From a virus (lineage: Duplodnaviria; Caudoviricetes): a stretch of DNA of 64,000 bases. Position numbers and translations under genes: made by a program. The notes under the pieces are model-generated. The model was not told where the DNA came from, did no database searches, and saw only the letters and a list, made by a program, of their open reading frames with translations. The stretch is taken from the IMG/VR virus record IMGVR_UViG_3300045015_000053; one strand, 5' to 3'. This document shows positions 1-64,000 of this stretch, piece after piece (positions within the stretch are counted from its first letter, which is position 1; each line of letters starts with the position of its first letter).

Positions 1-2
1 AC

Positions 3-359
3 GCCGTCGCGTACTTGCCGGACAGACTGATGATCCCCCCGAAAAAGGTCGCCAAGATCCCTCTGGGGTTCAGCATCGCTCTCCCGCTCGGTTGGGAGAT
101 GCAGATCCGGTCGCGGAGCGGTCATGCCAGCAAAGGGATCATCGTCGCAAACGGCATCGGAACCATAGATTCCGATTACAGAGGTCCGGTTACCACACTC
201 CTCTATAATTCAACGGACGAATCGTTCTTCGTTGAAGATGGCGACCGTGTGGCTCAGGTGAGTATCCAGCCGACACCTCGTATCGTGTGGGAACGAACGG
301 AGTTTCTGGAACAGACCGTAAGAGGTGAAGGTGGCTTTGGATCAACAGGAAACAAGTAG
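3..359 (+). CDS. dut: dUTPase (5' end runs off window)
   Basis: Motifs RSRSG, GTIDSDYRG, GDRVAQ and C-terminal RGEGGFGSTG; frame open to the window edge. Confidence 0.95.
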   Translation, partial: AVAYLPDRLMIPPKKVAKIPLGFSIALPLGWEMQIRSRSGHASKGIIVANGIGTIDSDYRGPVTTLLYNSTDESFFVEDGDRVAQVSIQPTPRIVWERTEFLEQTVRGEGGFGSTGNK

Positions 360-378
360 GTTCAAAGGCGAGAACGCA

Positions 379-618
379 ATGGACGATGCCCGGCAACAAT
401 TGTCGGACATGATGGTCAAGGACATGATCGCCGAGATCGACGCCGACACCATTCGGCGTTACAAGCTCGGTCAGCGGATCGTTCAGACCGAACACGGCCC
501 CGAATGGACTTACTTCGTGGACGCGAACAACAAGGTGGTTGACCAGAACGGGTTCCTGCTCGACAACGAGGGCTGCCCGACTGGTCAACGCGGGACATTT
601 ACATCTGGAGTTGAATGA
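379..618 (+). CDS. hypothetical protein
   Basis: ORF in co-directional run, phage-like codon usage. Confidence 0.6.
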   Translation: MDDARQQLSDMMVKDMIAEIDADTIRRYKLGQRIVQTEHGPEWTYFVDANNKVVDQNGFLLDNEGCPTGQRGTFTSGVE

Positions 619-869
619 AGGCTTACGTCGCATTGACAATTGCAAACGAGATCGACGGGCGGGCAACGGTGGTAAGGGCCGACAAAGCGTCCGCGTCCCG
701 CGAAAAGCTTGAAGAGTGGATGAGATCACGTCAGTCAAGTTGGCGCGAACAGATCCGTCTCGGCCCGCCCCCGCAACAGGGGTTCAACGTGGGCAACCAA
801 CCCCCTCAGACCATCATCGACTGTGTCTGTCAGACGCAAGTCATCGAAATCGAAGTTGACGAAAACTAA
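615..869 (+). CDS. hypothetical protein
   Basis: ATGA overlap with upstream gene. Confidence 0.65.
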   Translation: MKAYVALTIANEIDGRATVVRADKASASREKLEEWMRSRQSSWREQIRLGPPPQQGFNVGNQPPQTIIDCVCQTQVIEIEVDEN

Positions 870-877
870 GGAGGACC

Positions 878-1621
878 GTGCCTACAGACAAGATCCCGCA
901 CAACCCGCTTGAGGGAGATAGGCCAGAAATCACCCTCAACCTGCACGACGGCAGCGATGAGCAGGTGAGTATCGTCGTCGTTCACAAGGACCGGCCCGAA
1001 TACCTGAACATATGCCTTCAATCCATTGCGACGTGCAGCTACAACAACAATTACGAGTTGATTGTTGTCGATAACGCATCGGGGAAAGAGTCGCAGGAAT
1101 ACCTCGATGACATTCAGGGCGACGTGAAGGTCATTCGCAACTCTACGAATCTGTACTTCTCGGCAGCCGCGAACAAGGGCGCACAGGCGGCAGACAAAGC
1201 CTCCAAGTACCTCGTCTTCATGCACCCGGATGTGGTTGTCCTCAACCCCGCGTGGCTCGACCTGATGATCAGCGTCAGCGAATCCACCAAGAGCGGACTC
1301 GTCGGACTGGAACAGGGTCGATACCTTTTCGGTTCGCAGAAGGTGGACTTCATTCAGGAATGGTGCATGCTGATGACCAAAGAGTGCTTCAAGGACGTTG
1401 GCCCGTGGCCGGAAGAACTACCGCAGATCGGCCACAGCTTCCTGATGACCGTGAAGGCCACTCAGAAGGGTTACCGCCCGCAGATGATGTCTACGGCGGT
1501 TTGCCACCACTACAAATCCTTCAGCTTGGACATCAACGAATTTGAGAGGATGACCGAGAAGGCGATGACGACGATCCCGAAACTGATCTCGGTCGCGCAG
1601 AGTATCCCGGTCGGTCGATAA
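878..1621 (+). CDS. glycosyltransferase family 2
   Basis: VSIVVVH..., ELIVVDNAS, NLYFSAAANKG, YLVFMHPDVVV; GGAGG RBS. Confidence 0.85.
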   Translation: MPTDKIPHNPLEGDRPEITLNLHDGSDEQVSIVVVHKDRPEYLNICLQSIATCSYNNNYELIVVDNASGKESQEYLDDIQGDVKVIRNSTNLYFSAAANKGAQAADKASKYLVFMHPDVVVLNPAWLDLMISVSESTKSGLVGLEQGRYLFGSQKVDFIQEWCMLMTKECFKDVGPWPEELPQIGHSFLMTVKATQKGYRPQMMSTAVCHHYKSFSLDINEFERMTEKAMTTIPKLISVAQSIPVGR

Positions 1622-1629
1622 GGAGTCAG

Positions 1630-2094
1630 ATGGGCAATCCGAAAAGGCACATCATGGGCAGTGACATTTTCATTGCCCGTCCGGTCATGGACACCGAACA
1701 CAATCGAGTCACTTTCACGGTTTGGCAGGGACACGGTTACAACCAACCGGCCGAGCATTACGACGAGATCCAAGTCAACTTCTATTCGGCCCCTGATGTC
1801 ATTTTGCAATACTCGAACGGCAACACCACAAAAGACGAGTGGCGTCGGTACTTCAGGTACAACTTCAAGGACTTGAATCTTGTTTCAAAAGAGCAGGATT
1901 TGCTCGCCGAGTATTTCGTCTACACCTACAGTTACGGCGAGTTCAAAGACGAGCATTTCGCTTACGACGACCCCGAACTCGAACGCGACATTCCGATGGG
2001 CAAGTTCGCCGGCAAGACTCTGGAAGAAGTAGCTGAGTACAAGCGGCTGAACAAGTACCAGTTCAAGTCGAACTTCAAACCCCGCGATTCTTGA
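1630..2094 (+). CDS. hypothetical protein
   Basis: 154-aa ORF with AGGAG RBS. Confidence 0.7.
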   Translation: MGNPKRHIMGSDIFIARPVMDTEHNRVTFTVWQGHGYNQPAEHYDEIQVNFYSAPDVILQYSNGNTTKDEWRRYFRYNFKDLNLVSKEQDLLAEYFVYTYSYGEFKDEHFAYDDPELERDIPMGKFAGKTLEEVAEYKRLNKYQFKSNFKPRDS

Positions 2095-2464
2095 ACGGGT
2101 CAACCAACACCCAACGTCGGCCGATTTTCTCGTAGCCGACTTTGGCACAGGCTTTCTTGTTTCTGGTTTTGCTGCAAAGTGTGTCGCAGGCCGAACGTTT
2201 TCTTTCGTTGAAGCATGCGTTTTTCAGAGCATCTATCTGCTCTTGGGTCAAAGGCTTGAAGTGATCGCCGTAGGCGTCCCAGGCCGCTTGTGCGGCCTGT
2301 GCGACCGGCTTGCTGTTCAGACCGAGTTCGTTGCCGGTTGGCAAGCCGGCCATCTGCGCGGCCACTTCCGCCCCGCTTTTGGCTAAGGCACCGAGCCAGC
2401 CCCACCCTTCGTCTTGTCGCTTTTCACGTTCGATCAGCCACTCTGAGAACTTCATGGTATTCAT
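2075..2464 (-). CDS. hypothetical protein with capsid-targeting-like N-terminus (MNTMKFSEWLIERE)
   Basis: ATG overlaps the TGA of the 2461..2898 gene; Cys-rich C-terminus. Confidence 0.65.
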   Translation of the reverse strand: MNTMKFSEWLIEREKRQDEGWGWLGALAKSGAEVAAQMAGLPTGNELGLNSKPVAQAAQAAWDAYGDHFKPLTQEQIDALKNACFNERKRSACDTLCSKTRNKKACAKVGYEKIGRRWVLVDPFKNRGV

Positions 2465-2898
2465 TTCGGCACCTTGTTTTTGATGAAATCGACCCACGCC
2501 TCGTGGTGGTGGGTCAGCGGCGGGTGTTTGGTGTAGCAGGCCGCGTAAGCCATGCAGAAGTTTTCTTCGTCGTTGTCTTGGTTCTGTTTCTTGTTCTTCT
2601 TGGCACAGGCCGTCCACGCCTTCTTCAGTTCCGGCGTCATCAACTTTTCCCACACCATGTGGCCGATCTCGTGTAGTGTGGTGAACTCGCGGCCGTAATT
2701 CCACGGGCCGGCGACCGTCACGGTCTTCCCTTTGATCAACCCGATGTGTTCGTCGTCGCCCTTCAGGGTGTTGCCTGGGACGTACTTGAACTTGAACCCT
2801 TTCATGAGGTCCGCGTGTTTCTTGGGAAGCTTCTTCAACATCGCCTTGATGTTGCGTTCTTCCTCTTCCGCTTCTAAAAGGAACTGACTGAAGTCCAT
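2461..2898 (-). CDS. putative Zn metallopeptidase (HExxH), capsid-targeting-like N-terminus
   Basis: TTLHEIGH and EENFCMAYA motifs; starts MDFSQFLLEAE. Confidence 0.75.
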   Translation of the reverse strand: MDFSQFLLEAEEEERNIKAMLKKLPKKHADLMKGFKFKYVPGNTLKGDDEHIGLIKGKTVTVAGPWNYGREFTTLHEIGHMVWEKLMTPELKKAWTACAKKNKKQNQDNDEENFCMAYAACYTKHPPLTHHHEAWVDFIKNKVPK

Positions 2899-2903
2899 GA
2901 TCG

Positions 2904-2909
2904 TATATA
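2904..2909. promoter_or_regulatory. palindromic TATATA, putative bidirectional late promoter
   Basis: Exactly 5 nt from the ATG of each divergent gene (2898 on minus, 2915 on plus). Confidence 0.6.
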
Positions 2910-2914
2910 GATTG

Positions 2915-3709
2915 ATGCTAAACTCGTTTTCAAACTGGTTCCGCGTAGATGAGGCCGCGAACGTGGAATATCAGGAAGGTCTTGTCGCTTCGTTCTTTTC
3001 CAAGCGGATCGCCGAAGCCGTCAAGAAGTTCTTCGAGGAGGACCGGCGGGAGTCTCTGCCGTACTACCTTTCTCAGATCGTCACTGGTGACGTGAAGGAC
3101 GATGTCGGCGTTTTCCCAATCCCTTCGCAGATCGGGCGTGTCAGTCTGACGCCCGATTTCAGCGGCTGGAAGGTCGAGTTGAAACCCGCCAACGAGCGAA
3201 CCTATGCGTTCGCCGGCGCGGGGAACATCGGCATCCCGTATGACAAGTCGGTTCTGAGAAACGCCCAGTCTTTTGAAGACCCGGCGGTTGACGGCATGTT
3301 GAGTCGCATGGACGACCAACTCGTTCACGAGTGCAGCCACATTTCCACCTCGAAGATCGGGGACGACGCAACGATTAAGGGCAAGCCCTACTGGGAGAGG
3401 TTTCAAAAGGGAAGCCCGGAATACGCAGAGGCTCAGATCAAGTATTACACCGATCCGGGCGAGGTTCGCGCTCACGCCCGTCAATACGCGAACATTTATC
3501 TGAAACGATACGGGAGCGACTTCGACCGTCGCAAGTTCGAGCAGATGGCGTGGAGCGACAACAAGTTGCACAGGTTCGTAAATCGGCTCAGGGATAAGGG
3601 TGTTCAGGGGCAGTTCCCGCAGTTGAGCGAGAGGATGTCTAAGGCGTATTCGGACTTCATGAGTTCGGTGGAATACTTTGTGGACCAGGGACGGATTATT
3701 TTCAGTTGA
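2915..3709 (+). CDS. putative Zn metallopeptidase-like protein (HExxH), capsid-targeting-like N-terminus
   Basis: LVHECSHI and DPGEVRAHA; starts MLNSFSNWFRVDE. Confidence 0.75.
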   Translation: MLNSFSNWFRVDEAANVEYQEGLVASFFSKRIAEAVKKFFEEDRRESLPYYLSQIVTGDVKDDVGVFPIPSQIGRVSLTPDFSGWKVELKPANERTYAFAGAGNIGIPYDKSVLRNAQSFEDPAVDGMLSRMDDQLVHECSHISTSKIGDDATIKGKPYWERFQKGSPEYAEAQIKYYTDPGEVRAHARQYANIYLKRYGSDFDRRKFEQMAWSDNKLHRFVNRLRDKGVQGQFPQLSERMSKAYSDFMSSVEYFVDQGRIIFS

Positions 3710-3728
3710 GCGACCCTACAATACAGGC

Positions 3729-4436
3729 ATGGGCAAAGCTTCAAAAGCATCAAAAAATCCAAAAGGCGAGAAACCAATGTCTCCTCGTCGCAACTCAACC
3801 GGGTCGTACCGACTCGAATTCCTCAACCCCGCTCAGAAGCTCGCTTGGGCCACAATCGATTCACACGACGTGTGTTTCCTTGTGGGTCCGGCCGGTACGG
3901 GCAAGACACAACTGGCGACCGCTTACGCGATCCAGAGGTTCTTGGCCGGCGAGTGCCGCAAGATCTTCATCACTCGACCGATTGTCGAGGCCGAAGAGAA
4001 GTTGGGGTTCCTTCCGGGGTCGTTCGAGGAAAAGGTCTACCCGTACATGCTGCCGATCTACGACTCCATCGAAAAGTGTGTCGGTCTAGACACCCCGATG
4101 GCCGAGAAGATCAAGAAGTGTCTCGAAGTCGCGCCGCTGGCGTACATGAGGGGTAGAACCCTTGAGAGTGCCGTGTGTATCCTTGACGAAGCCCAAAACT
4201 GCACACGCAGCCAAATCAAACTGTTCCTCACCCGTCTCGGTGCCGACTCGAAGATGATTGTCACCGGCGACCCGATGCAGAGCGATTTGCGTGGCGGTAC
4301 CGAAGGACTCGAAGACGTTCTGGACGATCTCTCCGATCTCGAAGGAATCGGCATCGTGGAAATGAAGGCCGACGCCATCGTCCGTCACCCGCTGGTCGGA
4401 AAGATCATCGAGAGATTCGAGAGGCCGCGTGAATGA
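3729..4436 (+). CDS. phoH: PhoH family ATPase
   Basis: GPAGTGKT, ITRPIVE, LGFLPG, YMRGRTL, ILDEAQN, GDPMQSDL. Confidence 0.95.
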   Translation: MGKASKASKNPKGEKPMSPRRNSTGSYRLEFLNPAQKLAWATIDSHDVCFLVGPAGTGKTQLATAYAIQRFLAGECRKIFITRPIVEAEEKLGFLPGSFEEKVYPYMLPIYDSIEKCVGLDTPMAEKIKKCLEVAPLAYMRGRTLESAVCILDEAQNCTRSQIKLFLTRLGADSKMIVTGDPMQSDLRGGTEGLEDVLDDLSDLEGIGIVEMKADAIVRHPLVGKIIERFERPRE

Positions 4437-4837
4437 ACGCACTCTACGATAAAGGCCGTCAGAAGTTCTTGGAAGGGGCCGTCGCTTGGTTGACCGACGA
4501 CATCAAGTGTTGTCTGGTCAACGGCACCGATTACACCGTTAACCTCGGCTCTGACGAATTTCTCTCCGACATTCCCGGTGCGGCGATCATCGCCACCAGT
4601 GGCAATTTGGCTTCCAAGACAAGCACTGGTGGTGTCGCGGACGCCGCCGACATCAATTTCACAGCGGTTAGCGGCGACCAAATCGACGCAATTGTGATCT
4701 ACAAGGACACCGGCTCGGACGCCACCAGTCCGTTGCTGCTCTACTGTGACAGCGGCGTCGGCTTGCCTTTTACTCCTATCGGATCTGACATCCTTCTCGG
4801 ATGGGAAAACGGGTCCACGAAGATTTTCAAGCTGTAG
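4433..4837 (+). CDS. putative virion structural protein
   Basis: Small beta-rich acidic protein next to a large repeat protein; function inferred. Confidence 0.6.
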   Translation: MNALYDKGRQKFLEGAVAWLTDDIKCCLVNGTDYTVNLGSDEFLSDIPGAAIIATSGNLASKTSTGGVADAADINFTAVSGDQIDAIVIYKDTGSDATSPLLLYCDSGVGLPFTPIGSDILLGWENGSTKIFKL

Positions 4838-4869
4838 CAATTTAGCGTAAGTCTGCTGTAAATAGGACG

Positions 4870-6945
4870 ATGGCAGACATCGATCAAGTAGACGACACTG
4901 GTAGCGAAGAAGCGGTGGGAAGTCCGACTTTGGGCTTTCTTTACATCGGCGGCGGCACCATCTACGTCGGTAGCATTGGTAGTAACGTACCAAGCAACCG
5001 ACTGGATTTTCCGCTGGAGCTTTCTTGGTCCGTTAACAAGACGATCTCCTCCAAGCTCAGTTTCGAGTGGTCGGTAGGGGAACAGCCGAACTATTGGTTC
5101 CGTGTCGTCGGCGATTGCCAGCAGACCGACCAGTGCAGTTCTTCGATGCCGATCAGCACCCCTCAGCGTTGCATGCAGGGGTCTTACTTCATGACGATGG
5201 TGTTGGCGACATCCCCACAAGACGTGTGCCGTCAGCTTTCCAAGAGCAATTTCGTTTGGCGTATCACGGAGATGGGGCGGTTTTCCACCCCTGCGAACGC
5301 CGAAACAGCAAGGGCGATGGCAGACGCGGGGTTGATCGACCTCAACTGTAACACCCTGATTCCGGTTCCGTTCTCGCAGTTCGCCGACTGCTTGCAATTC
5401 AACTTGTCGGGCGACGAAGTCGTCGCTGTCGGCGGTTACATGAAGGTGTACGACACCTTCTTCAGCTACGAAGGCACGGGCGGTTTCGCGATCTCAGGAT
5501 CGGCCGAAAGCCCAGACCCGAACGAACTGGAAGGGAGCGGCGGGTTCCACCTCGGCGGCGGCGCGACCTACACGTCTACTCAGTTCAACTACGTTGGAAG
5601 TGGCGGATTCCACATCGGCGGCGGTGCGTCGAATACGAGCAGTCAGTTCAACGTTTCCGGCAGCGGCGGGATTCACGTCGGCGGCAGTGCGGACGTTACT
5701 TCTACGCAGTTCGATGCGGAAGGCGAAGGCGGATTCCATCTAGGCGGCAGTGCCGAATCCGTAGTCAGGTTGTCGTTCACTTCGAGCGGGTACGGAATTT
5801 TCGGCCCCACTTTTGCGGGCGTCCAGTTGAAGGGTTCTGCGGCCGTCGCCGCACAATACTACTTCAGCTACGAAGGGACGGGCGGGTTCCACATCGGCGG
5901 GTCCGGTGTCGGCGCGAGCAGTCAATTCAACGCAGAGGGCAGCGGCGGGTTCCACATCGGCGGTGAAGTTTTGACGACTTCCCCCGATTACAACCCCGAA
6001 GGTAGTGGCGGGTTTGAACTCGGCGGCGGTGCCGAGTCGTCTTTCAGTCTGGAGGCGTCCGGCAGCGGCGGCGCTCACCTGGGCGGCAGTGCGTTGACTT
6101 CTTTGAAGTTGCCGGCGGTTGGTAGTGGCGGGTTCCACATCGGCGGCGGCGGGTTGGGCAACAGGTTCTTCGGTAGCGGCGGCTTCCACTTGGGCGGCAG
6201 TGCCGTTGTCGATTCGACTTGGAAGGGCGAGTACATTGACGAGGCCGGTTGGGACGCCGTTTGTTTGGATCTTTCTCCGAACTTCGGTGCGGGGACGCCG
6301 ACCCTTTATGTTCCGACCGTATCGACCGTGAATGTTTGCGGTGCGAGGGGCATACCCACTAGCTTGCAAGTGGTTCAGAATTTCTCCGGGTCGAAGTTGC
6401 TGGACAACTTCCTGACCCGCAACGGACTGACCTTCCCGAACATTTTGAAGATCAGCTATCGCCGGTCCAGTGGGACTTGGCACGGCACATACCAGTACCG
6501 TGGTGCGGCCAACGACGTTTCGCGCGAGCGGTGGAACTTCTTCGTGGAGTTCGGTTGTGTGTCGGACGCCTACGGCCTTTCGGTTTCGCCGGTTTGGAAG
6601 TTCGACTTCAACGTGACGCGGGTCAACGAGCAGAGCGGACTCAGCTTCGACACGCGGATCTTGTCGTATTTCAATACCGAACCGCTGTCTGGCTACTTTA
6701 ACAAGAATGGCGTGGACCTGAACCTGGGATTGAATCCGAAGACGAAGGTCTTGAACATCATTTCCTCGAACGCGGTTCTCCAAGAGGTGACGCTGTTCGA
6801 CGGCATCGGACTTTTCTCGCCGGCCGCGTGGGGAACGAAGGACTTCCAGTACCGCGTACAACTGGTCGGCACCTTCAGTCAGTCGCCGAGCTACGACATC
6901 TTCCCGGTCTTCCCGAAACCGGAGGAGTACGCAGTAACAGTTTGA
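4870..6945 (+). CDS. large glycine-rich repeat protein, probable virion/tail component
   Basis: 691 aa with repeated GSGGFH(I/L)GG; TAAATA 5 nt upstream of ATG. Confidence 0.75.
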   Translation: MADIDQVDDTGSEEAVGSPTLGFLYIGGGTIYVGSIGSNVPSNRLDFPLELSWSVNKTISSKLSFEWSVGEQPNYWFRVVGDCQQTDQCSSSMPISTPQRCMQGSYFMTMVLATSPQDVCRQLSKSNFVWRITEMGRFSTPANAETARAMADAGLIDLNCNTLIPVPFSQFADCLQFNLSGDEVVAVGGYMKVYDTFFSYEGTGGFAISGSAESPDPNELEGSGGFHLGGGATYTSTQFNYVGSGGFHIGGGASNTSSQFNVSGSGGIHVGGSADVTSTQFDAEGEGGFHLGGSAESVVRLSFTSSGYGIFGPTFAGVQLKGSAAVAAQYYFSYEGTGGFHIGGSGVGASSQFNAEGSGGFHIGGEVLTTSPDYNPEGSGGFELGGGAESSFSLEASGSGGAHLGGSALTSLKLPAVGSGGFHIGGGGLGNRFFGSGGFHLGGSAVVDSTWKGEYIDEAGWDAVCLDLSPNFGAGTPTLYVPTVSTVNVCGARGIPTSLQVVQNFSGSKLLDNFLTRNGLTFPNILKISYRRSSGTWHGTYQYRGAANDVSRERWNFFVEFGCVSDAYGLSVSPVWKFDFNVTRVNEQSGLSFDTRILSYFNTEPLSGYFNKNGVDLNLGLNPKTKVLNIISSNAVLQEVTLFDGIGLFSPAAWGTKDFQYRVQLVGTFSQSPSYDIFPVFPKPEEYAVTV
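5470..6201 (+). repeat. intragenic ~19-20-aa GSGGFH(I/L)GG repeats
   Basis: More than ten degenerate copies in the translation. Confidence 0.85.
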
Positions 6946-6968
6946 AAACCATGAATTTGGAGGAATGA

Positions 6969-7565
6969 ATGATTGAAACGCTTGCAACCACACTGATCGT
7001 CATCTTCTGTGTGTTGATCTTCTTGGCCCAGTCAGCGGGCATAGCCAGTTTCTTTTTCTTGCTCTCGCAGAACCGCAAGTTGGCGGCTGCGAACGCCCAG
7101 TTGTTGGCCGACGCTGTACAACGCGATGCGAATCACAAAAAGGTCGAAGACTTGTTCAAGGAACTGGTCGAATTGACCTCGAAGGGGGTCAACGCTCACG
7201 CGGCAGTTACGGATCAACAGAAGAAGATCGAGGACTCGTTGAAAGAGGTGGTCAACGGTCAGTTCCAACTCGCGAACCTCACGACCGAGGGCATCAAGGC
7301 CACCACTGAGTACGTCGGCAAGACCTCGAAGGCGATGACGGACAGCGTCTTCGACTTGATCGAGAAGAACACCGACGACGTGTTGAAGCTGAACACCGAA
7401 AACGCCCAGAAGGTGTACGACTCGCTCTACGTCAACATCCAGATGATGAACTCTCTGATGAGTGCGATGGGTTACCGGCCGACCGGACCCGTCGAACCCG
7501 GCCTACAAGACCCGAAGCGGGGACAGAACTATTCCGCGCCACCGGCCCCATCCGAGGGCTTCTAA
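6969..7565 (+). CDS. membrane-anchored coiled-coil protein
   Basis: N-terminal hydrophobic helix followed by a heptad-like region; GGAGG RBS. Confidence 0.7.
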   Translation: MIETLATTLIVIFCVLIFLAQSAGIASFFFLLSQNRKLAAANAQLLADAVQRDANHKKVEDLFKELVELTSKGVNAHAAVTDQQKKIEDSLKEVVNGQFQLANLTTEGIKATTEYVGKTSKAMTDSVFDLIEKNTDDVLKLNTENAQKVYDSLYVNIQMMNSLMSAMGYRPTGPVEPGLQDPKRGQNYSAPPAPSEGF

Positions 7566-7598
7566 CTCCCTAAAATGAAGATATGGCGGGGGTTAACG

Positions 7599-8558
7599 AT
7601 GAACTACAAGAGCTTCACCAGCCGTAGGGCTTTCGGCATCGAGCTTGAGACATCTCAGACGTTGTCGCAGAGCAAGATCAAAAAACTGATTACCGAGAAG
7701 CACCACCGGCCGGTGACGGTCAAGGAGTTCATGCACTCCAAAAACAACCGCAACTGGCACGTTAAAACCGACGCCAGTTGCGGCGGTCCTGGGGAGAGCT
7801 ATGGCCTCGAAGTGGCGAGCTACAAGGGGTCGGGCGTCGAAGACATGATCTCGATTGCAGACACGGCCCAACACCTTCGAGACAACGGTCTAAAGGTGAA
7901 CCGGAACTGCGGCCTGCACGTCCACGCCGATGTCAGCGATTTCACAACTCAGCACGTCGGATTTTTGTTGGCGCGGTGGATCGCCATAGAGCCGTGGATC
8001 TTAAACGCGGTTCCGATCCGTCGCAGTTTCAGCGTTTACTGTCGCGGCCTGCGATACGTTCGGCCGCTCAAGGACAAGATCTACACCGCAAACGAGCTTT
8101 GGGAACACTTCAAACCCGACAACCCCGCCTACACCAACGGCTTGTTCGGGTTGGAACTTCAAATGCCGCAGGACTACCGCCGGGTCGCTTTGAACTTGGT
8201 CAACTTCAACGACGAACACCTGAAGGCGCGTAAAAAGCGGTGTACGGTCGAGCTTCGGTTGCCGGAAGGAACGCTGCGGCGGGTTGATGTGAAAAACTGG
8301 CCCCGGTTCTTCGTCAATTTGGTTGACGCCGCGTTCCGAGACAAGAAGACCGTTCCGTTGACCGCCGAAACACTTGACGAGTTTTTTGACGCCTGTGGGG
8401 TCGGTCACGAGGGCGATTTTTCCATCCTCAGTCCGGGCCTTCGGGAGACTAAACTCTGGCTCCTGCACCGTTTGCGAAAGTACCACTTCAAGCTCGATTC
8501 TAAGGCCATTGACGATTACATCCATCGGATGACTTGGCCCGAAAAACTGGCCTTCTGA
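7599..8558 (+). CDS. putative amidoligase (COOH-NH2 ligase type 2 family)
   Basis: FGIELE, WHVKTDASC, LEVAS, CGLHVH, TVELRL. Confidence 0.85.
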   Translation: MNYKSFTSRRAFGIELETSQTLSQSKIKKLITEKHHRPVTVKEFMHSKNNRNWHVKTDASCGGPGESYGLEVASYKGSGVEDMISIADTAQHLRDNGLKVNRNCGLHVHADVSDFTTQHVGFLLARWIAIEPWILNAVPIRRSFSVYCRGLRYVRPLKDKIYTANELWEHFKPDNPAYTNGLFGLELQMPQDYRRVALNLVNFNDEHLKARKKRCTVELRLPEGTLRRVDVKNWPRFFVNLVDAAFRDKKTVPLTAETLDEFFDACGVGHEGDFSILSPGLRETKLWLLHRLRKYHFKLDSKAIDDYIHRMTWPEKLAF

Positions 8559-8709
8559 ACTCGTATATAATTGACTTGACCGGGTTGACGAATTGTGTCA
8601 TCTTGGTCACCAGACGAGTTTCTGCAAGTTGATTTAGGTCAACCGCAGTTTCTCGGCCTTACTACCGACTACTACCGACAAGTACCGAACACTAACCCGA
8701 AGGACCACC

Positions 8710-9216
8710 GTGAATACTACCGTATCCACCAACGACCAACTTGTGACCGACCACATCCGTTTCGCCGATTCCATTGCGGCCCGGCGTAAGCGGAGAATCC
8801 CGCCCTGCGTCTCGCTCGAAGAACTCCAGTCTGCGGCCTACATGGGGCTGGTGGACGCATCGAAGCGGTACGACGGGCAGCAGGCGTTCAAGACGTTCGC
8901 CGGGCCGAGGATCGAGGGAGCGATCACCGATTACCTCCGCGAACTGCGTTGGGGCAGCCGCCGCTCGCCGGTGAAGACCCAAGCCGTTGGCGAAAGCGAC
9001 CGCAGCAACGAAACGGAAGTGAACGATCTGTTCGAGGTTGCCGGCCGTTTGGCAAACGACAACACCAGAGAGATTCTGAAGTGGCACTTTGTCGAGGGGC
9101 AGACGCAGAGCGAGATCGCGTCGAGGCTTGGGAAGACCCGTTCTTCCGTCAACCAGACGATTCAGAACTTTGCAAAAGAGGCGCGGTCGCGTTGGACGCA
9201 GGAACGCCTCTGTTGA
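8710..9216 (+). CDS. compact sigma-70 family factor (FliA/WhiG-like regions 2 and 4)
   Basis: ELQSAAYMGLVDASKRYD...FKTFAGPRIEGAITDYLRE; HTH TQSEIASRLGKTRSSV. Confidence 0.85.
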   Translation: MNTTVSTNDQLVTDHIRFADSIAARRKRRIPPCVSLEELQSAAYMGLVDASKRYDGQQAFKTFAGPRIEGAITDYLRELRWGSRRSPVKTQAVGESDRSNETEVNDLFEVAGRLANDNTREILKWHFVEGQTQSEIASRLGKTRSSVNQTIQNFAKEARSRWTQERLC

Positions 9217-9226
9217 GGGCCGAACA

Positions 9227-9460
9227 ATGACGGCGAAGGCGCGAGAAGATTGGCGTGCGAACGTCAAGACTATGGACGGCCTTCGCCGTCGTTATTCCCA
9301 CCTGCACCCGTTGATCCTTCAGCGGACCATCGAACGTGCGGAGTCGGCCGGCGAGGTGTTCGACATTCTCGAAGCCATGCCGCTGGCGTATCCCGTGGTG
9401 TGGGACTCAGAGACACGCAGGTGGGTCGAGCCGCCTGACATCTGGTTGGAAAACAAATGA
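9227..9460 (+). CDS. hypothetical protein
   Basis: ORF after sigma gene; overlaps the next start. Confidence 0.6.
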   Translation: MTAKAREDWRANVKTMDGLRRRYSHLHPLILQRTIERAESAGEVFDILEAMPLAYPVVWDSETRRWVEPPDIWLENK

Positions 9461-10074
9461 AGTTGTACGAAAAATTCCTCTCTCGATTGGGCCTCGATCT
9501 GCCCGTCATCGAACACTCTTCCAATTGGTCGTTCTTGTTTCGGACCTACGGTGACGGGTGGCTGACACCCTTCATCACCATGAAGGTCGATTGGGTCTGC
9601 CCCGAAAACCGCGTCGGCTACTACCAACTGCTTTTCCACCAGCCCATTCACGACGGCTACTCCATCCGCCGCTTCTTCGAGGAGTACAAGCAGCTTCGTT
9701 TGACTTGGGACGAGTACGACACCTTCTTCGAGAACTGGGAGGTTCGTCGCTACATCAAGCCGGGAATGCAAGAAAGTCTCGAACCCGTTTACGGCGACGA
9801 TCTCGTCCTCCGCGCCTGGGAGGTGTTCGTCTACACTCACGACAGTTGGATCGCGAAGCAGCCGTCCGAGTTTCGGATGTACGTCGAGAACGTCATTGAC
9901 GACACCAAGTCAAAAGACCAGCGACTGGCCGCGTACCAGAACGCTTTGATTTTCATGTCGAACTGCGAGCCGTCTGCTTTAAGGGTCTGGAAGAACGAAA
10001 TCTTTGAACGGTGGAATAATAACTACGCTCACTGGTTGGGTAAGTTCCTGACCCCCGAAGGAAAGAAAGCATGA
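9457..10074 (+). CDS. hypothetical protein
   Basis: 205-aa ORF, ATGA coupling. Confidence 0.75.
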   Translation: MKLYEKFLSRLGLDLPVIEHSSNWSFLFRTYGDGWLTPFITMKVDWVCPENRVGYYQLLFHQPIHDGYSIRRFFEEYKQLRLTWDEYDTFFENWEVRRYIKPGMQESLEPVYGDDLVLRAWEVFVYTHDSWIAKQPSEFRMYVENVIDDTKSKDQRLAAYQNALIFMSNCEPSALRVWKNEIFERWNNNYAHWLGKFLTPEGKKA

Positions 10075-10439
10075 AAAGAAAAATGTCAGTCTGCAAGATC
10101 TGGATGATCGGATCTCCCGCTTTGGTGTTGGGCATCGCCCACTACTCCGAAGACGACCCGAACGACGCATATTGGACGAAGTTCCAGTTGTTCACTGGGG
10201 AAGAGTATCTCGAATCCGCAGATCCCGGTTTGAAGAATTACGCCGCGAAGAACGTCAAGTACCACGGCGACACGATAATCCTTGTCGGCAAGCAACTTCA
10301 AGTTTTGAAGAAGGTCCACGACTTCGATCTGGGCGAGGCACCTTCCGTCGAAATCACCAAAGAGGAGGCCGACCTCTTGCACAAGGAACTGGCCGTAGAC
10401 GGCTGGCAGGATTTCGACTGGGAAACTTGGGGCAAATGA
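10071..10439 (+). CDS. hypothetical protein
   Basis: ATGA coupling, typical codon usage. Confidence 0.7.
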   Translation: MKRKMSVCKIWMIGSPALVLGIAHYSEDDPNDAYWTKFQLFTGEEYLESADPGLKNYAAKNVKYHGDTIILVGKQLQVLKKVHDFDLGEAPSVEITKEEADLLHKELAVDGWQDFDWETWGK

Positions 10440-10463
10440 CCTTCCGCCTTTAACTGGAGCAGT

Positions 10464-11114
10464 ATGGGTGCGACTTTTGGCGATCAAAAGTCCGTCCTGA
10501 TCGTTGACGAAAACCCCGAACCCGGTCGGTTCGCGTTGTACGCGGACCCGCCGAAGCAGCCCTCTTGGGAGAAGTGTCGGGAGAAGTTCGCGGCGATGAT
10601 CAAACCGGAGACGCCGGGTTTCTTGTTCAGTCACAGCCCGACTCAGGGGACGCATGTCGCGGGATTTCTTTCTAAGTCCGAAGACATACTTGATCTGAAT
10701 CTACGAAGTGTGTATTCTTTGACCGACCGGGAGAACGTCCTGTGGGTCGAGCCGGCACGTTTTTGGATGGACTGCTGGATTCGTCGCTCGCTGCTCACCA
10801 TCCTGCTGCGGTGCGGGATGTACTACGACTGCGGCAGCGACAACTACGAGGATGCGTTGTTTGGCAAGGGCGATGAAAAGGATCAAGCCCGTGAGTACAC
10901 TAACCGGACGAAACCGGCTGTGATGCGGTTCATGTTCGGGTTCACCAAGTTTGTGATGCCCGAAGGGATGTCCGAGCCGACCGGCGTAGTCCAGTCAAAA
11001 ATCTGGGTGGACGTTTTCAACAGCAAGACGACGCAGGAACTGAAATCGATTCTGGTGGCCGAAACACCCATGCCCTGTTTCGGCCGACTCGGAGCAGACG
11101 CAATCTGGGCATAG
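10464..11114 (+). CDS. hypothetical protein
   Basis: 216-aa ORF with GGAG RBS. Confidence 0.75.
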   Translation: MGATFGDQKSVLIVDENPEPGRFALYADPPKQPSWEKCREKFAAMIKPETPGFLFSHSPTQGTHVAGFLSKSEDILDLNLRSVYSLTDRENVLWVEPARFWMDCWIRRSLLTILLRCGMYYDCGSDNYEDALFGKGDEKDQAREYTNRTKPAVMRFMFGFTKFVMPEGMSEPTGVVQSKIWVDVFNSKTTQELKSILVAETPMPCFGRLGADAIWA

Positions 11115-11123
11115 GAGACAAAT

Positions 11124-11441
11124 ATGCTGAACCTCACCGATGAAACTTTCAAGGCCGAACTCGCGAAGCCGGGTGTTCTGGTGGTCGATTTCTGGGCCGT
11201 CTGGTGTCCCCCGTGCCGCGCCATGTCACCCGTTCTCGACAAGGTAGCCGCCGCGTTCCCGAACGTGACCTTTGCGAAGGTCAACGCCCCGGAGAACAGT
11301 GAACTATCGACCGAGTATCAGATCCAGACCATCCCGGCGTTCTTGATTTTCAAAGACGGCAAGCTGGTACACCGCTGGAGCGGTTCGTGCAGTGCCGAGC
11401 AGTTCGGACAGATTTTGAAGGACCACGGTGTAACCGGCTGA
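11124..11441 (+). CDS. trxA: thioredoxin
   Basis: VVDFWAVWCPPC and IQTIPAFLIFKDG. Confidence 0.9.
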   Translation: MLNLTDETFKAELAKPGVLVVDFWAVWCPPCRAMSPVLDKVAAAFPNVTFAKVNAPENSELSTEYQIQTIPAFLIFKDGKLVHRWSGSCSAEQFGQILKDHGVTG

Positions 11442-11504
11442 ACAAACCGGGGAATTTTGTCTATAGTGACCCTGTTCCAGACATTCCCCAGTTACGAGAC
11501 AGCC

Positions 11505-11888
11505 ATGAATACGCCTGCAATGCAGTTCAAAGACGCCGACGCCGCGAAGAAGTGGGAAGAGGGTTTGAGCAAGAACACCGACTCCTACGGTCGCGGCGTG
11601 TACACCTACGCATCGCGGTGGGCGCTGCTGATGGAGCAGAAGCTTGCCGAGGGCAAGAAACTTCAAGAGGTCGCCGAGAAGACCTCGCACGAGGCCGATA
11701 CGGAAGGCATCACCGGGTACATGTACGGGTGCGCCGTGGGCATCCTCGCGACCGTGTGGGTCCACGGCGAAATGCTTCGCCGGTGGCACAACAAGGAAAT
11801 CCAAATCGGGACCGAGGGCGATGAGGCCAACGAGAAGCCCGGAGCCGTTCTCAGCCCGGCCCTGCTCGGCGTCTCCCAGAGCAACTAA
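11505..11888 (+). CDS. hypothetical protein
   Basis: ORF; start chosen at internal ATG. Confidence 0.7.
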   Translation: MNTPAMQFKDADAAKKWEEGLSKNTDSYGRGVYTYASRWALLMEQKLAEGKKLQEVAEKTSHEADTEGITGYMYGCAVGILATVWVHGEMLRRWHNKEIQIGTEGDEANEKPGAVLSPALLGVSQSN

Positions 11889-11917
11889 GAAACCGGCATC
11901 CAACAGAGGACCGAACA

Positions 11918-12748
11918 GTGAGTTCCCCCAACGTGTTCTTTACGTCCGATACGCACTTCGGACACGACAATATCATGAAGTATTGTCGGCGCGACAAGTT
12001 CATGACGGCCGAAGAAGTTCAGATGCTCGACGCTTCCGACCGGGGCGAGATCGACCAGCGGAAGGTCCGCATCAGTCCGGCGAGCATCGACCGGATGAAC
12101 ACCGCGATGATCGACAACATCAACGCGGTTGTCAAGCCCAACGACGTGCTGTGGCACTTGGGGGACGTGTTCTGGGGTCACAACAACTTCGACTTCGCGA
12201 AGTCGATCCGCGACCGGATCAACTGCAAGACGATCCACCACGTCTGGGGCAACCACGACGAACCGGAGATCGTGTCGCTGTTCGCGTCCTCGCAACACTA
12301 TGCCGAGGTGGTGGTCGAACACCAGAAGATCTTCATGTGCCACTACCCGATGCGGGCGTGGGACAAGAGCCACAAGGGTTCGTGGCAACTCTACGGCCAC
12401 GTCCACGGCGGCAAGTGGGACGAAGACAAGTACGGTCTGGAAGCCAAAACTCGTTCGGCTCTCGAAGGTCGCTTCCGTGGGACTATCGACAAGTTTTACA
12501 AGGAAATGGGCCTGAACGTCAGTAGTGCGGTCGATTCGTGGGTGGGCGATCTCGCCCGGCTACTGTCGCAAGACGTGGCCGACGAGAACTGCCACATGCT
12601 GACGCTGGACGCGGGTGTCGATACGCACGACTATCGGCCGTGGAGCATGGACGAACTCCGCGCCGAACTCAAGCCGAAGCTGGAAGCGGCTCGGTTGCGT
12701 CGTGAAGCTGAAAAGGCCGCGATCCCGGCCGGTTCCCGCAAAGCCTGA
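11918..12748 (+). CDS. calcineurin-like metallophosphoesterase
   Basis: FTSDTHFGH, WHLGD, WGNHD, CHYP, LYGHVH. Confidence 0.9.
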   Translation: MSSPNVFFTSDTHFGHDNIMKYCRRDKFMTAEEVQMLDASDRGEIDQRKVRISPASIDRMNTAMIDNINAVVKPNDVLWHLGDVFWGHNNFDFAKSIRDRINCKTIHHVWGNHDEPEIVSLFASSQHYAEVVVEHQKIFMCHYPMRAWDKSHKGSWQLYGHVHGGKWDEDKYGLEAKTRSALEGRFRGTIDKFYKEMGLNVSSAVDSWVGDLARLLSQDVADENCHMLTLDAGVDTHDYRPWSMDELRAELKPKLEAARLRREAEKAAIPAGSRKA

Positions 12749-12769
12749 TCTTGTTCCCAGAGACGAGCC

Positions 12770-13210
12770 ATGCAACGGACGAGAATGACTTTCGCTCAGT
12801 TTGACGAACAGTTCATCGTAAAAGGTGGACTGTTCCTCGCCGTCCACTCGAAACTCGCAACCAACTGCAACGGCGACCGCGTCAAAATCTTCGAGATCGA
12901 TTTGATCTGCGAATGGCACGGCACAGACAAGCTCCGCTACTTCGCCGTCGAGTTCGACACCGAGAAGCAATACGACCGCATCGTAGTATACCTGAAACTC
13001 TGCGCCGACCTCCTTCGGGATTCGGTCCTTTCCAGCATCGATACGCTCGATGAGTTCGAGGCTGCCGGCCCGCGTACCGAAACACACGCATGCCTCGTTT
13101 GTGCGGGGCGGGGTCTGGTTTGGGAACGCATGGTAATTTCGGGGGTTGAAAGCAACGCTAGTTACTGCCCCAATTGCAGTGGCGCAGGCAAGACCACTCA
13201 CCCGGTGTAA
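12770..13210 (+). CDS. hypothetical protein with C-terminal CxxC-CxxC; paralog of next gene
   Basis: CLVCAGRG...CPNCSGAG; N-terminal domain aligns with 13212..13652. Confidence 0.7.
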   Translation: MQRTRMTFAQFDEQFIVKGGLFLAVHSKLATNCNGDRVKIFEIDLICEWHGTDKLRYFAVEFDTEKQYDRIVVYLKLCADLLRDSVLSSIDTLDEFEAAGPRTETHACLVCAGRGLVWERMVISGVESNASYCPNCSGAGKTTHPV

Positions 13211-13211
13211 A

Positions 13212-13652
13212 ATGAAACGCGACCGCATTGACTTCGCCACGTTCAAGGCGAATTTCATCGACCACCCGGACGGCTACTTCTCGGTCTATTCCAATCTGGA
13301 AGAGGACTACGAGGGGAACCGTGTCAGGTTACTGTTGCTCGACATGATCTGCGAGTGGCGGCTCGATGACGGGTGCATCAAGTTTGTCGAGGTGCCTTTC
13401 GACACCGAGGAAGAGTTTAAGCAACTCATCGCGTACCTCCGCGTTACCGCCGGTCTGCTCAATGCCGCGATTTTGGAGCGGATCGGCGAACTGTCCTATA
13501 CTGAGAGCAGACCCGAATCGGAGGCCGTTCCTTTCCCTCCGAGCAGTCTCCCGAAACTGTCCGACGAGAAGCTGGAACAGATCAGGAAACAGGTGGTCAG
13601 CTACGAGCTTTCGCTGCTCGCGGACGCTCTGCGTGAACAACGGGGAGAATGA
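13212..13652 (+). CDS. hypothetical protein, tandem paralog of previous gene
   Basis: Shared G(D/N)RV, D(L/M)ICEW and FDTE motifs. Confidence 0.7.
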   Translation: MKRDRIDFATFKANFIDHPDGYFSVYSNLEEDYEGNRVRLLLLDMICEWRLDDGCIKFVEVPFDTEEEFKQLIAYLRVTAGLLNAAILERIGELSYTESRPESEAVPFPPSSLPKLSDEKLEQIRKQVVSYELSLLADALREQRGE

Positions 13653-13653
13653 C

Positions 13654-14097
13654 ATGTTCGGTTTGTTCGGCTGGCTGTTCGGTCGGAGTTCCAACAAGGG
13701 GAAATCGCCCAAGAAGCCCGTCGAACCCGAACGGCTTCGATTCGTCAAAGCTCTTTGCGAGCGTAATCCAGAGGTCAACAAGTCCCCCGGCCAGTGGTCG
13801 TTGGGTTACATGTACACCTTCTGCATGATTTTCCCTGACGGCATCAAGATTGAAGTCGAATACAACATCGTGCGGCGCGAGTGGGACATGGAAATCTGGA
13901 GTGCCAACGCCGGCACCTTCCTGTACTACTACGACTGCCTCGACCGCAAGCCTTACGAAACCATCGACTACTTGATTGATCGTTTCGGCTTGCAGGCCAA
14001 GCTGAACAGGGCCATCGCAGAGAAGAAAGCCCGCGAAAGCAAGAAGAATGATCAAGTCGCCAAAATCAAGGCGAAATACCTCGGAGATCAGTCGTGA
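13654..14097 (+). CDS. hypothetical protein
   Basis: MFGLFGWLFG start after GGAG. Confidence 0.7.
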   Translation: MFGLFGWLFGRSSNKGKSPKKPVEPERLRFVKALCERNPEVNKSPGQWSLGYMYTFCMIFPDGIKIEVEYNIVRREWDMEIWSANAGTFLYYYDCLDRKPYETIDYLIDRFGLQAKLNRAIAEKKARESKKNDQVAKIKAKYLGDQS

Positions 14098-14432
14098 CTC
14101 GTGACATTGAAGACAAGGCGACAGAACGCGCCAGAAAAGTCGATACCACTCTGTTGCCGTTCAAGTCCTCGGCGACGGACTGGCTGACGTGGATCAACGA
14201 CGCCGGACAGTGGATGTTCATCGAGAAGGCGGTCGTAGCCGCCGCCGCAACCCACTACGGTTACGAGTTCGACGCCGCGTTCAAGTGGGTGGGACAGACC
14301 ATTCTCGACTGGTTGCAGAAACCGGAGAACGCCATCAGGCCGCGTGAGATCTGGAACTTCAACTTCCGTGGTGGGTTCAGTGTGAAGTTCGGCGCGTTCC
14401 AGAACCAGTGTTTTGTGTTCATGCCGCGATAG
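14094..14432 (+). CDS. hypothetical protein
   Basis: GTGA coupling with upstream gene. Confidence 0.65.
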   Translation: MTRDIEDKATERARKVDTTLLPFKSSATDWLTWINDAGQWMFIEKAVVAAAATHYGYEFDAAFKWVGQTILDWLQKPENAIRPREIWNFNFRGGFSVKFGAFQNQCFVFMPR

Positions 14433-14434
14433 CG

Positions 14435-14464
14435 AAGAAGCCCCGGAGATCTCCGGGGCTTCTT
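14435..14464. terminator. bidirectional terminator / perfect 30-bp palindrome
   Basis: AAGAAGCCCCGGAGATCTCCGGGGCTTCTT between convergent genes. Confidence 0.75.
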
Positions 14465-14467
14465 GCT

Positions 14468-14767
14468 TTAGAACGTCAGTTCCGAGGCCGCGAACGACAA
14501 GAGCATGCCGTTGTCGAGTGCGACGAGCCAGTTCGGAACCGAAACTCTGGCCTCCGACACTTTCTTGACTTTCTCTTTGCCGTACTGGTTTTTCTTGTCG
14601 AGCTTCACTTTGAACTCGTGGATGTACGGATAGGTGTATGGCCCGGCCAACACCGTACCCATCAAGTCCTGAAGTGCGCCCCCAACGGAATTGACTTTGA
14701 CCCGCTTGCCCTCGTCGTTTCGTCCCTGGACGAGTGTGGCATCATCGGACAGTTTGGGATGGAGCAT
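14468..14767 (-). CDS. hypothetical protein
   Basis: 99-aa ORF converging on the terminator. Confidence 0.65.
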   Translation of the reverse strand: MLHPKLSDDATLVQGRNDEGKRVKVNSVGGALQDLMGTVLAGPYTYPYIHEFKVKLDKKNQYGKEKVKKVSEARVSVPNWLVALDNGMLLSFAASELTF

Positions 14768-14845
14768 AGCAATTAAGTAGTAACCCGGCTCAGAATTTGC
14801 TCCTGCGGCATACGATAAGAGATCGGCAAAAATCTGGAATTAGGG

Positions 14846-14874
14846 TTTACAAAGTCCGGGGGTTTGTCGATACT
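14846..14874 (+). promoter_or_regulatory. sigma70-like promoter for the non-coding RNA cluster
   Basis: TTTACA-N17-GATACT. Confidence 0.6.
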
Positions 14875-14879
14875 GAAAT

Positions 14880-15135
14880 TGTGACGGGTGGGACGCGACG
14901 AGCAAATAAAACAACGACAAGTTGACAAACTGCTCCGAACGGCCTACACTGACTTGACAAGACACCGGAGACACGCCGTGCCGGGTAGGATCGAATGAAT
15001 GGGCGACGTTCGGTCGCCGGCACGGTGTGCTTATGGCGGTCGGTTTGAAACGGCAAGCACGCAAAAACGGACAACGTTCAACTAAGATTGCGTTCTCCAA
15101 ACTTGTGCGACCCGTATGCCTTCCGACCGCCTCCT
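14880..15135 (+). ncRNA. unidentified structured RNA
   Basis: No credible ORF; stems CACGCCGTGCCGG/CCGGCACGGTGTG and GGCGGTCGG/CCGACCGCC. Confidence 0.45.
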
Positions 15136-15230
15136 GGGGGAGTAGCTCAGAGGCCAGAGCGCAATCTAGGGAGCCGATTAAAAACCGGCAAACGTGATTG
15201 AGGTCGTTGGTTCGACTCCAACCTCCCCCA
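15136..15230 (+). tRNA. tRNA-like RNA with 29-nt anticodon loop
   Basis: Acceptor GGGGGAG/CTCCCCC, normal D and T arms, stem CAATC/GATTG enclosing 15167-15195. Confidence 0.7.
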
Positions 15231-15233
15231 CTC

Positions 15234-15299
15234 GGCAGGATGTTAGTAGCGGACTACATTACACCAACACCAATGTGTCTCTACGATTTTTTGCCTGCC
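15234..15299 (+). ncRNA. tRNA-associated ATG/TTTTTG RNA module, copy 1
   Basis: GGCAGG-ATG...ACATT...AATGT...TTTTTTG-CCTGCC, 3 nt after a tRNA-like gene. Confidence 0.6.
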
Positions 15300-15307
15300 A
15301 CAACATG

Positions 15308-15630
15308 CCCCTGGTGGGGCGATCTGCCGGAATGGGCGACGGCAGACGTAACGCCAGGGGCTTCTTAAATCCAGAACGGGTCAGCGAAAAAGCACCAACG
15401 GCATGTAAGAGTGCCTACCCGTTCTGGACTCGTCTTCCGCCTTATCAGCGGAAGTGGTGGAGGCGACGGTGTCACCAACATCGCTGCCCTTCGGAGAGTA
15501 AACTCCGAGCGACTCCGGTCGCGAAACAAATCTGGTGGATCGCTGGCTACTGCCGGCCCCCGGAGTACAGTCTTCGGACGGGCTTGACCCGGAAACAAAA
15601 CTGATGTGGAGTTCCTGTAAAAAGGGGCTT
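15308..15630 (+). ncRNA. unidentified multi-hairpin RNA
   Basis: Stems GCCCCTGG/CCAGGGGC, TCCAGAACGGG/CCCGTTCTGGA, TTCCGC/GCGGAA; no credible ORF. Confidence 0.5.
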
Positions 15631-15635
15631 CATAT

Positions 15636-15707
15636 GGGGAGCAGGTGTCAAGGGACACGTCCTGGCTAATCACCGGGAAGAGTGGGGTTCGATTCCCCGG
15701 CTCCCCT
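15636..15707 (+). tRNA. tRNA-Ile(AAT)
   Basis: Acceptor GGGGAGC/GCTCCCC; CCTGG-CT AAT CA-CCGGG; T loop TTCGATT. Confidence 0.65.
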
Positions 15708-15736
15708 CTGGCGATGGGGATATACCCCTCGCCTCT

Positions 15737-15827
15737 CACTCGCAACATTTTTGACCCGGTCGGGGTGCGATCCCCGTGGGTATGCAGTAGCGGGTGTACA
15801 TTCATGAAAAGCGGAGGGACGTAATGT
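15737..15827 (+). ncRNA. tRNA-associated RNA module, permuted copy 2
   Basis: CACTCGC..TTTTTG-ACCC[T-arm-like hairpin]GGGT-ATG..GCGGGTG-TACATT..AATGT. Confidence 0.5.
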
Positions 15828-15920
15828 CCGAACACTACCAGAGGGGACCGCCCCTGAGAATGTACTACCCCTATATGGCACCCATGTCCGCATACCGCAT
15901 CTGATCGCGCGGGCCGGGTG

Positions 15921-15955
15921 ACAAAAACCCCAGTGAAACCCACTGGGGTTTTTGT
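15921..15955. terminator. intrinsic terminator, A- and T-tailed
   Basis: ACAAAAACCCCAGTG/CACTGGGGTTTTTGT. Confidence 0.8.
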
Positions 15956-15974
15956 TTTTCAAGATAGATACAGC

Positions 15975-16769
15975 ATGCACACCGTCTTCGCCGAGTGGCT
16001 GTTCGAGCGGACCACCGATCCCGAACGCCGCGCCAGAATCGACAAGGCTTTCAACACCCTGAAGGCGTTCATGGAAAAGGTCGTCAAAGAAGACACCTTC
16101 TCCGACTACTTCCAGACGGACGGCGACTTCTACTACTTCTTTCCCTGCGTCAAGCACCTGCCCGAAGTCTTCAAAGGGAACATGGAGTTCATCGCTCAGA
16201 AGTTCGACAAGGAAGCTCAACAAGACACGAACCCTCTGATGGGCCAGCAGATCGACTACAGCGGCGGGTTCAACTTCCTCGACCACGATCCGCCGCTGTT
16301 CACCTTCGTCTTCCAGACCGACCGCAAGACGTTCATCCAGAACTTTCCGAAGTATTGTGCCAACTGGTTGTCACAGGTTCGGCAGACCTTCAATCACGAG
16401 TACAACCACTACCTCGACTGGCTCGACTCGGACGGGAAGGCGATCCCCGCCAAGAACATCTGGAACGCCGGCGCGGGCGAGGCCCAACGGAAGAAATACT
16501 TCAACTCGACGCACGAGGTCAACTCGTTCTTCACCGACATGGTGATGGACGACTTCGAGTTCGTGCGGGGCGGGATGTTCTCGAAGATGCCGCCGGCCAA
16601 GAAACTCGCGGTGTTCGAGAAGATGTACGGCCGGGACGCTCGCGAGTACGTCGCCAAGTTCTGGACCCGCAAACAGGGCTTCTCCGAGTTCTCCACGGAA
16701 ACCCGCAAGCGGCTGTCGAAACGACTGTACGCCGCCTACCAGCAACTGAAGGCCGAAATCTCGGCTTGA
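15975..16769 (+). CDS. HExxH protein with capsid-targeting-like N-terminus
   Basis: FNHEYNHY and THEVNSF; MHTVFAEWLFE; TAGATA 4 nt upstream. Confidence 0.75.
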   Translation: MHTVFAEWLFERTTDPERRARIDKAFNTLKAFMEKVVKEDTFSDYFQTDGDFYYFFPCVKHLPEVFKGNMEFIAQKFDKEAQQDTNPLMGQQIDYSGGFNFLDHDPPLFTFVFQTDRKTFIQNFPKYCANWLSQVRQTFNHEYNHYLDWLDSDGKAIPAKNIWNAGAGEAQRKKYFNSTHEVNSFFTDMVMDDFEFVRGGMFSKMPPAKKLAVFEKMYGRDAREYVAKFWTRKQGFSEFSTETRKRLSKRLYAAYQQLKAEISA

Positions 16770-16776
16770 AATGTCG

Positions 16777-16791
16777 CGCAATTTCGGAGAC
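16777..16791 (+). promoter_or_regulatory. conserved intergenic 15-mer CGCAATTTCGGAGAC
   Basis: Identical copies at 18750, 48235 and 52365. Confidence 0.6.
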
Positions 16792-16842
16792 TGTTTTCCC
16801 CGTGCTTGTTGGTAGTGTTCACACTCTACCAATGAGGGAAAC

Positions 16843-17151
16843 ATGCTGCACTACGTCACGCCGGAAATGGGCGACAAGGCTCCCGAAAGCGCCAAGACGT
16901 TCGCCAAACTCGCCCACTACGGCCGGCACTATTTCCTCGATTCCACCCTCGGCCCGGACGTGATCAAGGGCATGGGAGTCGTCTACCGTGGGCAGTACAA
17001 GGAAGACGCCAGCGACGACCCCCTCAAGATGGAACTGCGTTGCGAGAAGGGTTCCAAACTCGCGAACCACTACAGCTACAAGGTGACCATCCGGGCGTTC
17101 GAGAAACTTGGTAAAACCATCGACATCGCAGTGGACTGCCCACTGGATTAA
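16843..17151 (+). CDS. hypothetical protein
   Basis: GAGG RBS, typical codon usage. Confidence 0.7.
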   Translation: MLHYVTPEMGDKAPESAKTFAKLAHYGRHYFLDSTLGPDVIKGMGVVYRGQYKEDASDDPLKMELRCEKGSKLANHYSYKVTIRAFEKLGKTIDIAVDCPLD

Positions 17152-17159
17152 GGAGCAAC

Positions 17160-17573
17160 TTGTCAGAGATCGCTGTAGTTTGTACGCACTGTCAGAATCC
17201 GATGAACGTCCCGAAAACGTTCACCGGCCGGTTCGCCGAGTTCCATTGCAAGAACTGCGGCCGGTCCTTCGGTGTGACCCCGACCGACTCTCAGGTCCGC
17301 ACTCTCAGTCGCGGCGCGGAGTCGATGAGGGGGAAGGTCGCCGAGCAGATGGCTAAGGCCGGGCAAGAGATCCTCGGCCTGCCCGTTCAACTGACCCAGA
17401 TGAAAGAGGTCAAGTGGGCGGTCCAGTGCCGAGTCGAAGCTGTCACCCCCACAGGGGTCGCCATTCCGCTCGGAATTGTTCGATTTTCTGATGCGGGCAA
17501 GGTGTATTCCGAGCAATCCGGGTCTACACTGTCCGAGATCATGGACCGCGTAGACCCCAAATCCCGATGCTAA
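17160..17573 (+). CDS. zinc-ribbon protein
   Basis: CTHC...CKNCG; TTG start after AAGGAG. Confidence 0.7.
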   Translation: MSEIAVVCTHCQNPMNVPKTFTGRFAEFHCKNCGRSFGVTPTDSQVRTLSRGAESMRGKVAEQMAKAGQEILGLPVQLTQMKEVKWAVQCRVEAVTPTGVAIPLGIVRFSDAGKVYSEQSGSTLSEIMDRVDPKSRC

Positions 17574-17582
17574 GGTGCTTCA

Positions 17583-18452
17583 ATGGGACGTGAAGTTCGT
17601 CGTGTGCCGGCCGATTTCAACTGGCCGCTCAAGAAGGTCTGGTCGGGCTTTCAGATGCCCGACGAACTTCACAGTCTCCCTTGCTACCACTGCGGCGGGC
17701 AGGGCGTGAACGCGGCCACCCGCGTTCTGTCCGATAGCTGGTACGATCAGGCCGGTTTCGTGATGGTGGGCTACCAGTTCGCACCGCACGTCACGGACGC
17801 AGAGATCGCCGAGATGGTCAAGAAGGCCGGTGGGCGGTGGACGTACCGTTACGGCCAAGACCGCAACGGGAACGTCGCGGAACGCCCGCCGTGGAAGGTC
17901 ATCGGCGACTATCGCGGCTGGTGTCACGACCTCACCCAAGACGAAGTTCAGCTTCTCTTCGATGAGGGTCGTTTCTACCGGCTCAAAGAAACGGGCGTCT
18001 GCCCCACCGCCGCTGAGATCAACGAGGCGTACCAGCACGGCATGGGCCACGACGCCATCAACATGTGGATCTGCGTCAAGGCCCGCGCACAACGCATGGG
18101 CATCTACGGCCACTGCACCCACTGCAACGGTGAAGGCCGACTCTGGCGGGACGAAGAACACAAGCGGTTGCACGAAGAGTGGCAAGAGACGCCCGTTCCC
18201 GAAGGTCCGGCCTACCAAATCTGGGAGACGGTCAGTGAGGGTTCGCCCGTTTCGCCGGCCTTCTTGAAACCAGAAGACCTCGCGCGGTGGATGGTGCGTA
18301 ACGACGACTCCGTCACCAGCGGCACCAGCTTCGAGGGGTGGGTCAAGTTCATCACGAAGGTCGGGTTCGCGCCGAGTGGTGTGGGCGTCGGCGGCAACAT
18401 CAAGAGCGGCGTCGAGACACTTTCCGAACGTGTCGAAGAGGACGATCAGTGA
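17583..18452 (+). CDS. hypothetical protein with CxxCxGxG zinc-finger motifs
   Basis: CYHCGGQG and CTHCNGEG. Confidence 0.75.
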   Translation: MGREVRRVPADFNWPLKKVWSGFQMPDELHSLPCYHCGGQGVNAATRVLSDSWYDQAGFVMVGYQFAPHVTDAEIAEMVKKAGGRWTYRYGQDRNGNVAERPPWKVIGDYRGWCHDLTQDEVQLLFDEGRFYRLKETGVCPTAAEINEAYQHGMGHDAINMWICVKARAQRMGIYGHCTHCNGEGRLWRDEEHKRLHEEWQETPVPEGPAYQIWETVSEGSPVSPAFLKPEDLARWMVRNDDSVTSGTSFEGWVKFITKVGFAPSGVGVGGNIKSGVETLSERVEEDDQ

Positions 18453-18742
18453 AAATCTCCGTCACGCAGGCCGACATCGATCAGGCCGCGAATTGGCAAG
18501 AAGACTTGCAACGAAACCCGGTCGCGTGGGCGATTCGCCGGACGACCGGCATTCCAACCTCGGCCGGGCCGGGCGCGGCGGTGATCGACTACTGCACGCC
18601 GTGGCAGTCCGAGTGCTGGTTGCCGGACGAGATCATCGACTGGCTCGAAAACTTCAACAACGGCGAGGAGGTCGAGCCGATTGAGTTCGAGATCGATTTC
18701 GATCTGGAGGCTCACGAGACGCGGCGGGCCGGTCGGCGATAA
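18449..18742 (+). CDS. hypothetical protein
   Basis: GTGA coupling; MKISVTQADID. Confidence 0.65.
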   Translation: MKISVTQADIDQAANWQEDLQRNPVAWAIRRTTGIPTSAGPGAAVIDYCTPWQSECWLPDEIIDWLENFNNGEEVEPIEFEIDFDLEAHETRRAGRR

Positions 18743-18749
18743 ACTTCGG

Positions 18750-18764
18750 CGCAATTTCGGAGAC
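18750..18764 (+). promoter_or_regulatory. conserved intergenic 15-mer CGCAATTTCGGAGAC
   Basis: Second of four identical copies. Confidence 0.6.
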
Positions 18765-18819
18765 TCGGTCTGGGCGGTTTCTAAGTGGTGGAGACGGTTT
18801 CGCGAACGGGAGACGGGCC

Positions 18820-19131
18820 ATGACGTTCGGCGACGAAGTGATGGTGATCGAACGGCTGGTGCGGTGTGGTTCGGGAGTCAACTACAACTCCCGAACCATG
18901 TATCCGGCCTTGATCGGTAAAACCGGCGTCGTCAAGTTCTACGACGACGAGGCGTACAACACCGACTACCCGACCGGGTACGAGCGTGTGACTGTGACGG
19001 TCGAGATCGACGGGAAGGAACACGACGTGGACGGCGCACACGTCGTCAAGGTGTGTCAGGTGTGCAAGCACATGGGTTGTCGCGGCGGCGAACATACCTA
19101 CAACCAAACCTGCCTTTGCACTCGGAAGTAA
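18820..19131 (+). CDS. hypothetical protein
   Basis: GGGAG RBS. Confidence 0.65.
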   Translation: MTFGDEVMVIERLVRCGSGVNYNSRTMYPALIGKTGVVKFYDDEAYNTDYPTGYERVTVTVEIDGKEHDVDGAHVVKVCQVCKHMGCRGGEHTYNQTCLCTRK

Positions 19132-19132
19132 C

Positions 19133-19363
19133 ATGAAGATCTTCTCACGCATCACCGTTTACCAGATGCTCGACGGGATGGAGAAGCGGGGTGACATCAA
19201 CGGTCGCCCCTACAACTTCTCGCTGACCGTGACCTTCTACAAGCTGAAGGCCGGGTTCAAGTGGACCCTTGATAGCGGGAACCGGGTACGAAACCTTCGC
19301 GGGCCGTTCGCGACCATCGAAGAGGCTGAAGCTGCGGCGAAAACCCAACTCGAAGCTTTCTGA
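19133..19363 (+). CDS. hypothetical protein
   Basis: Tight operon packing. Confidence 0.65.
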   Translation: MKIFSRITVYQMLDGMEKRGDINGRPYNFSLTVTFYKLKAGFKWTLDSGNRVRNLRGPFATIEEAEAAAKTQLEAF

Positions 19364-19371
19364 GGTGTCCA

Positions 19372-20001
19372 ATGTTTGACGAAGTGACCCAAGAGTTCAT
19401 CGACAGCATGGAGTGGTCGCCGGAAACCCCGGACGACATCAAGAAGCTCGTGATCGGCAACCTCAAGGGGCTGTCGATCATGATGGAGACGCGGCACAAG
19501 CAGCGTCCCAAACTGTACCTGTTCATCGCGCGGAAGGACAGCAGCGAGGATTACTGTCGCGGCCACCGAATGGCGAGCTATAGTTCCGACTTCGAGATGA
19601 AGAACTTCCTCACCCGCGACGAACTGATCAAGTTGTGGGCCGAGTACCTTCAGAAGAACATGAACCTCGACTGCAACGAGTCGGGTTACGCCTTCGCCGT
19701 CTTCCGCGACGGAACCAAACTGTTCGATGACCATGTTACGTTCGACGGCGGCGAGCGGTTCGGCTACAACACCGACGAGTATTACGCCAACTACGAACGG
19801 CTCGAAGTCGAAGAGGCCGACTGCAACGTCGAGATGACCGAGATCTACGCTCTGGTACGCGAAGCGGCCAACAAGCTGCAAGGTGCCAAACTCACGCAGG
19901 AAGAACGCGAGAGGGCCGAGAGAGCTAACGCCGATGCTGCCGCCGCGAAGGAAAACCGCCGGTTGCAGTTCCTCCAACTTCAGAAGGAGTTCGGACAATG
20001 A
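19372..20001 (+). CDS. hypothetical protein
   Basis: GAGGT RBS; C-terminal helical region. Confidence 0.75.
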   Translation: MFDEVTQEFIDSMEWSPETPDDIKKLVIGNLKGLSIMMETRHKQRPKLYLFIARKDSSEDYCRGHRMASYSSDFEMKNFLTRDELIKLWAEYLQKNMNLDCNESGYAFAVFRDGTKLFDDHVTFDGGERFGYNTDEYYANYERLEVEEADCNVEMTEIYALVREAANKLQGAKLTQEERERAERANADAAAAKENRRLQFLQLQKEFGQ

Positions 20002-20441
20002 GTCGCCGTCAAAGTGCCTACGAGATGCCGCCGCCCCCACCGCCCCCGCCTCTGGTGCCGATCAGAGGACGTTTCGACGCCGGTCGCGTGCCGGACTACT
20101 ACGCCGAGCGTGGGTGGTGCGAGGAATGGGCCGGTTGGAACAAGTTGACCGTCTGCACGCAGAAGTACCTGCGTGATCTGCTGCGGCAACTGTGGGAGAA
20201 CAAGAAACATCACGGGGAAAACCCGATTGTTTCGATCCACGTCAAGAACCCGTCCGGCAAGGGCAGTCGGATTCACGAGTGCTGCCGCGTGGACGGCTGG
20301 CAGACCGGGTTCGAGGCGGAATACAACCGCGAGATCGAATACTTCTGTGTGACCGAGACGGCGCTCTGCACGGACGGCAAAGACCACCAGTTCTGGCACA
20401 AGTTCAAAATCGAGGATGTCATCTGGGTGATGGTGACGTGA
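19998..20441 (+). CDS. hypothetical protein
   Basis: ATGA coupling. Confidence 0.7.
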   Translation: MSRRQSAYEMPPPPPPPPLVPIRGRFDAGRVPDYYAERGWCEEWAGWNKLTVCTQKYLRDLLRQLWENKKHHGENPIVSIHVKNPSGKGSRIHECCRVDGWQTGFEAEYNREIEYFCVTETALCTDGKDHQFWHKFKIEDVIWVMVT

Positions 20442-20443
20442 AT

Positions 20444-20474
20444 GAGAAGGCCGGGCAAAGCGCCCGGCCTTCTC
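20444..20474. terminator. bidirectional terminator
   Basis: GAGAAGGCCGGGC/GCCCGGCCTTCTC between convergent genes. Confidence 0.75.
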
Positions 20475-20477
20475 TCT

Positions 20478-20774
20478 TTACTGCGATCTCGCACAGTCGG
20501 GACAGATCACGAGTTCCTTCACGATCTGTTTCCCGACCCCTCCGTTGTCGATGCACTCCATGTGATCGAACTTGCCGCGTTTGAATACGGGCTTGTACCG
20601 GGCGGGGTGGACTACTTCTTGGTAAAACGTGACCTTGTGCTGCTTCACCCTCGGTTGGGTGACGTTCCTGCAATTGGAGCAGACGTACATTGTCTCGGCC
20701 GTTTTTGGATTGCCTTCTCGACAGGCCGAAGCCGGAAGGGTAAAGTGAGGTACACCGTATTGTGGGAGTTTCAA
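20478..20774 (-). CDS. small zinc-binding hypothetical protein
   Basis: CSNC and CPDC. Confidence 0.55.
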   Translation of the reverse strand: MKLPQYGVPHFTLPASACREGNPKTAETMYVCSNCRNVTQPRVKQHKVTFYQEVVHPARYKPVFKRGKFDHMECIDNGGVGKQIVKELVICPDCARSQ

Positions 20775-21008
20775 ATGGAAGATATGAGCAAACTCGAAAA
20801 ATTGCTGGACGTACCGATTGTCTTCGGGCTACAAGCTCAGGGACACATCCCCACGATCCAGAAGATGCTCGCGGCCGGCGCGACGTGGAAGGAGATCGGA
20901 AACAAGATCGGCTGGTGCCAAAACACCGCCAAAGAACACTACGAACGCTACCTTCAAAGGGAGAACGGCAATGCAAAGGGAAAGACACCCGCTGCCGATG
21001 GAGTCTGA
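20775..21008 (+). CDS. small HTH-like protein
   Basis: GATWKEIGNKIGW resembles an HTH. Confidence 0.5.
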   Translation: MEDMSKLEKLLDVPIVFGLQAQGHIPTIQKMLAAGATWKEIGNKIGWCQNTAKEHYERYLQRENGNAKGKTPAADGV

Positions 21009-21279
21009 CGAGATGGCCGAAGCCCTCCGGGTTTCGCATTGCGACCGCAAGAGGCAGAACCACAAGTGTCAGGGCGTCGTCACCATCGCCCCCGGCCAAC
21101 TGCGGCTCGACTGCAAACTGTGCGGCGAGGATCGGCACACGCTGGACGAGACGATGGTTCTGGTGCGAGAGGCCAGAGAGATCTGTGACATCGTCGGCGT
21201 GAACTACGACGCACTGGACGCTCAGAAGAGACGTGAATTGTTGTTGGCGGTACTGGATCTGGCTCAGAACGGCCTGTGA
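20998..21279 (+). CDS. hypothetical protein
   Basis: Cys-containing ORF overlapping the previous gene. Confidence 0.6.
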   Translation: MESDEMAEALRVSHCDRKRQNHKCQGVVTIAPGQLRLDCKLCGEDRHTLDETMVLVREAREICDIVGVNYDALDAQKRRELLLAVLDLAQNGL

Positions 21280-21335
21280 CGCACTCAGTCCGGCAGATTC
21301 CACATTGCTGCTTCCTCTGCCGGACTGAGGGTTGT

Positions 21336-21761
21336 TCACTCGAAGTAGAAGTTGAAGTCGGCTCTCAACACGTTGATCTGCTTGTCGGCTTTGCCTTCGT
21401 CCAAAACAAACGTTCCCAAGATGAGCTTGCGTTCGCCTGCGGTCCTGTCTTCCATCTCTTTTTCGATTTGGAACAACTTCTCGATGATCTCGTTCAGATC
21501 CTGCCGCCACATGGTGTGGATTCTGCCTTTGAATGACATCCGCCATCGGTCAATCGATTGCAGGCTGAAGGAGATCATCGGCAGGTTGATCTTATCGACG
21601 CCCTTCTCGATGTCTTCGGCGACCAGTTCACGCGGGAGCAGCGAGGTCGATTTCTCTTCGCTGGCGTAAATCGTTTTGACTTGGTGTTCTTTGCCACTCT
21701 TGTCTCGTACCGTCACTTTTTGAAACAGCTTCATCAGTGCTTCTTCGTTCTCGCGGATCAT
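21336..21761 (-). CDS. hypothetical protein
   Basis: GAGG RBS; typical codon usage. Confidence 0.7.
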   Translation of the reverse strand: MIRENEEALMKLFQKVTVRDKSGKEHQVKTIYASEEKSTSLLPRELVAEDIEKGVDKINLPMISFSLQSIDRWRMSFKGRIHTMWRQDLNEIIEKLFQIEKEMEDRTAGERKLILGTFVLDEGKADKQINVLRADFNFYFE

Positions 21762-21842
21762 TTTTCCTCGGTTGTTTGAACTCCTCGGTCGGCATCTACA
21801 TCTTAGTCACTTGTTTTCTTTTGGTTTGGGGTAGATACCGTT

Positions 21843-22724
21843 ATGCACGACCTCAAGTTCTCCGATTGGCTCAACGTCCAAGAAATGGCGCTCAGGAAAA
21901 TGGAACTGGTGCCGCCGCACAACCCGGACGATCCGAAATCCGCTTGGGGGCCAAAAGGCCGCAAGTACGGTTGGGACGACACCGACCGCAAGCTCGTCAC
22001 GTCCGAGGGCGGCGTGAAGAAATTCACGAAGCTGTTCGCGAACACCGAGTGGGACTTCGAGTTTTACCTCGTGCGGTCCAAAGAAGCCGCGAAGTGGGTC
22101 GAACACGGCGAAGTGACGACAGAGTGGGTTCACGATAACATCCCGCAGATGGCGACGTACCAACCGGCCGAAGACGCCATCAACGTGATCTTCACCAACA
22201 ACACCGGCGCGGAGAAGATGCACTTCTCGGCGTGGACCGCCGCTCACCGCTTGGGCCACGTCATCCAAAGGAGTCCGAACGTCGAGTATTGGAAGGAGTT
22301 CACGGCCGGTCTTCAAAGACAAATGGAAGGCATTCTGAGCCGCCACTACAACCACAAGGCCACCAGAGCTTTCTACGGCAGTAGTTTCCCAGACCAGAAG
22401 ACGGAGAAGTTGCTCGGCCGACTCGCGACGAACATGGGTACGATGCGGTCGGCTCGCCAAAACAACATCCGCAACTACTTCGAGTTCGCCTACGAACTCC
22501 TGGCCCAGTTCCTGACGACCAAGAACAAAGTTCAGTTCAACGGGCAGTTGGAGCGGATGCTCGCGACCAAGTTCGCGTGGGGCAAGCCGAGCGGCGGGGC
22601 GTACCAGAAGTACGACTCCGACAAAGAACAGATCGCGAGCGAGGTGGAGGACATCGCCGATTACTGTAACGAGTACCTCGAAGAAGTCATGCGAGAGTGC
22701 GTCGGCCGAACATTCGTGATGTAA
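21843..22724 (+). CDS. hypothetical protein with capsid-targeting-like N-terminus
   Basis: MHDLKFSDWLNVQE; TAGATA 5 nt upstream; AAHRLGH motif. Confidence 0.8.
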   Translation: MHDLKFSDWLNVQEMALRKMELVPPHNPDDPKSAWGPKGRKYGWDDTDRKLVTSEGGVKKFTKLFANTEWDFEFYLVRSKEAAKWVEHGEVTTEWVHDNIPQMATYQPAEDAINVIFTNNTGAEKMHFSAWTAAHRLGHVIQRSPNVEYWKEFTAGLQRQMEGILSRHYNHKATRAFYGSSFPDQKTEKLLGRLATNMGTMRSARQNNIRNYFEFAYELLAQFLTTKNKVQFNGQLERMLATKFAWGKPSGGAYQKYDSDKEQIASEVEDIADYCNEYLEEVMRECVGRTFVM

Positions 22725-22764
22725 CACAACGACCCAGGTGGCAATGATCCATCTGGGTCGCTGA

Positions 22765-23090
22765 ACTTTTGGGGTTATGATTGGTCCGGCTCGCTCTGTG
22801 GTGCAAACGCTAAACGGGCTTGAATCAGCCCTTTCACTCCCACAGGGAGCTATCCTTGACGACATGCCCTTCCTCTATGGCTCTGCCGGGCCAACGGGCC
22901 ACTTCCACCGCCTAGCGGTCTTAACTAGAGGTTCCGCAACATGACGTATTCTTCCGAGAGATTTCCAACCACTCGTATCCTTTTGCCCTCGGTTGCGATG
23001 TCGTCTTTCCGTCCATTTGGTTTTTCGGTCGAAACCTACTGGCCGTTAGAACGGTTTTGTCTCCTCGGACGCCGAAGCGTTTGAGGGTTT
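22765..23090 (-). ncRNA. candidate structured non-coding RNA
   Basis: ~330-nt ORF-free gap with short hairpins, bounded by hairpin 22730-22762; strand inferred from adjacent operon. Confidence 0.35.
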
Positions 23091-23097
23091 GACTTAT

Positions 23098-23898
23098 CTA
23101 GGCACTCACCTCAATTGTTGGTTTCAGCCACTGTACAAAAAGGTGTGGGTTTTCTCGCACATACGCCGGCATCATTTCGAGCGACACCACCTTGTTGCGC
23201 GACTCGTCCAGCGGCATTTGGCGGTCGAACGGGTCTTTGCCGGCCTTCATCCGCTCGGCGATCTTGTCCACGTCCGTAAATTGCGGCAAGTCGAACTCGA
23301 CGTGCATGTACGATTCGATCTTCTTCTTCACCCGCTCCGCGCCTCCCATGAACCCGAAGTGCCAGCCCCCTTTGTCCATCGTCAACACCGGCGACTTGTG
23401 GCGGAACGTGTGCATGTCCCACCGCTGTTCGTAGATCAGCCCCATCCGGGCGATCCGCGTACCCATCCAGTTGCTGCCGATCCGCAGGTTCAAGTAGTAT
23501 TGGTAGATCTCCTGCTTGAAGGCGATGTCGCCGCGATGAAGGTAGTCCACCGCTTTTTTGACGACTGCCGCGTTGGGGATCTCGTCAACGTCCGACATCA
23601 TCACGGTGTCTTCCGGCTTGGCCCCTATCTGCAACAGCCCCTGCCACGCCATCTGCCGCTGGAACTGTTCGCGTGCGTGTGGCTCGCCTTTGGGCAACTG
23701 CGTCTTGATCACCGCAAGCTTGCGACCCCACTTGGCAAAGAACTCGCGCCGCTCATTGAACAGGAACGGCTTCGGCTTCCCCGAATGGGTACTGTCGGCT
23801 TCGACCAACACGAACTTGTCAACGACCGGGTCCAGTTCGTTGAGCCGGATCGTCAGTAGCTCGAACTCGTTGAAGAATGGGAAGCAGTCGTAGATCAT
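23098..23898 (-). CDS. glycosyltransferase family 17-like (beta-1,4-GlcNAc transferase)
   Basis: IYDCFPFFNE, FVLVEADSTHSG, SDVDEIP, GGWHFGF; paralog at 54474. Confidence 0.85.
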   Translation of the reverse strand: MIYDCFPFFNEFELLTIRLNELDPVVDKFVLVEADSTHSGKPKPFLFNERREFFAKWGRKLAVIKTQLPKGEPHAREQFQRQMAWQGLLQIGAKPEDTVMMSDVDEIPNAAVVKKAVDYLHRGDIAFKQEIYQYYLNLRIGSNWMGTRIARMGLIYEQRWDMHTFRHKSPVLTMDKGGWHFGFMGGAERVKKKIESYMHVEFDLPQFTDVDKIAERMKAGKDPFDRQMPLDESRNKVVSLEMMPAYVRENPHLFVQWLKPTIEVSA

Positions 23899-25334
23899 TT
23901 CAGCCCCTTCACGCGGATCACCTTGTTGTCGTAGACCTCGCGCAACTTGCCCTCTTTCAGCAGCCGGTATGATTCTTTCCAGTGCGAGCCGACGAACGGG
24001 TGGTGGTTGCCGGCTTCAATAGCCTCGGTCCCGATCTTGATCTTCTTGGCGTACCGCTCGTAGCCCCTGATCGGGTAGTGGTGCAACCACATTTCTTTCA
24101 GAAGGCCGATGGCCCCGGCGTAGTCGATGATGTTGTCCTGCCCCATCCCGATCTTGATGCCCTTGTAGGGGCGGTAGGCAAACCGGCCGCTGCACCACTT
24201 CCCGAACTTGCGGTCGTGGCGGTGGTAGATGGGCATCTGCTTGGTGCTGAACGGCTCCTCGATAAGATCGGTCGGCGGATGCTCGTAGAGGCAATCAGCC
24301 AGCACCGCTCCGAAGTTGGGCTGCACCATTCTCAGGTTTTCCATACCGCACCAGAACTCGTCGCCGTCGATGGGAACGACCCATGACGCCCCCCGTTCCA
24401 ACGCCATCTCCCCCATTCGGCTCTGCCACAGGTCTTGACGGTACTCGTTGGACGGTTCGTCAACGATGTGGACGTTCTTGAAAGTGGCCGCGATCTCACG
24501 GGTGCGGTCGGTCGAGGCGTTATCCATTAGGATCACTTCGTCAACGCCGTTGGCGAAGTTGTGTTCGAGGCATTCGGCGAGGATGTCCTCTTCGTTACGC
24601 ACCAGCATGGTGGCGACGATTTTCTGTCGTTGGTGTTCGAGCTTGATCATGCCGGGTGCCTCGCCGTTCGCGTTCTTGTAGTGCAAAGTGGGCAACTTCT
24701 CTTTGTTCAGGCCGTGTGCCTTGAGTTGGTGATCGATCAGGTGTTCGTGGCACCACGTCGCCGACTCCTTCAGCAAGTAGGTGTCCATCAGGTCGGGGAG
24801 CGTCATCATGACTTCCATCGTGTTCCGATCCGCGATGAACAGGTTGTCCGTCAACTCCATGAACACGCTGTTCTGGGGGAAGTAGACCGTTCCGGGCTTC
24901 GGCGAGAAGTCGATGGGGAGGCCGGTGAAGACGTAATCGGGGCGGAATCTAATGACGGTGTCGTACCTGAAGCCGTTCCGCTGTTCGTAGTCCTTTAGGA
25001 GCATCCACGCCCGCTTCAGGATGTGGAACATGCAGAAGCTGTCGTGACCCTGTCGGTTCTTGTGGCAACTGGCGTCGAACTTCCGGTACTTCTCGAAGTA
25101 GCGGTTCTTCAGCACCGCCGATTCGAGTACCGCGTTGAAGTTCGAGATCTCCACCGTCTTCGCGTTGAAGATGGCCTTCGTCTTCTCCGCGTCGATCAGG
25201 GGTGCGTCGGGCGTGCATTCCTCGCGGTCCCATGTGGCGAGAAATATGTCCGCGTGGAACTTGTTTTTCATCTGCCTGACGAACTCTTCGCTGTTGTAGC
25301 GGAGGTGGCCGGAAAGGAATATCGCTTTACGCAT
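23895..25334 (-). CDS. two-domain glycosyltransferase (N-terminal putative GT domain + GT2)
   Basis: YDTVIRFRPD; VRNEEDIL, DNASTDRT, PIDGDEFW. Confidence 0.8.
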   Translation of the reverse strand: MRKAIFLSGHLRYNSEEFVRQMKNKFHADIFLATWDREECTPDAPLIDAEKTKAIFNAKTVEISNFNAVLESAVLKNRYFEKYRKFDASCHKNRQGHDSFCMFHILKRAWMLLKDYEQRNGFRYDTVIRFRPDYVFTGLPIDFSPKPGTVYFPQNSVFMELTDNLFIADRNTMEVMMTLPDLMDTYLLKESATWCHEHLIDHQLKAHGLNKEKLPTLHYKNANGEAPGMIKLEHQRQKIVATMLVRNEEDILAECLEHNFANGVDEVILMDNASTDRTREIAATFKNVHIVDEPSNEYRQDLWQSRMGEMALERGASWVVPIDGDEFWCGMENLRMVQPNFGAVLADCLYEHPPTDLIEEPFSTKQMPIYHRHDRKFGKWCSGRFAYRPYKGIKIGMGQDNIIDYAGAIGLLKEMWLHHYPIRGYERYAKKIKIGTEAIEAGNHHPFVGSHWKESYRLLKEGKLREVYDNKVIRVKGLK

Positions 25335-25336
25335 GC

Positions 25337-25903
25337 TCAGTTCTTGATGAAGAGGGGTTTGTTGATTTTGAATACCGTACCGACCTTCTTGGCGAGCATT
25401 TCGACGTAGCGGCCGTCGTCGGCGATGTCGTTGCCGGGCCACGGGGTCGTCTTCACCACGTCGGCGGCGGCGATCCAGTTGCCCAGGTCGCACTCCGTGA
25501 TCTTCGGCTGACAGCGGCAGACGCTCCAGCCGAACTCGCGGTGGAGCATGTCGCACATGACCATCTTGCAGTCGTTGCTGTCGCGGAAGACCTTCAGCAT
25601 TTCTTCGAGGTAGCCGGGGACGTAGTAGTTGTCGTCGTTGGTCAAGCCGATCACGTCGCCGGTGCAGTGCTTGATCGCGAGATTGCGATACGGGTGGCCC
25701 CAGAATCCCAGAAGTGCGGGGGTTTCGAGCATGACGAGACGTGGGTCGGCGAACGACGCGACGAGTTGTTTGGCGTTGTCGTTCGGGCCGTCAGTCGTTA
25801 TGATCGCTTCCCAGTCCTCGTGCGTCTGACGCTTCAGACAGAGGATCATGGCGAGCAGTCGGTCAACGGGGTACTTCACACGCACGCAGATGGATGCTTT
25901 CAT
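25337..25903 (-). CDS. glycosyltransferase family 2
   Basis: IITTDGP, GHPYRNLAI, LTNDDNYY. Confidence 0.85.
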   Translation of the reverse strand: MKASICVRVKYPVDRLLAMILCLKRQTHEDWEAIITTDGPNDNAKQLVASFADPRLVMLETPALLGFWGHPYRNLAIKHCTGDVIGLTNDDNYYVPGYLEEMLKVFRDSNDCKMVMCDMLHREFGWSVCRCQPKITECDLGNWIAAADVVKTTPWPGNDIADDGRYVEMLAKKVGTVFKINKPLFIKN

Positions 25904-25954
25904 CTGAAAGCATTGTAGTCCGAAACTTTTTCTAGATTTTTTTCAAGTCTGGTG

Positions 25955-25983
25955 TTGGAAATCGAAAACAAGGTCGCTACTAT
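25955..25983 (+). promoter_or_regulatory. sigma70-like promoter of main tRNA cluster
   Basis: TTGGAA-N17-TACTAT, 5 nt before the first tRNA. Confidence 0.55.
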
Positions 25984-25988
25984 AAACA

Positions 25989-26059
25989 TGCGGAGTGGAG
26001 GAGAGGTTCCTTGTGAGGCTCATAACCTCAAGACGCTGGTTCGAGTCCAGCCTCCGTAA
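25989..26059 (+). tRNA. tRNA-Met(CAT), initiator-like
   Basis: TGAGG-CT CAT AA-CCTCA; acceptor TGCGGAG/CTCCGTA. Confidence 0.9.
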
Positions 26060-26065
26060 CTAGAC

Positions 26066-26136
26066 TGCGGGTTGGAGGAGAGGTTCCTTGTGAGGCTCAT
26101 AACCTCAAGACACTGGTTCGAGTCCAGTACCCGCGA
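26066..26136 (+). tRNA. tRNA-Met(CAT), tandem near-duplicate
   Basis: Same D and anticodon arms as previous; acceptor TGCGGGT/ACCCGCG. Confidence 0.9.
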
Positions 26137-26211
26137 CTCAGGCAGACGGAAAGAATTTTGGAAATCTGCCAAAAGGCGTGAACCACTTACGGGTGAAAGC
26201 GTCTATACTAC

Positions 26212-26560
26212 ACGGGCCGACGATGTCCATCCAAAAGGGATGGCTCACTCGACCCAAACCCAATGAAGCCGTAGGGGTGGATTTGGGGTCCAAATAATGC
26301 GAGTTCAATCTCGCGGAAGTCACTGCCATGTTCGTCGTAAACCACAAGCCAGGGAAACAGATGCAAGCGCAGGCAGTGCGCGTTTGCACTGGCATTACCG
26401 TCAACGGACCCGCCGCCGCATGGTGCGAACGTCCGCAAGGTAATGATAAGACCAAGACTCCCTGACTTCTCATCAGAGATCAGTCGGGGATTAACTCCCC
26501 CGGCGATAGCACACAAGAACCCTCGCCGGGGTCAAAGCTCTGGCGAGGGTTCTTTCGTTT
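26212..26560 (+). ncRNA. unidentified structured RNA with own promoter and terminator
   Basis: TATACT at ~26203; hairpin GCGAGTTCAATCTCGC at 26299; terminator AAGAACCCTCGCC/GGCGAGGGTTCTT-T at 26515-26560. Confidence 0.55.
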
Positions 26561-26601
26561 GGGAGACTGAGATGACGTATAAACGCAGGGGCTTTTAATC
26601 T

Positions 26602-26675
26602 GGCCCCGAAAGCTTTAGCTAGATGAGCAACAGCCTTTTAAGCTGTGGAAGAGGGTGCGATTCCCTACGGGGCTA
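26602..26675 (+). tRNA. tRNA-Lys(TTT)
   Basis: ACAGC-CT TTT AA-GCTGT; acceptor GGCCCCG/CGGGGCT. Confidence 0.85.
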
Positions 26676-26681
26676 CTGAAT

Positions 26682-26754
26682 GGCCCGCTTGCTACAACGG
26701 AGAAGCGCCGAGCTTTTAACTCGGTCACGGTCGGTTCGATTCCGACGCGGGCTA
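26682..26754 (+). tRNA. tRNA-Lys(TTT)
   Basis: CCGAG-CT TTT AA-CTCGG. Confidence 0.85.
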
Positions 26755-26859
26755 CTCCAAATGACGTGTAATTGTGTTGTCGTTGTCACCGCGAGTTGCA
26801 TGCCAACTTGCTTGACAAAATCACACTGCAAAAGACTTACGAAGCTGAATGGGAAAGAC

Positions 26860-26933
26860 GGCTGTGTAGCATAATTGGTAGTGCGACGGTTTCATAAGCC
26901 GTGTCAGCGTCGGTTCGACTCCGACCACAGCTA
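26860..26933 (+). tRNA. tRNA with CAT anticodon (Met or Ile2)
   Basis: ACGGT-TT CAT AA-GCCGT. Confidence 0.85.
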
Positions 26934-26990
26934 CTAACGCCTGGATTCATCTCCGGGCCGTTCTTTGACAAGTAGGTAAGCCATAATACG

Positions 26991-27029
26991 GTGACTCACA
27001 CGTCAATTACCAGTTGACGTGTGAGTCAC
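26991..27029. repeat. perfect 16-bp inverted repeat with 7-nt loop
   Basis: GTGACTCACACGTCAA-TTACCAG-TTGACGTGTGAGTCAC. Confidence 0.85.
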
Positions 27030-27036
27030 CTGAAAC

Positions 27037-27108
27037 GGCCCGTTCGACTTCTGGCGAGGTCAGCAGTTTTTCAAACTGTTCAGGCGAGATCGAAACTCGC
27101 ACGGGTCA
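27037..27108 (+). tRNA. non-canonical tRNA-Glu(TTC)
   Basis: GCAGT-TT TTC AA-ACTGT; T loop ATCGAAA. Confidence 0.65.
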
Positions 27109-27174
27109 CTGCACGACATTGCGGATGATAGAACCTGTCAAAAGGTTTAGCGCCTTCTGTAATGCGTGCTACAT

Positions 27175-27246
27175 GGCCCATTCGACTTCTAGTGAGGTCA
27201 CCTGTTTCTCGAACAGGTCAGGTCGGAGCGTAACCGACATGGGTCA
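27175..27246 (+). tRNA. non-canonical tRNA-Glu(CTC)
   Basis: CCTGT-TT CTC GA-ACAGG; T loop AGCGTAA; paralog of previous. Confidence 0.65.
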
Positions 27247-27265
27247 CTGACGGCTTCCAAAGAAT

Positions 27266-27336
27266 GCGGGATTGATGAAGTGGTATCGTGTCACGCTTCC
27301 AACGTGAACTCGCCGGTTCGATTCCGGCATCCCGTA
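27266..27336 (+). tRNA. tRNA-Gly(TCC)
   Basis: TCACG-CT TCC AA-CGTGA. Confidence 0.9.
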
Positions 27337-27393
27337 CTTGCAAGGTTCCATTTTTGTCTATAGTGTGTGGGGCAACTCAAACACGAGGCAATC

Positions 27394-27690
27394 ATGAAAC
27401 GGCAAAAGATCAAGCTCGAAGGCGGTCCACTGGATGGCGCGGAGATGGAGGTCGATGAACACATCTTCAAGTCCATCTTGGCTCAAGGTGGGCTGACGCT
27501 GGAGTGGCCCTTCGAGGAAGAAAAGTTCGATCCGATGAAGTTTACAGTCAGGGCGAACAAACCCGTGACGTATCAGGATCGAGGAATGTCGTCAATCGAT
27601 GATCAACCGATTTACGACTACGAATCGGCGTACCCTCTGTGGTACGAAAACGACAAGGACCAGATCATGGAAATGATCAAAGGTAATTAA
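27394..27690 (+). CDS. hypothetical protein
   Basis: GAGG RBS; LEGGPLDG motif. Confidence 0.65.
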   Translation: MKRQKIKLEGGPLDGAEMEVDEHIFKSILAQGGLTLEWPFEEEKFDPMKFTVRANKPVTYQDRGMSSIDDQPIYDYESAYPLWYENDKDQIMEMIKGN

Positions 27691-27699
27691 GTTGATCTT

Positions 27700-27832
27700 G
27701 TTGTGGTAGCTCAGTAGTAGAGCAGCGGACATGGCGAAAGCCTGTTGTCTCGCAATTTTTGCCCGCAAGGGATGCCTGATGGGATTACATTTTAATCCGC
27801 CGGTCGCAGGGTGCGAATCCTTGCCCACAACA
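27700..27832 (+). tRNA. tRNA-Lys(TTT) interrupted by a 59-nt insert (RNA module copy 3)
   Basis: GCGGA-C[27731-27789]TTTTAA-TCCGC; removing 59 nt restores a 7-nt loop. Confidence 0.75.
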
Positions 27833-27838
27833 CTAGAC

Positions 27839-27913
27839 TGCCGAAGATTCAGTGCTGGTACTGTAGTTCGCCTTTGAAGCGAAATGTCTCAGGTTCGATT
27901 CCTGATTCGGCAA
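27839..27913 (+). tRNA. tRNA-Gln(TTG)
   Basis: TTCGC-CT TTG AA-GCGAA. Confidence 0.85.
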
Positions 27914-27918
27914 CTTAC

Positions 27919-27992
27919 CAGGGCGTGGGAAAGCTTGGAAATCCGCTTGCGTCGGAAGCAAGAGATCGGCGGTTCAAATCCGCCCGCCCTGA
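27919..27992 (+). tRNA. tRNA-Pro(CGG)
   Basis: CTTGC-GT CGG AA-GCAAG. Confidence 0.85.
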
Positions 27993-27995
27993 CTT

Positions 27996-28066
27996 CGGGG
28001 ATTGGTATAGTGGAAGCACACATGCTTCGGGAGCATGTAGCGCAGGTTCGATTCCTGTATCCCCGA
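27996..28066 (+). tRNA. tRNA-Pro(CGG)
   Basis: CATGC-TT CGG GA-GCATG; weak D stem. Confidence 0.75.
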
Positions 28067-28116
28067 CTGAATAGGAAGGAATAGGAAAGCCTTCCGAAAT
28101 GATCGAAGTAAAACAT

Positions 28117-28191
28117 TGTCGAGGATTGAGTGCTGGTACTCTTGTCTGCCTCTGAAGCAGAATGTCTCAGGTTCGATTCCTGACTCGACAA
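28117..28191 (+). tRNA. tRNA-Gln(CTG)
   Basis: TCTGC-CT CTG AA-GCAGA. Confidence 0.85.
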
Positions 28192-28244
28192 CTAGATTGG
28201 CTCTGAGATTTGTGTTTTTCAGAGCCGACTTGCTAAGATAGTGT

Positions 28245-28664
28245 ATGAAGAAATGCACTATTTGTCGGCAAGATAAGGCTCTTGCCGACTTCAACAAAAA
28301 GCCAAGTACAAAAGACGGATACCAGACAAAGTGTCGCAAGTGCAGTAAGCGTCTTGCAAAGGCGCGGTACTACGACAATCGCGACACTGAAATGAAAAGA
28401 ATCAAGGACCGTCAAGAAGATCTTGCTAATCGGTTTTATGAATTCAAGCGAACTTTGCGGTGCGAGTTTTGTCCTGAGACAACAGCTTGCTGTTTGGACT
28501 TCCATCACCGCGACCCGAACTCGAAGGAATTCAACATCGCATTCGCTTGTCGCCAGGGTTACTCTTGGGACAAGCTCATGGAGGAAGTGAATAAGTGTGT
28601 GGTGGCCTGTGCGAACTGTCACAGGAAGATACATCACGGTTTGATTGATTGCCCGCTCGTATAA
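28245..28664 (+). CDS. HNH endonuclease, tRNA-associated family
   Basis: CTICRQ...CRKC; CEFC...CLDFHH...KCVVACANCHRKIH; stop codon inside the next tRNA. Confidence 0.9.
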   Translation: MKKCTICRQDKALADFNKKPSTKDGYQTKCRKCSKRLAKARYYDNRDTEMKRIKDRQEDLANRFYEFKRTLRCEFCPETTACCLDFHHRDPNSKEFNIAFACRQGYSWDKLMEEVNKCVVACANCHRKIHHGLIDCPLV

Positions 28665-28720
28665 CGGTAGTACAACTGACTCTGACTCAGTTAGTGAAGG
28701 TTCGACTCCTTCGTGGGCAT
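28650..28720 (+). tRNA. tRNA-Gln(CTG)
   Basis: ACTGA-CT CTG AC-TCAGT. Confidence 0.9.
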
Positions 28721-28725
28721 CTGAC

Positions 28726-28796
28726 TGAGGAATCATCTAATGGTAGGATGCAAGGCTTTGACCCTTGTCGTGGCGGTTCGAGTCCGTCTTCCTCAA
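28726..28796 (+). tRNA. tRNA-Gln(TTG)
   Basis: CAAGG-CT TTG AC-CCTTG. Confidence 0.9.
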
Positions 28797-28798
28797 CT

Positions 28799-28856
28799 TC
28801 CGACATGTTAGGAGAGAACACGCCAAGTGCGGCAGGTTCGAGGTCTGCTGTCGGAT
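28799..28856 (+). ncRNA. 58-nt tRNA-like RNA lacking a D arm
   Basis: Acceptor TCCGACA/TGTCGGA, T-arm-like GCAGG-TTCGAGG-TCTGC, small CAC-GCCAA-GTG hairpin. Confidence 0.45.
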
Positions 28857-28858
28857 AC

Positions 28859-28929
28859 GCGGGATTCGTTTAGTGGCAAGATCCAACTTTCCCAAAGTTG
28901 AGTCGCCGGTTCGATTCCGGCATCCCGTA
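28859..28929 (+). tRNA. tRNA-Gly(CCC)
   Basis: CAACT-TT CCC AA-AGTTG. Confidence 0.9.
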
Positions 28930-28933
28930 CTGT

Positions 28934-29006
28934 GGGCCATTGGCATGTCTGGCGATTGCAGCGGACTGTTAACCCGCCGAGGTTGGTTCGATTCCAACAT
29001 GGCCCT
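28934..29006 (+). tRNA. tRNA-Asn(GTT)
   Basis: GCGGA-CT GTT AA-CCCGC. Confidence 0.85.
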
Positions 29007-29026
29007 CTCGCTCCAAGAAAGGCAAC

Positions 29027-29281
29027 ATGAGCAAGACAACGTATTACCGGCAGTGCCGACTTCAACGCGGCAATTGCCACCAAGTGAGTTGGATTCCCGA
29101 ACCGTACTGCGTCAAGGACAAAGTCCTGAAGCTCAAGAACAGTGACGGTGTTTGGGAGAACGGATGGGTGGTGAAGGGAGCCGGAACCAACCGGATCACC
29201 GACGTGCCGCACGCCGAAGGTTTGATTCGCGCACACCGGAAAGCTACTGGTGATTCGCTGCCGAAAGGTCCGAACAATTGA
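29027..29281 (+). CDS. hypothetical protein
   Basis: 84-aa ORF within tRNA cluster. Confidence 0.7.
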   Translation: MSKTTYYRQCRLQRGNCHQVSWIPEPYCVKDKVLKLKNSDGVWENGWVVKGAGTNRITDVPHAEGLIRAHRKATGDSLPKGPNN

Positions 29282-29346
29282 AACAGGGGCAGGGTTTAGC
29301 CACCCTGATCGGTCGGGAGTAGCTACCCCGCCCGTGGCCCCTACAC

Positions 29347-29417
29347 GCGGGATTCGTTAAGTGGTAAGACGCATGCTTGCCAAGCATGAGACGCCGGTTC
29401 GATTCCGGCATCCCGCA
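29347..29417 (+). tRNA. tRNA-Gly(GCC)
   Basis: CATGC-TT GCC AA-GCATG. Confidence 0.9.
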
Positions 29418-29544
29418 CTCCGATTTTGAAGGCTCTGGTTCCCCTTGTGGGTGGTAAAAAGATCGCGCATAATCATCACGTTGCTGCGATTGGGCTGTAG
29501 AAATCGAAACCCCCAATGTCTGCGTAGCAGACAGGGAGTAAGTG

Positions 29545-30720
<1,176 letters not shown>

Positions 30721-30783
30721 AGATCTAGTAGTTAAACAGGGGGAGAACTGGCCCCCACCCCGTCGCGAGACGGGGCTACTGAT

Positions 30784-30854
30784 GGCCCTATAGTCTAGTG
30801 GCAGGACGTAACCCTCTCAAGGTTAAGATTGGAGTTCGATTCTCCATAGGGTCA
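30784..30854 (+). tRNA. tRNA-Glu(CTC)
   Basis: TAACC-CT CTC AA-GGTTA. Confidence 0.9.
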
Positions 30855-30903
30855 CAGGCTCGACTACGTCCGACGCTCAGTTTTTCGGACGTTATAATTT
30901 GTC

Positions 30904-31329
30904 ATGGAGAAGACATGTTACAAGTGTAAACAATTGAAGCTTGCGGACGAGTTCTCGAAAGATACTCGGAGTAAAGATGGGTTGTGTGCGGCTTGTAGAG
31001 CTTGCCGAAGCGAGCTTAAAAAGCAGTATTACAACCGCGAACATGATGGCTTGAGGATCAAGCAGCTTGAGAAGCGTCGGAAGCTTCAGGATTGGGTTAG
31101 CACATTCAAGAAAGAGTGTAGTGTTTGCGGAGAGGATCATCCGGCTTGTTTGGATTTTCATCATGATGGCGAGAAGGAAGCAGGTATTGCCAACATGATC
31201 AATCGCAACAATATGACCGACGAAATGAGATCGAAGGTTTTGGCTGAGATCGCCAAATGCAAAGTCTTGTGTTCAAACTGTCACAGGAAGTTGCACTGGA
31301 AAGAAAGAAGAGAAGGCCCATTCGTCTAG
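30904..31329 (+). CDS. HNH endonuclease, tRNA-associated family
   Basis: CSVCG...CLDFHH...KCKVLCSNCHRKLH; TATAAT 5 nt upstream; stop inside the next tRNA. Confidence 0.9.
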   Translation: MEKTCYKCKQLKLADEFSKDTRSKDGLCAACRACRSELKKQYYNREHDGLRIKQLEKRRKLQDWVSTFKKECSVCGEDHPACLDFHHDGEKEAGIANMINRNNMTDEMRSKVLAEIAKCKVLCSNCHRKLHWKERREGPFV

Positions 31330-31385
31330 TGGTAGGACATCAGATTTTCACTCTGACAACCGGAGTTCAATTCTCCGATGGGTCA
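31315..31385 (+). tRNA. tRNA-Glu(TTC)
   Basis: TCAGA-TT TTC AC-TCTGA. Confidence 0.9.
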
Positions 31386-31441
31386 CTCAAAAGAAAGAAA
31401 CGAATCGGTATATACCCCACAGGCCGAACACAAGGGGTTTC

Positions 31442-32113
31442 ATGTTTAGTTTCAAAGAATGGTTTGACGAGTCTCTAAAGTGGGATTACCTCGCGAGCGA
31501 AGCCGAGTTGTATCCCGAAGGGTTCCGTGATTTTGCGAACCGGATGCTCGGCCGCAAAAAGAAGCCGATGGATTTGCCAGACGACGGCACGTTGCCGATG
31601 GCTGCGTCCGAAAAGAATCCGGCCGTCTATCCGGGGATGAACAATCCCAGAGACGCAATCGCAGCCACCAAAGACAAACCGGCGGTTTACCCAGGCGTGA
31701 ACAACCGAAGGGACGCGATTGCGGCGACCAAAGACAAGCCGGCCGTGTATCCGGGTGTGAACAACCCAAGAGATCCGATTGCGGCTACGAAGAACAAGCC
31801 GGCCGTGTACCCAGGCGAGAACGACGAAAAGCTCCCGATGGGACACGAGTTGAATAGCGTTATGCACGTTTACAAGCAGGTGCAGGACGGTATCACACGG
31901 ATCTGGAAGGATGACGCTGTGAGGGCGTTGTTCAAAAACGATCCGAGCGGAACGAATCAAAAGAAGGCCGACGACTTGGTGAAGTCTTGGAACGCCTTCA
32001 AAGATGTCATCAACCAACAGTCCAAGTTCCAACAAGGCAGAGGCAAACCACCAGAATTGCCGATGCCGGCTCGTCAACGGGCGGCTAACCGCGACGATCA
32101 CTGGAGGGGTTGA
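31442..32113 (+). CDS. repeat protein with capsid-targeting-like N-terminus
   Basis: MFSFKEWFDES; 20-aa repeats. Confidence 0.75.
   Translation: MFSFKEWFDESLKWDYLASEAELYPEGFRDFANRMLGRKKKPMDLPDDGTLPMAASEKNPAVYPGMNNPRDAIAATKDKPAVYPGVNNRRDAIAATKDKPAVYPGVNNPRDPIAATKNKPAVYPGENDEKLPMGHELNSVMHVYKQVQDGITRIWKDDAVRALFKNDPSGTNQKKADDLVKSWNAFKDVINQQSKFQQGRGKPPELPMPARQRAANRDDHWRG
31610..31822 (+). repeat. intragenic 60-bp (20-aa) tandem repeat, ~3.5 copies
   Basis: K(D/N)(K/N)PAVYPG(V/M)NN(P/R)RD(A/P)IAAT. Confidence 0.85.
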
Positions 32114-32204
32114 AAATCGCCGCCGCGTCGATTACGCGGCCAGTTAGAAGTCAAAAGCGACATCTGTAAAATGTCATTGCTCACTGACACGAAAGTGTCT
32201 TAAT

Positions 32205-32332
32205 GCCGGGTTAGCTCAGTGGCAGAGCGCGTAAAAGTTGACTCACCACATTTTGCCCGCAAGGGATGACTCGATGGGTTTACATTCCATTCCCAGGACG
32301 AGGTCGCGAAGTTCGATTCTTCGCTCCCGGCT
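32205..32332 (+). tRNA. tRNA-like RNA with RNA module (copy 4) in anticodon arm
   Basis: Acceptor GCCGGG/CCCGGC, normal D and T arms; insert GACTC..TTTTG-CCC-GCAA-GGG-ATG..GGGTTTACAT. Confidence 0.65.
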
Positions 32333-32338
32333 TTATCT

Positions 32339-32417
32339 GTCGTAGGAACCTAAATTCGCGTGGTGCGGAGCGGGCCTGCAAAGCTTGTGGTAAGGGGTTC
32401 GATTCCTCCCTACGACT
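32339..32417 (+). tRNA. tRNA-Cys(GCA), atypical D arm
   Basis: CGGGC-CT GCA AA-GCTTG; acceptor GTCGTAG/CTACGAC, U73. Confidence 0.65.
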
Positions 32418-32496
32418 CTTGATTCCGAAACGATCTGCAAAGCAACAGTTACGACCGTTGTTTTAGGCAGCTACTCATCGTCGGAAGTTCTCACAT

Positions 32497-32569
32497 GCCC
32501 CGTTTGCTACAATGGTGAAGCGCCTGTCTCTTAAACAGGTTACGGCCGGTTCGATCCCGGCACGGGGTA
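32497..32569 (+). tRNA. tRNA-Lys(CTT)
   Basis: CCTGT-CT CTT AA-ACAGG. Confidence 0.85.
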
Positions 32570-32601
32570 CTGATTCATGCTGTCTCTGATTTAGAAAGAT
32601 T

Positions 32602-32684
32602 GACTTGCACGCAGTAGTGGCATCTGCCTCTCGCTCTTAACGAGACGCCGTAAGGCATTCAGGGTTCAAGTCCCTGGCGAGTCA
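32602..32684 (+). tRNA. tRNA-Lys(CTT) with long variable arm
   Basis: TCTCG-CT CTT AA-CGAGA followed by GCC-GTAA-GGC hairpin. Confidence 0.7.
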
Positions 32685-32689
32685 CTGGA

Positions 32690-32865
32690 CCTGTGGTTAC
32701 TGCGAGTTCAATCTCGCAAAGATGGCGGGGACAAAAGCAGTCGTGGAAACACGGGGCTTCCCTGCGGAGGATCAGGTTGCCGACTGAAAGACATTACAGC
32801 GAGTTCAATCTCGCCCGGATGTGAAAAACCAACTGCAAAGACCACATACGCAGTGAAAGTCGGCA
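32690..32865 (+). ncRNA. unidentified structured RNA with two GCGAGTTCAATCTCGC hairpins
   Basis: Identical 16-mers at 32702 and 32799 (third copy at 26299). Confidence 0.45.
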
Positions 32866-32870
32866 CACAT

Positions 32871-32997
32871 TGTGGGGTAGCTCAGTGGTAGGGCGCGTAA
32901 AACTAGATTCGCGCCTTTTTGCCCTAACGGGATGTCCTTGCGGATTTACATTACATGTGAGGACGAGGATGTAAGGTTCGATTCCTTACCCCCACAG
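32871..32997 (+). tRNA. tRNA-like RNA with RNA module (copy 5) in anticodon arm
   Basis: Acceptor TGTGGGG/CCCCACA; GATTCGC..TTTTTG-CCC-TAAC-GGG-ATG..GCGGATT-TACAT-TAC-ATGT-GA. Confidence 0.65.
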
Positions 32998-33050
32998 CTA
33001 GTTGACGTTTGTGGCGAACCCACCGGGGTTCGCCACAACCTTTGATGAAT

Positions 33051-33262
33051 ACGTTGAGTGGCGAAACGAAGAACGCAGAGGGACCACAGAGAACGGTCGC
33101 TCGGCACGCTAACTCGCAGTACAACTTGGAGGACCGTGTCAGCGGTATCCTCTCAAGCTCTGGAGTGTCCTTGCGACACCCCCACTTCAGTGTGGGACCA
33201 TCTACGAGGCTGACCCCTGACAGGGAAGTGCAATGTGAGGTTTGAGTCCTCACCTCGACGTA
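33051..33262 (+). ncRNA. ~210-nt RNA with Leu-type tRNA ends and a large internal insert
   Basis: ACGTTGAG/CTCGACGT pairing, D-arm-like GCG..CGC, T arm GTGAGG-TTTGAGT-CCTCAC. Confidence 0.55.
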
Positions 33263-33266
33263 TAAC

Positions 33267-33339
33267 GGGCCATGAGTTCGGTTAGTAGAACATCCCCCTG
33301 TCACGGGGAAGGTTGCGGGTGCGACTCCCGTATGGCTCG
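33267..33339 (+). tRNA. tRNA-Asp(GTC)
   Basis: TCCCC-CT GTC AC-GGGGA. Confidence 0.9.
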
Positions 33340-33367
33340 CTTTTGTTTTTGTTGATATAATCGGGTC

Positions 33368-33994
33368 ATGCCATACAAAGACCCGCTTCGACAAAAAGAA
33401 GCCCAACGTCAACACTATCTCGCCAACAAGCAAAATTACATTTGCAGTCGGCGGAAAAATCGTGATGAACGAGATGTTTGGCTCGAAGAGTACAAGCGTG
33501 ACAAGAAATGCGTCAGATGCGGCGAACCCGATTCGAGATGTTTCGATTTCCACCATCCCGACGCCTCGAAAAAGCTGTTTCAAATAACCGAAGCTGTTAA
33601 GCAAGGTTATGCTCTTGGCAGGATCAAGGCTGAGATTGCGAAGTGCGAGATTCTCTGCGCCAACTGTCACCGCCTTGAACATTACCAAGAAAGAACGCCT
33701 GAAGATTACGCGAGGTCTTGGGTCGGCGAAAACGTTCTTTGGTTGCGTCAGCAGAAGTCCATGAGAGTCTGCATGAAATGCCAGACCGAAGATTGGAGAT
33801 TGCTAGACTTCCATCATCGTGACGGTGTCGAAAAGAAACAAACTCTTTCAAAGATGGCCGGAAGTGGCTGTTCGATTCAGGCTCTTTTGGAAGAGATCGC
33901 GAAGTGTGACGTGTACTGTGCCAACTGCCACAGGAAGCATCACAACAACAACAAATGGAAAGAAGCGTCTGTAAGAAAAGGCTCTATGGTGTAG
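33368..33994 (+). CDS. HNH endonuclease with two tandem HNH domains
   Basis: Two C..C...DFHH...KC.(IL/VY)CANCHR units; stop inside the next tRNA. Confidence 0.9.
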   Translation: MPYKDPLRQKEAQRQHYLANKQNYICSRRKNRDERDVWLEEYKRDKKCVRCGEPDSRCFDFHHPDASKKLFQITEAVKQGYALGRIKAEIAKCEILCANCHRLEHYQERTPEDYARSWVGENVLWLRQQKSMRVCMKCQTEDWRLLDFHHRDGVEKKQTLSKMAGSGCSIQALLEEIAKCDVYCANCHRKHHNNNKWKEASVRKGSMV

Positions 33995-34052
33995 TGGTCT
34001 GCACGCTTGGTTGTCAACCAATAAGAGTGGGGTTCGATTCCCCCTAGAGCCG
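33980..34052 (+). tRNA. tRNA-Asp(GTC)
   Basis: TTGG-TT GTC AA-CCAA; acceptor GGCTCTA/TAGAGCC. Confidence 0.85.
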
Positions 34053-34055
34053 CTC

Positions 34056-34300
34056 TGGTTTGTCGGTATCAGTCTGCTTCGGCAGTGTCACCGACTTGAA
34101 CGTAGACGATGGTGCCTGTCAGGTTCGTCTAGCCGGTAACTGGGCTGCGTCGTGAAATAATCGACTATGGTCAAGGTGTGGTCCGACGAGGATAATCCAC
34201 CCGTTCGCGAACGGGCAGACAAGTGAATCGGCTTTTCATGCGACGGTGTGAAGAACCGAGGAACAGCCATACTGATATGGGGTTCGATTCCCCTGCGGTC
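34056..34300 (+). ncRNA. candidate structured RNA ending in a T-arm-like hairpin
   Basis: Hairpins CTGC-TTCG-GCAG, CCCG-TTCGCGAA-CGGG, GGGG-TTCGATT-CCCC; no 5' acceptor partner found. Confidence 0.35.
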
Positions 34301-34315
34301 CTCCTAAATACCCGC

Positions 34316-34906
34316 ATGATGAATTTCATGCTGTGGATCGAAGGTGTAGAAAATCGCGGGCCTCAAGGCACACCCAAAAGGGGTCGCGGGCCGCGAGAAG
34401 ACATTTACGAAGTGATGGAAGCCGGGATGCACCACGGCGTCATCGTCGGTCCCATGTGGGAATATGTCGCGAGACTCCACGGCGGCGCGGCGATGAACCA
34501 ACCGTCCGAAGCCGAGCGGGTGAAAAAACTCGCCGGCCAGATTTCCGGTTTCGGCGGATACTGGGAGCGGCCGATTGTTGACGAAGAAAACGTCGTCATG
34601 GAAGGCCAGCACCGGCTCGAAGCCGCAAGGCACTTGGGATACAAGAAGATCCCGATCATGCGAGTCATGGACCTCGGCCGCGTCTTCGGTTACGAACAAA
34701 TGGCTGCGGCGGCAAAAGCCGTGAAGCCGATGGGTGGCGATGCCCTTCAGCAGATTGTCGGTCGCGCCCTCGACACCTTGTACGAAGAGAAGGGCAACGT
34801 CGAAGAGGCTTTGCAGTACACTGTCGGTCGCGGGTACGATGACGCCTTCCACGCCGCGATCAATGCGGCGAAAAGGGCAAAGCTGCCGAACTACATAAAA
34901 GCATGA
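34316..34906 (+). CDS. ParB/Srx-like domain protein with capsid-targeting-like N-terminus
   Basis: RPIVDEENVVMEGQHRLEAARHLGYKKIPI; TAAATA 5 nt upstream. Confidence 0.75.
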   Translation: MMNFMLWIEGVENRGPQGTPKRGRGPREDIYEVMEAGMHHGVIVGPMWEYVARLHGGAAMNQPSEAERVKKLAGQISGFGGYWERPIVDEENVVMEGQHRLEAARHLGYKKIPIMRVMDLGRVFGYEQMAAAAKAVKPMGGDALQQIVGRALDTLYEEKGNVEEALQYTVGRGYDDAFHAAINAAKRAKLPNYIKA

Positions 34907-36255
34907 ACGGCTTTCAAAACTGGTTCGAGTCACAAACGGCAGACCTCGAAGACAAGATCTTCGCGGCCATCAGCGACGACAAAGCTTCCGACTTTGACGC
35001 GATGCTCAAGGAATGGGTCAAAAGCACCAACCCGTCGATGTCCGGCGTGGTCCTGAAACGGGACCACTACGGCAAGAATCGCGGCGAGGGCGTGACCTAC
35101 TTCAGCGGCCAACTGACGCCCTCTTACCGAGAGGTGTCGGCTCACCGCAAGAGCGAGAGCGGGTTTTCTGGGATGGGCCTGATCGTCACGCCCCTGACCT
35201 ACCGCTACCTCCGCTCGCACACGTTGGAGCATTTCGACGGCATCGGGATCGACAACGGGATGTTCACGGAAGCCGGACAGAAGAATTTTTCGTGGACCAA
35301 GTACGAGAAGATGATCAAGGTGGCCCTCGCCCAAGAGAAGCGAGAGGTACTCGGCCAACTGCACTTCTTCACGGTGCCGGATCAGCCGTTCGACTGGGCG
35401 GCGACGATGAAGAAGTTCAAGGAACACGCTTCCGACGTGAAGCGACTTCGGAGTTGGGGAGCGCCGGTTGCCATCTGTATTCAGAACGGGGCGGTCGTCG
35501 CCAACGTGCCGTGGGGCGAGATCGACGTGATCTTCATCGGCGGCAACGACGAGTACAAGACCGGGCCGGACGCACAGGCGATCACGGCCGAGGCCAAGAA
35601 GCTCGGCAAGGGCGTTCACATGGGACGTGTGAACAACCTGAAAAGAATGAACAAAGGGTCGGAATGGGGCGTGGATACCGCTGACGGGACATACGTCATG
35701 CACGAGCTTGCGAAGGCTCTCCACGAGATTGAGACAAAGAACCCGATCCGGCCGCGAGAGGGGATCGTCCAGTACCACGAAAGACTGAGGCGGTTGCTGC
35801 ACGGTACGCACGCGGAAAAAGACTTGCACGTTCCGGGCAGCAAACACCTGACGGAGCCAGAGATCATCGACAATCTTGTTTCGCACATTCTGGACATCCA
35901 GACTAAGAACAACATGGGTGCGAGGTACAACGCGATTGCCGACATGGTCGCCCACATGAAGGGCAAGCCGTTGAGCCGGGACGCGGTTCGAGAGTCGGAC
36001 AGATTCTTGCCGCAGGTTCCACACATCTCGCCCGACGACGATGTGGTACAATATGACGACGCGGGGAACGTGAAGCTCGGACGCGACGGCCGACCACTCA
36101 AGAACTACAAAGTCTTCAGTCAGTTGGCGGATCGCCCGGAGTACCGACCGATGCCGAAGGGCATCCCGTTCGACCCGAAAGACATGAGCGTGTACAACAA
36201 GTACATCAACAAATACATCATGAGGATGCGAGACGCGGGCGTACTGCCCCACTGA
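34903..36255 (+). CDS. TGT/DpdA-like TIM-barrel protein (putative) with capsid-targeting-like N-terminus
   Basis: IDNGMF, VPD, QNG, IFIGG, VHMGRVN, DTADGT; family assignment from recall only. Confidence 0.55.
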   Translation: MNGFQNWFESQTADLEDKIFAAISDDKASDFDAMLKEWVKSTNPSMSGVVLKRDHYGKNRGEGVTYFSGQLTPSYREVSAHRKSESGFSGMGLIVTPLTYRYLRSHTLEHFDGIGIDNGMFTEAGQKNFSWTKYEKMIKVALAQEKREVLGQLHFFTVPDQPFDWAATMKKFKEHASDVKRLRSWGAPVAICIQNGAVVANVPWGEIDVIFIGGNDEYKTGPDAQAITAEAKKLGKGVHMGRVNNLKRMNKGSEWGVDTADGTYVMHELAKALHEIETKNPIRPREGIVQYHERLRRLLHGTHAEKDLHVPGSKHLTEPEIIDNLVSHILDIQTKNNMGARYNAIADMVAHMKGKPLSRDAVRESDRFLPQVPHISPDDDVVQYDDAGNVKLGRDGRPLKNYKVFSQLADRPEYRPMPKGIPFDPKDMSVYNKYINKYIMRMRDAGVLPH

Positions 36256-36262
36256 GGCCACC

Positions 36263-36493
36263 ATGATGCAGTTGATCGACAAGTGGTACAAAGAGTACAC
36301 TGACCTTCTGAAAGAAGCCGACAAGCTGGACATTCAGCGGGACGCGAACTCGACGTACTACAGCCGGATGACGGAAGCGGAAAAAGTTCAGTTCGATGAT
36401 TTGCGTGACCGGGCCTACCGGATGCGGATCGAGGCGTCGGCGGTGAAACGGTGCTACGACCAGTTGGTCGCGCACTTCACATGCAATGCGTGA
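36263..36493 (+). CDS. hypothetical protein
   Basis: GAGG RBS. Confidence 0.65.
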   Translation: MMQLIDKWYKEYTDLLKEADKLDIQRDANSTYYSRMTEAEKVQFDDLRDRAYRMRIEASAVKRCYDQLVAHFTCNA

Positions 36494-36498
36494 GAGCC

Positions 36499-36702
36499 AT
36501 GAAGGAATACCGCTACAAGATGCTGACGGAATACACTTGCGAGCTTTGCCAGACGACTTACCCTCTTGCCAGACCGACAGCCAACGACTGTTTCATCGCA
36601 CTTTGTCAGGGCTGTATCAGGAAGTGCAAGGAAGAAGGCAAGAGCTTGTTTGAGGAACTCAAGAAAGCTCGCGAGGCCAAACGCAATGATCACCCACAAT
36701 GA
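36499..36702 (+). CDS. small zinc-finger-like protein
   Basis: CELC and CQGC. Confidence 0.55.
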   Translation: MKEYRYKMLTEYTCELCQTTYPLARPTANDCFIALCQGCIRKCKEEGKSLFEELKKAREAKRNDHPQ

Positions 36703-37174
36703 CATCGAATCGCAACTGGATCAGTCGCCCCAGAACTGGTGGTTGAGGAAGCACTACGCGGGGTGGCTGGCCGACAATGGCAACGTGCCTCTGGCGCGGG
36801 TGCAGTTGTGGCTCGCGAAGAACGAGAAATGCCCTGGCCCGAAGTGTGTGCTGGAAGGCAAGTGGCACGAGGCGACTTGGTGGTCGGAAGATCAGGCTGG
36901 CAAAAGGTGGACCCTCGATTACAACGAGAGCGTTCACATCAAGCCGGAATGGTGTTTGCCGCACAAGGTCTTCAATGCGACCAAAGGGTATCTGGTTGCA
37001 GACCGGCGTGACAAGGGGTTCCACAACAAGTTTGCCCGTTCTTGGAACGGTCGGCGTGACGCGGAAGCGGCCATGATGATCTTCGCGGTGGAAAAGAAGA
37101 AGAAACTCGTTCAGTTCCGGTCGCTGGATGCGTTGTGGGATTACGACGAACCCTTGAAGCCGCTGTTTGAGTAA
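36686..37174 (+). CDS. protein with TIGR02996-like N-terminus
   Basis: SQLDQSPQNWWLRKHYAGWLADNG resembles the RLVYADWLEE-G motif. Confidence 0.5.
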   Translation: MITHNDIESQLDQSPQNWWLRKHYAGWLADNGNVPLARVQLWLAKNEKCPGPKCVLEGKWHEATWWSEDQAGKRWTLDYNESVHIKPEWCLPHKVFNATKGYLVADRRDKGFHNKFARSWNGRRDAEAAMMIFAVEKKKKLVQFRSLDALWDYDEPLKPLFE

Positions 37175-37179
37175 TTGAT

Positions 37180-37255
37180 TGCTGTGGGGTGACTGTTGGT
37201 AGTCACGCGAAGCTGTTAACTTCGTCTCCCGATGGTTCGATTCCATCCGCAGCAG
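37180..37255 (+). tRNA. tRNA-Asn(GTT)
   Basis: CGAAG-CT GTT AA-CTTCG. Confidence 0.85.
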
Positions 37256-37260
37256 CTTAT

Positions 37261-37349
37261 TCCTGGGTAGCATACGTTGGTTAAATGCAGACGGCTGTTA
37301 ACCGTCAGAGGGGGAAACCTCTCCGCTGGTTCGATTCCAGCCCCAGGAG
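37261..37349 (+). tRNA. tRNA-Asn(GTT) with long variable arm
   Basis: GACGG-CT GTT AA-CCGTC then GAGGG-GGAAA-CCTCTC hairpin. Confidence 0.8.
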
Positions 37350-37353
37350 CTTT

Positions 37354-37655
37354 CTCGATGTAGTGTGAATCGCCGTACCCAGTAGGGCGGCGTGAAAGGG
37401 ACAGATAAGGCGTCCGAAAACGGCGTGTAACGTAGCAATGGGCAAATCGCTTTGTGCGAAACTAGAACTAAGGTTCTAGTTTCAGGCACGGCAACCATAA
37501 AAACCGTGAGCCAGAGGTAGGGTCTGGACAGGCACGCCGCCTAAGACGAGATAATGGTCTTCAGTAACGTCGTTCGGAAAGTATGGTAGGCCAGCACGCA
37601 GCTATGCACATTGCTACCGGAGGCTGAGGTTCAGGTTCGAGTCCTGACATCGAGA
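37354..37655 (+). ncRNA. 302-nt RNA with tRNA ends, ~225-nt D-loop insert and 18-nt anticodon loop
   Basis: Acceptor CTCGATG/CATCGAG-A-CT; D stem GTGT/GCAC; CAGCT/GGCTG; T arm TCAGG-TTCGAGT-CCTGA. Confidence 0.6.
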
Positions 37656-37657
37656 CT

Positions 37658-38058
37658 TTACAACTCGAATCCGTCATCAGGGTTGGTGGTCCGCAGAGGC
37701 GAAGATTCGCCGGTCGGTTGGGCCGGTTTCGGAGCGGTCGGTTCGACGTACTTCTTCTTGCGGTAGTATTCGTCGGCCTGGGCGATGACCTTCATCTGGG
37801 CGAGGATTTTGTTCGCGAGCTTTCTCGATGCGGTCTTGATGCCTTTGGACAGATCGCGAACGCTGTTCGCAACGTCGTGGTATGCTTTGAAAACCGGGTC
37901 GTGCGGGTCCAGGCTCATACCCCGCTCACGAATGAGGGAGTTATAATTGTTGTCGAGGCCGGTGGTCATGCCGTCGAGCGCTTGACGATTTGCCTGAGAA
38001 CGTCGTGGTTCTCTGTGTAAGGTGTGTTGGTTTCGAGCCAGTTTTTGAATGAACGCAT
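37658..38058 (-). pseudogene. frameshifted gene with capsid-targeting-like N-terminus
   Basis: MRSFKNWLETN frame stops at 37966; coding-like sequence continues in another frame from ~37982. Confidence 0.5.
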
Positions 38059-38102
38059 GTCGCTCCTTTTGATGCGATATGTAGGGGTTGACTGACAAAA
38101 AC

Positions 38103-38173
38103 AGGTCGGTGATGTAATGGTAGCATAACAGTCTCCAAAACTGTTCGTCGGGGTTCGAGTCCCTGCCGACCTG
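38103..38173 (+). tRNA. tRNA-Trp(CCA)
   Basis: ACAGT-CT CCA AA-ACTGT. Confidence 0.9.
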
Positions 38174-38176
38174 CTT

Positions 38177-38425
38177 ATGAGAAAGAAAGAACAGACCGTG
38201 AAACAAGAACGCAAAGCGGTGCGAAAGCAACGCAGAGGCTGGTTCATCGTGAAGGCACAACACGACTGTGGCTGCTGCCACAGCGAGATGTACTTCAAAA
38301 GTGAAGCTTCGGCCAAGAAAGCTTGGTCGGCCGCTGGACTTCAGTTGTCGGCGAAGATTACCGACGACAAGGGAACCGTTCACGAAGGTGTGGATACGTT
38401 CTACGGGGTAGTCAGGATTTCTTGA
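38177..38425 (+). CDS. hypothetical protein
   Basis: 82-aa ORF directly after tRNA. Confidence 0.6.
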   Translation: MRKKEQTVKQERKAVRKQRRGWFIVKAQHDCGCCHSEMYFKSEASAKKAWSAAGLQLSAKITDDKGTVHEGVDTFYGVVRIS

Positions 38426-38810
38426 GCAGATCGAGAATCTGATTCTCGACATCCTTGTTCTGGTTCTTGAGGATCATCAGGATCTCTTTCTCGATCCTGA
38501 TGTCCTTCTTGATGAGGCGGCGGATACCGTGCAGGGTTCTCCGGTGGGCGGCTTCGGCCTTCTTCTCGGCGCGACCTTGCGACATCAGGATGAAGGGGGC
38601 TTGAAAGGCGGCAACCATGCTGAGAAGCAGGTTGAGTAGAATGAAGGGGTAGGGATCGAATTGAAGGTTCTTGGTGGCGAGCAGGTTCCAAGAAGCCCAA
38701 GCGGACATTACGCAGAGGGCCGAGATGATGAACCACCATGAGCCGCCGAAGCTGGCGATGTGGTCTGCGATGCGTTCGCTCCGGGTCCGGTCGTCGTGTG
38801 GCGGATTCAT
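38412..38810 (-). CDS. DUF1003 family membrane protein
   Basis: ADHIASFGGSWWFI, FDPYPFILLNLLLS, AAFQAPFILMSQ. Confidence 0.9.
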   Translation of the reverse strand: MNPPHDDRTRSERIADHIASFGGSWWFIISALCVMSAWASWNLLATKNLQFDPYPFILLNLLLSMVAAFQAPFILMSQGRAEKKAEAAHRRTLHGIRRLIKKDIRIEKEILMILKNQNKDVENQILDLLKKS

Positions 38811-38848
38811 CGTTGCCTCCCGTAGTAGTTGTTTGCAAGTATCTAGAA

Positions 38849-38923
38849 GGCCGATTGATCGTAGTAGTGGTAACTCGCTTGTTTTACACGCAAGAGTCGG
38901 GGGTTCGATTCCCTCATCGGCCA
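38849..38923 (+). tRNA. tRNA-Val(TAC)
   Basis: CTTGT-TT TAC AC-GCAAG. Confidence 0.8.
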
Positions 38924-38935
38924 CTGTTAGTTGAT

Positions 38936-39006
38936 AGATCCGTGTAGGTGGTCCTACAGCGAAACTCCAAATCTCGCCAAACCGGGTTCGATTCCTGGCG
39001 GATCTG
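38936..39006 (+). tRNA. tRNA-Trp(CCA), atypical D arm
   Basis: Loop CT CCA AA; acceptor AGATCCG/CGGATCT. Confidence 0.7.
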
Positions 39007-39503
39007 CTTCAAATTCTTCGATTAGTTTGGAGTCTTCATGACTAAGATAAGTCATGAAGACTAAACATTGCAAACGATGTTCGTTGGACTTGCCAACGTC
39101 ATCATTCTCGAAGAACTGCCGTAAATCTGATGGCCTTCAAATCAGTTGTAAAAGCTGTATGAAGGCAATGAACGCCAAACACTATGTCCAGTACAAAGAC
39201 AAGCAGTTGGCGATCAACCGAGAAAACAAACGCATCATCCGCGAAAAGGTTCGATTTCTGAAAGAGGCGAACCCTTGCGGTTGTGGCGAGTCTGCTGTGT
39301 GCTGTTTGGACTTCCACCATATCGGGAAGAAGTCTGACACGATTTCAAGGATGTTGTCCAACACATACAGTTGGGAGCGACTGGAAGCTGAACTCAGGAA
39401 ATGTTGTGTGTTGTGCGCCAACTGCCATCGCAAGCATCATGCGGGCGAAAAATTGAAGTTCAAATGCGTTCCGATTTTGTTGTGATTCCTGGCGGATCTG
39501 CTT
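38990..39503 (+). mobile_element. HNH cassette bounded by a 20-bp direct repeat of the tRNA-Trp 3' end
   Basis: GATTCCTGGCGGATCTGCTT at 38990-39009 and 39484-39503. Confidence 0.75.
39054..39485 (+). CDS. HNH endonuclease, tRNA-associated family
   Basis: CKRC...CKSC; CLDFHH...KCCVLCANCHRKHH. Confidence 0.9.
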   Translation: MKTKHCKRCSLDLPTSSFSKNCRKSDGLQISCKSCMKAMNAKHYVQYKDKQLAINRENKRIIREKVRFLKEANPCGCGESAVCCLDFHHIGKKSDTISRMLSNTYSWERLEAELRKCCVLCANCHRKHHAGEKLKFKCVPILL

Positions 39504-39504
39504 G

Positions 39505-40221
39505 ATGATCAATCCCAACAACCCGTACACCAACATGCAAAAAAGGGTGTACGGCTCGCAGTCGCCGTGGTGGTCGGTTCATCGACGCGATCCCGTTGTC
39601 GGGACGTTCGACGCCCACAACAAACACTCCGACTACGAGTTGTTGTTCAAAGGAATCGACACCAAAGAACTGGTCGCACTCGACTTCGGATGTGGTCCGG
39701 GTCGAAACATCGTGAAGTACGCCGGCCGCTTCCGTCGTATCGACGGCGTGGATCTCGACTACGCCAACCTGCTCAACGCGAAGAGTTGGGCCGATCACAA
39801 CGGGTTGAACGGGTTCAAACTGTACCTGTGCAACGGTGTGGATCTCGGCGGCATCGGAAATGACGAGTACGATCTGGTGATGACGACGATCACCCTTCAA
39901 CACATCTGCGTACACGAGATACGCCAGAACTACTTCCGAGAGTTCTGTCGGGTGCTGAAGCCGGGCGGTCGGTTGTCGTTCCAAATGGGGTTCGGGTCGC
40001 CGTCGCCGAACGCGGTGAGCTATTACGCGAACCACTACGAGGCGACCGCGACGAACAGGGGTTGCGACACCGAGGTGTCCGACCCGGATCATCTAAAAGA
40101 AGATCTGGGCAAGGCCGGTTTCGATGGGTTCGAGTACGATCTGCGGCCACCGGGTCCGGGTGACTATCACCCCCAGTGGATCTTCGTGCGGGCGAGAAGT
40201 CGCGCTCAGGAGGATAGATAG
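39505..40221 (+). CDS. class I SAM-dependent methyltransferase
   Basis: ALDFGCGPGRN, GVDL, YDLVMTTITLQHI, RVLKPGG. Confidence 0.9.
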   Translation: MINPNNPYTNMQKRVYGSQSPWWSVHRRDPVVGTFDAHNKHSDYELLFKGIDTKELVALDFGCGPGRNIVKYAGRFRRIDGVDLDYANLLNAKSWADHNGLNGFKLYLCNGVDLGGIGNDEYDLVMTTITLQHICVHEIRQNYFREFCRVLKPGGRLSFQMGFGSPSPNAVSYYANHYEATATNRGCDTEVSDPDHLKEDLGKAGFDGFEYDLRPPGPGDYHPQWIFVRARSRAQEDR

Positions 40222-40572
40222 GTGTGAACGATTCACGCCGAGCTAAGGAGGCTCATGAGCGAAAAGGACTTCAAAAACAAGCGTGCGCGTAAGGCACTGC
40301 GGGATTTGTGAGAGGTACAGTGAGCGGCTGTCGTTGTTCGAGGCCGAGTTGATGGTGTTGGCGATCAGGGCGGGCAGCATGGTGGCGGCTCTGAAAGAAA
40401 TTGGGATTGCAAAAAGCAGGATAAAGGGCATACTGAGAGCGGCCAGGGAACTGGACGAAAAACTCAGAGACATGTGAACCTTCGGATGGACGGCAGCGTC
40501 CATCCAGTACAGAGATCCGGCGAGAAGCAACAGGATGAAGGGCGTGACGCTCGCTTGTGATTATGAGTTAAC

Positions 40573-40643
40573 GGGGTCGTGGTGAAGTGGTATCATGCGA
40601 CAATGGCATTGTTGAGGTAGGGGTTCGATTCCCCTCGGCTCCA
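40573..40643 (+). tRNA. tRNA-Ala(GGC)
   Basis: G3:U70 pair; CGACA-AT GGC AT-TGTTG. Confidence 0.85.
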
Positions 40644-40654
40644 CTAAAGGTGTG

Positions 40655-40894
40655 ATGATGACGGACGAAGAACTTTGGGACGCTCTCGACGGCTTGTTCG
40701 CCTATGACATGGGCTGTCGCTCGTCGGGCATCAAAGATGATAAGCTTCGAGATCGCGTCAAGGCTGAATTGGAGAAAGACAAGCTGAGACTGTCGCGCAT
40801 CGTCAGAGATCGAATGCTGACGGAAAACCGACTGGCTCAAGGATACGGTCTGGAAGACGTAAAAGAGTTCATTGATTGGTCAGACCGCCTGTAG
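40655..40894 (+). CDS. hypothetical protein
   Basis: AAAGGT RBS. Confidence 0.65.
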   Translation: MMTDEELWDALDGLFAYDMGCRSSGIKDDKLRDRVKAELEKDKLRLSRIVRDRMLTENRLAQGYGLEDVKEFIDWSDRL

Positions 40895-40904
40895 GAAGAA
40901 AGTC

Positions 40905-41270
40905 ATGAGCGTCAGAAGTCGCGCGGCGAACAAGGCAAAGGCTACGAAGCTCGGCATCTCGCTCCAAAAGATCGAGAAGCTCCACCTACCCTACAGCGGG
41001 TGCGGTGACGCGGCCGAGTGGCACAGTCTTCTGGGCGAGTTCCTCGCGACCTACAAGGACGCGAAGCCACGGGTCGAAATCGATGTTGACGGGTACGATG
41101 GGTATCCAGACAACGTGGTGGTTTCGGCCGTCGTGGACAAGACCGATCAGGAACTGATCAACGAGATCAAGTCGAAGGAAGACCTGATCGCCGCTCAGAA
41201 GAAGAAGATCGAAGACAAGGAACGGGCTGAACTCGAACGGCTTGAGGCCAAGTACAGGAAGAAGTCATGA
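40905..41270 (+). CDS. hypothetical protein
   Basis: AGGAAG RBS; C-terminal coiled coil. Confidence 0.7.
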   Translation: MSVRSRAANKAKATKLGISLQKIEKLHLPYSGCGDAAEWHSLLGEFLATYKDAKPRVEIDVDGYDGYPDNVVVSAVVDKTDQELINEIKSKEDLIAAQKKKIEDKERAELERLEAKYRKKS

Positions 41271-41500
41271 TCACCGACGACGACCGCGCCTACGTCGCAA
41301 AGAAGATCGGCGAGTGGGTTGCCACCCTAGAAGCCGAGGGTTTGGCCGACAAGCCGATCATGTCTTGTGCGTGCGGGCAGTGTCCGAATGGGGTCGTCAC
41401 GCCGCGCAGCGTTCTCAGGGACATTGAGAACCGGACGGAAGAGGGCGAGCGGTTCGTTGAGAGTTGGGTGGACTTGAACGTCCGAGGTATTCTGAAATGA
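41267..41500 (+). CDS. hypothetical protein
   Basis: ATGA coupling. Confidence 0.65.
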   Translation: MITDDDRAYVAKKIGEWVATLEAEGLADKPIMSCACGQCPNGVVTPRSVLRDIENRTEEGERFVESWVDLNVRGILK

Positions 41501-41709
41501 CGCCTCCTTTCCCGAATTTCATCGCCGTGGTGCTTGGTCTGTCGATGGCGTCCTGTTTTTTCTTGGGTGGCAACATCCGAAAGTGGATGTTGGGGCATAA
41601 ATTGGATGTGTGGGAAAAGGCCGGGATGCTGTTGCACCCGGTGGTGATTGTGGCGGGTGTCGTGAACGTGTTCTTGGCACTTGGGAATAAGGGGTCACTA
41701 GCGGACTAG
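41497..41709 (+). CDS. small membrane protein
   Basis: Two hydrophobic segments; stop lies inside tRNA-Ala(CGC). Confidence 0.55.
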   Translation: MTPPFPNFIAVVLGLSMASCFFLGGNIRKWMLGHKLDVWEKAGMLLHPVVIVAGVVNVFLALGNKGSLAD

Positions 41710-41758
41710 CTCTGTCGTTCGCAACGACGGATTCGGGGTTCGACTCCCCGTGGCTCCA
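41691..41758 (+). tRNA. tRNA-Ala(CGC), shortened D arm
   Basis: G3:U70; loop TT CGC AA; 68 nt. Confidence 0.75.
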
Positions 41759-41814
41759 CTGCACGCTTCTTGCTGAAATGCGGATAAATCGACGTGCGTT
41801 AAAAATATCGGCCT

Positions 41815-41885
41815 GGGGTGTTGGTATAGTGGTATTACGTCTGCTTTGCAAGCAGAAGACCGGGGTCCGATTCCCCGACGCTCCA
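41815..41885 (+). tRNA. tRNA-Ala(TGC)
   Basis: TCTGC-TT TGC AA-GCAGA; G3:U70. Confidence 0.85.
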
Positions 41886-41887
41886 CT

Positions 41888-41947
41888 GCGAAGATGACAG
41901 TTGGGATTACATCGCCAATGTGAAATCTCAGCGACTTTTTGCTTCGC
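41888..41947 (+). ncRNA. tRNA-associated RNA module, copy 6
   Basis: GCGAAG-ATG..GGGATT-ACAT..ATGT-GA-AATCTC..TTTTTG-CTTCGC between two tRNAs. Confidence 0.65.
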
Positions 41948-41951
41948 GATT

Positions 41952-42022
41952 GCCTTCATAGTTTAGTGGCAGAACACGATCTTGGTAAGATTGAAACCTG
42001 AGTTCGATTCTCAGTGAAGGCT
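41952..42022 (+). tRNA. tRNA-Thr(GGT)
   Basis: CGATC-TT GGT AA-GATTG. Confidence 0.9.
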
Positions 42023-42035
42023 CTTGGAGACACCG

Positions 42036-42350
42036 ATGTCATCCGAAGAAGATGAGGTTGAAGGTGGTCCGTGTCACACGGTGACGGCGGAAGACATGAT
42101 CGAGATACGCCGGCGCATGTGCGGCGGTGATGTCCTCAAGCTAGTCAACCACTACTTGATTTCATACGGCACGCCGTACTCGGCAGAATTGGTTGTGAAC
42201 GACACCAGTCTCGTCTGCGTGACGAAGGACGTGTCGGAAGGCCAAAGCACCGAGTGCTACAACGCCGAAGAGTTGTTGAAGTCACTGGAACGCTGTTCTT
42301 CGACGGAAGACGTGCGAGTGGTTTTGGAAGAAAGCGGTCTGGCTCTGTGA
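42036..42350 (+). CDS. hypothetical protein
   Basis: GGAG RBS. Confidence 0.6.
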   Translation: MSSEEDEVEGGPCHTVTAEDMIEIRRRMCGGDVLKLVNHYLISYGTPYSAELVVNDTSLVCVTKDVSEGQSTECYNAEELLKSLERCSSTEDVRVVLEESGLAL

Positions 42351-42360
42351 ATGGGGGAAC

Positions 42361-42717
42361 TTGAGGACGTTTAACGAGTGGGTTCTGCTGCAAGAAGATA
42401 CGATCTGGGAGAAGCACGGTCGCGATCTCCCGTCCATCTTTAAGTCAACCCATTATGCTCTGCCGACCTATCAACAACTGGAAGAGTTCAGCGACTATCC
42501 CGAACTGACGGCAGAAGAGATCGTTCAAGGTTTCGGGTATACGATTGTGGGTCGTGGCGTGAGCAGTCCCGACAACTGCAAGAAGATCGTTGAGTCGATT
42601 CGGTTGTTGGTGGAGCGATACCCCGACCGGCTGGAATACAAAGAGGCGTTGACTAAGGCCGAAGAAGAGGCCAAGATCAAACTCGAAAAGTGGCGCAGGG
42701 GGGTACGTTTCCCGTAA
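42361..42717 (+). CDS. hypothetical protein with capsid-targeting-like N-terminus
   Basis: TTG start; MRTFNEWVLLQE. Confidence 0.7.
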   Translation: MRTFNEWVLLQEDTIWEKHGRDLPSIFKSTHYALPTYQQLEEFSDYPELTAEEIVQGFGYTIVGRGVSSPDNCKKIVESIRLLVERYPDRLEYKEALTKAEEEAKIKLEKWRRGVRFP

Positions 42718-42730
42718 TGGAGGGATTGTC

Positions 42731-43162
42731 ATGACGCTTCCGACCGGCAAGAACAAGACGAAGCTCGTCCGCGAGGGTGAGGAAAAACGGCTCGCACAAG
42801 AAAGTGAGCAGAAGCGGCAAGAGACGGAAAAGGCTGCGGCCGAGCAGCGAAAGAAGGATGACGAGTTCTCCAAGCTCGTCACGAGCTTGAAGGAACGGAT
42901 CGAAGCAACCGTTTACCGCGCGATCAACGCCGGTCATCGGGAAACCGAGATCATCATCCCGAAGGACTACGCCGAGCCTCGATACCTCGAAGCGTGGACG
43001 AAGGCGGTGGTCGGGCTGCGGCGCAGTTACGGCAAAGAATACAAGTTCGATTTGCACGAACACCGCCTATACTGTGACAACAGGTTCGAGGCCGCGAACG
43101 TGGACGGCGTCAGCTACCAAGAGTGGACCGAAGACGCTCACAGGTTGAAGGTCACTTGGTGA
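42731..43162 (+). CDS. hypothetical protein
   Basis: GGAGG RBS. Confidence 0.7.
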   Translation: MTLPTGKNKTKLVREGEEKRLAQESEQKRQETEKAAAEQRKKDDEFSKLVTSLKERIEATVYRAINAGHRETEIIIPKDYAEPRYLEAWTKAVVGLRRSYGKEYKFDLHEHRLYCDNRFEAANVDGVSYQEWTEDAHRLKVTW

Positions 43163-43204
43163 TTTTGCGGTGAAGTTTGAAAACGGGTCTATAATGACCT
43201 TGAT

Positions 43205-43278
43205 GGTGTGCGTGGTGTAGTGGCTTTGCACGTTTCCCTGTGAAGGAAAAGGTGGCGGATCGTAACCGCTCGCACACC
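43205..43278 (+). tRNA. tRNA-His(GTG)
   Basis: G-1:C73 8-bp acceptor; TTTCC-CT GTG AA-GGAAA; atypical T loop ATCGTAA. Confidence 0.8.
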
Positions 43279-43345
43279 CTAGTCGAGATGACAGACAGGA
43301 GTACATTCACTACTCGTTCTCTTGTCAACTTATTGCTCGGCTTAT

Positions 43346-43413
43346 GCCCCGCCCTGCGGTCAGGTTCGGAGTCTACGAAACTCTGAAGTTCCGTTCGACT
43401 CGGAAGCGGGGTA
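43346..43413 (+). tRNA. tRNA-Arg(ACG), compact
   Basis: GGAGT-CT ACG AA-ACTCT; acceptor GCCCCGC/GCGGGGT. Confidence 0.7.
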
Positions 43414-43416
43414 CTT

Positions 43417-43487
43417 GCCCGGTCCAGCGGTTTACCGGCACTGAGCTTGCGAAGCTCGGTTGCGTGGTTCGACTCCACGACAGGGTA
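43417..43487 (+). tRNA. tRNA-Arg(GCG)
   Basis: TGAGC-TT GCG AA-GCTCG. Confidence 0.7.
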
Positions 43488-43491
43488 CTCG

Positions 43492-43553
43492 GTGAGATGA
43501 ACGTAGGGATTACATTGGTTATGTGAAATCTCTACAACCTTTTTGCTCATCAC
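43492..43553 (+). ncRNA. tRNA-associated RNA module, copy 7
   Basis: GTGAG-ATG..GTAGGGATT-ACAT..ATGT-GA-AATCTCTAC..TTTTTG-CTCAT. Confidence 0.65.
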
Positions 43554-43574
43554 ATTTTCTTCCGAAAGGCGCGA

Positions 43575-43853
43575 ATGGCGACGAGTGGCGACCCTGAGAT
43601 CTGGTTGTTGCAACGCATTGATGAGTTGCAGGACAAACCTAATTGGCCCGCGACCCACAAGAACATCTGGCAGGGCAGTTATGATGTGTGGTTCTCGGAA
43701 CAAGATCGGATCGACGCCTACGAGATTCCAAAAAGACGGATGGCGAGCGCTGTCAAGCAGGATCTCATTCAGAGTAGCATCAAGGAAGTCGGGAAGTACA
43801 AGTTCGAGGTCTGGAGTTTGACCGAGAAGGGCAAGCAGTTGATTGGCAAGTGA
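43575..43853 (+). CDS. hypothetical protein
   Basis: 92-aa ORF. Confidence 0.65.
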   Translation: MATSGDPEIWLLQRIDELQDKPNWPATHKNIWQGSYDVWFSEQDRIDAYEIPKRRMASAVKQDLIQSSIKEVGKYKFEVWSLTEKGKQLIGK

Positions 43854-43866
43854 TGTGGGCAATAAC

Positions 43867-44058
43867 ATGAGCAAGACGATTTTGCCGTGGCCGATGATTT
43901 TGGGGCTAACCGCCGGAATCATGGTCGGAAATTGTTGCTTGAAATTGCTTGAAGACTGGCCTCGCGACAAAGGGTTGTTGTTCGGTTTGGTTTGCGGCCT
44001 CGTGAACGTTGTTTTGTGCGGTTCGTTCCGTGTAATTGAATGGATGGTTCGGCGTTAA
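43867..44058 (+). CDS. small membrane protein
   Basis: Two hydrophobic segments. Confidence 0.55.
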   Translation: MSKTILPWPMILGLTAGIMVGNCCLKLLEDWPRDKGLLFGLVCGLVNVVLCGSFRVIEWMVRR

Positions 44059-44132
44059 CGGCCCATAGTGTAGTGGTTTCTGCACGAGAGTCTGATAAAC
44101 TCTAAGTCGAAGTTCGATTCTTCGTGGGCCGA
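44059..44132 (+). tRNA. tRNA-Ile(GAT)
   Basis: AGAGT-CT GAT AA-ACTCT. Confidence 0.9.
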
Positions 44133-44141
44133 CTGATTGAT

Positions 44142-44211
44142 GGTGTACGACTCCGGTGAGTAGTTGTGGTTGTGAACTATGACAAGGTGGGTTCGACCCC
44201 CATCGTACACC
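44142..44211 (+). tRNA. tRNA-His(GTG), short D arm
   Basis: GGTGTACG/CGTACACC; loop TT GTG AA. Confidence 0.75.
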
Positions 44212-44214
44212 CTT

Positions 44215-44292
44215 GCGAGATGACCTTGTTGGGGATTACATTCCTTTTCAGAATGTGCCGAAAGGCACAATCTCCGACGTTCTTTTGCTCGC
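44215..44292 (+). ncRNA. tRNA-associated RNA module, copy 8
   Basis: GCGAG-ATG..GGGATT-ACATT..AATGT[GTGCCGAAAGGCAC]AATCTC..T-run-G-CTCGC. Confidence 0.65.
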
Positions 44293-44298
44293 TTTATT

Positions 44299-44370
44299 CG
44301 GCCTGTCGTTCAATGGTTAGGACAGTGGTCTGATAAACCGCAAACGGTGGTTCGACTCCACCCAGGCCGA
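44299..44370 (+). tRNA. tRNA-Ile(GAT)
   Basis: GTGGT-CT GAT AA-ACCGC. Confidence 0.9.
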
Positions 44371-44422
44371 CTTCTGTCTGATAATTTTTCCAATTTATCA
44401 GACAACATGGCTATAATACGTC

Positions 44423-44890
44423 ATGGAGAAATACTGCTCGACATGCAAGCAGACCAAGCTTTGCTCTGCATTCAACAAGAACCGCTATCGCAAAGACGGC
44501 CTGCAAGTCAGGTGCAGAGATTGCGACAAAGCCAGATCAAAACAGAGGTATCAGGGCGAGTACAAAGACTACTACATCGCCAAGAGCCAAGAGACGCTGG
44601 CTGCACGACGCCAGTGGTTCGAGGATTACAAGAAAGACAAATGCTGTTCACGGTGTGGCGACCTTCGCTGGTATGTGTTGGAGTTTCACCACCGTGACGG
44701 CGTTGACAAGGAAGACGAAATCTCTCGAATGGTCTTCAACAAGAGATCGGTCGATAAGATCATGCTGGAGATAGCCAAGTGCGATCTGGTGTGCGCCAAC
44801 TGCCACCGTGAATTGCACCACATGCAAAAACAGACGGGCGGTTCGACCCCGCCCTTCCGTACTGACGGGTTTCCACCCAGTAAAAACTAG
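44423..44890 (+). CDS. HNH endonuclease, tRNA-associated family
   Basis: CSRCG...LEFHH...KCDLVCANCHRELH; TATAAT 5 nt upstream. Confidence 0.9.
   Translation: MEKYCSTCKQTKLCSAFNKNRYRKDGLQVRCRDCDKARSKQRYQGEYKDYYIAKSQETLAARRQWFEDYKKDKCCSRCGDLRWYVLEFHHRDGVDKEDEISRMVFNKRSVDKIMLEIAKCDLVCANCHRELHHMQKQTGGSTPPFRTDGFPPSKN
44833..44861 (+). pseudogene. orphan tRNA 3' half inside the HNH gene end
   Basis: GGCGG-TTCGACC-CCGCC-CTTCCGT-A-CT. Confidence 0.55.
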
Positions 44891-44997
44891 CAGGGTATCG
44901 GCTAGTTTCCCTGTCTACCCATAACCTCTGGTACGCTTGCGTGCCGGAAGGCTGAAACAACAGTGTACTGGTCGCTTTGCGGCCGGTGGGGACAAAA

Positions 44998-45070
44998 GGC
45001 GGCGTAGCCAAGTGGTAAGGCACCTACCCGCAAGGTAGGAGATTCGGGGGTTCGAGTCCTTCCGCCGCCT
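44998..45070 (+). tRNA. tRNA-Cys(GCA)
   Basis: CCTAC-CC GCA AG-GTAGG; U73. Confidence 0.8.
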
Positions 45071-45084
45071 CTGAGGATTTCAAG

Positions 45085-45312
45085 ATGAAAGACTTCGATG
45101 AAACCGTCGCGCGGTTCAAGAATCAAGAACTCGACGTAGACGATTGGAACTTTGTCGTCCACTACGAAGGTGCCGGCGACTACGCGGCCTACATCATGGG
45201 CGAAGGCTCTCAGCAGTGCCTCGCCTACAAGACGGGGTTCGCGAGCAAGGAAGTAGTCATCGAGTTCTTCAAGTCCCTCGGCGTCAGCCGGGTACTCGAA
45301 GGGCTTGGGTAA
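45085..45312 (+). CDS. hypothetical protein
   Basis: GAGG RBS. Confidence 0.65.
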   Translation: MKDFDETVARFKNQELDVDDWNFVVHYEGAGDYAAYIMGEGSQQCLAYKTGFASKEVVIEFFKSLGVSRVLEGLG

Positions 45313-45383
45313 CAGGGGTAATTGTTACGGTAGCATTCTACTTTTGGAAAGTAGCAGCGTGGGTTCGACTCCCGCACCCCTGA
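45313..45383 (+). tRNA. tRNA-Pro(TGG)
   Basis: CTACT-TT TGG AA-AGTAG. Confidence 0.85.
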
Positions 45384-45401
45384 CTCGGAAACGCCTATGA
45401 C

Positions 45402-45602
45402 ATGAGGGCCGAGCAGAGAACCTTCACCGCCGAACTTCTGGCTTGGGGTTCTCTCCTGCTGGCTCTGGGCTTTCTGGTGGTCCCCATCTTGATGGGCGAA
45501 CCACGGCACATGTCGAACCCGATCTGCGAAAACGGGTTCATCGTGTTCGGCTTCGCCTGTTGCGCGTTTTTCTTGGTCGTGTTCGTGAATCCTGACAAAT
45601 GA
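45402..45602 (+). CDS. small membrane protein
   Basis: Two hydrophobic segments. Confidence 0.6.
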   Translation: MRAEQRTFTAELLAWGSLLLALGFLVVPILMGEPRHMSNPICENGFIVFGFACCAFFLVVFVNPDK

Positions 45603-45603
45603 C

Positions 45604-46001
45604 CGGGGACAAGTGTTCCGCTTCTGCTATAATTTGGGTATGAGCAGAGCAGAATACCGTCGCGAGTATCGTCGCCGTCGCAACTTGACCGACCCGAACT
45701 GGCGCAAAACAGAAAACGCAGATCAACTGAAACGGATTGAGCGAAATCGCCAGTTCGTAAATGAATTCAAGAAAAACAAAGGTTGCAAGTATTGCCCGGA
45801 GGCGGCTGTTTGTTGCCTCGACCTCCATCACCGAGATGGTGAAGAGAAAGACAAGGCGGTTTCCTACATGGTCAAAATGGGCTATGGTTTGGAACGCCTA
45901 AACGAAGAGATTCAGAAGTGTGACGTGGTGTGTGCAAACTGTCATCGCAAGTTGCACGCTGGTCACGTTCTGAATAGTAGATAACGGGGACAAGTGTTCC
46001 G
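45604..46001 (+). mobile_element. HNH cassette bounded by a 17-bp direct repeat of the tRNA-Pro 5' end
   Basis: CGGGGACAAGTGTTCCG at 45604-45620 and 45985-46001. Confidence 0.75.
45640..45984 (+). CDS. HNH endonuclease, tRNA-associated family
   Basis: GCKYC...CLDLHH...KCDVVCANCHRKLH; TATAAT 6 nt upstream. Confidence 0.9.
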   Translation: MSRAEYRREYRRRRNLTDPNWRKTENADQLKRIERNRQFVNEFKKNKGCKYCPEAAVCCLDLHHRDGEEKDKAVSYMVKMGYGLERLNEEIQKCDVVCANCHRKLHAGHVLNSR

Positions 46002-46056
46002 GTACGCACCCGTGCTTTGGGAGCATGGAGAGCGGGTTCGATTCCCGCGTCCCCGA
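45985..46056 (+). tRNA. tRNA-Pro(TGG)
   Basis: CGTGC-TT TGG GA-GCATG. Confidence 0.8.
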
Positions 46057-46059
46057 CTT

Positions 46060-46224
46060 ATGCGACACCTACTCAACTTTCTGATCCTGCTGACGGCGGT
46101 CATCGGATTGCCATTCGGGTGGATCGTTGCTTGGAACAAGCCCATTGGCAAGAAGCTCCAGACGAGCTTCGTGTGCGGCGTAGTTCTTGTAGCGGCCGTC
46201 ATCCTGTACTTCAGCTTGAGGTGA
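46060..46224 (+). CDS. small membrane protein
   Basis: Two hydrophobic segments. Confidence 0.55.
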   Translation: MRHLLNFLILLTAVIGLPFGWIVAWNKPIGKKLQTSFVCGVVLVAAVILYFSLR

Positions 46225-46227
46225 TTT

Positions 46228-46410
46228 GTGGGTGCAAAATCAACCATAGACATCACGCGGGCCGAGGCGTTGGCTTTCATCATGGACGCTTTGGGTCGTG
46301 CCGACAACGAGACGATTTCGCGTGTTCTTGAAGAATTGAACGACTGCGTTCGTGAGAGCGGCGACTACTCGAACAGTCTCGGCTTGCACAACTTTGCGGT
46401 TCGGGGCTAA
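46228..46410 (+). CDS. hypothetical protein
   Basis: GTG start after GAGG. Confidence 0.55.
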   Translation: MGAKSTIDITRAEALAFIMDALGRADNETISRVLEELNDCVRESGDYSNSLGLHNFAVRG

Positions 46411-46418
46411 ATAACCAC

Positions 46419-46616
46419 ATGAAGAAGACCTTGTTTTCAAAGTGGTTGAAGGTTCGCGAGGCGGTGGGCGGCGCGGTCGGCCCTTACATCGCGGGCAAAA
46501 AGGACAAGACTGGTTCCGGGTGCGGCAAGCACACCGACTTCCAAGTCAGCGGCGCGTGCAGCGACCTGAACACTGAGAAGGGGAACAAGAAGATCCGCGA
46601 CGGCAACATCAAGTAA
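46419..46616 (+). CDS. small protein with capsid-targeting-like N-terminus
   Basis: MKKTLFSKWLKVREA; TAAATA 5 nt upstream. Confidence 0.7.
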   Translation: MKKTLFSKWLKVREAVGGAVGPYIAGKKDKTGSGCGKHTDFQVSGACSDLNTEKGNKKIRDGNIK

Positions 46617-46617
46617 C

Positions 46618-46705
46618 GGATGGGTAGATTAACTGGTAGAGCGATAAGTGTAGACGGAGATCCGTCAAGCATCAAAGTGTGTGGGTTCGAGTCCCACCCC
46701 ATCCG
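46618..46705 (+). ncRNA. Ser-type tRNA-like RNA with no canonical anticodon arm
   Basis: Acceptor GGATGGG/CCCATCC-G-CT, normal T arm; central GACGG-AGAT-CCGTC hairpin. Confidence 0.5.
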
Positions 46706-46714
46706 CTCGACAAT

Positions 46715-46787
46715 CGGGGTGAAGTCTTGTTAGTGAGACGCCTGTCTGGGGGACAGGAAGCGGCCGGTGCAACTCCGGTCACCCCGA
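46715..46787 (+). tRNA. tRNA-Pro(GGG)
   Basis: CCTGT-CT GGG GG-ACAGG. Confidence 0.85.
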
Positions 46788-46793
46788 CTTTAT

Positions 46794-46865
46794 GCACCGG
46801 AGCCTCTATGGTTGGGGTGCCGTCTTATAAGCGGCTAGTCGTGGGTTCGATTCCCACCCGGTGTA
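46794..46865 (+). tRNA. tRNA-Ile(TAT)
   Basis: GCCGT-CT TAT AA-GCGGC. Confidence 0.85.
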
Positions 46866-46877
46866 CTCGGAGGTCGG

Positions 46878-47366
46878 ATGATGAAACGCATCTTGTCCAG
46901 ACTGTTCGCCGCTGCTGTTCTGGGGTTCCTGTTTTGGATCGTCTACACGGCCGGTCATCTCGACGGCCACAAACACGTCGAGGAAGCCAAGCTCGCGGCT
47001 AAGGCGGAAACGCCCAAATCGCCGCCCCTCACCGACTGGAAGAAGTTCTACGATCTGGTGAAGGCCGACAAAGCTGGCTACATGTTGATCGAGGTCGAAG
47101 CATCGTGTGCCGACCGCGAACAATCCGATTTCACTTTGTTTCTCGTAGACGGCAATCGCTGGTACGAGATGCAAGTCGGCGGCTTGTGGAGTTGCGGCGG
47201 GCCGCACCCCGACAAGCCGTATCGTTTTTTCGCCCTGCCCCAACCGTCATTCGATTCGATTTTGAAGAGGGTTCCCTCCGACGACGCCAAGTTCGTCATG
47301 GTGGGACCGGGTCAGCCGAAACTGACCAACGTCAAGATCTCCTATCACGACAAGGACAGGCCATGA
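46878..47366 (+). CDS. membrane-anchored hypothetical protein, paralog of next gene
   Basis: N-terminal TM; TDWKKFY, TLFLVDGNRWYE, LWSCGGPH, VPSDDAKFV. Confidence 0.75.
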   Translation: MMKRILSRLFAAAVLGFLFWIVYTAGHLDGHKHVEEAKLAAKAETPKSPPLTDWKKFYDLVKADKAGYMLIEVEASCADREQSDFTLFLVDGNRWYEMQVGGLWSCGGPHPDKPYRFFALPQPSFDSILKRVPSDDAKFVMVGPGQPKLTNVKISYHDKDRP

Positions 47367-47857
47367 AAAAGGCACTGCTCGCTTCGGCCGCGATCATCTT
47401 CGCTGTCTGGTTCGGTCATTACGTCGGCTACAGCCGGTGCAAGATCGACACGATGGAGCGTGAGAACGCCGAGTCCCGCGCCAAGATGATGGCGACGAAG
47501 CCCATCATTCCTCCAGTTACCGACTGGAAAAAGTTCTACATCGCCATTGAAAGTGGCGATGTCAACGCGATGGAATGGAGTGTTGGCGTTCAGGCCGATC
47601 CCGATTCGGAATACAACCGCTGCACCTTGTTTCTCGTAGACGGGGACCGCTGGTACGAGGTGGAAGATCTCAGTTTGTGGAGTTGCGGCGGGCCGCACGA
47701 AGACGGCGAACTGTACCGTTCTTACGTTCTGCCGCGAGACAAGTTCCGCAAGATGTTGAAGACGGTGCCGTCCGACGACGCGAAGTTCGTGGTGGTCGGC
47801 CCCGGTCGCGCCAAACTGGTCGAAGTCGAAATCAAGTATCGCGAACGCAAACGATAA
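47363..47857 (+). CDS. membrane-anchored hypothetical protein, tandem paralog
   Basis: Same motifs as the previous gene; ATGA coupling. Confidence 0.75.
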   Translation: MKKALLASAAIIFAVWFGHYVGYSRCKIDTMERENAESRAKMMATKPIIPPVTDWKKFYIAIESGDVNAMEWSVGVQADPDSEYNRCTLFLVDGDRWYEVEDLSLWSCGGPHEDGELYRSYVLPRDKFRKMLKTVPSDDAKFVVVGPGRAKLVEVEIKYRERKR

Positions 47858-47885
47858 CGTATACTGACGGCTGGAGGACAAAGCC

Positions 47886-48233
47886 ATGACCCCGGCCGAA
47901 CGCAAACAAAAGATCCGCGACCTTCAATGTCGCGCCGCCGATCTCTACCGGGAGGCCGGCGACCTTCGATGCGACTGCAACCACAACGTTCTGGTCAAAG
48001 AACCGGACGAATCCGGTCACTACGGCAGTGCCGAGTGCGAGGGTTGCGACGAAGACTTCGGGTGGTACTGTCACGCTTCCCCAGATCGTCGCTGTCACTA
48101 CTGGTTCCAGATCGAAGGCGAACGCAAGTTCGTTACGCTTGTCGATGGGACTCAGCACGACGTACCGGCCGACACTGAGGAACCGTATTACGAAGATTGC
48201 ATCTTCTGCGGACACCCCGACGAAAGAAAGTAG
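47886..48233 (+). CDS. Cys-rich hypothetical protein
   Basis: Multiple CxxC/CxH motifs; GGAGG RBS. Confidence 0.7.
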   Translation: MTPAERKQKIRDLQCRAADLYREAGDLRCDCNHNVLVKEPDESGHYGSAECEGCDEDFGWYCHASPDRRCHYWFQIEGERKFVTLVDGTQHDVPADTEEPYYEDCIFCGHPDERK

Positions 48234-48234
48234 A

Positions 48235-48249
48235 CGCAATTTCGGAGAC
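48235..48249 (+). promoter_or_regulatory. conserved intergenic 15-mer CGCAATTTCGGAGAC
   Basis: Third copy; TATACT 16 nt downstream. Confidence 0.6.
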
Positions 48250-48301
48250 TGGCTCTTTCCCAGTTTATACTGAGCGGGAACTTACTTTCTCGGAGCCAGC
48301 C

Positions 48302-48550
48302 ATGAACAAGGAATCGATCTTGGAACGTGTCCGCACCCACCCGGCCGAGCCGTTAAAGGACGACGCCCTTTACGTCTTTCGGATCACGCAGTTCAAGGGT
48401 CTGCTCGACCTCGTTGAAGACACGATGAAAAAGAGCGGCAAGGATCTGCCGACCGTTCTCGGCGCGTTCGCCAAGAACCGGGAGATCGTCCTGAACAGCT
48501 TCCCCTACGTTGGGGATGCGTTCGATGTCCTCATCAAAGACTTTAGCTGA
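48302..48550 (+). CDS. hypothetical protein
   Basis: GGAG RBS. Confidence 0.6.
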   Translation: MNKESILERVRTHPAEPLKDDALYVFRITQFKGLLDLVEDTMKKSGKDLPTVLGAFAKNREIVLNSFPYVGDAFDVLIKDFS

Positions 48551-48559
48551 GGACAAGCC

Positions 48560-49156
48560 ATGCGACGCGCCGTTTACTTGGGAATCGTGTCGGGTCTGTG
48601 CGTGGCGTGGACCCTTTTGATGATCGTCGCCGCAGGTTGGGCGAAGGATCACCCGGTCGCGGGTGTGTTCCCGATTGTGTTGCTCGTGATGGTCCCGATG
48701 GCCGTGGCGATCTACCTGATCCAGTCGGTTTACATCATGTACACACAACCGGAGTGGCACTTCTGGCCCTCGGTTGCGCGGTGCCAACTCTGTCAGAAGC
48801 GGATTTACGTCTGGCAGAACTACGAGCGGCGCGACATGAAGATGAAGGTGATGATGACCTGTACTTTGCCGGTGCAAGTCTGGGGCAGTTCCTTGTGCCA
48901 CACGGCCTGTGAGGGACAGCCTGAAGGTGAAGTAACGGCGAGTCGGGAAGTGGTTACTCGTTCGGCGGCAGACGAGCGGTTCACTGACGAGGAAATGAAG
49001 CAGCCGCACGTTCAGCAGTACCTGTTGGATCGCGTGAACCGGGAAGACGCGGCGCGAGCGGCCGAAGAACGTCGAAGTGCCGAAATGCTCGCCGAAGCGG
49101 AGCAACAGGTGGATCGCGAGTACCCTGCAAAGGGCTGGCCCGTTCAGAAAGACTAA
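48560..49156 (+). CDS. membrane protein with Cys motifs
   Basis: Two N-terminal TM segments; CQLC. Confidence 0.65.
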   Translation: MRRAVYLGIVSGLCVAWTLLMIVAAGWAKDHPVAGVFPIVLLVMVPMAVAIYLIQSVYIMYTQPEWHFWPSVARCQLCQKRIYVWQNYERRDMKMKVMMTCTLPVQVWGSSLCHTACEGQPEGEVTASREVVTRSAADERFTDEEMKQPHVQQYLLDRVNREDAARAAEERRSAEMLAEAEQQVDREYPAKGWPVQKD

Positions 49157-49516
49157 AATGTCTAAGCAGCAAGAGCGAGATGAGCAACTCGCTGAGTTGT
49201 GGCGGGTGTTAACAGAAACACACGAACCGAGCCACCGCGCACGGCGCAAGCCGGGTGAGGAAATATCCCACACAACTGCCAAAGTGGAAGAAAAAGGTCG
49301 CGAGGCCGAGTATCGCTATCACCACGAATGTGCAAGCCAAACAGACCTGAGCCGGGGGCAGGGCGTTGAAGGTCGGGTTGGTGCGGCAGCTATCGGGCTG
49401 CGGGGCGAGCAATCGCCTCAGTCTAATGGTGGCACTTGTTATACGCGACTCAAAGGTTACGGCCTTTGAGTCAGGCGTGTGGCATAGAACAGAATGGGAG
49501 TTACGGGTTCGTGGAC

Positions 49517-49588
49517 GGTCGATTCGTCTAGTGGCGAAGACATCTGCATCACACGCAGAAAACAGGGGTTCGATTCCCTTATCGACTA
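49517..49588 (+). tRNA. tRNA-Val(CAC)
   Basis: TCTGC-AT CAC AC-GCAGA. Confidence 0.85.
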
Positions 49589-49610
49589 CTAACTACTCTG
49601 GAGTCTGATC

Positions 49611-49760
49611 ATGGCGAGCTTCGCGGACGGGATCGGTCAGGGACTCGACGGGATATTCAAGGTCGGCGGGTGCATCATCATCTTCCTTTTGGGTCTGAGC
49701 GTTCTGTCGCTCGGCACTACGGCTTACCTGCTGTGGCGGTTCTGGGGTCAGTTGTTTTGA
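49611..49760 (+). CDS. small membrane protein (49 aa)
   Basis: GGAG RBS; hydrophobic segment; translated by eye. Confidence 0.55.
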   Translation: MASFADGIGQGLDGIFKVGGCIIIFLLGLSVLSLGTTAYLLWRFWGQLF

Positions 49761-49768
49761 GTTGTGAT

Positions 49769-49839
49769 CGGCGATTCGTTCAATGGTAGGACACCTGCCT
49801 GACGTGCAGAAGACGGGGGTTCGATTCCCTCATCGCCGA
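49769..49839 (+). tRNA. tRNA-Val(GAC)
   Basis: CTGC-CT GAC GT-GCAG. Confidence 0.85.
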
Positions 49840-50003
49840 CTTTGACCAGAGGTGTCTTATGCCCAGAAACTCCATCCTCGGTGAAGCTCTCGCCTGTTTC
49901 ATCATGGCGGGTCTTATGCCGATCTTCATTCTCGTCTTTTTGACTGGCGGCATTCCAACTTTGGCTGTCGCCAGTCATCGCCGAGATTGACTAAGATTAC
50001 GGT

Positions 50004-51341
50004 ATGATCACCACCGTAATCTTCGACCTCGACGGCGTTCTCATCGACGCCAAGCCTTACCACTTCAAGGCTCTGAACGACGCTCTCCCAGAGCAATTCC
50101 GCATAACCGACATCGAACACCTGTCGGTTTACGATGGCTTGCCTACTCGCGACAAGCTGCTCAAGCTGTCTCAACTCAAATCCTTCCCACGCGATTGGCA
50201 CCAAAAGACCATCGACGCGAAGAACAAGAACTTCTTCGCATACCTCGCGTCTTTGGCCCCGGACGCTCAGAAACAAGAACTGTTCGCCAAACTGACCGGC
50301 GACGGCTTTAGGATCGCCGTGGTCAGCAATTCCATCAGGCACACCATCGTTTCTGCCCTGAAGCGGCTAGGGCTGTACGAATATGTCTCGCACATTGTCT
50401 CGAACGAGGACATCGCGTCCCCGAAGCCGAACCCGCAACCGTACATGTCGGCGATGTTGTTTCTGGGGGTCGGGCCGCACGAAACGCTGATCGTTGAGGA
50501 CTCTCCTGTGGGCCTCGAAGCGGCCTACAGATCCGGCGCACACGTTCTTCAAGTCGCTGATTCGACCGAGGTCACTTGGATCAACATCAACGCGGCGATC
50601 AAGAACGCCCGCCGCCGCGAGGTGTGGACCGACTACAAGATGAACGTGGTCGTTCCGATGGCCGGCAACGGGAAGAGGTTCGCCGAAGCGGGGTTCGTGG
50701 TCCCCAAGCCGCTGATCGAGATCAACGGCCAGCCGATGATCAAACTCGCGGTCAACTCGCTCAACGTGAAGGCCAATTTCTTCTTCTTGGCTCGGCGAGA
50801 ACACATTCCCCAGTGTGTGTTCCTCGCCTACGATAACCCGGCTTCGCGGTTCGTTCCTGTGGACGGGCTGACCGAAGGCGCGGCGTGTACCGTGCTTCTG
50901 GCCGAGCGTTTCATCGACAACGACAAGCCGCTGCTCATCGCGAACTCGGATCAGTTCGTCGTTTACGATGCTCTCAGGTTCTTCTACACGGCGAAGGACT
51001 ACGACGGGAGCATCCTGACCTTCCCGGCGAAAGAGAGCAAGTGGAGCTACGCGGCCGTGGAAGACGGGATCGTAACGCGGGTGGCCGAGAAGGAAGTGAT
51101 TTCGCCTCACGCGACGGTGGGTGTCTACTTGTGGAACAAGGGCAGTGATTTCGTGAAGTACGCGAAGCAGATGATGGCGAAGGACGTTCGCGTGAACAAC
51201 GAGTTCTACGTCTGCCCGGTTTTCAACGAGGCGATTGCGGACGGCAAGCGGTTCACGATCTTCCCGGTGGAGCAAATGATCGGTATGGGTACGCCAGAAG
51301 ATTACGCAAAAGCTATGTACCCGTTGACCAAGTTGATGTAA
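50004..51341 (+). CDS. HAD-family phosphatase fused to a sugar nucleotidyltransferase
   Basis: FDLDGVLID, VVSNS, KPNP, VEDS; VPMAGNGKRF, PKPLIEING, TEGAACT. Confidence 0.9.
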   Translation: MITTVIFDLDGVLIDAKPYHFKALNDALPEQFRITDIEHLSVYDGLPTRDKLLKLSQLKSFPRDWHQKTIDAKNKNFFAYLASLAPDAQKQELFAKLTGDGFRIAVVSNSIRHTIVSALKRLGLYEYVSHIVSNEDIASPKPNPQPYMSAMLFLGVGPHETLIVEDSPVGLEAAYRSGAHVLQVADSTEVTWININAAIKNARRREVWTDYKMNVVVPMAGNGKRFAEAGFVVPKPLIEINGQPMIKLAVNSLNVKANFFFLARREHIPQCVFLAYDNPASRFVPVDGLTEGAACTVLLAERFIDNDKPLLIANSDQFVVYDALRFFYTAKDYDGSILTFPAKESKWSYAAVEDGIVTRVAEKEVISPHATVGVYLWNKGSDFVKYAKQMMAKDVRVNNEFYVCPVFNEAIADGKRFTIFPVEQMIGMGTPEDYAKAMYPLTKLM

Positions 51342-51367
51342 TATGATCGGGAACTGGAGGACCGATC

Positions 51368-51982
51368 ATGCCGCCGTATCAGCAAGAAGACCGCCTTCGT
51401 CCCTTGATCTCGCGTCTGGTCGAGCCTGGACTCGTGCCGGCGATCCAGAAGTTCCACGACGACCACCTCGATGACATCCTCGCCAACCCCGGCAGCGGCC
51501 ACAATCATCAGAACTGGTACGGCGGTTACTGCGACCACATCGTTCAGTGTCTGACGCTGGCCGAACAACAGTACAAAATGCTGTGCAAGTTCCATTCGGC
51601 CAAGTTCGGCAACGAGCGGAAGTTCGCTTCGTACACGCCCCCGTTCACGCTGGCGAGTGCTGCTCTCGTTCTCTACTTCCACGACGTGGAGAAGATCCCG
51701 AAGTACACCCGCACACCGCACATGTTCAACGACGCTCTGAAGTATAACCAAGAGATCTGGTACTACGGCGTTCTGCCAGAGTGGTACGGGATCATCTTTA
51801 TGCCCAACGAACAGAACGCCCTGAAGTACGTTCACGGCGAACACGACCACTCGAAGACCGAGCGGAAGGCCAAGCCGCTGGCCGCATTCTGTCACTGCTG
51901 CGACATGATGTCATCGCGGATGTTCCACGACACCTACGAGTTGAGGGTTCCCAATGGCTCTGACGTGCTGCCTCAAGTGTGA
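51368..51982 (+). CDS. HD-domain protein
   Basis: HNHQ...GGYCDH, YFHDVEK, HG, CDMMSSR. Confidence 0.75.
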   Translation: MPPYQQEDRLRPLISRLVEPGLVPAIQKFHDDHLDDILANPGSGHNHQNWYGGYCDHIVQCLTLAEQQYKMLCKFHSAKFGNERKFASYTPPFTLASAALVLYFHDVEKIPKYTRTPHMFNDALKYNQEIWYYGVLPEWYGIIFMPNEQNALKYVHGEHDHSKTERKAKPLAAFCHCCDMMSSRMFHDTYELRVPNGSDVLPQV

Positions 51983-52172
51983 CAAGTGCTACGGCGAAAA
52001 CAAACCGCGTTGTCCGCATTGCGGTGCGTACAACTTCTTCGCCGACAACGACACCCTCGGACCAGCCGTGGATGTACTGGTCGAGAAAGTCAAGCTCGAT
52101 GCCAAACTCGCCGAACTTGCGGCGGTGCGGGCTGAGATTCTTGACCCCCTTCCATTTGCCGAGGAAATCTGA
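51954..52172 (+). CDS. small zinc-finger protein
   Basis: CLKC...CPHCG. Confidence 0.6.
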   Translation: MALTCCLKCDKCYGENKPRCPHCGAYNFFADNDTLGPAVDVLVEKVKLDAKLAELAAVRAEILDPLPFAEEI

Positions 52173-52384
52173 TGAGAGACAAACCGTCGCGGCTCCGAGA
52201 GATGGCCGAGGAAGAACGGTCGGCCCGTGGGTTCGGGATCACCGTGGAACAACTTCGTCAGCAAAGGCGCGAACTCGGCCAGTTGTTGACGGGTCCATAC
52301 GCCGGGTGTTCGCCGGATTTCGCCGATTTCATGGAGTCGAGCAAGAAAGTCTCGAAACTTCTTGCGCAATTTCGGAGACAGTGA
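52172..52384 (+). CDS. hypothetical protein
   Basis: TGATG coupling. Confidence 0.5.
   Translation: MRDKPSRLREMAEEERSARGFGITVEQLRQQRRELGQLLTGPYAGCSPDFADFMESSKKVSKLLAQFRRQ
52365..52379 (+). promoter_or_regulatory. conserved intergenic 15-mer CGCAATTTCGGAGAC
   Basis: Fourth copy; TATACT 25 nt downstream, upstream of the RNA ligase. Confidence 0.6.
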
Positions 52385-52429
52385 AAGACGGCCCTTTTTC
52401 AGCGTATACTGATCACCGGAGGTAAGGCC

Positions 52430-53389
52430 ATGAACTTCGTCGGTTTCCCAAGCATCGAGAGTTTTCATCACATCGTTCGTTACGCTGCGGCGTACCCGGA
52501 CGCGATCAAGGCTCCCGTTCGTTACCGGGGCAAGGTGAAACTCCACGGCACGAACGCCGGCATCCGCGTCGTCAACGGCGAGGTGCAGGCTCAGTCCCGT
52601 AGCCAACTGATCACACCGCAGTCCGACAACGCCGGGTTCGCGCGGTGGGTGGACGGAAACAAGGACTTCTGGCCGGTTCTGAACGCGACCCTCCCCGACT
52701 GCACCGTCTTCGGCGAGTGGGCCGGGCCGGGCATCATGAAGGGTACGGCGATCAACCAAGCGGCCGGCAAATTCTTCGCCGTGTTCGCCATCTACACGCC
52801 GACCGAGATCATCGCCGACCCCGCCGAGATCGCGGCTCTGCTCCCTAACCGTCCGGCCGACGTTCACATTCTGCCGTGGTACGGGGAAGAGTTCGAGGTG
52901 GACTACTGCAACGAAGCCTCGATGCGTCGGACGGTGCCGAACCTGAACGCGGTGGTCGAGACGGTCGAGAAGTGCGACCCGTGGGCGAAGGAAGTTCTGG
53001 GCGTCGAAGGCGTCGGCGAGGGCGTGGTGTACTACCCGCAGACCCGCGACAGCGAGGTGTTCAAGACCCTCGTGTTCAAGGCGAAGGGCGAACAGCACCG
53101 CGTCGTCAAGGCGAAGGAAGCCGTGCAAATGGCTCCCGAAGTCGCCGAGAACATCACCGCGTTCGTGACGATGTTCGTCACCCCGGCGCGACTAGAACAG
53201 GGGCTGGCGGCGGTGGGCGGGCAAGCTCTCATGCCGAAGATGAAGGACTTCCTTCAGTGGATGATGGGGGACGTGGTCAAGGAAAGCAAGGCGGAACTGG
53301 AGGCTTCGGGCATGAAGTGGGAACAGGTCGATAAGGCCGTTCTCAAGGCGTGCCGCGAGTGGTTTATCCAGAAGAGTCGCACCGTCTAA
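52430..53389 (+). CDS. RNA ligase, Rnl2 family
   Basis: KLHGTN (motif I), FGEWAG (III), GEGVV (IV), FKAK (V). Confidence 0.85.
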   Translation: MNFVGFPSIESFHHIVRYAAAYPDAIKAPVRYRGKVKLHGTNAGIRVVNGEVQAQSRSQLITPQSDNAGFARWVDGNKDFWPVLNATLPDCTVFGEWAGPGIMKGTAINQAAGKFFAVFAIYTPTEIIADPAEIAALLPNRPADVHILPWYGEEFEVDYCNEASMRRTVPNLNAVVETVEKCDPWAKEVLGVEGVGEGVVYYPQTRDSEVFKTLVFKAKGEQHRVVKAKEAVQMAPEVAENITAFVTMFVTPARLEQGLAAVGGQALMPKMKDFLQWMMGDVVKESKAELEASGMKWEQVDKAVLKACREWFIQKSRTV

Positions 53390-53473
53390 GTACAAGAAGT
53401 ACAACGACACCGAGATCGAGTTAAACCTGTTGTCCGAGCATTTGATGCTCGAAGTCATGATGATGGAGAAGAA

Positions 53474-53782
53474 ATGACCGCCGAAGAGTTCAACGTGTTG
53501 TGTCAGGGGTTGATTACCTACAACCCCAACAACTTCCTCGAAAAGCTGTTCAAGACCGACAACGGGTGGTTCCCGTTCGGCGAGTTGGGCATCGCCTCGC
53601 CAGAGGCGATTCGGGTGACGTACATGCAGACGCCGTGGGCGAACTTGGCGGTGATCGTGTTCTTCCACATGTTCGAGGGCTACACCTACAGCAAGACGTA
53701 CAAGATCACCGATCTGCCGTCCGTGCGGGACGGGTACGCGAAACTCAAGGAATCGTTGCCGGGCAACTCCGTCTGCCAGTGA
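53474..53782 (+). CDS. hypothetical protein
   Basis: GGAG RBS. Confidence 0.65.
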   Translation: MTAEEFNVLCQGLITYNPNNFLEKLFKTDNGWFPFGELGIASPEAIRVTYMQTPWANLAVIVFFHMFEGYTYSKTYKITDLPSVRDGYAKLKESLPGNSVCQ

Positions 53783-53955
53783 CGGGCGCGGGGTTCAACT
53801 CCCCGCGATTCCTTTTCGGGGCCGAAAGGCAGGGCGAGCGAAAGCTGTGACCTCTGGTGGGAGCCGCCAAAGACTGTCGCCTAGTCTGGGCTTGCCTCGT
53901 AGCAGGTGACTATAGAGCAAGATGGCAACTTGCGTGGCCGACCCCACCCCCGACA
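53783..53955 (+). ncRNA. candidate structured RNA beginning with a T-arm-like hairpin
   Basis: CGGGG-TTCAACT-CCCCG, GCGAAAGC hairpin; no ORF. Confidence 0.3.
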
Positions 53956-54003
53956 ACTCTCTGGTATAATGTACAGGAAGTACACATTACCGTGAGGCAA
54001 ACA

Positions 54004-54198
54004 ATGGACGACATTCTCAAGGACATCGCAGCCCAACTCGCCGCCGACCCGAAGCAGGCGTTCGTTGAAGTCGATCAAGACGACTTCTTCACGCCTGCGG
54101 TCATGACCCGTATCGAAGACCAGTTCCCGAACTATGTGGCAAACACAGGTTCCGGTCGCGGGTCCGGGTCTTGGGTCCAACTCCTACCGAAAGACTGA
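54004..54198 (+). CDS. hypothetical protein
   Basis: GAGG RBS, upstream TATAAT. Confidence 0.6.
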   Translation: MDDILKDIAAQLAADPKQAFVEVDQDDFFTPAVMTRIEDQFPNYVANTGSGRGSGSWVQLLPKD

Positions 54199-54201
54199 GT
54201 C

Positions 54202-54462
54202 ATGCTGTTCGCAAACGTGGTCGGCGATTTCATATTGATCTGTTTGGTATTCGCCCTCGTCGGCTTGTTCTGGCTTCTCTACCACATCGGTTACTGGCTG
54301 GCTTACCTGTGCGCCGGCAAACACGGACGCCGGTATATCAGGCGGAAACGCAAGGCCGAACAATTGAAGTTTGCGGAACAAGAACTCGCCAGTCTTCACG
54401 CGGCGACCGATGCTAAGACGGCTGAAGTCAACCGATTGAATGCCGAACTTGACGCCATCTGA
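54202..54462 (+). CDS. membrane protein with coiled coil
   Basis: N-terminal TM segment. Confidence 0.65.
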   Translation: MLFANVVGDFILICLVFALVGLFWLLYHIGYWLAYLCAGKHGRRYIRRKRKAEQLKFAEQELASLHAATDAKTAEVNRLNAELDAI

Positions 54463-54473
54463 TACAATTCAGC

Positions 54474-55268
54474 ATGGTTTACGACACGTTCATTTTCCTC
54501 AACGAGTTCGAGATCCTCGACATCCGCTTCCGCGAACTCGAAGACGTGGTTGACACGTTCGTGATCGTGGAGGCCGGCGAAACGCACAGCGGGAAACCCA
54601 AGCCGTTCTTCTTCGAGGAAAAGGCTCGGTGGTTCGCCCGCTGGCTTCACAAAGTCACTCACGTCAAGGTTCAGAAGATCCCTCCGGGCTATCCCGACAA
54701 GCCCATCGCTTACGCCCGCGAGCATTCACACCGCGATTGTACGATCCACGGCTTGGGCAACGTCAAGGCCGACGACTACGTCATGGTCGGTGACGTTGAC
54801 GAGATCCCATCGGCGAACGCCGTTCTTCGCGCCAAAGAGTTGACCGACATGCAGGAGTCGGTGTGGTTCAACCAGCCGCTCTACTACTACTACTTGAACA
54901 ACTTCATGTCGCCGATCTGGAACGGCACCCGGATGGTGAAGGGAAAGTTCTTTCAAGACAAAGAAAACACTGCTACTATGTGTAAGTCGGTTTGGACGCG
55001 GCCGGGGTGCGAGTTGAAGGACGCGGGGTGGCACTTTTCGTGGATGGGTAGTGCCGAGAAGTTGTCGTACAAGCTGTCGTCTTTCATGCACCAAGAATGG
55101 AACCAGCCGCAATACAATAATCTCGCCAACTTCCAAAAGAGCTTGGACACGGGCGACGATTTCTGGGGGCGGGCGCACAAGGGGACCATCGTGCCGCTCG
55201 ACCAGATGCCCAAGTGTGTCCGTGACAATCCGTCGAGCTACGCGGCTCTACTCAAAGCGAAGTGGTGA
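54474..55268 (+). CDS. glycosyltransferase family 17-like
   Basis: VYDTFIFLNE, GDVDEIP, AGWHFSW; paralog of 23098..23898. Confidence 0.85.
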   Translation: MVYDTFIFLNEFEILDIRFRELEDVVDTFVIVEAGETHSGKPKPFFFEEKARWFARWLHKVTHVKVQKIPPGYPDKPIAYAREHSHRDCTIHGLGNVKADDYVMVGDVDEIPSANAVLRAKELTDMQESVWFNQPLYYYYLNNFMSPIWNGTRMVKGKFFQDKENTATMCKSVWTRPGCELKDAGWHFSWMGSAEKLSYKLSSFMHQEWNQPQYNNLANFQKSLDTGDDFWGRAHKGTIVPLDQMPKCVRDNPSSYAALLKAKW

Positions 55269-55271
55269 ATC

Positions 55272-55619
55272 ATGACAGAGGTTAAAGACAAGCCCGCCGA
55301 GAAACCAATCGTCACTCTGGCCGAACTCTACGAGGACTACGGCAATCTGAGGAGCGATTTGTTCGAGTTGGTGGAACTTTTGCCGGACGGCGATCTCAAA
55401 GATCACATACTCGAAACCGACAAGAGGATTCTGAACATCATCGACGGCAAGGTGAACACGCCGTTGAAGTGCAGACACTGCGAGCAATCGGCCCAGTTTT
55501 GGGCTGAGAAGGCGAGGGAGAAGTGCTTGGAGATGGGGCTTGAGGAAGAACCGGACAACGTCATGTATGCGTTGAAGTGTTACATCGTACAGAACGCGGG
55601 GAGCCACCCGGTTTCATGA
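55272..55619 (+). CDS. hypothetical protein
   Basis: 115-aa ORF. Confidence 0.65.
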   Translation: MTEVKDKPAEKPIVTLAELYEDYGNLRSDLFELVELLPDGDLKDHILETDKRILNIIDGKVNTPLKCRHCEQSAQFWAEKAREKCLEMGLEEEPDNVMYALKCYIVQNAGSHPVS

Positions 55620-55678
55620 GCCGGGAAGGTGGGATGCGCAGCAGGGGCAACTCTGTACCACCCCCGCGACCAACACGG

Positions 55679-55709
55679 CAAAAAGCACGCGACATTCGCG
55701 TGCTTTTTG
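55679..55709. terminator. intrinsic terminator
   Basis: AAAAAGCACGCGA/TCGCGTGCTTTTT. Confidence 0.75.
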
Positions 55710-55747
55710 TCTATACTGGTTTTAACTTGCACACACAGGATTCCAAC

Positions 55748-56362
55748 ATGACCGGCTACACCCAAGAACTCGTTGATCGGAAGCTAGGATTCGAGGACTT
55801 CGCACTCCTCTGTAGTCGGGCCTTCGGCGCACTCGTCACCCTCCGCGACGAACCCCTTTCTGCACCGATCCCCCAAGAACTCAAGCCGAGCAACTACCAC
55901 TTCAAGGAAATCGGCAAGGCGAAAGCCGCACTCCTCAAGCTCCGCGCGATCAAGACCAAGAAAGACCGCATCGTTTGGGGCCGCAAGCGGCTCAAGAAGG
56001 ACATCGCGGCTTACACCGTACACCGCGACGAAGCGAAGTCGAAAGATACTACCGGCCAAATGCGTGCCGTTCTGATGAAGGTCGAGGCGTGGAAGCCGCC
56101 GCACCCCGACCATGCGGAGTTCAAGAAGTTCATGGTGCAACAACTGACCGACTCCATTGCGATGGAGGAACGGTCGGGCGACTTCTACGGCGACATGGTC
56201 ACCAAGCTGGAAGGCACCGGCCCGCTCACCGCTTACGAGCAAGCACTCAAGAAGGCGAAGGACGATCTCGCCTACCACACGAAAGAGTGGAAGGAAGAGG
56301 TCGCCCGCACAAAGAGCCGGAACCTCTGGCTCGGTCGCCTGCGTCGTTCTCTGAAGAAGTGA
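55748..56362 (+). CDS. hypothetical protein
   Basis: AGGA RBS; typical codon usage. Confidence 0.75.
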   Translation: MTGYTQELVDRKLGFEDFALLCSRAFGALVTLRDEPLSAPIPQELKPSNYHFKEIGKAKAALLKLRAIKTKKDRIVWGRKRLKKDIAAYTVHRDEAKSKDTTGQMRAVLMKVEAWKPPHPDHAEFKKFMVQQLTDSIAMEERSGDFYGDMVTKLEGTGPLTAYEQALKKAKDDLAYHTKEWKEEVARTKSRNLWLGRLRRSLKK

Positions 56363-56386
56363 TCCGCCCTTAACTGGAGTTCTGTC

Positions 56387-56548
56387 ATGTCTGTTCTCGA
56401 ACGCATGCGCAAGGTTCGTAAGGTTCCCGATCACCTCCGTCAGTACCGCGATCCCGAAACCGGGTGGCTGTACATCCGCGACGGAGCGTACCTGATCACC
56501 TACTGGGCCAACGGGGAAGTCAAGTCCGTCGAGGTGGTCGGCAAGTGA
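56387..56548 (+). CDS. hypothetical protein (53 aa)
   Basis: GGAG RBS; GTGA coupling to the next gene. Confidence 0.55.
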   Translation: MSVLERMRKVRKVPDHLRQYRDPETGWLYIRDGAYLITYWANGEVKSVEVVGK

Positions 56549-56976
56549 TCATCGAAGAAACCGGCAAGCATGTGCCGCTGTTTGCGGGGACCGGCGTACT
56601 GCGGTACTCCCGGCCCCCTGAATACGGCTTCAGGCTCGTGATGGAATGCGATCAGGCTATCGCCGACTACTACCGCGCCCTGATCCCCAAATACAAGAAA
56701 CCCGCTCCGCAAAGATACGGCGCACACGTCTCGGTCGTCAGGAAGGAAATTCCCGACTTGGCGGCTTGGGGGCGGTACGAGGGCGAGCCGATTGAGTACA
56801 TCTACACCGGCACCGTCTACTTCGGCCGGGTCTACTGTTGGCTGAACGTGTTCTGCACGCGGCTAGAGGAAGTGCGGCGCGAGTTGGGCCTCCCGGTAGC
56901 CAGTGAGTACACCCTGCCGCCGGAAGGCTTCACCAAGTGCTTCCACATGACAATTGGCAATTTTAAGGAACTGTGA
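56545..56976 (+). CDS. putative 2H phosphoesterase
   Basis: Two H-x-[S/T] motifs: AHVSVV and FHMTIG. Confidence 0.6.
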   Translation: MIIEETGKHVPLFAGTGVLRYSRPPEYGFRLVMECDQAIADYYRALIPKYKKPAPQRYGAHVSVVRKEIPDLAAWGRYEGEPIEYIYTGTVYFGRVYCWLNVFCTRLEEVRRELGLPVASEYTLPPEGFTKCFHMTIGNFKEL

Positions 56977-57236
56977 TGACACTTCCACCACTGCCGTATG
57001 CCGACTGGATCACGGCGATCCTCACCATCAGCTACATGCAGTTGATGGCGATGAGGAACGGGTGGGCGTGGCCGCTCGGCATCGCCACGCAGTTCCTCTG
57101 GATCTACATGAGCGTCTCGAAAGAGATGTACGGCATCGTGGTGCTTTCTCTGGTGTTGATGGCACAGTGTGCTTACGGCTGGTGGAACTGGAGCCGCCCG
57201 CCAGAGAAAGAACCCCTCGAAATGGGTGACCAATGA
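56973..57236 (+). CDS. PnuC-like small membrane protein
   Basis: Three hydrophobic helices; WAWPLGI and YGWWNW. Confidence 0.55.
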   Translation: MMTLPPLPYADWITAILTISYMQLMAMRNGWAWPLGIATQFLWIYMSVSKEMYGIVVLSLVLMAQCAYGWWNWSRPPEKEPLEMGDQ

Positions 57237-57407
57237 GATACCGAATCTTGATGGCCGTTTTGTTGGCGTCGGGTGTGGCAGGTTGGATCGCAATGATTCC
57301 CGCGCCGCCCTGTCAGAAAAACAAGTCGAATTCAGGGTTGTCAACCACGCGAAGGTTTGATACCTTCTTCTTGAAGCCTCTAACTGCGGACACCGTTCCG
57401 CTGCAAC

Positions 57408-57734
57408 ATGAAGTATTCAGACCGAATCCTGAAGGTCGGCGAGAAACGCTACCGAAGCCTTTCCGCGACCTTGTACCGCCACGACCTTGAGAACCTCGTC
57501 TTGTGTGGCGTTCCGGCCGACGAATACGCTCACGAGGCGTTGTTGGTACTCGAAGAGGCCGACAAAGAAACGAACTTGACCGAGGCGCGGGTGCTGGCGA
57601 TCTTGGTGGACGTTTTCACCAAGATGTTCTCCCCGCCACGCGAAGACTACCGGCGAAACCGAATCGAGCGAGCTTCGGTCAGCCCGAAGTACGCGGCGGC
57701 GGCGAAGGAAGTCTTTGAGGAGTTGACATCGTGA
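57408..57734 (+). CDS. hypothetical protein
   Basis: PADEYAHEA motif; overlaps alternative ORF 57233..57490. Confidence 0.6.
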   Translation: MKYSDRILKVGEKRYRSLSATLYRHDLENLVLCGVPADEYAHEALLVLEEADKETNLTEARVLAILVDVFTKMFSPPREDYRRNRIERASVSPKYAAAAKEVFEELTS

Positions 57735-57860
57735 TCGTTGGTCCCGTAGCTCAGTTGGTAGAGCAGCGCACTATTTATTGAGTTAACTTGGGGATAAATA
57801 ATGGTTATTTTTTAATTTTCGTAATATATAATTAAAATAATTAAAATAAAAGGATCAAAT

Positions 57861-58292
57861 ATGAAATCATTTAGAGAATGGGTTAAGAAAAATAAGAATG
57901 TAAATTTAAATGAAAATAGTAATGAAGCTGAAATCCAACAATTGGTAGGATTAATTGATGAACCGATGAAACAAATCTTGTCCATTCAAAAACAGTTTAC
58001 TTTCAATCCACATGTTGCAAACACACCAGAGCAAAATAGCCAAATTCACCAAATTGCGAATCAAATTTCTCCCACCATTAAGAAACTGGGAAGTTCGGTG
58101 CTATCAGTCCATGAAAAAACAGGCTATGAGATGATGAAATTGGGAGATTCGTTGTTCAAAAGCGACTCAAATACAACACGAGCTATTTTGGAGTTTGCTC
58201 AAAAATGGGAACAGATAAAACAATTGGCATTATCTGCATCATCATCTGCAAAAAAATTGTTTAAAAGTAAATTCGGCAAATTCGGCGGATGA
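57861..58292 (+). CDS. AT-rich protein with capsid-targeting-like N-terminus, inside the split tRNA
   Basis: MKSFREWVKK; A/T-ending codons unlike the flanking genes. Confidence 0.75.
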   Translation: MKSFREWVKKNKNVNLNENSNEAEIQQLVGLIDEPMKQILSIQKQFTFNPHVANTPEQNSQIHQIANQISPTIKKLGSSVLSVHEKTGYEMMKLGDSLFKSDSNTTRAILEFAQKWEQIKQLALSASSSAKKLFKSKFGKFGG

Positions 58293-58330
58293 AATTTTTG
58301 ATACCGTCGATCCACCCTTTGGAGAATCGA

Positions 58331-58408
58331 ATGGATATCTGGAAGGACATTCCTGGGTATGAAGGCTTCTACCAAGTGAGCAATACGGGGAACGTTAGGA
58401 ATGCGTAG
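58331..58408 (+). pseudogene. NUMOD4 motif fragment (remnant of a NUMOD4-HNH endonuclease)
   Basis: MDIWKDIPGYEGFYQVSNTGNVRNA*, stopping inside the tRNA 3' half. Confidence 0.75.
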
Positions 58409-58555
58409 GTCGAGGGTTCGACTCCCTCCGGGGCCACTTGAAGACAATCTGCGGTCTAATGTTCGAGGCGATGATTGCAATGGTGTTGGTAACCATTGCA
58501 ATCATCGCCTCTTTTTTCTTGGGTATAATCTCACAGCCCACAACCGGAGGACAAA

Positions 58556-59281
58556 ATGGCAGCTTACGAAGAACAAGATGAAGAATTGCCGCTCGACGGC
58601 CCGGACTCTTACGAGGATTCCCCGCCGCGCCCAGATCTTACGCCCGAAGAAGCGTTGAAGATCTACGAGAAGATCCGCGCCCTCGGCGGCACAGAACTCA
58701 ACGAGAAGCTCGACGCCGCCATCAAAACCGACGCCGGTATGCGTCAGGGCATGTGGGGCGTTGCGGCTTCGTGGAACGGCACCGAGCTTCCCGAACACCT
58801 TTCCGAACAACTGACCTTTGAGTTCGGGGAGGGCTACCTCTACGCACGGAATCTCGTTTCGTTGCACGGCGAATGGATCGAACTGGGCGTGCTGACCGGC
58901 TATCTTCCCGACTCCATCATCCTCAAGGACTTCGATTTCTCGATGGAAGGCAAGGCGAAGGAAGTGGGCATCGATTTCGAGAAACTGTGTGACGACATCG
59001 CGGAATTGTTCGTCGGCATCGACAAGGATTGCGGCGGCAACAGATTGTTCGTGTTCCGTGACGGGCTGGAAGAGGGCCGCTGGTGTGACATCATGCGGGT
59101 GACGGGAGCCGGCAGCGTGTACGGCGACTGGGGACGGGGTCGCGGCTGGCGCGGTATTCCGGCCGAAGGTCTGGCCGGGGAGAACCTGAAAGAGATCCTC
59201 AACATCGAAGACCTCGATAACCCCGTCATTCAATTCACACCGCCAGACAACCCCGAAAACTCCAACTCAGGGAACGAGTAA
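58556..59281 (+). CDS. acidic hypothetical protein
   Basis: GGAGG RBS; 241 aa. Confidence 0.75.
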   Translation: MAAYEEQDEELPLDGPDSYEDSPPRPDLTPEEALKIYEKIRALGGTELNEKLDAAIKTDAGMRQGMWGVAASWNGTELPEHLSEQLTFEFGEGYLYARNLVSLHGEWIELGVLTGYLPDSIILKDFDFSMEGKAKEVGIDFEKLCDDIAELFVGIDKDCGGNRLFVFRDGLEEGRWCDIMRVTGAGSVYGDWGRGRGWRGIPAEGLAGENLKEILNIEDLDNPVIQFTPPDNPENSNSGNE

Positions 59282-59583
59282 TGGCTCAAGGCCGAAGGGT
59301 TAGTCCGACAGGGTGTGCTATTGTCATCCTGTTCTGGCCGTTTTTGATCTGGTGGGCCTTGATCGACATGTCGATCAAGGCCGTCTGGGGTGACAAGCGA
59401 GTTGTCGCCCCGCCAACAAAGGCTCAAGTTCAAGACGTAGCCAAAGCCTATCGAGATGCTAAAAAGCTCATCGAGATAAGGCTGAAGGTGTTGAGGAGAG
59501 AAGATGGAAAGCGTGGTGATCAGGGACATCGTGGACTTCCTCAAGAAACACATGAAGCTGGAAGTCAAAAAGAAGACGTTTGA
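59281..59583 (+). CDS. membrane protein
   Basis: TAATG coupling; N-terminal TM. Confidence 0.55.
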   Translation: MAQGRRVSPTGCAIVILFWPFLIWWALIDMSIKAVWGDKRVVAPPTKAQVQDVAKAYRDAKKLIEIRLKVLRREDGKRGDQGHRGLPQETHEAGSQKEDV

Positions 59584-59680
59584 CATGGTGTGTTACGAAG
59601 AAACGCTGGTTGTCAAAATCGGCGAAGAGGTTATTACCGAAGTGTGTTTGAGACAGGAGACATTGCCGGACTGGGGCTAA
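59504..59680 (+). CDS. hypothetical protein
   Basis: GAGGAG RBS; overlaps the previous ORF. Confidence 0.5.
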   Translation: MESVVIRDIVDFLKKHMKLEVKKKTFDMVCYEETLVVKIGEEVITEVCLRQETLPDWG

Positions 59681-59688
59681 ATAGCTGT

Positions 59689-59991
59689 ATGCCTCACACA
59701 TTCCTCGAATACGTCGGCCAGCGAACCGAGAGCTACTTGATTCACACGGCCCAGAAGATCAAGCACGGTCCCGATTACGGGTACTTGTACTGGAACGAAG
59801 AGAAGAAAAAGGTTCACTGGACTGCGGCAGACGGCGACGGGTTCGATCCGAGGGACGAACACCCGTTGACATCGCTGAAGGAAATCAAGAAGATGTTCGC
59901 CAGCATCCCCGGCGTCAAGGACGTGGAGATCGGCGACGAGTGGTCGCCGAAGGGCGACGGGTGGCAACGGATTGACTACAAGAGGAAGTGA
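59689..59991 (+). CDS. hypothetical protein with capsid-targeting-like N-terminus
   Basis: MPHTFLEYVG; TAAATA 5 nt upstream. Confidence 0.7.
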   Translation: MPHTFLEYVGQRTESYLIHTAQKIKHGPDYGYLYWNEEKKKVHWTAADGDGFDPRDEHPLTSLKEIKKMFASIPGVKDVEIGDEWSPKGDGWQRIDYKRK

Positions 59992-60227
59992 TGAAAAACA
60001 CCGTTCGCGAAACCAAGTTGGAAGACTTGGTTCGCCTCGATGAAAAGATCCTCGCCAACATGCTCAAGGACGCGAACATGGACCTCAAGATGGATCGTGT
60101 CGCCGACAAGATCGAAGAGGGCGTCGTGATGACCGCTGAAATGGCTTCACTGGCGAAGATCGCCTGCTACGCGATGGCGGTCGAACTGCGGCTCAAGACT
60201 TTTTCTGCGCCTGCTCACGTTGTTTGA
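59988..60227 (+). CDS. hypothetical protein
   Basis: GTGA coupling. Confidence 0.6.
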   Translation: MMKNTVRETKLEDLVRLDEKILANMLKDANMDLKMDRVADKIEEGVVMTAEMASLAKIACYAMAVELRLKTFSAPAHVV

Positions 60228-60351
60228 CCCATTCGGCGAACGATTTCTTCTGTTCGCCGACCGTGACGGTTTCGCCGCCGGTGTCGAGCGCGAATTTGAT
60301 GCCCTTCTTCTTTTTCTTCTTGCAGTTTTCTGCGAGTGGTTTCTTATTCAT
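60193..60351 (-). CDS. small basic protein (52 aa)
   Basis: TACATA 5 nt upstream; internal SFAEWVKQRE motif. Confidence 0.55.
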   Translation of the reverse strand: MNKKPLAENCKKKKKKGIKFALDTGGETVTVGEQKKSFAEWVKQREQAQKKS

Positions 60352-60361
60352 GGAGGTATGT

Positions 60362-60613
60362 ATGCTCCACTGGCCGATTAAAGCTCGCGAGAATACGGCC
60401 CATTACGGCGTCGGTGTCAACTCGGCGAGAACGCACGTTCTGGTGCAGTTGGGCGAGGACGTACACTACCCGGAAGACGACCACGTTCAGATCCGAGTTC
60501 CGTTGACGCGGGAGGAGGCTTTGAATATGATCGAGCTACTTCAAAGATCTATCGCGGGACTTTCCACCGAAGACCAACAGGACATGTCCCGCGTTCCTGG
60601 GTTCGACGGCTAA
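60362..60613 (+). CDS. hypothetical protein
   Basis: GGAGG RBS. Confidence 0.6.
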   Translation: MLHWPIKARENTAHYGVGVNSARTHVLVQLGEDVHYPEDDHVQIRVPLTREEALNMIELLQRSIAGLSTEDQQDMSRVPGFDG

Positions 60614-60628
60614 ACGCAAAGGGGCAAA

Positions 60629-61090
60629 ATGGGGGTCGATTTCTTTCTCTGCGACTATTGCAGTGACTCGATCTGTGACTGCGGGTCGTGGGAGCGGTGC
60701 AACGAGCATTGCGGTCGCCGCTGGTGCGACATGAAGTGCGCCGCAGCGGACGGCTATCGACAAGATGACGATTGGCCGGAAGACGGCAGTTGCAAGTATT
60801 GTCGAGACGAAGACGCGACGGACAGACAACTCCTGTACTTCCTCATGAGGTGGTATGGAACCAATTTGAAGAAGGCCAAGAAGCTGTACGTCGAACATGG
60901 CGGCGTCGTGCCGAAAGGGAAGAATGCCAAAAAAGCAAAGCCTCGATCACGAAAAGAAGTACATCCAGTTTCTGGAGAAGAGGCTGGCGAGTGCGAACTA
61001 CAAGGCGAACGTGACGCCGGAAGAGTACCAGAAAACGAAGGACAAACTGGCGAAGGCGCGGCTGAAGCTCAAACTACTGAGGTAAAGTGA
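60629..61090 (+). CDS. Cys-rich hypothetical protein
   Basis: Several CxxC motifs; 3' part overlaps ORF 60924..61085. Confidence 0.55.
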   Translation: MGVDFFLCDYCSDSICDCGSWERCNEHCGRRWCDMKCAAADGYRQDDDWPEDGSCKYCRDEDATDRQLLYFLMRWYGTNLKKAKKLYVEHGGVVPKGKNAKKAKPRSRKEVHPVSGEEAGECELQGERDAGRVPENEGQTGEGAAEAQTTEVK

Positions 61091-61326
61091 ACACGAACTT
61101 GAACGACGTAGTTCCCAGGCAGTTGTTCGTAAAGGGCGACTTCAAATCAGCGGCCGGCTTGACCTTACCCTGGAAGGTCGAGTGCGACTCCCTGAACGAA
61201 TGGGACTGGGACACTCTGGCGTTGATGGCTCTGCCGTTGCTGCCGCCCTTCGGCCGTGTCGAGGCGGTGATGAACGGGGGTTTGAATTTCGGCTCTTGTT
61301 TGATGCGGCACCGGACGCCCTCGTAA
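61087..61326 (+). pseudogene. truncated phosphoribosyltransferase-like gene
   Basis: FKSAAGLTLPWKVECDSL...GG resembles the phage OPRT-like N-terminus; PRPP-binding VDDV loop absent. Confidence 0.55.
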
Positions 61327-61715
61327 ACGGCCACAAAATAAGTTGTCCACAATGTGGCAGAAATCGTGCAGGCAACAAGCTATGGAGAGGCACAGGCAAT
61401 ATCAGCGGCAAGTTTTGGAGTAGCATCCGTTGGAGTGCGAAAGTTCGTAACTTGGTTTTTGCTATTGAGCCTCGATACGCTTGGGATCTTTTTGAGAAAC
61501 AAGATCGCAAATGCGTTTTGACTGGCGAGCCTATTGAGATCCATCGATACGGTGAAGTCACTGCTTCGTTAGATCGTATCCGTTCTGACGAAGGCTATGT
61601 TGCGGGAAATGTGCAATGGGTTCACAAACGTATCAACTGGATGAAAAGCGACATGTCAGAAAAGGATTTCATTGATTGGTGTAAGAAAGTGACCTTGAAA
61701 TCGGCAGGTTTGTAA
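61182..61715 (+). CDS. HNH/endonuclease VII-like homing endonuclease (start uncertain)
   Basis: CVLTG, ASLDRIRSDEGYVAGNVQWVHKRINWMK. Confidence 0.8.
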   Translation: MRLPERMGLGHSGVDGSAVAAALRPCRGGDERGFEFRLLFDAAPDALVNGHKISCPQCGRNRAGNKLWRGTGNISGKFWSSIRWSAKVRNLVFAIEPRYAWDLFEKQDRKCVLTGEPIEIHRYGEVTASLDRIRSDEGYVAGNVQWVHKRINWMKSDMSEKDFIDWCKKVTLKSAGL

Positions 61716-61764
61716 TCGAGATCAAGGGGTTCAACAAGTTCAGCTTCCGCAAGGACAAGTCCAC

Positions 61765-62286
61765 ATGATCGTCACGCTCGAAGACTTCGAGATGGACATC
61801 GCCAACTTCGTCGGCCACCGTCGCCAAGAGGAGGCCGAGAAGAAGGGACTGCCGGACAAACACGGCTTCGAGGGCGGCACCGCAGAGGGGACTCACATCC
61901 ACTGCTGCGGTGCCGTCGCCGAGTTTGCGGTGGGCAAAGCACTTGACATCCACTGGGGCGGCTCAGTCAACACGTTCAAACGCGGCGGCGACGTGGGCCA
62001 CTTCCAAGTCCGCTACCGCAGTCAAGAACATTACCAACTCATTGTCCGCGCCGACGACCGGGACGAAGACATCTTCATCTTGGTTCGCGGCACGCCCCCG
62101 ACGCTCGACGTGGTGGGCTGGCTCACGGGCAAAGACGCCAAGAACCCCGAATGGGTACGCAGGTACGGCGGCAGACCCCCGGCCTTCTTCGTGCCGGACG
62201 ACCAGTTGAAGCCGACCGTGGACCTTCTGAAACAGTACCTCAAAGACAAGTTCGCGAGAGTACGGGAATGCAAGTCGTCAACGTGA
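61765..62286 (+). CDS. hypothetical protein, possibly nuclease-fold
   Basis: AEFAVGKAL...DV...QVR pattern. Confidence 0.6.
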   Translation: MIVTLEDFEMDIANFVGHRRQEEAEKKGLPDKHGFEGGTAEGTHIHCCGAVAEFAVGKALDIHWGGSVNTFKRGGDVGHFQVRYRSQEHYQLIVRADDRDEDIFILVRGTPPTLDVVGWLTGKDAKNPEWVRRYGGRPPAFFVPDDQLKPTVDLLKQYLKDKFARVRECKSST

Positions 62287-62594
62287 GCGTGTACGGCGGC
62301 GTCGAGAAGGCCAAAAAGAAGGGCGTCATCTACTGCGGCCGTCCTTCGACCCTCGGCAACCCGTACCCACTGAAGAACGAGGCCGACCGCGCCGCAGTTC
62401 TCGAACAGTATCGCGAGTGGTTGCTGTTTATGGTGGCCGACAACGACGAGCCGGTGATGGACGCCCTTCGCGAATTGAACGAAGACAGCGTACTGGGCTG
62501 CTGGTGCAAGCCGCATCATGTGGCAACCGGGTTATGTCACTGCGAGATCATTATCGAGGTGTGGAAGGATCTGAAAGCTCGGTCTGTGATCTAG
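62268..62594 (+). CDS. DUF4326 domain protein
   Basis: YCGRPSTLGNPY and LGCWCKP...CHCEII. Confidence 0.85.
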   Translation: MQVVNVSVYGGVEKAKKKGVIYCGRPSTLGNPYPLKNEADRAAVLEQYREWLLFMVADNDEPVMDALRELNEDSVLGCWCKPHHVATGLCHCEIIIEVWKDLKARSVI

Positions 62595-62601
62595 ATAAGG
62601 C

Positions 62602-63093
62602 ATGCGATTCAAAGAGTGGCTTCTTGCCGAAGACATCCAGATTTACGGCGGCGACGACGACAGCGAAGCCGCGAGCGGTGCCGCTTACGTTATGGACGAC
62701 GCCGGTCTGCGATGGACCCGTGACAAGAGTTTGTTGTTGGTTGCGGTGGACGGCAAGCGTGGGGAGGACTTCGACGGGAGCGACGTGGTCGGATGCGTCG
62801 TCTACAGTTGGGGTCCAGACCATGAGTCCGAGGACCGCGATCACTACGTTTTCGATTTCGACACAGCCGTAAGACGCGACTATCAGGCGAAACCCATGTT
62901 GCGTGTCGGCCCGCGATTGATTGACGCCGCAATTGCGTACTACCGCAGCTTGGCCTCCGAAGTTGACAGTTCCGAGATCAGAGTGTACGCCGTGAACCCG
63001 AACATCGTCAAGTTCTTGACCGGCCCGCGTTACGGGTTCAGGGTGGAAGAGGAACTTCAGGGAGGGAAGGCGATTTTGTCTTGGCGCAGATAG
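62602..63093 (+). CDS. GNAT-like protein with capsid-targeting-like N-terminus
   Basis: MRFKEWLLAE; VVGCV, AVRRDYQ...VGPRLI, N...F...YGF; TAGATA 4 nt upstream. Confidence 0.55.
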   Translation: MRFKEWLLAEDIQIYGGDDDSEAASGAAYVMDDAGLRWTRDKSLLLVAVDGKRGEDFDGSDVVGCVVYSWGPDHESEDRDHYVFDFDTAVRRDYQAKPMLRVGPRLIDAAIAYYRSLASEVDSSEIRVYAVNPNIVKFLTGPRYGFRVEEELQGGKAILSWRR

Positions 63094-63101
63094 ATAATGT
63101 C

Positions 63102-63482
63102 ATGCGTGTCTTGCGAATTCTCTTCTTGGTTTTGATCCCCGCATGTTGCCTGACGCTGCCGATCCAGCGTCCAGTCCCGCCTAGTTCGACCACAGTAAAA
63201 CGATCTGCTCAGACCCCGTTCAAAGAGGTGACACGCCGGTGTGTCGTTTCCGGTCGGTTCGTGGGTTTCCACGACAGCTTCATCTACGTTGAAAGTCCCA
63301 AAGAGGGGCTGGTGCGGGTGAAGGTTTCGCCTAAGACGCGGATCTTGTTTCACAACTACACGACGCACGAGCGGCTGGAAGCGACCAGCGTCAAAGAGGT
63401 GATTTTGAAGTTGCCAGACGCGGTGACGATTGGCGTTAACGGGATGGCGGAAGACGTGATCTTTGCGGTTACTGAAGACTGA
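63102..63482 (+). CDS. secreted/lipoprotein-like hypothetical protein
   Basis: Hydrophobic N-terminus with Cys; TAGATA 5 nt upstream. Confidence 0.6.
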   Translation: MRVLRILFLVLIPACCLTLPIQRPVPPSSTTVKRSAQTPFKEVTRRCVVSGRFVGFHDSFIYVESPKEGLVRVKVSPKTRILFHNYTTHERLEATSVKEVILKLPDAVTIGVNGMAEDVIFAVTED

Positions 63483-63506
63483 GGGGGCGTCAATTTGACG
63501 CCCCCC
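63483..63506. terminator. hairpin between convergent genes
   Basis: GGGGCGTCAA-T-TTGACGCCCC. Confidence 0.65.
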
Positions 63507-63513
63507 TTGTCGT

Positions 63514-63807
63514 TTACCATCCGAACCGCCCGAACTGGTACTGATACTGGAATCCGAACTGGTTGTATCGGAACCGGAACGTTTCGGAGAAACCGAACGC
63601 CACTGGCGGGTAGGGATACAGGAACGGCTGGACGTAGGGACGCGGCAGCACGACCGGCGGCGCGACGAACGGACGCCCGAACGGGTAGGCCGGGCCGGGG
63701 ACCAGAACGGGTTGTACAACGACCACCGGCGGGCGACGATTGGGTTGTGCCTGTGCGGTCGATGCGAACAGGCAGAGGGCGGCGGCGATAGCTAATAGTG
63801 TCTTCAT
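63514..63807 (-). CDS. secreted proline-rich protein
   Basis: Signal peptide MKTLLAIAAALCLFASTAQA; AAGGA RBS. Confidence 0.7.
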   Translation of the reverse strand: MKTLLAIAAALCLFASTAQAQPNRRPPVVVVQPVLVPGPAYPFGRPFVAPPVVLPRPYVQPFLYPYPPVAFGFSETFRFRYNQFGFQYQYQFGRFGW

Positions 63808-63885
63808 TTCTTTTCCTTTGTTTGGGTCTTACAGGGCTAATGAAGTTTAGTGTGCAATTTGCGCGGAGTTGGCCTAAATAACCGC

Positions 63886-64000
63886 ATGAAGACTTTCTTG
63901 CAACTTCACGAAAACGCTCTCCGCTTCAACGAGTCGGTGATCGATGACGCTTGTGTCAAAAGCTTCAAGAAGAAGCTGGACGAGATCAAGAAGATGATCG
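63886..64000 (+). CDS. partial ORF with capsid-targeting-like N-terminus
   Basis: TAAATA 5 nt upstream; MKTFLQLHENALRFNES runs off the window. Confidence 0.65.
   Translation, partial: MKTFLQLHENALRFNESVIDDACVKSFKKKLDEIKKMI

Follow-up and report, generated by a model that had tools for sequence, protein, structure and literature searches.

Tagged genes and their bodies

The window analysed here is a 64,000-nt stretch from a 188-kb record, with about 260 genes, of an uncultured lake-water huge phage. The initial annotation had listed about 15 proteins of the window that share an N-terminus, and all of the start sites (15/15) are present and translate as it described. The shared element, here called the tag, is a short peptide that sits right at the N-terminus and has a Phe at residue 3-6 (mode 4; 27 proteins). 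In its register an aromatic residue at position 4 is followed by an aromatic and a hydrophobic residue at positions 7 and 8, and by Glu at about positions 9-12.

The first tagged gene (2075..2464, minus strand, 129 aa, MNTMKFSEWLIERE) is Shine-Dalgarno-led and matches no Pfam family; from its start at 2464(-) it reads MNTMKFSEWL, the tag coming after the second Met. Beside it lie a 145-aa gene (2461..2898, minus strand, MDFSQFLLEAE) with a CTATATA box 5 nt before the ATG and a 16-nt intergenic segment (2899..2914) whose palindromic TATATA box faces the divergent tagged genes that start at 2898(-) and 2915(+), the latter encoding 264 aa (2915..3709, plus strand, MLNSFSNWFRVDE). The same layout, with a box facing divergent tagged genes, occurs at two places in LR756511, the nearest public relative (595 kb, capsid protein 78% identical, same head module). 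Another 264-aa gene (15975..16769, plus strand, MHTVFAEWLFE) has a TAGATA box 4 nt before its ATG. The HExxH motif that had been claimed for some of the bodies is found in these last three proteins, at residues 76, 138 and 141, respectively.

Further along the plus strand, a 293-aa gene (21843..22724, MHDLKFSDWLNVQE) with a TAGATA box 5 nt before the ATG has a body without an assigned family, and a 223-aa gene (31442..32113, MFSFKEWFDES) is preceded by a Shine-Dalgarno sequence and, about 30 nt upstream, a TATATAC box. The 196-aa product of 34316..34906 (plus strand, MMNFMLWIEGVE, CTAAATA box 5 nt before the ATG) has a ParB-like N-terminal domain (PHROG), and the 450-aa product of 34903..36255 (plus strand, MNGFQNWFES) is a DpdA/TGT-like TIM barrel; ParB-like and TGT-like were both among the body types of the initial annotation. 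The tag of the 450-aa protein is kept in 15 of 17 orthologues (42-85% identity). The GNAT-like and repeat-protein bodies of the initial annotation found no confirmation. On the minus strand, 37966..38058 is a tag-only 30-codon ORF (MRSFKNWLET...), its stop codon running into the ATG of a 103-codon ORF (ATGA; 37658-37969).

The remaining tagged genes of the window are all on the plus strand. Two are Shine-Dalgarno-led, a 118-aa gene with a TTG start (42361..42717, (M)RTFNEWVLLQE) and a 143-aa gene (57861..58292, MKSFREWVKK); a 65-aa gene (46419..46616, MKKTLFSKWLKVRE) has a CTAAATA box 5 nt before its ATG, and a 163-aa gene (62602..63093, MRFKEWLLAE) has a TAGATA box 4 nt before it. Weaker tags head a 100-aa protein (59689..59991, MPHTFLEYVGQRTE) and an 81-aa protein (63886..64000, running past the window end, MKTFLQLHEN), both with a CTAAATA box 5 nt before the ATG. 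At 34316, 59689 and 63886 the Trp position deviates, yet the promoter box is the same as that of the other tagged genes.

A further 12 tagged instances lie in the record outside the window, so that about 27 of the approximately 260 genes across the 188 kb, or about 1 in 10, are tagged. The first list of these genes included neither those 12 instances nor the promoter box fused to the start codon. The sequence MSFGEYLEMV in a PrkA kinase, also outside the window, was set aside as a look-alike, being the native start of the PrkA domain. When the record was read in six frames, the motif F-x-[polar]-W-[LVIFM] occurred 40 times, and 15 of the 40 occurrences were 2-8 codons behind a start codon heading an ORF 60 or more codons long, where we estimate that chance would give about 0.1-0.2 (six-frame motif frequency multiplied by about 260 genes and 6 positions). 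The codons of the tag vary among copies (TTT/TTC, GAA/GAG/GAC/AAC, CTG/CTC/TTG/GTT): the tag is conserved at the amino-acid level, and synonymous variation is free.

The bodies behind the tag are unrelated, as had been supposed, and no pair among the 27 tagged proteins is similar by BLASTP (E 1e-3). Each has at most one recognisable domain; the Pfam matches comprise an ART-PolyVal ADP-ribosyltransferase (E 4e-7) and a SprT-like metalloprotease (E 1e-9). In the tagged protein MNAFLDWVLPMNCNWF..., possibly a membrane protein, the sequence continues as a hydrophobic stretch. Sec and Tat signal peptides begin with a basic n-region and go on to an unbroken hydrophobic core of about 7-15 residues; by inspection, the tags consist of three hydrophobic residues spaced by polar ones and then acidic residues, and this candidate was rejected.

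Resemblance to T4 leaders and the head module

In T4, only the capsid-targeting sequence (CTS) is common to the diverse internal proteins (PMC3012670). It undergoes a single cleavage, and fusion to it leads to the packaging of foreign proteins (10.1101/2021.01.19.427310; PMC5694885). The likeness of the tags to this sequence, as asserted by the initial annotation, proved to be objective, in that a matrix built from the 27 tags only retrieves the internal protein genes from T4 DNA. With 799 ATG-ORFs in 100 kb of T4 as candidates, ipII, ipI and ipIII rank 2, 4 and 5 of 799; three named T4 genes would fall in the top five by chance with a probability of about 1e-7. The two remaining top-five matches are internal Mets, and Alt ranks 25. 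The T4 leaders (NC_000866: MKTYQEFIAE, MKTFKEFTST, MAKINELLRE of gp24 and MELITELFDE of Alt) follow the same 4/7/8/Glu-10 register as the tags, whose Phe is most often at position 4 in each of the two huge phages.

Among the matrix-selected tags, the first Glu lies 2-6 residues past the aromatic residue in 19 of the 20 scored here and in 40 of 58 in LR756511, while no Glu occurs within 8 residues in 1 of the 20 (about 5%) and in 9-13 of the 58 (about 15-20%). At this first Glu the P3 residue is hydrophobic in 17 of 19 tags here and 35 of 40 in LR756511, a statistic with some circularity, since the matrix itself favours hydrophobic residues close to Glu; small residues occupy P1' in 10 of the 19 and 15 of the 40 (p ~0.01-0.02). 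The T4 prohead protease follows the rule (L/I)-x-Glu, and at the level of sequence the P3/P1' pattern fits it.

The protease, scaffold-like protein, capsid protein and portal that a CTS-type tag needs are all found in the phage lineage. Contig L049 carries a T4-type head module consisting of a portal (PF07230, gp20-type), an S77 prohead protease of the gp21 type (L049:8373-9050, PF03420, 33% identical to gp21, E 1e-24), a coiled-coil scaffold-like protein of 305 aa and the capsid protein (MCP P0131, PF07068; 29% identity to gp23, E 3e-37). The longest contig for MCP P0131 is 475,914 bp, which is the same figure as for P0001, a protein of the window itself. The head module contigs very probably belong to the same phage as the window, the link being this 475,914-bp match, G+C and the sample series, and not continuous sequence. 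By way of these linked contigs, the genome of the window's phage is very probably at least 476 kb, within the T4 superfamily. The N-terminus of the MCP, MNANAKFLNE-A, in which F7, L8, E10 and A11 are invariant in 21 relatives, is a CTS-like decapeptide.

The tag is not confined to this record. In LR756511, an N-terminal score of at least 7 is reached by 58 of 946 genes, compared with 0.36% of internal start-like codons, and the LR756511 homologues of tagged proteins keep the tag in 3 of 3 cases. The public metagenomes hold more than 7,600 near-identical capsid proteins of the clade, on contigs of up to 673 kb. Among the 592 genes of XacN1, a jumbo relative in culture, about 4 are tagged; no close relative turned up among cultured phages.

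The tag could be an address or docking peptide for some other common partner than the capsid, for instance a chaperone, a site in the membrane, a compartment for replication or assembly, or the second S77 paralogue, which would recognise tagged substrates for regulated proteolysis, and the T4 likeness would then be that of a generic amphipathic helix. Indeed, in the AF2 model the tag heads a helix (residues 2-23, with pLDDT <50 at residues 1-8), as a short amphipathic helix start; a DnaJ-domain gene adjoins the capsid gene, LR756511 has a second S77 paralogue far from its head module, and many of the cargo types are ordinary cytoplasmic enzymes. However, the matrix selects exactly the three T4 internal proteins rather than amphipathic N-termini generally, the register and the subsequent Glu match the T4 leaders, the capsid protein carries its own CTS-like decapeptide and no alternative partner was identified. 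We judge this explanation to be unlikely.

Promoter boxes before the tagged genes

The boxes are of the types CTAAATA, TAGATA and TATATA and end 4-6 nt before the ATG in about 60% of the tagged genes; the mRNAs of most tagged genes therefore look leaderless. Of the tagged genes here, 12 of 20 have a box directly before the ATG, compared with 7 of 222 among the untagged (p 8e-11); in LR756511 the counts are 35 of 58 and 49 of 826 (p 2e-24). The boxes are placed in a 'late' class solely by their resemblance to TATAAATA, as T4-late-promoter-like elements. A single-sequence search with T4 gp55 found no gp55 homologue.

Codons 2-10 might serve the translation or stability of leaderless late mRNAs, with the constraint acting on the RNA 5' end or the nascent peptide rather than on the destination of the mature protein. 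The genes with the box at this distance have no Shine-Dalgarno sequence, and about 17 of the approximately 25 leaderless-looking genes are tagged, but several untagged genes look leaderless too and at least eight tagged genes have ordinary Shine-Dalgarno leaders. Moreover, conservation is at the amino-acid level with synonymous codons free, the tag survives a G+C range of 30% to 58%, and none of the CTS genes of T4 is known to be leaderless. Such a role is quite improbable.

It is least probable of all, and only slightly credible, that the tag is the functionless 5' end of a mobile promoter-plus-start cassette put before new genes by recombination: tagged genes have promoters of their own, lie on the minority strand more often than expected (p 0.03 here, 3e-7 in LR756511) and include the tag-only ORF, but the copies form no repeat at the nucleotide level and vary in codons and flanks, the peptide pattern is kept in the 42-85% identical orthologues while the sequence drifts, and the turnover of tagged genes is not faster than that of untagged genes (LR756511 homologue present for 20% versus 30%, p 0.45).

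A predicted capsid-targeting system and its cargo

The explanation that we favour, with fair confidence, is that the shared N-terminus is a T4-type CTS, expanded to about 8-10% of genes, with packaging, cleavage and injection as its predicted consequences. This bears out in part the earlier inference of a portable tag that would load putative effectors into the head for injection. Each tagged gene would form its own small transcription unit, most of them behind a T4-late-promoter-like box, and the mRNA would probably begin at or next to the start codon. By analogy with T4, the 9-14-residue amphipathic tag (Phe at about 4, Trp/Phe/Tyr at about 7, hydrophobic at about 8) would dock the protein on the prohead scaffolding core, and the gp21-type S77 prohead protease would then cleave after the Glu downstream of the hydrophobic pair. 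The tag peptide would leave, the cargo would remain in the head with the DNA and at least part of it would go into the host with the DNA. Candidates for injected cargo are the ADP-ribosyltransferase, the SprT-like and other HExxH proteins, the ParB-like domain protein and the DpdA-like transglycosylase.

Several tagged bodies fall in domain families for which packaging in the virion and injection have been predicted, and sometimes shown, in the literature. ART, metallopeptidase and ParB are hub domains of the polyvalent proteins, whose packaging and injection are predicted, and T4 Alt is itself a CTS-tagged ADP-ribosyltransferase (PMC5512222). Several points count against the CTS reading, among them the tags that have no Glu close by and the tagged protein that may sit in a membrane. 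In addition, the largest tagged proteins have 788 aa (here) and 1076 aa (LR756511), the cell and not the head is where a DpdA-like DNA-modifying enzyme should act, and a predicted cargo of at least 60 different species is without T4 precedent.

As in T4, a peptide of about 10 residues heads otherwise unrelated proteins, with aromatic or hydrophobic residues at 4, 7 and 8 and a Glu near 10, and the matrix retrieves across the two systems. The S77 protease, gp23-type capsid protein, gp20-type portal and coiled-coil scaffold-like protein have T4 counterparts, the promoter box is TATAAATA-like, and one cargo is, like Alt, an ADP-ribosyltransferase. The scale is unlike that of T4, where the CTS is on three internal proteins as well as Alt and head proteins: the tag is on about 27 of some 260 genes here and on about 58 of 946 in LR756511. 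Other differences are a preference for Trp at position 7, a variable distance to Glu and, in most tagged genes, the fusion of the promoter box to the ATG. The predicted cargo is mostly enzymes of up to 788-1076 aa, whereas that of T4 consists of small basic proteins.

The polyvalent proteins (Iyer et al. 2017, PMC5512222) offer a second comparison: their repertoire overlaps with the tagged set in ART-PolyVal, zincin/SprT-like metallopeptidase, ParB-like, 2H and phosphoribosyltransferase domains, and delivery with the invading DNA is their predicted role. They have 2-15 domains per polypeptide, whereas here each domain makes up a small protein of its own, under its own tag and promoter; since no tagged protein has more than one recognisable domain, classification as polyvalent proteins was rejected. 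In the phiKZ-like giants (SPN3US, phiKZ, 201phi2-1) a homologous prohead protease trims many targeted proteins of the head interior after Glu (PMC5694885), as is predicted here. Their propeptides, however, are mostly at least 100 residues long with no single shared short motif; these phages are of a different lineage and do not have this tag. A literature search found no paper linking capsid targeting to huge phages.

Overall, the tag set is best read as a greatly expanded T4-type capsid-targeting system, the CTS being known from T4. About 1 in 10 genes begin with what resembles the T4 head-loading peptide, and the phage therefore probably packs dozens of unrelated enzymes into its capsid. More tentatively, and at somewhat less than even chances, a plug-and-play cassette of ATG-fused promoter box and 10-residue tag may load at least 50 enzymes for delivery with the DNA in an abundant uncultured clade of huge phages of the T4 superfamily. 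If true, this would be an 'unbundled' polyvalent-protein arsenal, each capsid carrying a pre-made toolkit of ADP-ribosyltransferase, metalloproteases, ParB-like nuclease and DNA/RNA modification or repair enzymes; such a cargo of dozens of enzymes would go far beyond the known T4 size and would explain the purpose of part of the orphan genes of huge phages. From the ATG-fused box, an entire class of leaderless late mRNAs is predicted. In T4, fusions to the CTS are already an established tool, and if the tags act as the CTS does there, a sequence rule would allow the packaged, and perhaps injected, proteome to be read from the genomes of unculturable huge phages.

The tag and its likeness to T4 leaders

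The initial annotation had listed 15 N-termini in the window that carry a common peptide (the tag), and all 15 are present where it had placed them. The window covers bases 41,123–105,122 of an IMG/VR virus record (188,369 bp, 55% G+C, CheckV completeness 37%). In the six frames of this record there are 40 copies of the core F-x-[polar]-W-[LVIFM], and 15 of these motifs sit 2–8 codons after a start codon heading an ORF of at least 60 codons, against a chance expectation that we estimate at ∼0.1–0.2. The rest of the record, outside the window, holds 12 more tags, among them MFSFKNWLE (393 aa), MKNFRSWFE (334 aa), MNFRVWLES (241 aa), MKMNFRDFF (788 aa) and MISFREYLE, which brings the total to ∼27 of ∼260 genes; the gene calls behind these and the following statistics came from our own simple codon-usage caller, and gene counts are approximate. 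The codon usage of the tag varies between copies and, as had been claimed for the bodies, the 27 tagged proteins are without pairwise BLASTP similarity, so the shared element is a peptide on unrelated bodies and not a DNA repeat.

At window 37658–38058 (−), a 30-codon ORF comprises the tag plus 20 residues, and the ATG of a 103-codon ORF overlaps its stop (ATGA). This arrangement is identical in two independent assemblies and could represent a split tagged gene, translational coupling or a frameshift. Two tag-like peptides are not N-terminal: MKDFLQWMMGD at window 53240–53389 (+), 49 codons from the end of a 319-aa ORF (52430–53389), and KKSFAEWVKQRE at window 60240 (−), close to the end of a minus-strand ORF of 52 codons. 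These could be internal starts, remnants or chance occurrences. The peptide MSFGEYLEMV inside PrkA was rejected as a tag, being the native start of the PrkA domain. A complete PrkA/DUF444/SpoVR trio, normally a bacterial operon linked to starvation or sporulation, is phage-borne at 5316–10890 of locus L001 (G000 5316–10890).

Using the 27 tags alone, we built a position matrix and applied it to 100 kb of phage T4, where 799 ATG-ORFs have 50 codons or more. The proposed likeness to the T4 capsid-targeting sequence (CTS) was upheld, with ipII, ipI and ipIII ranked 2, 4 and 5 among the 799 candidates; the other two places in the top five go to internal Mets of gp18 and uvsW (ranks 1 and 3), and Alt is at rank 25. 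The T4 leaders in the RefSeq record read MKTYQEFIAE (ipII and ipIII), MKTFKEFTST (ipI), MAKINELLRE (gp24) and MELITELFDE (Alt), and they have a register in common with the tags, in which Phe is mostly residue 4, an aromatic is residue 7 and a hydrophobic is residue 8. In T4, the leader is the sole common element of diverse internal proteins (PMC3012670). It routes them into the scaffolding core and is then removed by a single gp21 cut (PMC3012670; 10.1101/2021.01.19.427310; PMC5694885), and foreign proteins fused to it are packaged (10.1101/2021.01.19.427310; PMC5694885).

The first Glu of the tags most often lies at aromatic +2, with offsets of three or five next commonest, and Glu is missing from some tags. 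At that first post-aromatic Glu, the P3 residue is hydrophobic in 17/19 and 35/40 sites, a preference for which the matrix itself in part selects. A small residue (Ala, Ser, Gly or Thr) occupies P1′ in 10/19 and 15/40 (p ∼0.01–0.02), which is a weak result. The tag might instead dock its proteins to a partner other than the capsid; this is less likely, given that no such partner is in sight and that the match to the T4 internal proteins is specific.

A promoter box at the tagged start codons

A box (CTAAATA, TAGATA or [CG]TATATA) ends 4–6 nt 5′ of the ATG in 12 of 20 tagged genes versus 7 of 222 untagged genes (p 8e-11). The same association is seen in LR756511, a huge phage, where a box is found at the ATG of 35/58 tagged and 49/826 untagged genes (p 2e-24). 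Some of the remaining tagged genes have the box ∼30 nt upstream together with a Shine–Dalgarno sequence. The 188-kb record contains 49 boxes in total, about half the number we expect from composition, and 25 of them lie directly 5′ of an ORF start. The box is similar to the T4 late promoter, TATAAATA, and its spacing from the ATG suggests leaderless mRNAs. With the T4 late sigma factor gp55 as a single query sequence, neither the 188-kb record nor LR756511 gave a match; for a protein so divergent such a search is uninformative.

Nearly all genes of the 188-kb record lie on the + strand, and the minority strand is enriched in tagged genes, as expected of independent transcription units. Divergent gene pairs with ATGs 16–30 nt apart share one palindromic TATATA box (window 2899–2914; G000 29679–29686; LR756511 398764/398794 and 473532/473554). 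In the window pair the box is 5 nt from each start codon. The layout suggests a bidirectional promoter that serves two leaderless mRNAs.

The tag itself is unlikely to be a translation signal for leaderless mRNAs, because its conservation is at the amino-acid level, Shine–Dalgarno-led genes are tagged as well, and several leaderless-looking genes are without a tag.

The tag and the head genes in related phages

The tag is a trait of the lineage. Among public phages the nearest is LR756511.1 (uncultured; 595,163 bp, 42% G+C, DnaE 41% identical), in which 58 of 946 genes reach a score of 7 or more under the matrix derived from the other genome, versus 0.36% for internal start-like codons; its capsid gene is followed closely, on the 3′ side, by two tagged genes. 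A relative of 30% G+C has 12 of 27 genes tagged within one 21-kb stretch. By comparison, T4 has only three such genes in 100 kb, and XacN1, a cultured T4-superfamily jumbo phage with an S77 protease, has about four among 592. Three tagged proteins have homologues in LR756511, and all of these homologues bear the tag; orthologues of the 450-aa tagged protein (window 34903–36255 (+); 42–85% identical) keep the tag in 15 of 17 cases while its letters drift (MNGFQNWFE, MRTFSKMLSE, MKTFRRLLRE, MKNFFDWIK). A functionless cassette end is unlikely, since orthologues keep the pattern without nucleotide identity.

Genome-specific ‘dialects’ of the tag, which if true would be a sign of co-evolution with a receptor, were rejected, since the mixed consensus is unchanged in three additional relatives (30%, 46% and 58% G+C). 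Quicker turnover of tagged genes was not supported, an LR756511 homologue being found for 20% of tagged and 30% of untagged genes (p 0.45). The DnaE-type DNA polymerase III alpha is split, with a PHP-plus-start and a finger/HhH piece ∼5 kb apart (L001:12318–13832 and L002:1258–4113).

A DNA search of cultured phages gave no match, nor did the 450-aa protein retrieve any related locus, and close relatives in culture were not found. In XacN1, the ORF272 chitinase (AP018399.1 162627–163334 (−)), which is reported to be packed in virions (PMC5852040), has an in-frame ATG 24 codons 5′ of its annotated start. This ATG reads MKNNPFIKWFE..., directly after a AATAAATA box, and is possibly a tagged true start in a cultured phage.

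The S77 protease and gp23 were looked for in the 188-kb record and both are absent. Public contigs that carry window proteins reach 475,914 bp, so the phage genome is at least 476 kb; two assemblies are 100% identical to the window. The contigs derive from lake samples (JGI 3300044451, 3300045004 and related runs). The S77 protease and gp23-type genes of this phage are very probably on other contigs. LR756511 has both, in the T4 order protease–scaffold–capsid. A second, diverged S77 paralogue (242621–242989 (−) of LR756511.1; E 3.5e-9) lies far from its head module.

When the LR756511 capsid protein was used as query, >7,600 proteins were matched, on contigs up to 673 kb, and the family (L049:10001–11473, alignment A3) is extremely conserved among the 120 matches listed (78–93% identity). 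NCBI lists one member under a Thorarchaeota MAG; it is probably mis-binned phage DNA. Another match, P0131, has a longest contig of 475,914 bp, the same figure as the window's own proteins. Its locus, L049, has 55.2% G+C, comes from the same sample series as the window and encodes a T4-type portal with an intein (PF14890; 549–3107), a 616-aa protein, an S77 protease (8373–9050; 33% identical to gp21, E 1e-24), a scaffold-like coiled-coil protein of 305 aa and the capsid protein (10001–11473; 29% identical to gp23, E 3e-37). The capsid protein begins MNANAKFLNE-A, in which F7, L8, E10 and A11 are invariant in 21 relatives, and this N-terminus resembles a CTS-type decapeptide with a cleavage site after it, the predicted cut falling behind E10. 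Complex prediction that combined the scaffold-like and capsid proteins with residues 1–60 of the 450-aa protein scored 0.00, a value that counts neither for nor against the CTS reading.

The tagged bodies and their predicted packaging

Among the bodies claimed for the tagged set, the ParB-like domain was located in 34316–34906 and the HExxH motif in four tagged proteins, and no family match was found for the GNAT-like and repeat bodies. The TGT-like assignment of the 450-aa protein is borne out by a DpdA-like transglycosylase domain and by an AF2 model (pLDDT 86) whose best PDB matches are TGT; residues 1–8 are modelled with low confidence at the head of a helix. Its homology to actinophage DpdA-like genes spans residues 117–293 only, thus the body occurs elsewhere without the tag. 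A phage EF-Tu with GTP_EFTU domains D1–D3 (public gene calls) is encoded at window 29542–30720 (+), and in a relative (L055) EF-Tu adjoins the DpdA-like gene copy.

Outside the window, tagged proteins include a SprT-like metalloprotease (E 1e-9), an ART-PolyVal ADP-ribosyltransferase (E 4e-7), a GYF-repeat protein and a GP88-domain protein, and the LR756511 set includes poly(A)-polymerase-like, NADAR, 2H, HAD, phosphoribosyltransferase and papain-like domains. The polyvalent-associated domains LPD1 and LPD23, considered for two orphan bodies, were weak leads that were unconfirmed by Pfam. L007:6135–7715 encodes a protein of 526 aa that has both a WGR and a PARP catalytic domain.

Overall, the tag is present as first described, and its reading as a T4-type CTS is the best explanation and a reasonably probable one; packaging, cleavage and injection of the tagged proteins are its predictions. 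No paper was found linking capsid targeting to huge phages. The tag and the head machinery are like those of T4, whereas the tagged set is ∼twenty-fold larger, the tag is coupled to a promoter fused to the start codon, and the predicted cargo consists mostly of enzymes. In the ‘polyvalent proteins’, for which Iyer et al. predict packaging and injection, the hub domains include ART, metallopeptidase and ParB, and T4 Alt is the classical packaged ADP-ribosyltransferase (PMC5512222). The domain types of the putative cargo would thus fit an injected toolkit, without proving one.

What the first reader, a model, noticed from the sequence alone, without database searches (positions are those of the whole stretch)
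14780..15955. 1.2-kb ORF-free RNA operon with its own promoter and terminator
Seen: TTTACA-N17-GATACT promoter, two unexplained structured blocks (14880-15135 and 15308-15630) with 8-13-bp stems, two tRNA-like genes, two module copies and a strong terminator. No RNase P (GAGGAAAGUCC), SRP or tmRNA signature was seen. Inference: one or two undescribed ncRNAs released by tRNA punctuation.
Basis: partly seen in the sequence, partly recalled or inferred. Interest (0 to 1): 0.6.

Follow-up and report, generated by a model that had tools for sequence, protein, structure and literature searches.

The report
Phage RNA operon with tRNA mimics
A roughly 1-kb stretch of a giant lake-water phage makes no protein but encodes a heavily folded, conserved RNA containing two tRNA-shaped pieces that cannot read codons; it matches no catalogued RNA family and its job is unknown.

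Summary
The finding is real. Window 14768-15974 is a non-coding transcription unit on the + strand of a huge phage (188-kb fragment, 50 tRNA genes).

- **Boundaries:** two tandem sigma-70-like promoters, whose hexamers are kept in a relative while their spacers drift, and a 15-bp intrinsic terminator.
- **Conservation:** the only syntenic relative (L001; flanking genes 77-80% DNA identity) keeps 15136-15955 at 84.5% (15232-15635 at 88.6%).
- **No coding signal:** differences show no codon periodicity and several indels shift the frame.
- **Structure:** of 238 predicted pairs, 14 changed on both sides, 15 on one side to or from G-U, and none broke.
- **tRNA mimics:** TL1 (15136-15230) has a tRNA body with a 29-nt rod in place of the anticodon loop. 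TL2 (15636-15707) has an anticodon loop that is not conserved. Both keep 7-bp acceptor stems, T arms, U at -1 and the "CT" trailer found after 45 of the phage's 48 other tRNAs.

Most likely it is a tRNA-punctuated precursor releasing about 405-nt and 250-nt RNAs. No expression data exist. No Rfam family matched beyond tRNA, and no homologue of the large blocks turned up elsewhere. The scan had already noted this stretch.

The parts
14846..14874 (+). Promoter P1 (TTTACA-N17-GATACT)
   Evidence: Found by the promoter scan. The hexamers are kept in L001 (TTTACA / GATATT) while the spacer changes. The X10 variant changes only spacer bases 14860-14863.
14922..14953 (+). Promoter P2 (TTGACA-N17-TACACT followed by GAC); expected start near 14957
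   Evidence: Scores 10 of 12 in the scan. Both hexamers are identical in L001 and the spacer has diverged. Its -10 region belongs to a 13-nt motif class with 14 sites, all on the + strand, against 3.45 expected on both strands.
14957..15135 (+).
   Evidence: Folds with z -4.0 but is only 47% identical to L001, with 53 gap columns. The 13-bp hairpin 14972-15029 is missing in L001 and kept in X10.
15136..15230 (+). TL1: tRNA-shaped RNA with a rod in place of the anticodon loop (non-decoding)
   Evidence: Rfam tRNA scores 52.7 bits with a 29-nt 'loop'; L001 scores 52 bits. There are compensatory changes in the acceptor, anticodon and T stems. The inner stem-loop is kept but not its sequence. ARAGORN's 'Ser-GGA' reading fails in L001. 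The body is closest to phage tRNA-Gly.
15231..15635 (+). RNA-A: about 405-nt conserved structured RNA, a chain of about 11 hairpins that begins and ends with hairpins
   Evidence: Fold z is -6.8 on the + strand and -5.5 on the - strand. Identity to L001 is 88.6%, against 77-80% for the flanking genes. Helices 7-22 hold 5 double and 8 one-sided changes and no broken pair.
15366..15432 (+). Variable hairpin domain inside RNA-A
   Evidence: Cleanly absent from the X10 variant, which skips 67 nt. In L001 it is enlarged by a 38-nt insertion at its tip.
15636..15707 (+). TL2: cloverleaf tRNA mimic without a conserved anticodon loop
   Evidence: Called by ARAGORN but below the Rfam tRNA threshold; the best hit is tRNA-Sec at 25.7 bits against a cut-off of 47. 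The cloverleaf is the minimum-energy fold in both phages. The loop reads CUAAUCA in the window and CCAAAUA in L001, and the acceptor pair G-C becomes C-G.
15708..15920 (+). RNA-B: about 210-nt conserved structured RNA (about 250 nt with the terminator)
   Evidence: Fold z is -6.6 on the + strand and -4.2 on the - strand. Three double changes occur in helices 28 and 32. All X10 differences listed between 15735 and 15870 fall in unpaired positions. Model R2 finds only this copy in the phage genome.
15921..15959 (+). Intrinsic terminator
   Evidence: A 15-nt perfect inverted repeat followed by a T run. One A-U pair becomes G-C in L001.
15965..15970 (+). TAGATA motif 4 nt before the ATG of the next gene (context: the downstream gene has its own start signal)
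   Evidence: Kept in L001. TAnATA 3-9 nt before an ATG occurs 24 times on the + strand, and 20 of these open ORFs of at least 80 codons. Same-composition control motifs give 4-9.

Best explanation
Window 14846-15959 is a self-contained, non-coding RNA operon of a huge (about 0.5 Mb) freshwater phage.

Proposed mechanism:
- An RNA polymerase that reads sigma-70-type promoters starts at two tandem promoters, giving 5' ends near 14881 and 14957, and stops at the intrinsic terminator. The transcript is about 1.0-1.08 kb.
- The transcript holds a variable leader, a tRNA-shaped RNA whose anticodon loop is replaced by a rod (TL1), a conserved RNA of about 405 nt (RNA-A), a second tRNA mimic (TL2) and a conserved RNA of about 250 nt (RNA-B) that ends in the terminator hairpin.
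- The two mimics probably act as punctuation. RNase P would cut at 15135/15136 and 15635/15636. The 3' tRNA-processing enzyme would cut after the discriminators at 15230 and 15707. This would release TL1, RNA-A, TL2 and RNA-B as separate stable RNAs capped by hairpins.

Shown here: the non-coding nature, the + strand, the conserved structure, purifying selection and the boundaries.

Inferred: transcription, the cuts and the stability of the products.

Unknown: what RNA-A and RNA-B do. My guess is that they bind or sequester proteins of the translation or tRNA machinery during takeover, because the phage also carries 50 tRNAs, an EF-Tu and a Ro60-like gene.
For: Not coding:
- Differences from L001 fall 41/39/45 by phase in 15136-15955, against 35/28/99 in the next gene.
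- Indels of 1, 2 and 38 nt occur.
- The ORFs in the region are not shared with L001, and the longest + strand ORF has no Pfam hit.

Under selection:
- 15136-15955 is 84.5% identical and RNA-A 88.6%, against 77-80% for the flanking genes and 47% for the leader.
- Paired columns differ at 8.9% and unpaired columns at 25% (Fisher p 9e-10).

Structure:
- Of 238 pairs, 14 changed on both sides and 15 changed on one side between a Watson-Crick and a G-U pair. None broke. Controls with the partner slid by 1-3 columns give 0-1 double changes.
- The structure holds 20-21 G-U pairs, which only pair on the + strand.
- The + strand folds better than the - strand.
- Folding z-scores lie well below the window background.
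- The variable hairpin 15366-15432 is lost in X10 and enlarged in L001 as a whole unit.

Boundaries:
- The promoter hexamers are conserved while the spacers drift.
- P2 belongs to a promoter class found only on the + strand.
- The terminator is strong and carries a compensatory change.
- The next gene has its own TAnATA start motif.

Punctuation:
- Both mimics have 7-bp acceptor stems, canonical T loops and GG in the D loop. A 7-bp acceptor stem is a major RNase P determinant (PMC4201824).
- 45 of the 48 other phage tRNAs carry CT directly after the discriminator, against a genome CT frequency of 5%.
- TL1 and TL2 both have this CT, and U at -1, in the window and in L001, even though the discriminator bases themselves changed.
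- RNA-A starts 3 nt before a hairpin and ends exactly with one. RNA-B starts 2 nt before a hairpin.
Against: - No expression or RNA-end data exist, so transcription and every cleavage are inferred.
- Only two full sequences were available, plus partial information on a third close variant. The consensus structure was derived from the same two sequences, which favours compatibility by construction.
- Long-range helices are unreliable and carry no covariation.
- TL2 is below Rfam's tRNA threshold.
- The RNA is confined to a narrow lineage. This fits a young accessory element and limits any claim about general importance.
- The function of RNA-A and RNA-B is a guess.
Confidence: 0.6

Rival explanations
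1. One large RNA that stays in one piece and works like GOLLD or ROOL. It would be a roughly 1-kb ornate phage RNA, possibly self-assembling, with the two tRNA-shaped domains displayed as covalently linked handles rather than cut out.
For: GOLLD and ROOL are phage RNAs of unknown function encoded near tRNA islands. Phage tRNAs sometimes sit in the GOLLD linker, between a less conserved 5' region and a conserved 3' region (PMC12286853; PMC5737381). This RNA also has a variable 5' part, embedded tRNA-like elements and a better conserved 3' part, and it lies in a phage with 50 tRNAs.
Against: No GOLLD or ROOL match appears even at E<=10, in the window or in L001. The supported structure is a string of local hairpins. 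No multistem junction or pseudoknot is supported, and the long-range helices have no covariation. The mimics carry the same 5' and 3' processing context as the phage's real tRNAs, which points to cleavage.
Confidence: 0.2
2. A giant cis-acting leader that controls the downstream + strand genes (15975 onward) by regulated read-through of the terminator.
For: Only 15 nt separate the terminator's T run from the next ATG, and the downstream genes are on the same strand.
Against: The terminator is a 15-bp perfect stem with a T run, and I found no conserved alternative pairing. The next gene has its own conserved TAnATA start motif, a genome-wide signal tied to long ORFs. A leader would not need two tRNA mimics with a tRNA-type processing context.
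Confidence: 0.06
3. Decaying remnants of a tRNA array: two pseudo-tRNAs and their spacers, with no function of their own.
For: TL1 and TL2 cannot decode. The phage's tRNA region has broken tRNA pieces and many deviant tRNAs (earlier notes; long R3 hits). The element is restricted to one lineage.
Against: The region is better conserved than the neighbouring protein genes. Its stems are protected three-fold relative to its loops, and 14 pairs changed compensatorily. The promoters and terminator are maintained.
Confidence: 0.06
4. A DNA-level element (replication origin, packaging site or recombination hotspot) whose inverted repeats act as DNA hairpins.
For: The region has a dense set of inverted repeats. 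It also shows structural variation: a 376-nt indel upstream and gain or loss of a hairpin.
Against: The helices hold 20-21 G-U pairs, and the one-sided changes create G-U only on the + strand. The + strand folds better than the - strand. The unit is framed by promoters and a terminator and contains tRNA folds.
Confidence: 0.04
5. It encodes one or more small proteins.
For: Chance ORFs of 136 aa (+, 15194-15604) and 192 aa (-, 15365-15943) exist.
Against: The 136-aa + ORF has no Pfam hit; the 192-aa - ORF was not scanned. The differences show no third-position bias. Frame-shifting indels occur in L001, and L001 has different ORFs.
Confidence: 0.02

Closest known systems
GOLLD RNA and ROOL RNA (large ornate RNAs of phages and prophages)
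   Same: They are large non-coding RNAs (about 0.6-0.8 kb or more) of phages with unknown function, encoded at or near tRNA islands. GOLLD has a variable 5' part and a conserved 3' part, and sometimes carries tRNAs in its linker (PMC12286853; PMC5737381).
   Different: Neither Rfam model gives any match at E<=10. No multistem junctions or pseudoknots are supported here. The embedded elements are non-decoding mimics rather than real tRNAs. The RNA is known from only three near-identical phages.
Phage T4 RNAC and RNAD (small stable RNAs of the T4 tRNA region)
   Same: They are phage RNAs of still unknown function (PMC9697503). From my own knowledge (Broida and Abelson 1985), they are encoded in the T4 tRNA gene cluster and matured from tRNA-containing precursors. 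That is the same logic of tRNA-linked release.
   Different: The T4 RNAs are about 120-140 nt and sit among real tRNAs. Here the cargo RNAs are about 405 and 250 nt and the punctuating elements cannot decode. No sequence relationship was tested, because no T4 model was to hand.
tRNA-like processing signals: MALAT1/mascRNA and murine gammaherpesvirus 68 TMER transcripts
   Same: A tRNA-shaped, non-decoding module inside a longer non-coding transcript recruits RNase P and/or RNase Z to define the ends of neighbouring RNAs (my own knowledge). There is a weak, sub-threshold Rfam mascRNA hit on TL2 at 17.9 bits.
   Different: Those systems are eukaryotic or belong to eukaryotic viruses. The Rfam hit is far below threshold (42.5 bits), so this is an analogy only.
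YrlA-type bacterial and phage Y RNAs (Ro60 partners that mimic tRNA)
   Same: They are non-decoding tRNA mimics. One with a 7-bp acceptor stem is cut by RNase P and receives CCA (PMC4201824). This phage has a Ro60-like (TROVE) gene.
   Different: No YrlA Rfam match was found. The TROVE match is weak, at 20 bits and below the cut-off, and lies about 77 kb away rather than adjacent. TL1's rod shows no likeness to the insert of the phage's Y-like RNA at 27700-27832.

Membership tests
tRNA (Rfam RF00005) - TL1, 15136-15230 | Cloverleaf that scores above the curated threshold | tested here: met
   52.7 bits in the window and 52 bits in L001, against a cut-off of 29.
tRNA (Rfam RF00005) - TL1, 15136-15230 | 7-nt anticodon loop with U33 and a conserved anticodon | tested here: not met
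   The loop is 29 nt in the window and 31 nt in L001, and folds into an inner stem-loop. No excision gives a canonical loop, and the 'GCC' of the window is 'GUC' in L001. ARAGORN finds no tRNA in L001.
tRNA - TL2, 15636-15707 | Score above threshold and a conserved anticodon loop | tested here: not met
   It is not listed at the Rfam gathering score. The best clan hit is tRNA-Sec at 25.7 bits against a cut-off of 47. The loop CUAAUCA becomes CCAAAUA in L001, so U33 is lost.
GOLLD RNA | Match to the Rfam covariance model (conserved 3' domain) | tested here: not met
   No hit at E<=10 in window 14600-16100 or in L001 4850-6000.
GOLLD RNA | Phage location beside tRNAs, with a tRNA in the linker | tested here: met
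   The phage has 50 tRNAs and two tRNA-like elements lie inside the unit. This is context only.
ROOL RNA | Match to the Rfam covariance model | tested here: not met
   No hit at E<=10.
YrlA / Y RNA | Rfam match and a Ro60 gene next to it | tested here: not met
   No YrlA hit. The only TROVE-like frame lies at G000 133.5 kb, about 77 kb away, and scores 20 bits, below the cut-off.
tRNA-punctuated ncRNA precursor (functional class, not a sequence family) | Mimics keep the RNase P and 3'-processing determinants | tested here: met
   Both have 7-bp acceptor stems and T arms. Both have U at -1 and the CT trailer shared with 45 of 48 phage tRNAs, and these are conserved in L001.
tRNA-punctuated ncRNA precursor (functional class, not a sequence family) | Observed RNA ends at the predicted cleavage sites | not testable with these tools
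   No RNA run holds the stretch.

The most novel reading that the evidence does not exclude
A new class of large phage RNA, unrelated in sequence to GOLLD or ROOL, in which covalently embedded non-decoding tRNA mimics are functional parts rather than mere cut sites. They could be handles that capture host tRNA-processing or tRNA-targeting defence enzymes, or parts of an RNA-only assembly. In that case huge phages would carry a family of 'tRNA-bodied' RNAs with re-purposed anticodon arms.
Probability: 0.2. Interest if true: 0.75.

Novelty: new variant of a known kind. Interest (0 to 1): 0.5.

Why it matters
Large structured RNAs of phages (GOLLD, ROOL, T4 RNAC and RNAD) have been known for years without a function, and they sit beside tRNAs for reasons nobody understands.

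This locus is a compact, well-bounded example. The link to tRNA is built into the transcript: two tRNA-shaped modules that cannot decode frame two conserved folded RNAs. That gives a directly testable model, namely cleavage by RNase P and RNase Z in vitro and RNA ends in infected cells. It also gives a defined construct of about 1 kb for structure work.

The locus adds to the evidence that huge phages carry tRNA-bodied RNAs with altered anticodon arms. A TL1-like gene is also present in a 533-kb relative.

Its weight is limited by the narrow distribution (three close variants) and by the absence of expression data.

Tried and rejected
- **RNA evidence:** The look-up of sequencing runs listed no RNA holder, so expression could not be examined.
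- **DNA homologues:** blastn against the phages collection found no match.
- **Exact-pattern scans of viral contigs** with two conserved stretches found nothing.
- **Pattern scans of metagenome contigs:** a conserved 21-mer gave 0 hits. A two-motif pattern gave 120 loci, none of which resembled the RNA by nhmmer or blastn.
- **Pattern scan of genome contigs** gave 5 chance hits in GC-rich bacteria with no match to model R1.
- **Sixteen records of related huge phages** (EF-Tu 57-74% identical, three of them complete) had no match by BLAST, by model R1 for 15430-15592 or by model R2 for 15735-15900. R2 does find itself in the own genome at 204 bits.
- **Synteny:** the two flanking proteins gave no relative in viral contigs. 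Each has only the L001 relative among 5.8 billion proteins. The homologue of gene 17583-18452 in two relatives lies in a different neighbourhood, without tRNAs or large gaps.
- **'Module copies':** not significant.
- **A 32-nt likeness of TL1's insert** to another place in the genome lies inside a coding region and is chance.
- **A short direct repeat between 14813-14830 and TL1's insert** was reached by 7 of 100 shuffles.
- **No antisense targets** for the conserved single-stranded motifs were found in the 188-kb fragment.
- **Long-range helices:** my hand-mapped pairs were mis-registered, and the full-length fold proposes different ones, so I make no claim about them.
- **No clear parent tRNA** emerged by plain identity.
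- **Model R1** was built on a sub-range consensus structure that differs in part from the full-length one. This may have cost sensitivity.
Full report
**Context.** The window is bases 41123-105122 of a single 188,369-bp IMG/VR phage record that CheckV rates 37% complete. The record carries 50 ARAGORN tRNA calls, 44 of them in the window. A protein identical to the upstream neighbour occurs on a 475,914-bp contig, so the phage is probably about 0.5 Mb. The runs that hold the stretch are lake-water and freshwater metagenomes. The finding occupies the gap between a minus-strand 99-aa gene (14468-14767) and a plus-strand gene that starts at 15975.

**Checking the observation.**
- The listed promoter lies at 14846-14874. 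A better one, TTGACA-N17-TACACT, lies at 14922-14950.
- The terminator is a perfect 15-nt inverted repeat at 15921-15955 followed by a T run.
- Rfam finds only tRNA. 15136-15230 scores 52.7 bits with a 29-nt 'anticodon loop'. 15636-15708 is sub-threshold, with tRNA-Sec at 25.7 bits as its best hit. Nothing else reaches even E<=10.
- The three blocks fold far better than dinucleotide shuffles, with z of -4.0, -6.8 and -6.6. 250-nt tiles of the region score -3.2 to -5.8, against a window background of -0.99 +/- 1.63.
- The 'two module copies' are a 17-nt similarity no better than shuffles.

**A relative.** The downstream protein has a single relative among 5.8 billion proteins (83% identity). 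Its 28-kb Logan contig, L001, is syntenic. The alignment of the two intergenic regions is the core of this report.
- Both promoters keep their hexamers while their spacers diverge.
- The stretch from the second promoter to TL1 (14958-15135) is only 47% identical and lacks the 13-bp hairpin in L001.
- From TL1 to the terminator the DNA is 84.5% identical, and 15232-15635 is 88.6% identical. The flanking protein genes are 77-80% identical.
- Differences fall 41/39/45 over the three phases, against 35/28/99 in the next gene. There are 1-, 2- and 38-nt indels.
- The chance ORFs of the window (136 aa on the + strand, 192 aa on the - strand) are not the ORFs of L001. The 136-aa ORF has no Pfam match.

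So the region is not coding, and it is under stronger constraint than its coding neighbours.

**Structure.** RNAalifold on the two sequences gives 238 pairs in 34 helices.
- Counted independently, 14 pairs changed on both sides, 15 changed on one side between a Watson-Crick and a G-U pair, and none is broken. One further base pair is inserted on both strands. Structures with the 3' partner slid by 1-3 columns give 0-1 double changes and about 44% pairing.
- Paired columns differ at 8.9% and unpaired columns at 25% (p 9e-10).
- Each sequence has 20-21 G-U pairs, which would be A-C mismatches on the other strand. The + strand folds better than the - strand: -182 against -163.5 kcal/mol, and -117.9 against -110.7 kcal/mol. 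The RNA is therefore on the + strand.
- Caveat: the structure was derived from the same two sequences. The long-range helices never vary and are not reproduced in a full-length fold. I claim only the local hairpins.

**A third variant.** Contigs of a freshwater run, X10, are about 92% identical to the window.
- X10 shares with L001 a 376-nt insert upstream of the promoters. In L001 this insert is a 125-aa hydrophobic ORF with no Pfam family.
- X10 cleanly lacks hairpin 15366-15432, the same domain that L001 enlarges by 38 nt. This hairpin is a variable module.
- All X10 differences listed between 15735 and 15870 lie in unpaired positions of the consensus structure.

**The tRNA-shaped elements.**
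- TL1 has canonical acceptor, D and T arms. Compensatory changes in the acceptor (two pairs), anticodon (A-U to G-C) and T stems support the class-I reading with a long insert. They do not support ARAGORN's 'Ser-GGA' reading, which fails in L001.
- TL1's insert forms a rod. In the window it is a 5-bp stem, an internal loop, a 4-bp stem and a 9-nt loop. In L001 it is a near-continuous helix of 8 bp plus 7 bp with a pentaloop. No excision gives a U33 loop, and the candidate anticodon is not conserved.
- TL1's body is most like the phage's tRNA-Gly genes.
- TL2 is a clean cloverleaf in both phages, with one G-C to C-G swap in the acceptor stem. It has a 5-bp D stem, a 4-nt D loop and a 6-bp anticodon stem, and its loop sequence is not conserved.
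- Both are therefore non-decoding mimics that keep the tRNA elbow and acceptor end.

**Processing context.**
- 45 of the 48 other tRNA genes of this phage carry CT directly after the discriminator, against a genome-wide CT frequency of 5%.
- TL1 and TL2 have the same CT, and U at -1, in both the window and L001. The discriminators themselves differ between the two phages: A against U for TL1, and U against A for TL2.
- The RNA between the mimics begins 3 nt before a hairpin and ends exactly with one. The 3' RNA begins 2 nt before a hairpin and ends with the terminator.

This supports, by inference only, a tRNA-punctuated precursor.

**Unit boundaries.**
- P2's -10 region belongs to a 13-nt motif class with 14 sites, all on the + strand, against 3.45 expected on both strands.
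- The next gene has TAGATA 4 nt before its ATG, conserved in L001.
- TAnATA 3-9 nt before an ATG occurs 24 times on the + strand, and 20 of these open ORFs of at least 80 codons. Control motifs give 4-9 (lead from e1-5377903).

The downstream gene thus has its own signal, and the RNA unit stands alone.

**Distribution.** Pattern scans, BLAST and two covariance models found no homologue of the large blocks outside these three close variants. The searches covered IMG/VR, JGI metagenomes, GTDB genomes and 16 related huge-phage records, three of them complete. The positive control worked. A model of TL1 did find a TL1-like gene in a complete 533-kb relative (G003 25615-25716, 56.5 bits). It has the same D and T arms and a 36-nt anticodon-arm insert, but it sits between protein genes with no large RNA beside it. 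The tRNA-bodied rod is therefore older than the operon, and the large blocks are a lineage-specific addition.

**Comparison with known systems.** GOLLD and ROOL are the closest in lifestyle. They are phage RNAs near tRNA islands, and tRNAs sometimes sit in the GOLLD linker (PMC12286853; PMC5737381). Neither model matches here. T4 RNAC and RNAD are tRNA-cluster RNAs of unknown function (PMC9697503; their co-transcription with tRNAs is my own knowledge). mascRNA and the TMERs are mechanistic analogies from my own knowledge. Y RNAs are unlikely: there is no YrlA match, and the weak TROVE frame is 77 kb away.

**Verdict.** This is a real, bounded, conserved non-coding RNA operon of a new family. 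It is most likely a tRNA-mimic-punctuated precursor (0.6). The main rival is an unprocessed GOLLD-like RNA (0.2). Its function is unknown, and expression is untested because no RNA run holds it. The scan had noted this stretch and its two tRNA-like elements before, on the same genome.

Noticed in passing
whole phage record G000 (window tRNAs 25989-53814 and beyond): 45 of the 48 other tRNA genes have CT directly after the discriminator base, against a genome CT frequency of 5%. Almost none encode CCA. This looks like a phage-wide 3'-processing signal.
   Followed up: partly
window 11458, 14941, 17521, 43186 and 10 other sites of G000: A 13-nt motif (GGTCTATACTGAC, up to 2 mismatches) occurs 14 times, all on the + strand, against 3.45 expected. 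It often has a TTGACA- or TTTACA-like hexamer about 17 nt upstream. One copy lies directly before tRNA-His at 43206. This looks like a promoter class.
   Followed up: partly
L001 4490-4867 (between window 14819 and 14828): The relatives L001 and X10 carry about 376 extra bases here. In L001 they encode a 125-aa hydrophobic protein with no Pfam family. The window phage lacks it.
   Followed up: partly
L181 1501-1602 (G003 25615-25716): A complete 533-kb related phage has a TL1-like tRNA body with a 36-nt insert in the anticodon arm. It sits right after a small ORF and has no large RNA next to it.
   Followed up: partly
window 32205-32332, 32872-32996, 37261-37349, 46618-46705: The TL1 model also hits four over-long tRNA-like sequences (88-128 nt) in the tRNA array. 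tRNA bodies with inserts seem to be recurrent in this phage.
   Followed up: no
window-wide, e.g. 15965-15970: TAnATA 3-9 nt before an ATG occurs 24 times on the + strand, and 20 of these open ORFs of at least 80 codons. Same-composition control motifs give 4-9. This fits a start-linked (late promoter or leaderless) signal.
   Followed up: partly
window 14468-14767 (-): A protein identical to this 99-aa product is on record on six contigs, the longest 475,914 bp. A near-complete genome of this phage probably exists in public assemblies.
   Followed up: no
window 15523-15538 and 15592-15609: Two similar single-stranded motifs (GAAACAAA-N-CUG-R-UG), each right after a short GC-rich hairpin and 69 nt apart. 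Both are conserved in L001. No complementary target was found in the 188-kb fragment.
   Followed up: partly

Follow-up and report, generated by a model that had tools for sequence, protein, structure and literature searches.

In phage T4, the CCA-less tRNA precursors (Pro, Ser, Ile and Gln) are matured by host RNase BN and the CCA-adding enzyme, and their completion needs nucleotidyltransferase. A downstream uracil is reportedly an activator of RNase Z. In chloroplasts, many tRNA genes encode C74, and a spinach tRNase Z fraction cuts after C74 whatever follows, a nucleotidyltransferase adding the rest, in the account of Oommen et al. (1992) given in PMC3161902; C74 contributes most to the CCA antideterminant of other tRNase Z enzymes (PMC3161902). 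The CCA-less tRNA genes of Bacillus subtilis are cut by RNase Z, according to Pellegrini et al. (2003) as cited in PMC1874595 and PMC8549757. In bacterial RNase P, the GGU of loop L15 pairs with C75, C74 and N73, with the G-C74 pair being more important than the G-C75 pair (PMC1874595). The Bacteroidetes/Chlorobi group is described as not templating CCA, with no more said (Ardell and Hou 2016, PMC5143459). Huge phages rich in tRNA genes have long transcripts with 50-60 tRNAs to mature. Here we describe a near-invariant two-base flank in such a phage and its relatives.

A two-base flank after the tRNA genes

The window is 64 kb of DNA from a half-megabase lake phage; ARAGORN finds 44 tRNA genes in it, every one on the + strand. 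Six weaker genes (26603, 38853, 43417, 44143, 46618 and 58364), added from Rfam, low-threshold ARAGORN and our own acceptor/T-arm scan, bring the tally to 50 tRNA or tRNA-like genes of about 20 specificities. The ARAGORN end coordinate swallows any CCA prefix, and N73 was therefore placed from the bracket string; three independent ways of placing it agree (the discriminator of the tRNA at 26603, for instance, is 26675). The features are as follows.

15136-15709, + strand: tRNA-Ser(GGA) and tRNA-Ile(AAT), C-T after each
25989-29419, + strand: dense block of 17 tRNAs (Met x3, Lys x2, Glu x2, Gly x3, Gln x4, Pro x2, Asn), all N73-C-T
28799-28856, + strand: tRNA-like minihelix, with a 7-bp acceptor-like stem and a T-arm-like hairpin, followed by A-C, not C-T
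29542-30720, + strand: phage EF-Tu gene within the tRNA array (Pfam GTP_EFTU, D2 and D3 domains)
30784-30856, + strand: tRNA-Glu(CTC), the sole well-formed exception, A73-C-A
31315-34054, + strand: tRNA-Glu(TTC), Lys(CTT) x2 and Asp(GTC) x2, all C-T; 5' fragment at 32205 and 3' remnant near 33000 (C-T)
37180-39008, + strand: Asn(GTT) x2, Trp(CCA) x2 and a weak Val(TAC)-like gene at 38853; G73 or A73, then C-T
40573-42024, + strand: Ala(GGC), Ala(CGC), Ala(TGC) and Thr(GGT), all C-T
43206-46867, + strand: His x2 (G-1:C73), compact Arg x2, Ile(GAT) x2, Cys, Pro x3, a long-arm tRNA at 46618 and Ile(TAT), all C-T
within 43206-46867, + strand: orphan tRNA 3' half with C-T, its end at 44861, fused to the end of an HNH-type ORF (44423-44890)
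49221-49514, + strand: RNase P RNA-like gene, catalytic-domain-only form (nhmmer, alignment, covariation)
49517-49841, + strand: tRNA-Val(CAC) and tRNA-Val(GAC), both A73-C-T
53748-53815, + strand: short Trp(CCA)-like gene (65-67 nt), then T-T; a doubtful tRNA
58364-58438, + strand: weak Ser(GGA)-like tRNA, A73-C-T, the last in the range of the sequence-only reading

C-T stands directly after the discriminator in 48 of the 50 genes, and full CCA is encoded by none of them (0/50). An earlier reading from the sequence alone had counted CT in 52 of 56 genes, which our 48 and two tRNA remnants match in substance; it was also right that no gene of the window encodes CCA, that both His genes end in C-T once G-1:C73 is counted, and that the orphan 3' half ending at 44861 carries the motif. 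The second 3' remnant, near 33000, likewise ends in C-T. The two exceptions among the 50 are Glu(CTC) at 30784 (C-A) and the short Trp-like gene at 53748 (T-T). Of the four exceptions listed in the sequence-only reading, the one at 30784 is real, whereas the other three are not normal tRNAs: 28799 is the minihelix, 32205 a tRNA 5' fragment and 33051 a plain hairpin.

On the same strand, 5.0% of all dinucleotides are CT, and against this background the 42 of 44 ARAGORN genes that carry it have a binomial p of 2e-52. Of 68 low-score false positives that ARAGORN calls elsewhere in this genome, 5 (7%) are followed by CT. The trailer holds 1.76 bits of information at +1 (C74, 96%) and 1.86 bits at +2 (U75, 98%), and at most 0.08 bits at each position from +3 to +7. 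Spacers between adjacent genes shrink to C-T-T, and some adjacent isoacceptors are clear duplicates. Upstream, the leaders prefer U at -1 and A at -2, while G, whose presence at -2 would permit pairing with C74, is nearly absent there (frequency 0.02).

The C-T rule in related huge phages

The EF-Tu gene served as a handle for fetching related phages and bacterial control loci. A complete 533-kb relative (G001) has C-T after 51 of its 56 tRNA genes and full CCA after 0 of 56; the published 595-kb phage LR756511.1 has C-T in 56/63 and full CCA in 2/63, and the related fragments L001-L010 and L033 follow the same rule. C stands at +1 in 92% of genes in the relatives. The rule is not compositional, since LR756511.1 keeps C-T at 42% GC. 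The trailers of 11 orthologue-like pairs are fully identical at +1 and +2 (1.00), and identity falls to 0.09-0.27 from +3 to +10; with C-T kept while the flanks are otherwise randomised, these two letters must be under selection. C-T is thus a strongly selected mark common to a group of huge phages. The proposal of a conserved 3' maturation signal in the sequence-only reading gains support from its persistence across the group while tRNA bodies and the remaining flanks have diverged.

Flanks in other phages and in cells

Partial encoding of CCA, with C74 templated, is not unique in kind to this phage group. The huge phage LR745206.1 uses C-A in 49 of 53 genes (92%), and Mycobacterium phage ScoobyDoobyDoo has C74 in 27/27, mostly as C-G. 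T4 encodes CCA in four of its eight tRNA genes; its tRNA-Pro reads A73-C-U abutting tRNA-Ser, its tRNA-Gln reads G73-C abutting tRNA-Leu, and U comes first in two of the CCA-less genes. Among cells, C74 is present in 97/97 genes of the Bacteroidota sample and 36/36 of the Ignavibacteria and Calditrichota sample (133/133 together), with CCA rare, A at -2 and G avoided there. Position 75 in these C74-only bacterial genes is A in 47%, T in 25%, C in 21% and G in 7%. In the literature searched, we found no statement that C74-only encoding is the rule of a whole bacterial superphylum. The Planctomycetota sample has C-T in 22%, with U at +1 or +2 in every gene, and in Archangium 12 of the 20 CCA-less genes carry C-T; the Myxococcota phylum sample mostly encodes CCA. 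No cellular group sampled (about 20 genomes and 80 tuf loci, without Actinobacteria, Cyanobacteria and Chlorobia) reaches C-T in at least 90% of genes. The caveat that the motif might be generic to CCA-less tRNAs therefore holds for C74 without CCA, seen in Bacteroidota, Ignavibacteria, Calditrichota and other phages, but not for C-T at such a frequency in the sampled cells.

Processing enzymes

Class II nucleotidyltransferases (PF01743) are encoded by G001, G002, G005 and LR756511.1, one or two per relative; none was found in the fragment of the phage studied here, which covers about 37% of a genome, and the host presumably supplies such an enzyme too. Searches for RNase Z (PF12706) gave no match in this fragment or in G001, G002 and G005, and RNase PH was not found in the records of the group that were searched. 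With neither found in the group, the 3' nuclease would be the host's; the Bacteroidota sampled, whose genes are C74-only, do have a canonical RNase Z. A phage-encoded nuclease or nucleotidyltransferase elsewhere in the genome, as anticipated from the sequence alone, is thus borne out in part, by the nucleotidyltransferases of the relatives and by an RNase P RNA-like gene in the group, but not by RNase Z or RNase PH. The further suggestion of split CC-adding and A-adding enzymes finds no support here.

A putative minimal RNase P RNA

The records with RNase P RNA-like genes of 200-290 nt are those with the C-T rule (the window copy, G001, G002, G003, G005, G051-G053, G055, G056 and LR756511.1). 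The window copy at 49221-49514 matches a G001 and G002 profile by nhmmer (E 1.2e-13), as well as an 8-sequence profile that contains the window copy itself (E 2.7e-42). By cmscan, it is missed by RF00010 and hit only by RNaseP_arch (14.4 bits, E 0.05), while nine relatives score 41-67 bits with RF00010, below the Rfam gathering threshold of 100 bits. The copies align end to end with the Rfam class A model and keep CR-I, the J5/15 GCAAG, CR-IV and CR-V, with CR-I and CR-IV more diverged in the window copy. Its closing helix P1 pairs CACGAACC with GGTTCGTG and ends 2 nt before tRNA-Val(CAC). Covariation accompanies this alignment, with 94.8% of cells paired versus 76.8% in shuffles and double changes in 26 of 42 pairs; helix P4 is 100% paired, with changes on both sides in seven of its eight pairs.

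The specificity domain (P7-P14, CR-II and CR-III) is missing, some 110 model positions being reduced to about 22 nt with one short helix left. The 3' loop of L15 reads GGU, invariant across nine phage copies, and could pair with C74-U75. All ten bacterial P RNAs sampled have GGGU in L15, whether their tRNA genes carry C74 or U74. We found no rnpA protein gene in the phages, no phage P RNA in LR745206.1, the C-A phage, and no description of a phage-encoded RNase P RNA of this sort in the literature searched.

Discussion

We propose that C74-U75 probably marks CCA-less pre-tRNAs for processing of their 3' ends and is kept by selection for this role. In such a "partial CCA" design, the genes template the first C of CCA only, and the next base, U in this group, would start a discarded trailer. 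Long tRNA arrays would be transcribed, and 5' ends then cut by RNase P. A host nuclease would take off the 3' trailer, either at N73 or behind C74, through an RNase Z/BN-type cut or exonucleolytic trimming, and a class II nucleotidyltransferase encoded by the phage group would then supply the C-A or C-C-A still lacking. A templated C74 would make a one-base-late cut harmless, because tRNA-N73-C would still be a correct primer, and a non-C at 75 would keep the precursor unlike a finished C-C end, a form that blocks enzymes of the RNase Z type. The motif, its selection, its spread through the group and the nucleotidyltransferase genes of relatives are observed, whereas where the cut falls, which nuclease makes it and why U is used instead of A or G are inferred. 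Among the listed sequencing runs that contain this DNA, none is recorded as RNA. Of the substrate features of Bacillus-type RNase Z, U in the first trailer bases is present here, whereas the absence of C74 is not (C74 in 96% of genes). As C74 inhibits this type of enzyme, a simple route in which RNase Z cuts after N73 is not obviously compatible with the flank; trimming back to C74 ahead of completion is a plausible route, with a precedent in chloroplasts (PMC3161902). The proposal gives no account of U being fixed here and A in another phage group.

The flank could instead serve chiefly as an anchor for the group's own S-domain-less RNase P RNA, C74 pairing with the second G of the L15 GGU and U75 forming a wobble with the first G on a CCA-less precursor. 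This would be the only 3'-end contact available to a ribozyme lacking the domain that reads the T-loop. The co-occurrence of the RNA-like gene with the C-T rule, the class A core with its covariation in P4, the GGU invariant in nine copies, the published G-C74 and G-C75 pairing (PMC1874595) and the leader preference for U at -1 and A at -2 all fit such a role. Yet every RF00010 match is below the gathering score, the window copy is more diverged, catalysis is putative, and no rnpA was found in the phages. C74-only genes also occur in bacteria and in LR745206.1, where no phage P RNA was detected, the A75 of the C-A phage cannot pair with G, and the loop does not track the trailer, bacterial GGGU being the same with C74 or U74. 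We consider the anchor rather unlikely as the chief role, but it could be an added layer of the processing mark, with which it is compatible. Joining the two, a private maturation line may be imagined, in which an S-domain-less phage ribozyme, a C74-U75 tag on every phage pre-tRNA, pairing with its GGU loop, and phage CCA-adding enzymes would mature phage tRNAs with little dependence on host processing, or preferentially over it; we hold this to be unlikely.

Plain host mimicry, in which the flank is a habit copied from a host lineage with C74 and mostly U75 and has no phage-specific meaning, would fit the universal C74 without CCA in the sampled Bacteroidota, Ignavibacteria and Calditrichota and the A at -2 that phage and Bacteroidota have in common. 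Archangium reaches C-T in 12/20 CCA-less genes, and LR745206.1 uses C-A, which is also the most frequent form in Bacteroidota; Bacteroidetes are the predicted hosts of phages in its size class (PMC7162821). However, the phage C-T frequency is unmatched in the sampled cells (T75 in 25% of Bacteroidota genes, C-T in 22% of Planctomycetota, Myxococcota mostly CCA), although this bacterial sample of about 20 genomes and 80 tuf loci is small, and LR745206.1 is stricter in its C-A (92%) than Bacteroidota (47%). Shine-Dalgarno sites are used by the phage group (36% versus 15% in a control window) but not by the sampled Bacteroidota loci (8% versus 8%), and LR756511.1 has a published taxonomic profile that names no host and places Bacteroidetes outside its three best-matching phyla. 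Mimicry alone thus seems improbable to us. A shift of the ARAGORN end coordinate with a CCA prefix and duplication of some neighbouring isoacceptors could suggest that C-T arose as an end-calling artefact or hitch-hiked in tRNA duplication, with no function. This reading is refuted by a trailer that is information-free from +3 to +7 among 50 genes of some 20 specificities, by orthologue flanks randomised except at +1 and +2, and by the background CT rate of false-positive tRNAs, with three independent N73 placements in agreement; we give it next to no chance.

A processing mark of this kind would offer a simple handle on tRNA maturation in huge phages, as the near-invariant flank predicts where precursors are cut and which enzymes are relevant, namely a CCA-adding enzyme with an RNase Z/BN-like or RNase P activity. 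The flank varies by phage lineage (C-U, C-A, mostly C-G) and might therefore serve as a lineage or host marker, and our survey suggests that a whole bacterial superphylum, as a rule, templates no more of CCA than its first C. If active, the RNase P RNA-like gene would represent both a phage-encoded RNase P and a natural minimal RNase P of bacterial type.

Comparison with known systems

The phage RNA resembles the minimal type T RNase P RNA of Pyrobaculum (Lai et al. 2010, PMC3012483, as described in PMC7191817), which likewise has nearly no specificity domain, a preserved catalytic core and a length of some 200-290 nt. The type T RNA is archaeal and cellular, whereas the phage gene, for a putative RNase P RNA, has a bacterial class A core with an L15 GGU loop and lies inside tRNA arrays. 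T4 has a similar tRNA cluster with very short spacers and a tRNA-Pro ending in A73-C-U, but its ends are mixed and follow no genome-wide rule, and it has neither a nucleotidyltransferase nor an RNase P RNA of its own. Bacillus also has CCA-less genes with U within two bases of the discriminator; its trailers, however, usually start with U, and C74 is the main antideterminant, whereas C74 is nearly invariant in the phage. Bacteroidota, Ignavibacteria and Calditrichota template C74, have A at -2 and avoid G there, as does the phage, but their position 75 is mixed and they lack the Shine-Dalgarno use present in the phage. In the chloroplast system, as far as the cited account describes it, CCA is likewise absent from the gene and C74 templated, which corresponds to the route guessed from the sequence alone. 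The chloroplast enzyme is a tRNase Z of Thermotoga type, and no such nuclease was found encoded by the phage. Only "many" chloroplast genes are said to carry C74, with the next base free, whereas the phage fixes both positions, with C74 in 96% and U75 in 98% of its genes.

tRNA genes of the window end in a near-invariant C-T

The window corresponds to bases 41123-105122 of a 188,369-bp IMG/VR virus record (IMGVR_UViG_3300045015_000053, here G000), which CheckV rates as ~37% complete; the record is thus a fragment of a phage of ~0.5 Mb. The DNA runs containing it are lake-water metagenomes, and among 14 lake/freshwater runs none that is listed as carrying it is on record as RNA. By megablast and blastn, cultured phages gave zero matches to the window. 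Its tRNA array is very large and lies wholly on the + strand, with small ORFs in between and with genes for EF-Tu, a methyltransferase and a HAD-nucleotidyltransferase fusion. The following features lie in the array.

Features of the window tRNA array
28799-28856, + strand: tRNA-like minihelix of 58 nt, with an acceptor-like stem and a T-arm-like hairpin, lacking an anticodon arm
29542-30720, + strand: full-length EF-Tu gene
44423-44890, + strand: 155-aa ORF with a terminal HNH-type motif (..CANCHRELHH..), which reads into an orphan tRNA 3' half (end at 44861)

The minihelix sits between tRNA-Gln and tRNA-Gly, while the HNH-type ORF and the orphan half look like a homing-endonuclease cassette that has split a tRNA gene.

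ARAGORN found 44 tRNAs in the window, and the Rfam tRNA model 37; low-threshold ARAGORN, permissive cmscan and our own acceptor-stem/T-arm scan added six plausible genes. The ARAGORN end coordinate takes in any prefix of C-C-A after the discriminator, and N73 was placed via the length of the bracket string. So corrected, 48/50 genes read N73-C-T (C74-U75 in the RNA), and 0/50 encode CCA. The exceptions are Glu-CTC at 30784 (C-A) and a doubtful short gene at 53748 (T-T); C-T likewise follows two tRNA 3' remnants, whose ends lie at 44861 and near 33000. With CT at 5.0% of dinucleotides on the same strand, 42/44 corresponds to a binomial p of 2e-52, and as an internal control CT follows 5/68 low-score false-positive tRNA calls from the same genome. 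The sequence-only reading, which had counted C-T after 52 of 56 tRNA or tRNA-like genes, is therefore confirmed, and the pattern is highly non-random.

The signal is confined to the first two trailer bases, with an information content of 1.76 bits at +1 and 1.86 bits at +2, falling to at most 0.08 bits at +3 to +7. A weaker signal occurs on the 5' side, where position -2 is A in 72% and G in 2% of genes and position -1 favours a pyrimidine.

The C-T rule is shared by a group of huge phages

With the EF-Tu protein as query, we fetched 37 viral loci. The close relatives (L001-L010 and L033, EF-Tu 67-74% identical) all follow the rule, each with 8-13 C-T among 11-15 tRNAs. A complete relative of 532,729 bp (G001) has 56 tRNAs, comprising 51 C-T, 3 C-A and 2 T-T. 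Through the divergent nucleotidyltransferase of G001 we reached GenBank LR756511.1 (SR-VP_PHAGE_COMPLETE_CIR-CU-CL_42_23, 595,163 bp, from vernal-pool mud; Al-Shayeb et al. 2020), in which C-T follows 56/63 tRNAs at 42% GC. The tRNA bodies are strongly diverged: just 11 from G000 can be matched with a tRNA of the same anticodon at an identity of at least 70%. Across these pairs, trailer identity is 1.00 at both +1 and +2 and random (0.09-0.27) at +3 to +10. Since C-T is kept at 42% GC and beside randomised flanks, neither base composition nor common descent of the flanks accounts for the rule. Hitch-hiking with duplicated tRNA genes, or an artefact of end calling, is likewise excluded by the position table, the false-positive calls and the trailers of the orthologous pairs. 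The C-T dinucleotide is selected and common to a phage group.

C74 without CCA is widespread, and the second base is lineage-specific

Because tRNAs commonly adjoin tuf genes, bacterial EF-Tu loci serve as a ready control. With the same query we fetched 80 such loci from many phyla; these were supplemented by 15 genomes, each contributing ~10-15 tRNA loci, and by a Myxococcota sample of 30 genomes. CCA is encoded in the sampled Proteobacteria, Firmicutes and Verrucomicrobiota and in most Myxococcota. It is never encoded in the Planctomycetota sample, where trailers start with U in 72% of genes and with C-U in 22%, and every gene has U at +1 or +2; Gemmatimonadaceae trailers resemble these in starting with U. 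Across the C74 survey loci (L054-L123, L155-L184 and L215-L244), C74 occurs in every sampled gene of Bacteroidota (n=97) and of Ignavibacteria and Calditrichota (n=36), 133 in total. Position 75 is mixed in Bacteroidota (A 47%, T 25%, C 21%, G 7%), and full CCA occurs only now and then. Ardell and Hou (2016, PMC5143459) described the Bacteroidetes/Chlorobi group as lacking templated CCA and mention neither templated C74 nor its phylum-level rule. In Archangium, C-T follows 12/20 CCA-less genes, which prompted us to consider Myxococcota as a C-T lineage; the phylum sample, mostly CCA, led us to reject this.

Other phages vary at the second base. LR745206.1 (634,780 bp; L367-L395), of a size class predicted to infect Bacteroidetes (Al-Shayeb et al., PMC7162821), has A73/N73-C-A after 49/53 tRNAs and thus follows a dinucleotide rule of its own, again strict and specific to its lineage. 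In Mycobacterium phage ScoobyDoobyDoo, 27/27 genes carry C74, followed by G, T, C or A. Among viral contigs that bear EF-Tu but are less closely related, L012 shows C-A and others mixtures. The possibility that C-T is simply generic thus holds for one base and fails for the other: templating C74 but not CCA is widespread, whereas the second base is lineage-specific and far more strictly fixed in the huge phages than in any sampled cellular genome.

An RNase P RNA-like gene accompanies the tRNA arrays

The most surprising element of the analysis is an RNase P RNA-like gene. While host RNase P loops were being tested against trailers, the Rfam class A model matched G001 (53 bits, E 3e-16), a second relative, G002 (51 bits), and seven further relatives (41-67 bits, E 4e-13 to 5e-22). 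All these matches fall below the 100-bit gathering score, yet the whole model is aligned. One homologue was detected in G000 with a profile built from the copies in G001 and G002, and the gene is conserved in 11 related huge-phage records, adjoining or inside tRNA arrays.

RNase P RNA-like genes
Window 49221-49514, + strand: G000 copy (nhmmer with the G001+G002 profile, match 49215-49514, E 1e-13)
G001:C1:464339-464576: G001 copy
G002:C1:30108-30377: G002 copy
LR756511.1 224236-224435: LR756511.1 copy (eight-sequence profile, E 6e-19)

The phage RNAs are 238-294 nt long (~200 nt in LR756511.1) and have lost nearly all of the specificity domain. They keep CR-I (GAGGAAGUUCUGGAC), CR-IV (AGAUAAAUG) and CR-V (ACAGAAUCC), as well as J5/15 GCAAG and P15/P16 with the L15 loop. 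In G000 the gene has diverged further and carries an additional hairpin, and two bases separate the end of its closing helix from the downstream tRNA-Val(CAC). The RNAalifold structure contains P1, P3, long-range P4, P15 and P16, with 94.8% of cells paired on it, versus 76.8% in shuffles and 32-45% with partners slid. Double-sided changes occur in 26/42 pairs, a number reached by 0/500 shuffles, and in 7/8 pairs of P4; covariation is strong in P1, P3 and P4. LR745206.1, G004 and the C-A contigs gave no match, and none of the papers searched mentions an RNase P RNA for huge or jumbo phages.

Processing enzymes and possible roles of the C-T

The sequence-only reading had also proposed a phage nuclease or nucleotidyltransferase encoded elsewhere in the genome, and the second half of this proposal is borne out in relatives. 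The G000 fragment (~37% of the genome) has no PF01743 protein. The nucleotidyltransferase of G001 is a divergent class II enzyme of 575 aa with GGxVRD, RDFTxN and EDP motifs. G002 has both an enzyme of this divergent type and one that resembles E. coli Cca and includes an HD domain, and a nucleotidyltransferase also occurs in G005, another related record, and in LR756511.1. The group enzyme is unusually long, at 489-575 aa (L040, G001:C1:256320-258047, and L041), with a ~40-aa insertion within the PolyA_pol head domain and a ~90-aa N-terminal extension. The search of the phage group for an RNase Z fold, RNase PH or RnpA (rnpA) found none of them and gave only a weak DEDD exonuclease match. The sampled C74-only Bacteroidota do have canonical RNase Z, which thus coexists there with universal C74. 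The PxKxRN motif of RNase Z, considered as a marker for C74 tolerance, did not discriminate, since a regular-expression search found it in none of the canonical enzymes. As a separate observation, three Planctomycetota MAGs (G006, G007 and G008) in which all tRNA genes are CCA-less score only 56-64 bits with the RNase Z model TIGR02651, which reaches 282-335 bits in Bacteroidota, Gemmatimonadaceae and Archangium genomes; these MAGs may be incomplete or their enzyme divergent.

We consider a processing route for partial CCA, with only C74 templated, the best reading of the C-T rule, and a reasonably probable one. RNase P would cut the 5' ends, a host nuclease would remove the trailer at N73 or after C74, and a CCA-adding enzyme, largely phage-supplied, would complete the end. 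A templated C74 would render a late cut harmless, and a non-C at 75 would avoid imitating a finished C-C end. The RNase Z of Bacillus prefers uracil, with which U at 75 would agree. CCA inhibits tRNase Z, the effect of C74 being greatest (Fan et al. 2011, PMC3161902). The conserved 3' maturation signal of the sequence-only reading is partly supported, in that C-T is selected and trailers are identical only at +1 and +2.

The putative phage ribozyme could add a layer to this route, although we regard this as unlikely. In known RNase P RNA, two G residues of the L15 loop pair with C74 and C75, and activity stays full when the G-C74 pair is replaced by an isosteric one (Wegscheid and Hartmann 2007, PMC1874595). 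In the phage RNAs the 3' loop of L15 reads (G/U)GGU(N), its GGU unchanged across 9/9 copies, and C74-U75 could pair with its GG through one Watson-Crick and one wobble pair, a contact that would matter most to a ribozyme without the domain that reads the T-loop. As a sole cause it encounters several objections: C74 is kept in C-A phages and Bacteroidota, where nothing points to a ribozyme of this kind, an A at position 75 would not pair with G, and all ten sampled bacterial P RNAs have L15 GGGU whatever the trailer, with no covariation. Plain mimicry, in which the trailer habit is copied from host tRNA genes, seems more improbable still. The phage C74 and -2 A habits do resemble those of Bacteroidota; however, Shine-Dalgarno use is 36% versus 15% in the control for the phage and 8% versus 8% for Bacteroidota. 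Planctomycetota are alike in Shine-Dalgarno use, but most of their trailers begin with U, and A is not favoured at -2 of their tRNA genes. EF-Tu gave no host signal, its best bacterial matches being 58-65% identical and scattered over many phyla; tRNA similarity gave only short, weak matches, and the published table and profile for LR756511.1 indicate no host.

Comparison with known partial-CCA systems

Partial CCA as such is already known from chloroplasts and T4. Many chloroplast tRNA genes encode C74, and a spinach chloroplast tRNase Z fraction cleaves C74 precursors after C74, with nucleotidyltransferase supplying the rest (Fan et al. 2011, PMC3161902). T4 tRNA-Pro (A73-C-U) and tRNA-Gln (G73-C) are like the huge-phage genes; unlike under the strict rule, four T4 genes encode CCA, and those for Ser and Ile have U-starting trailers. 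The novelty lies in C-U being almost invariant, in its distribution across a group of huge phages and in the parallel C-A form of another huge phage.
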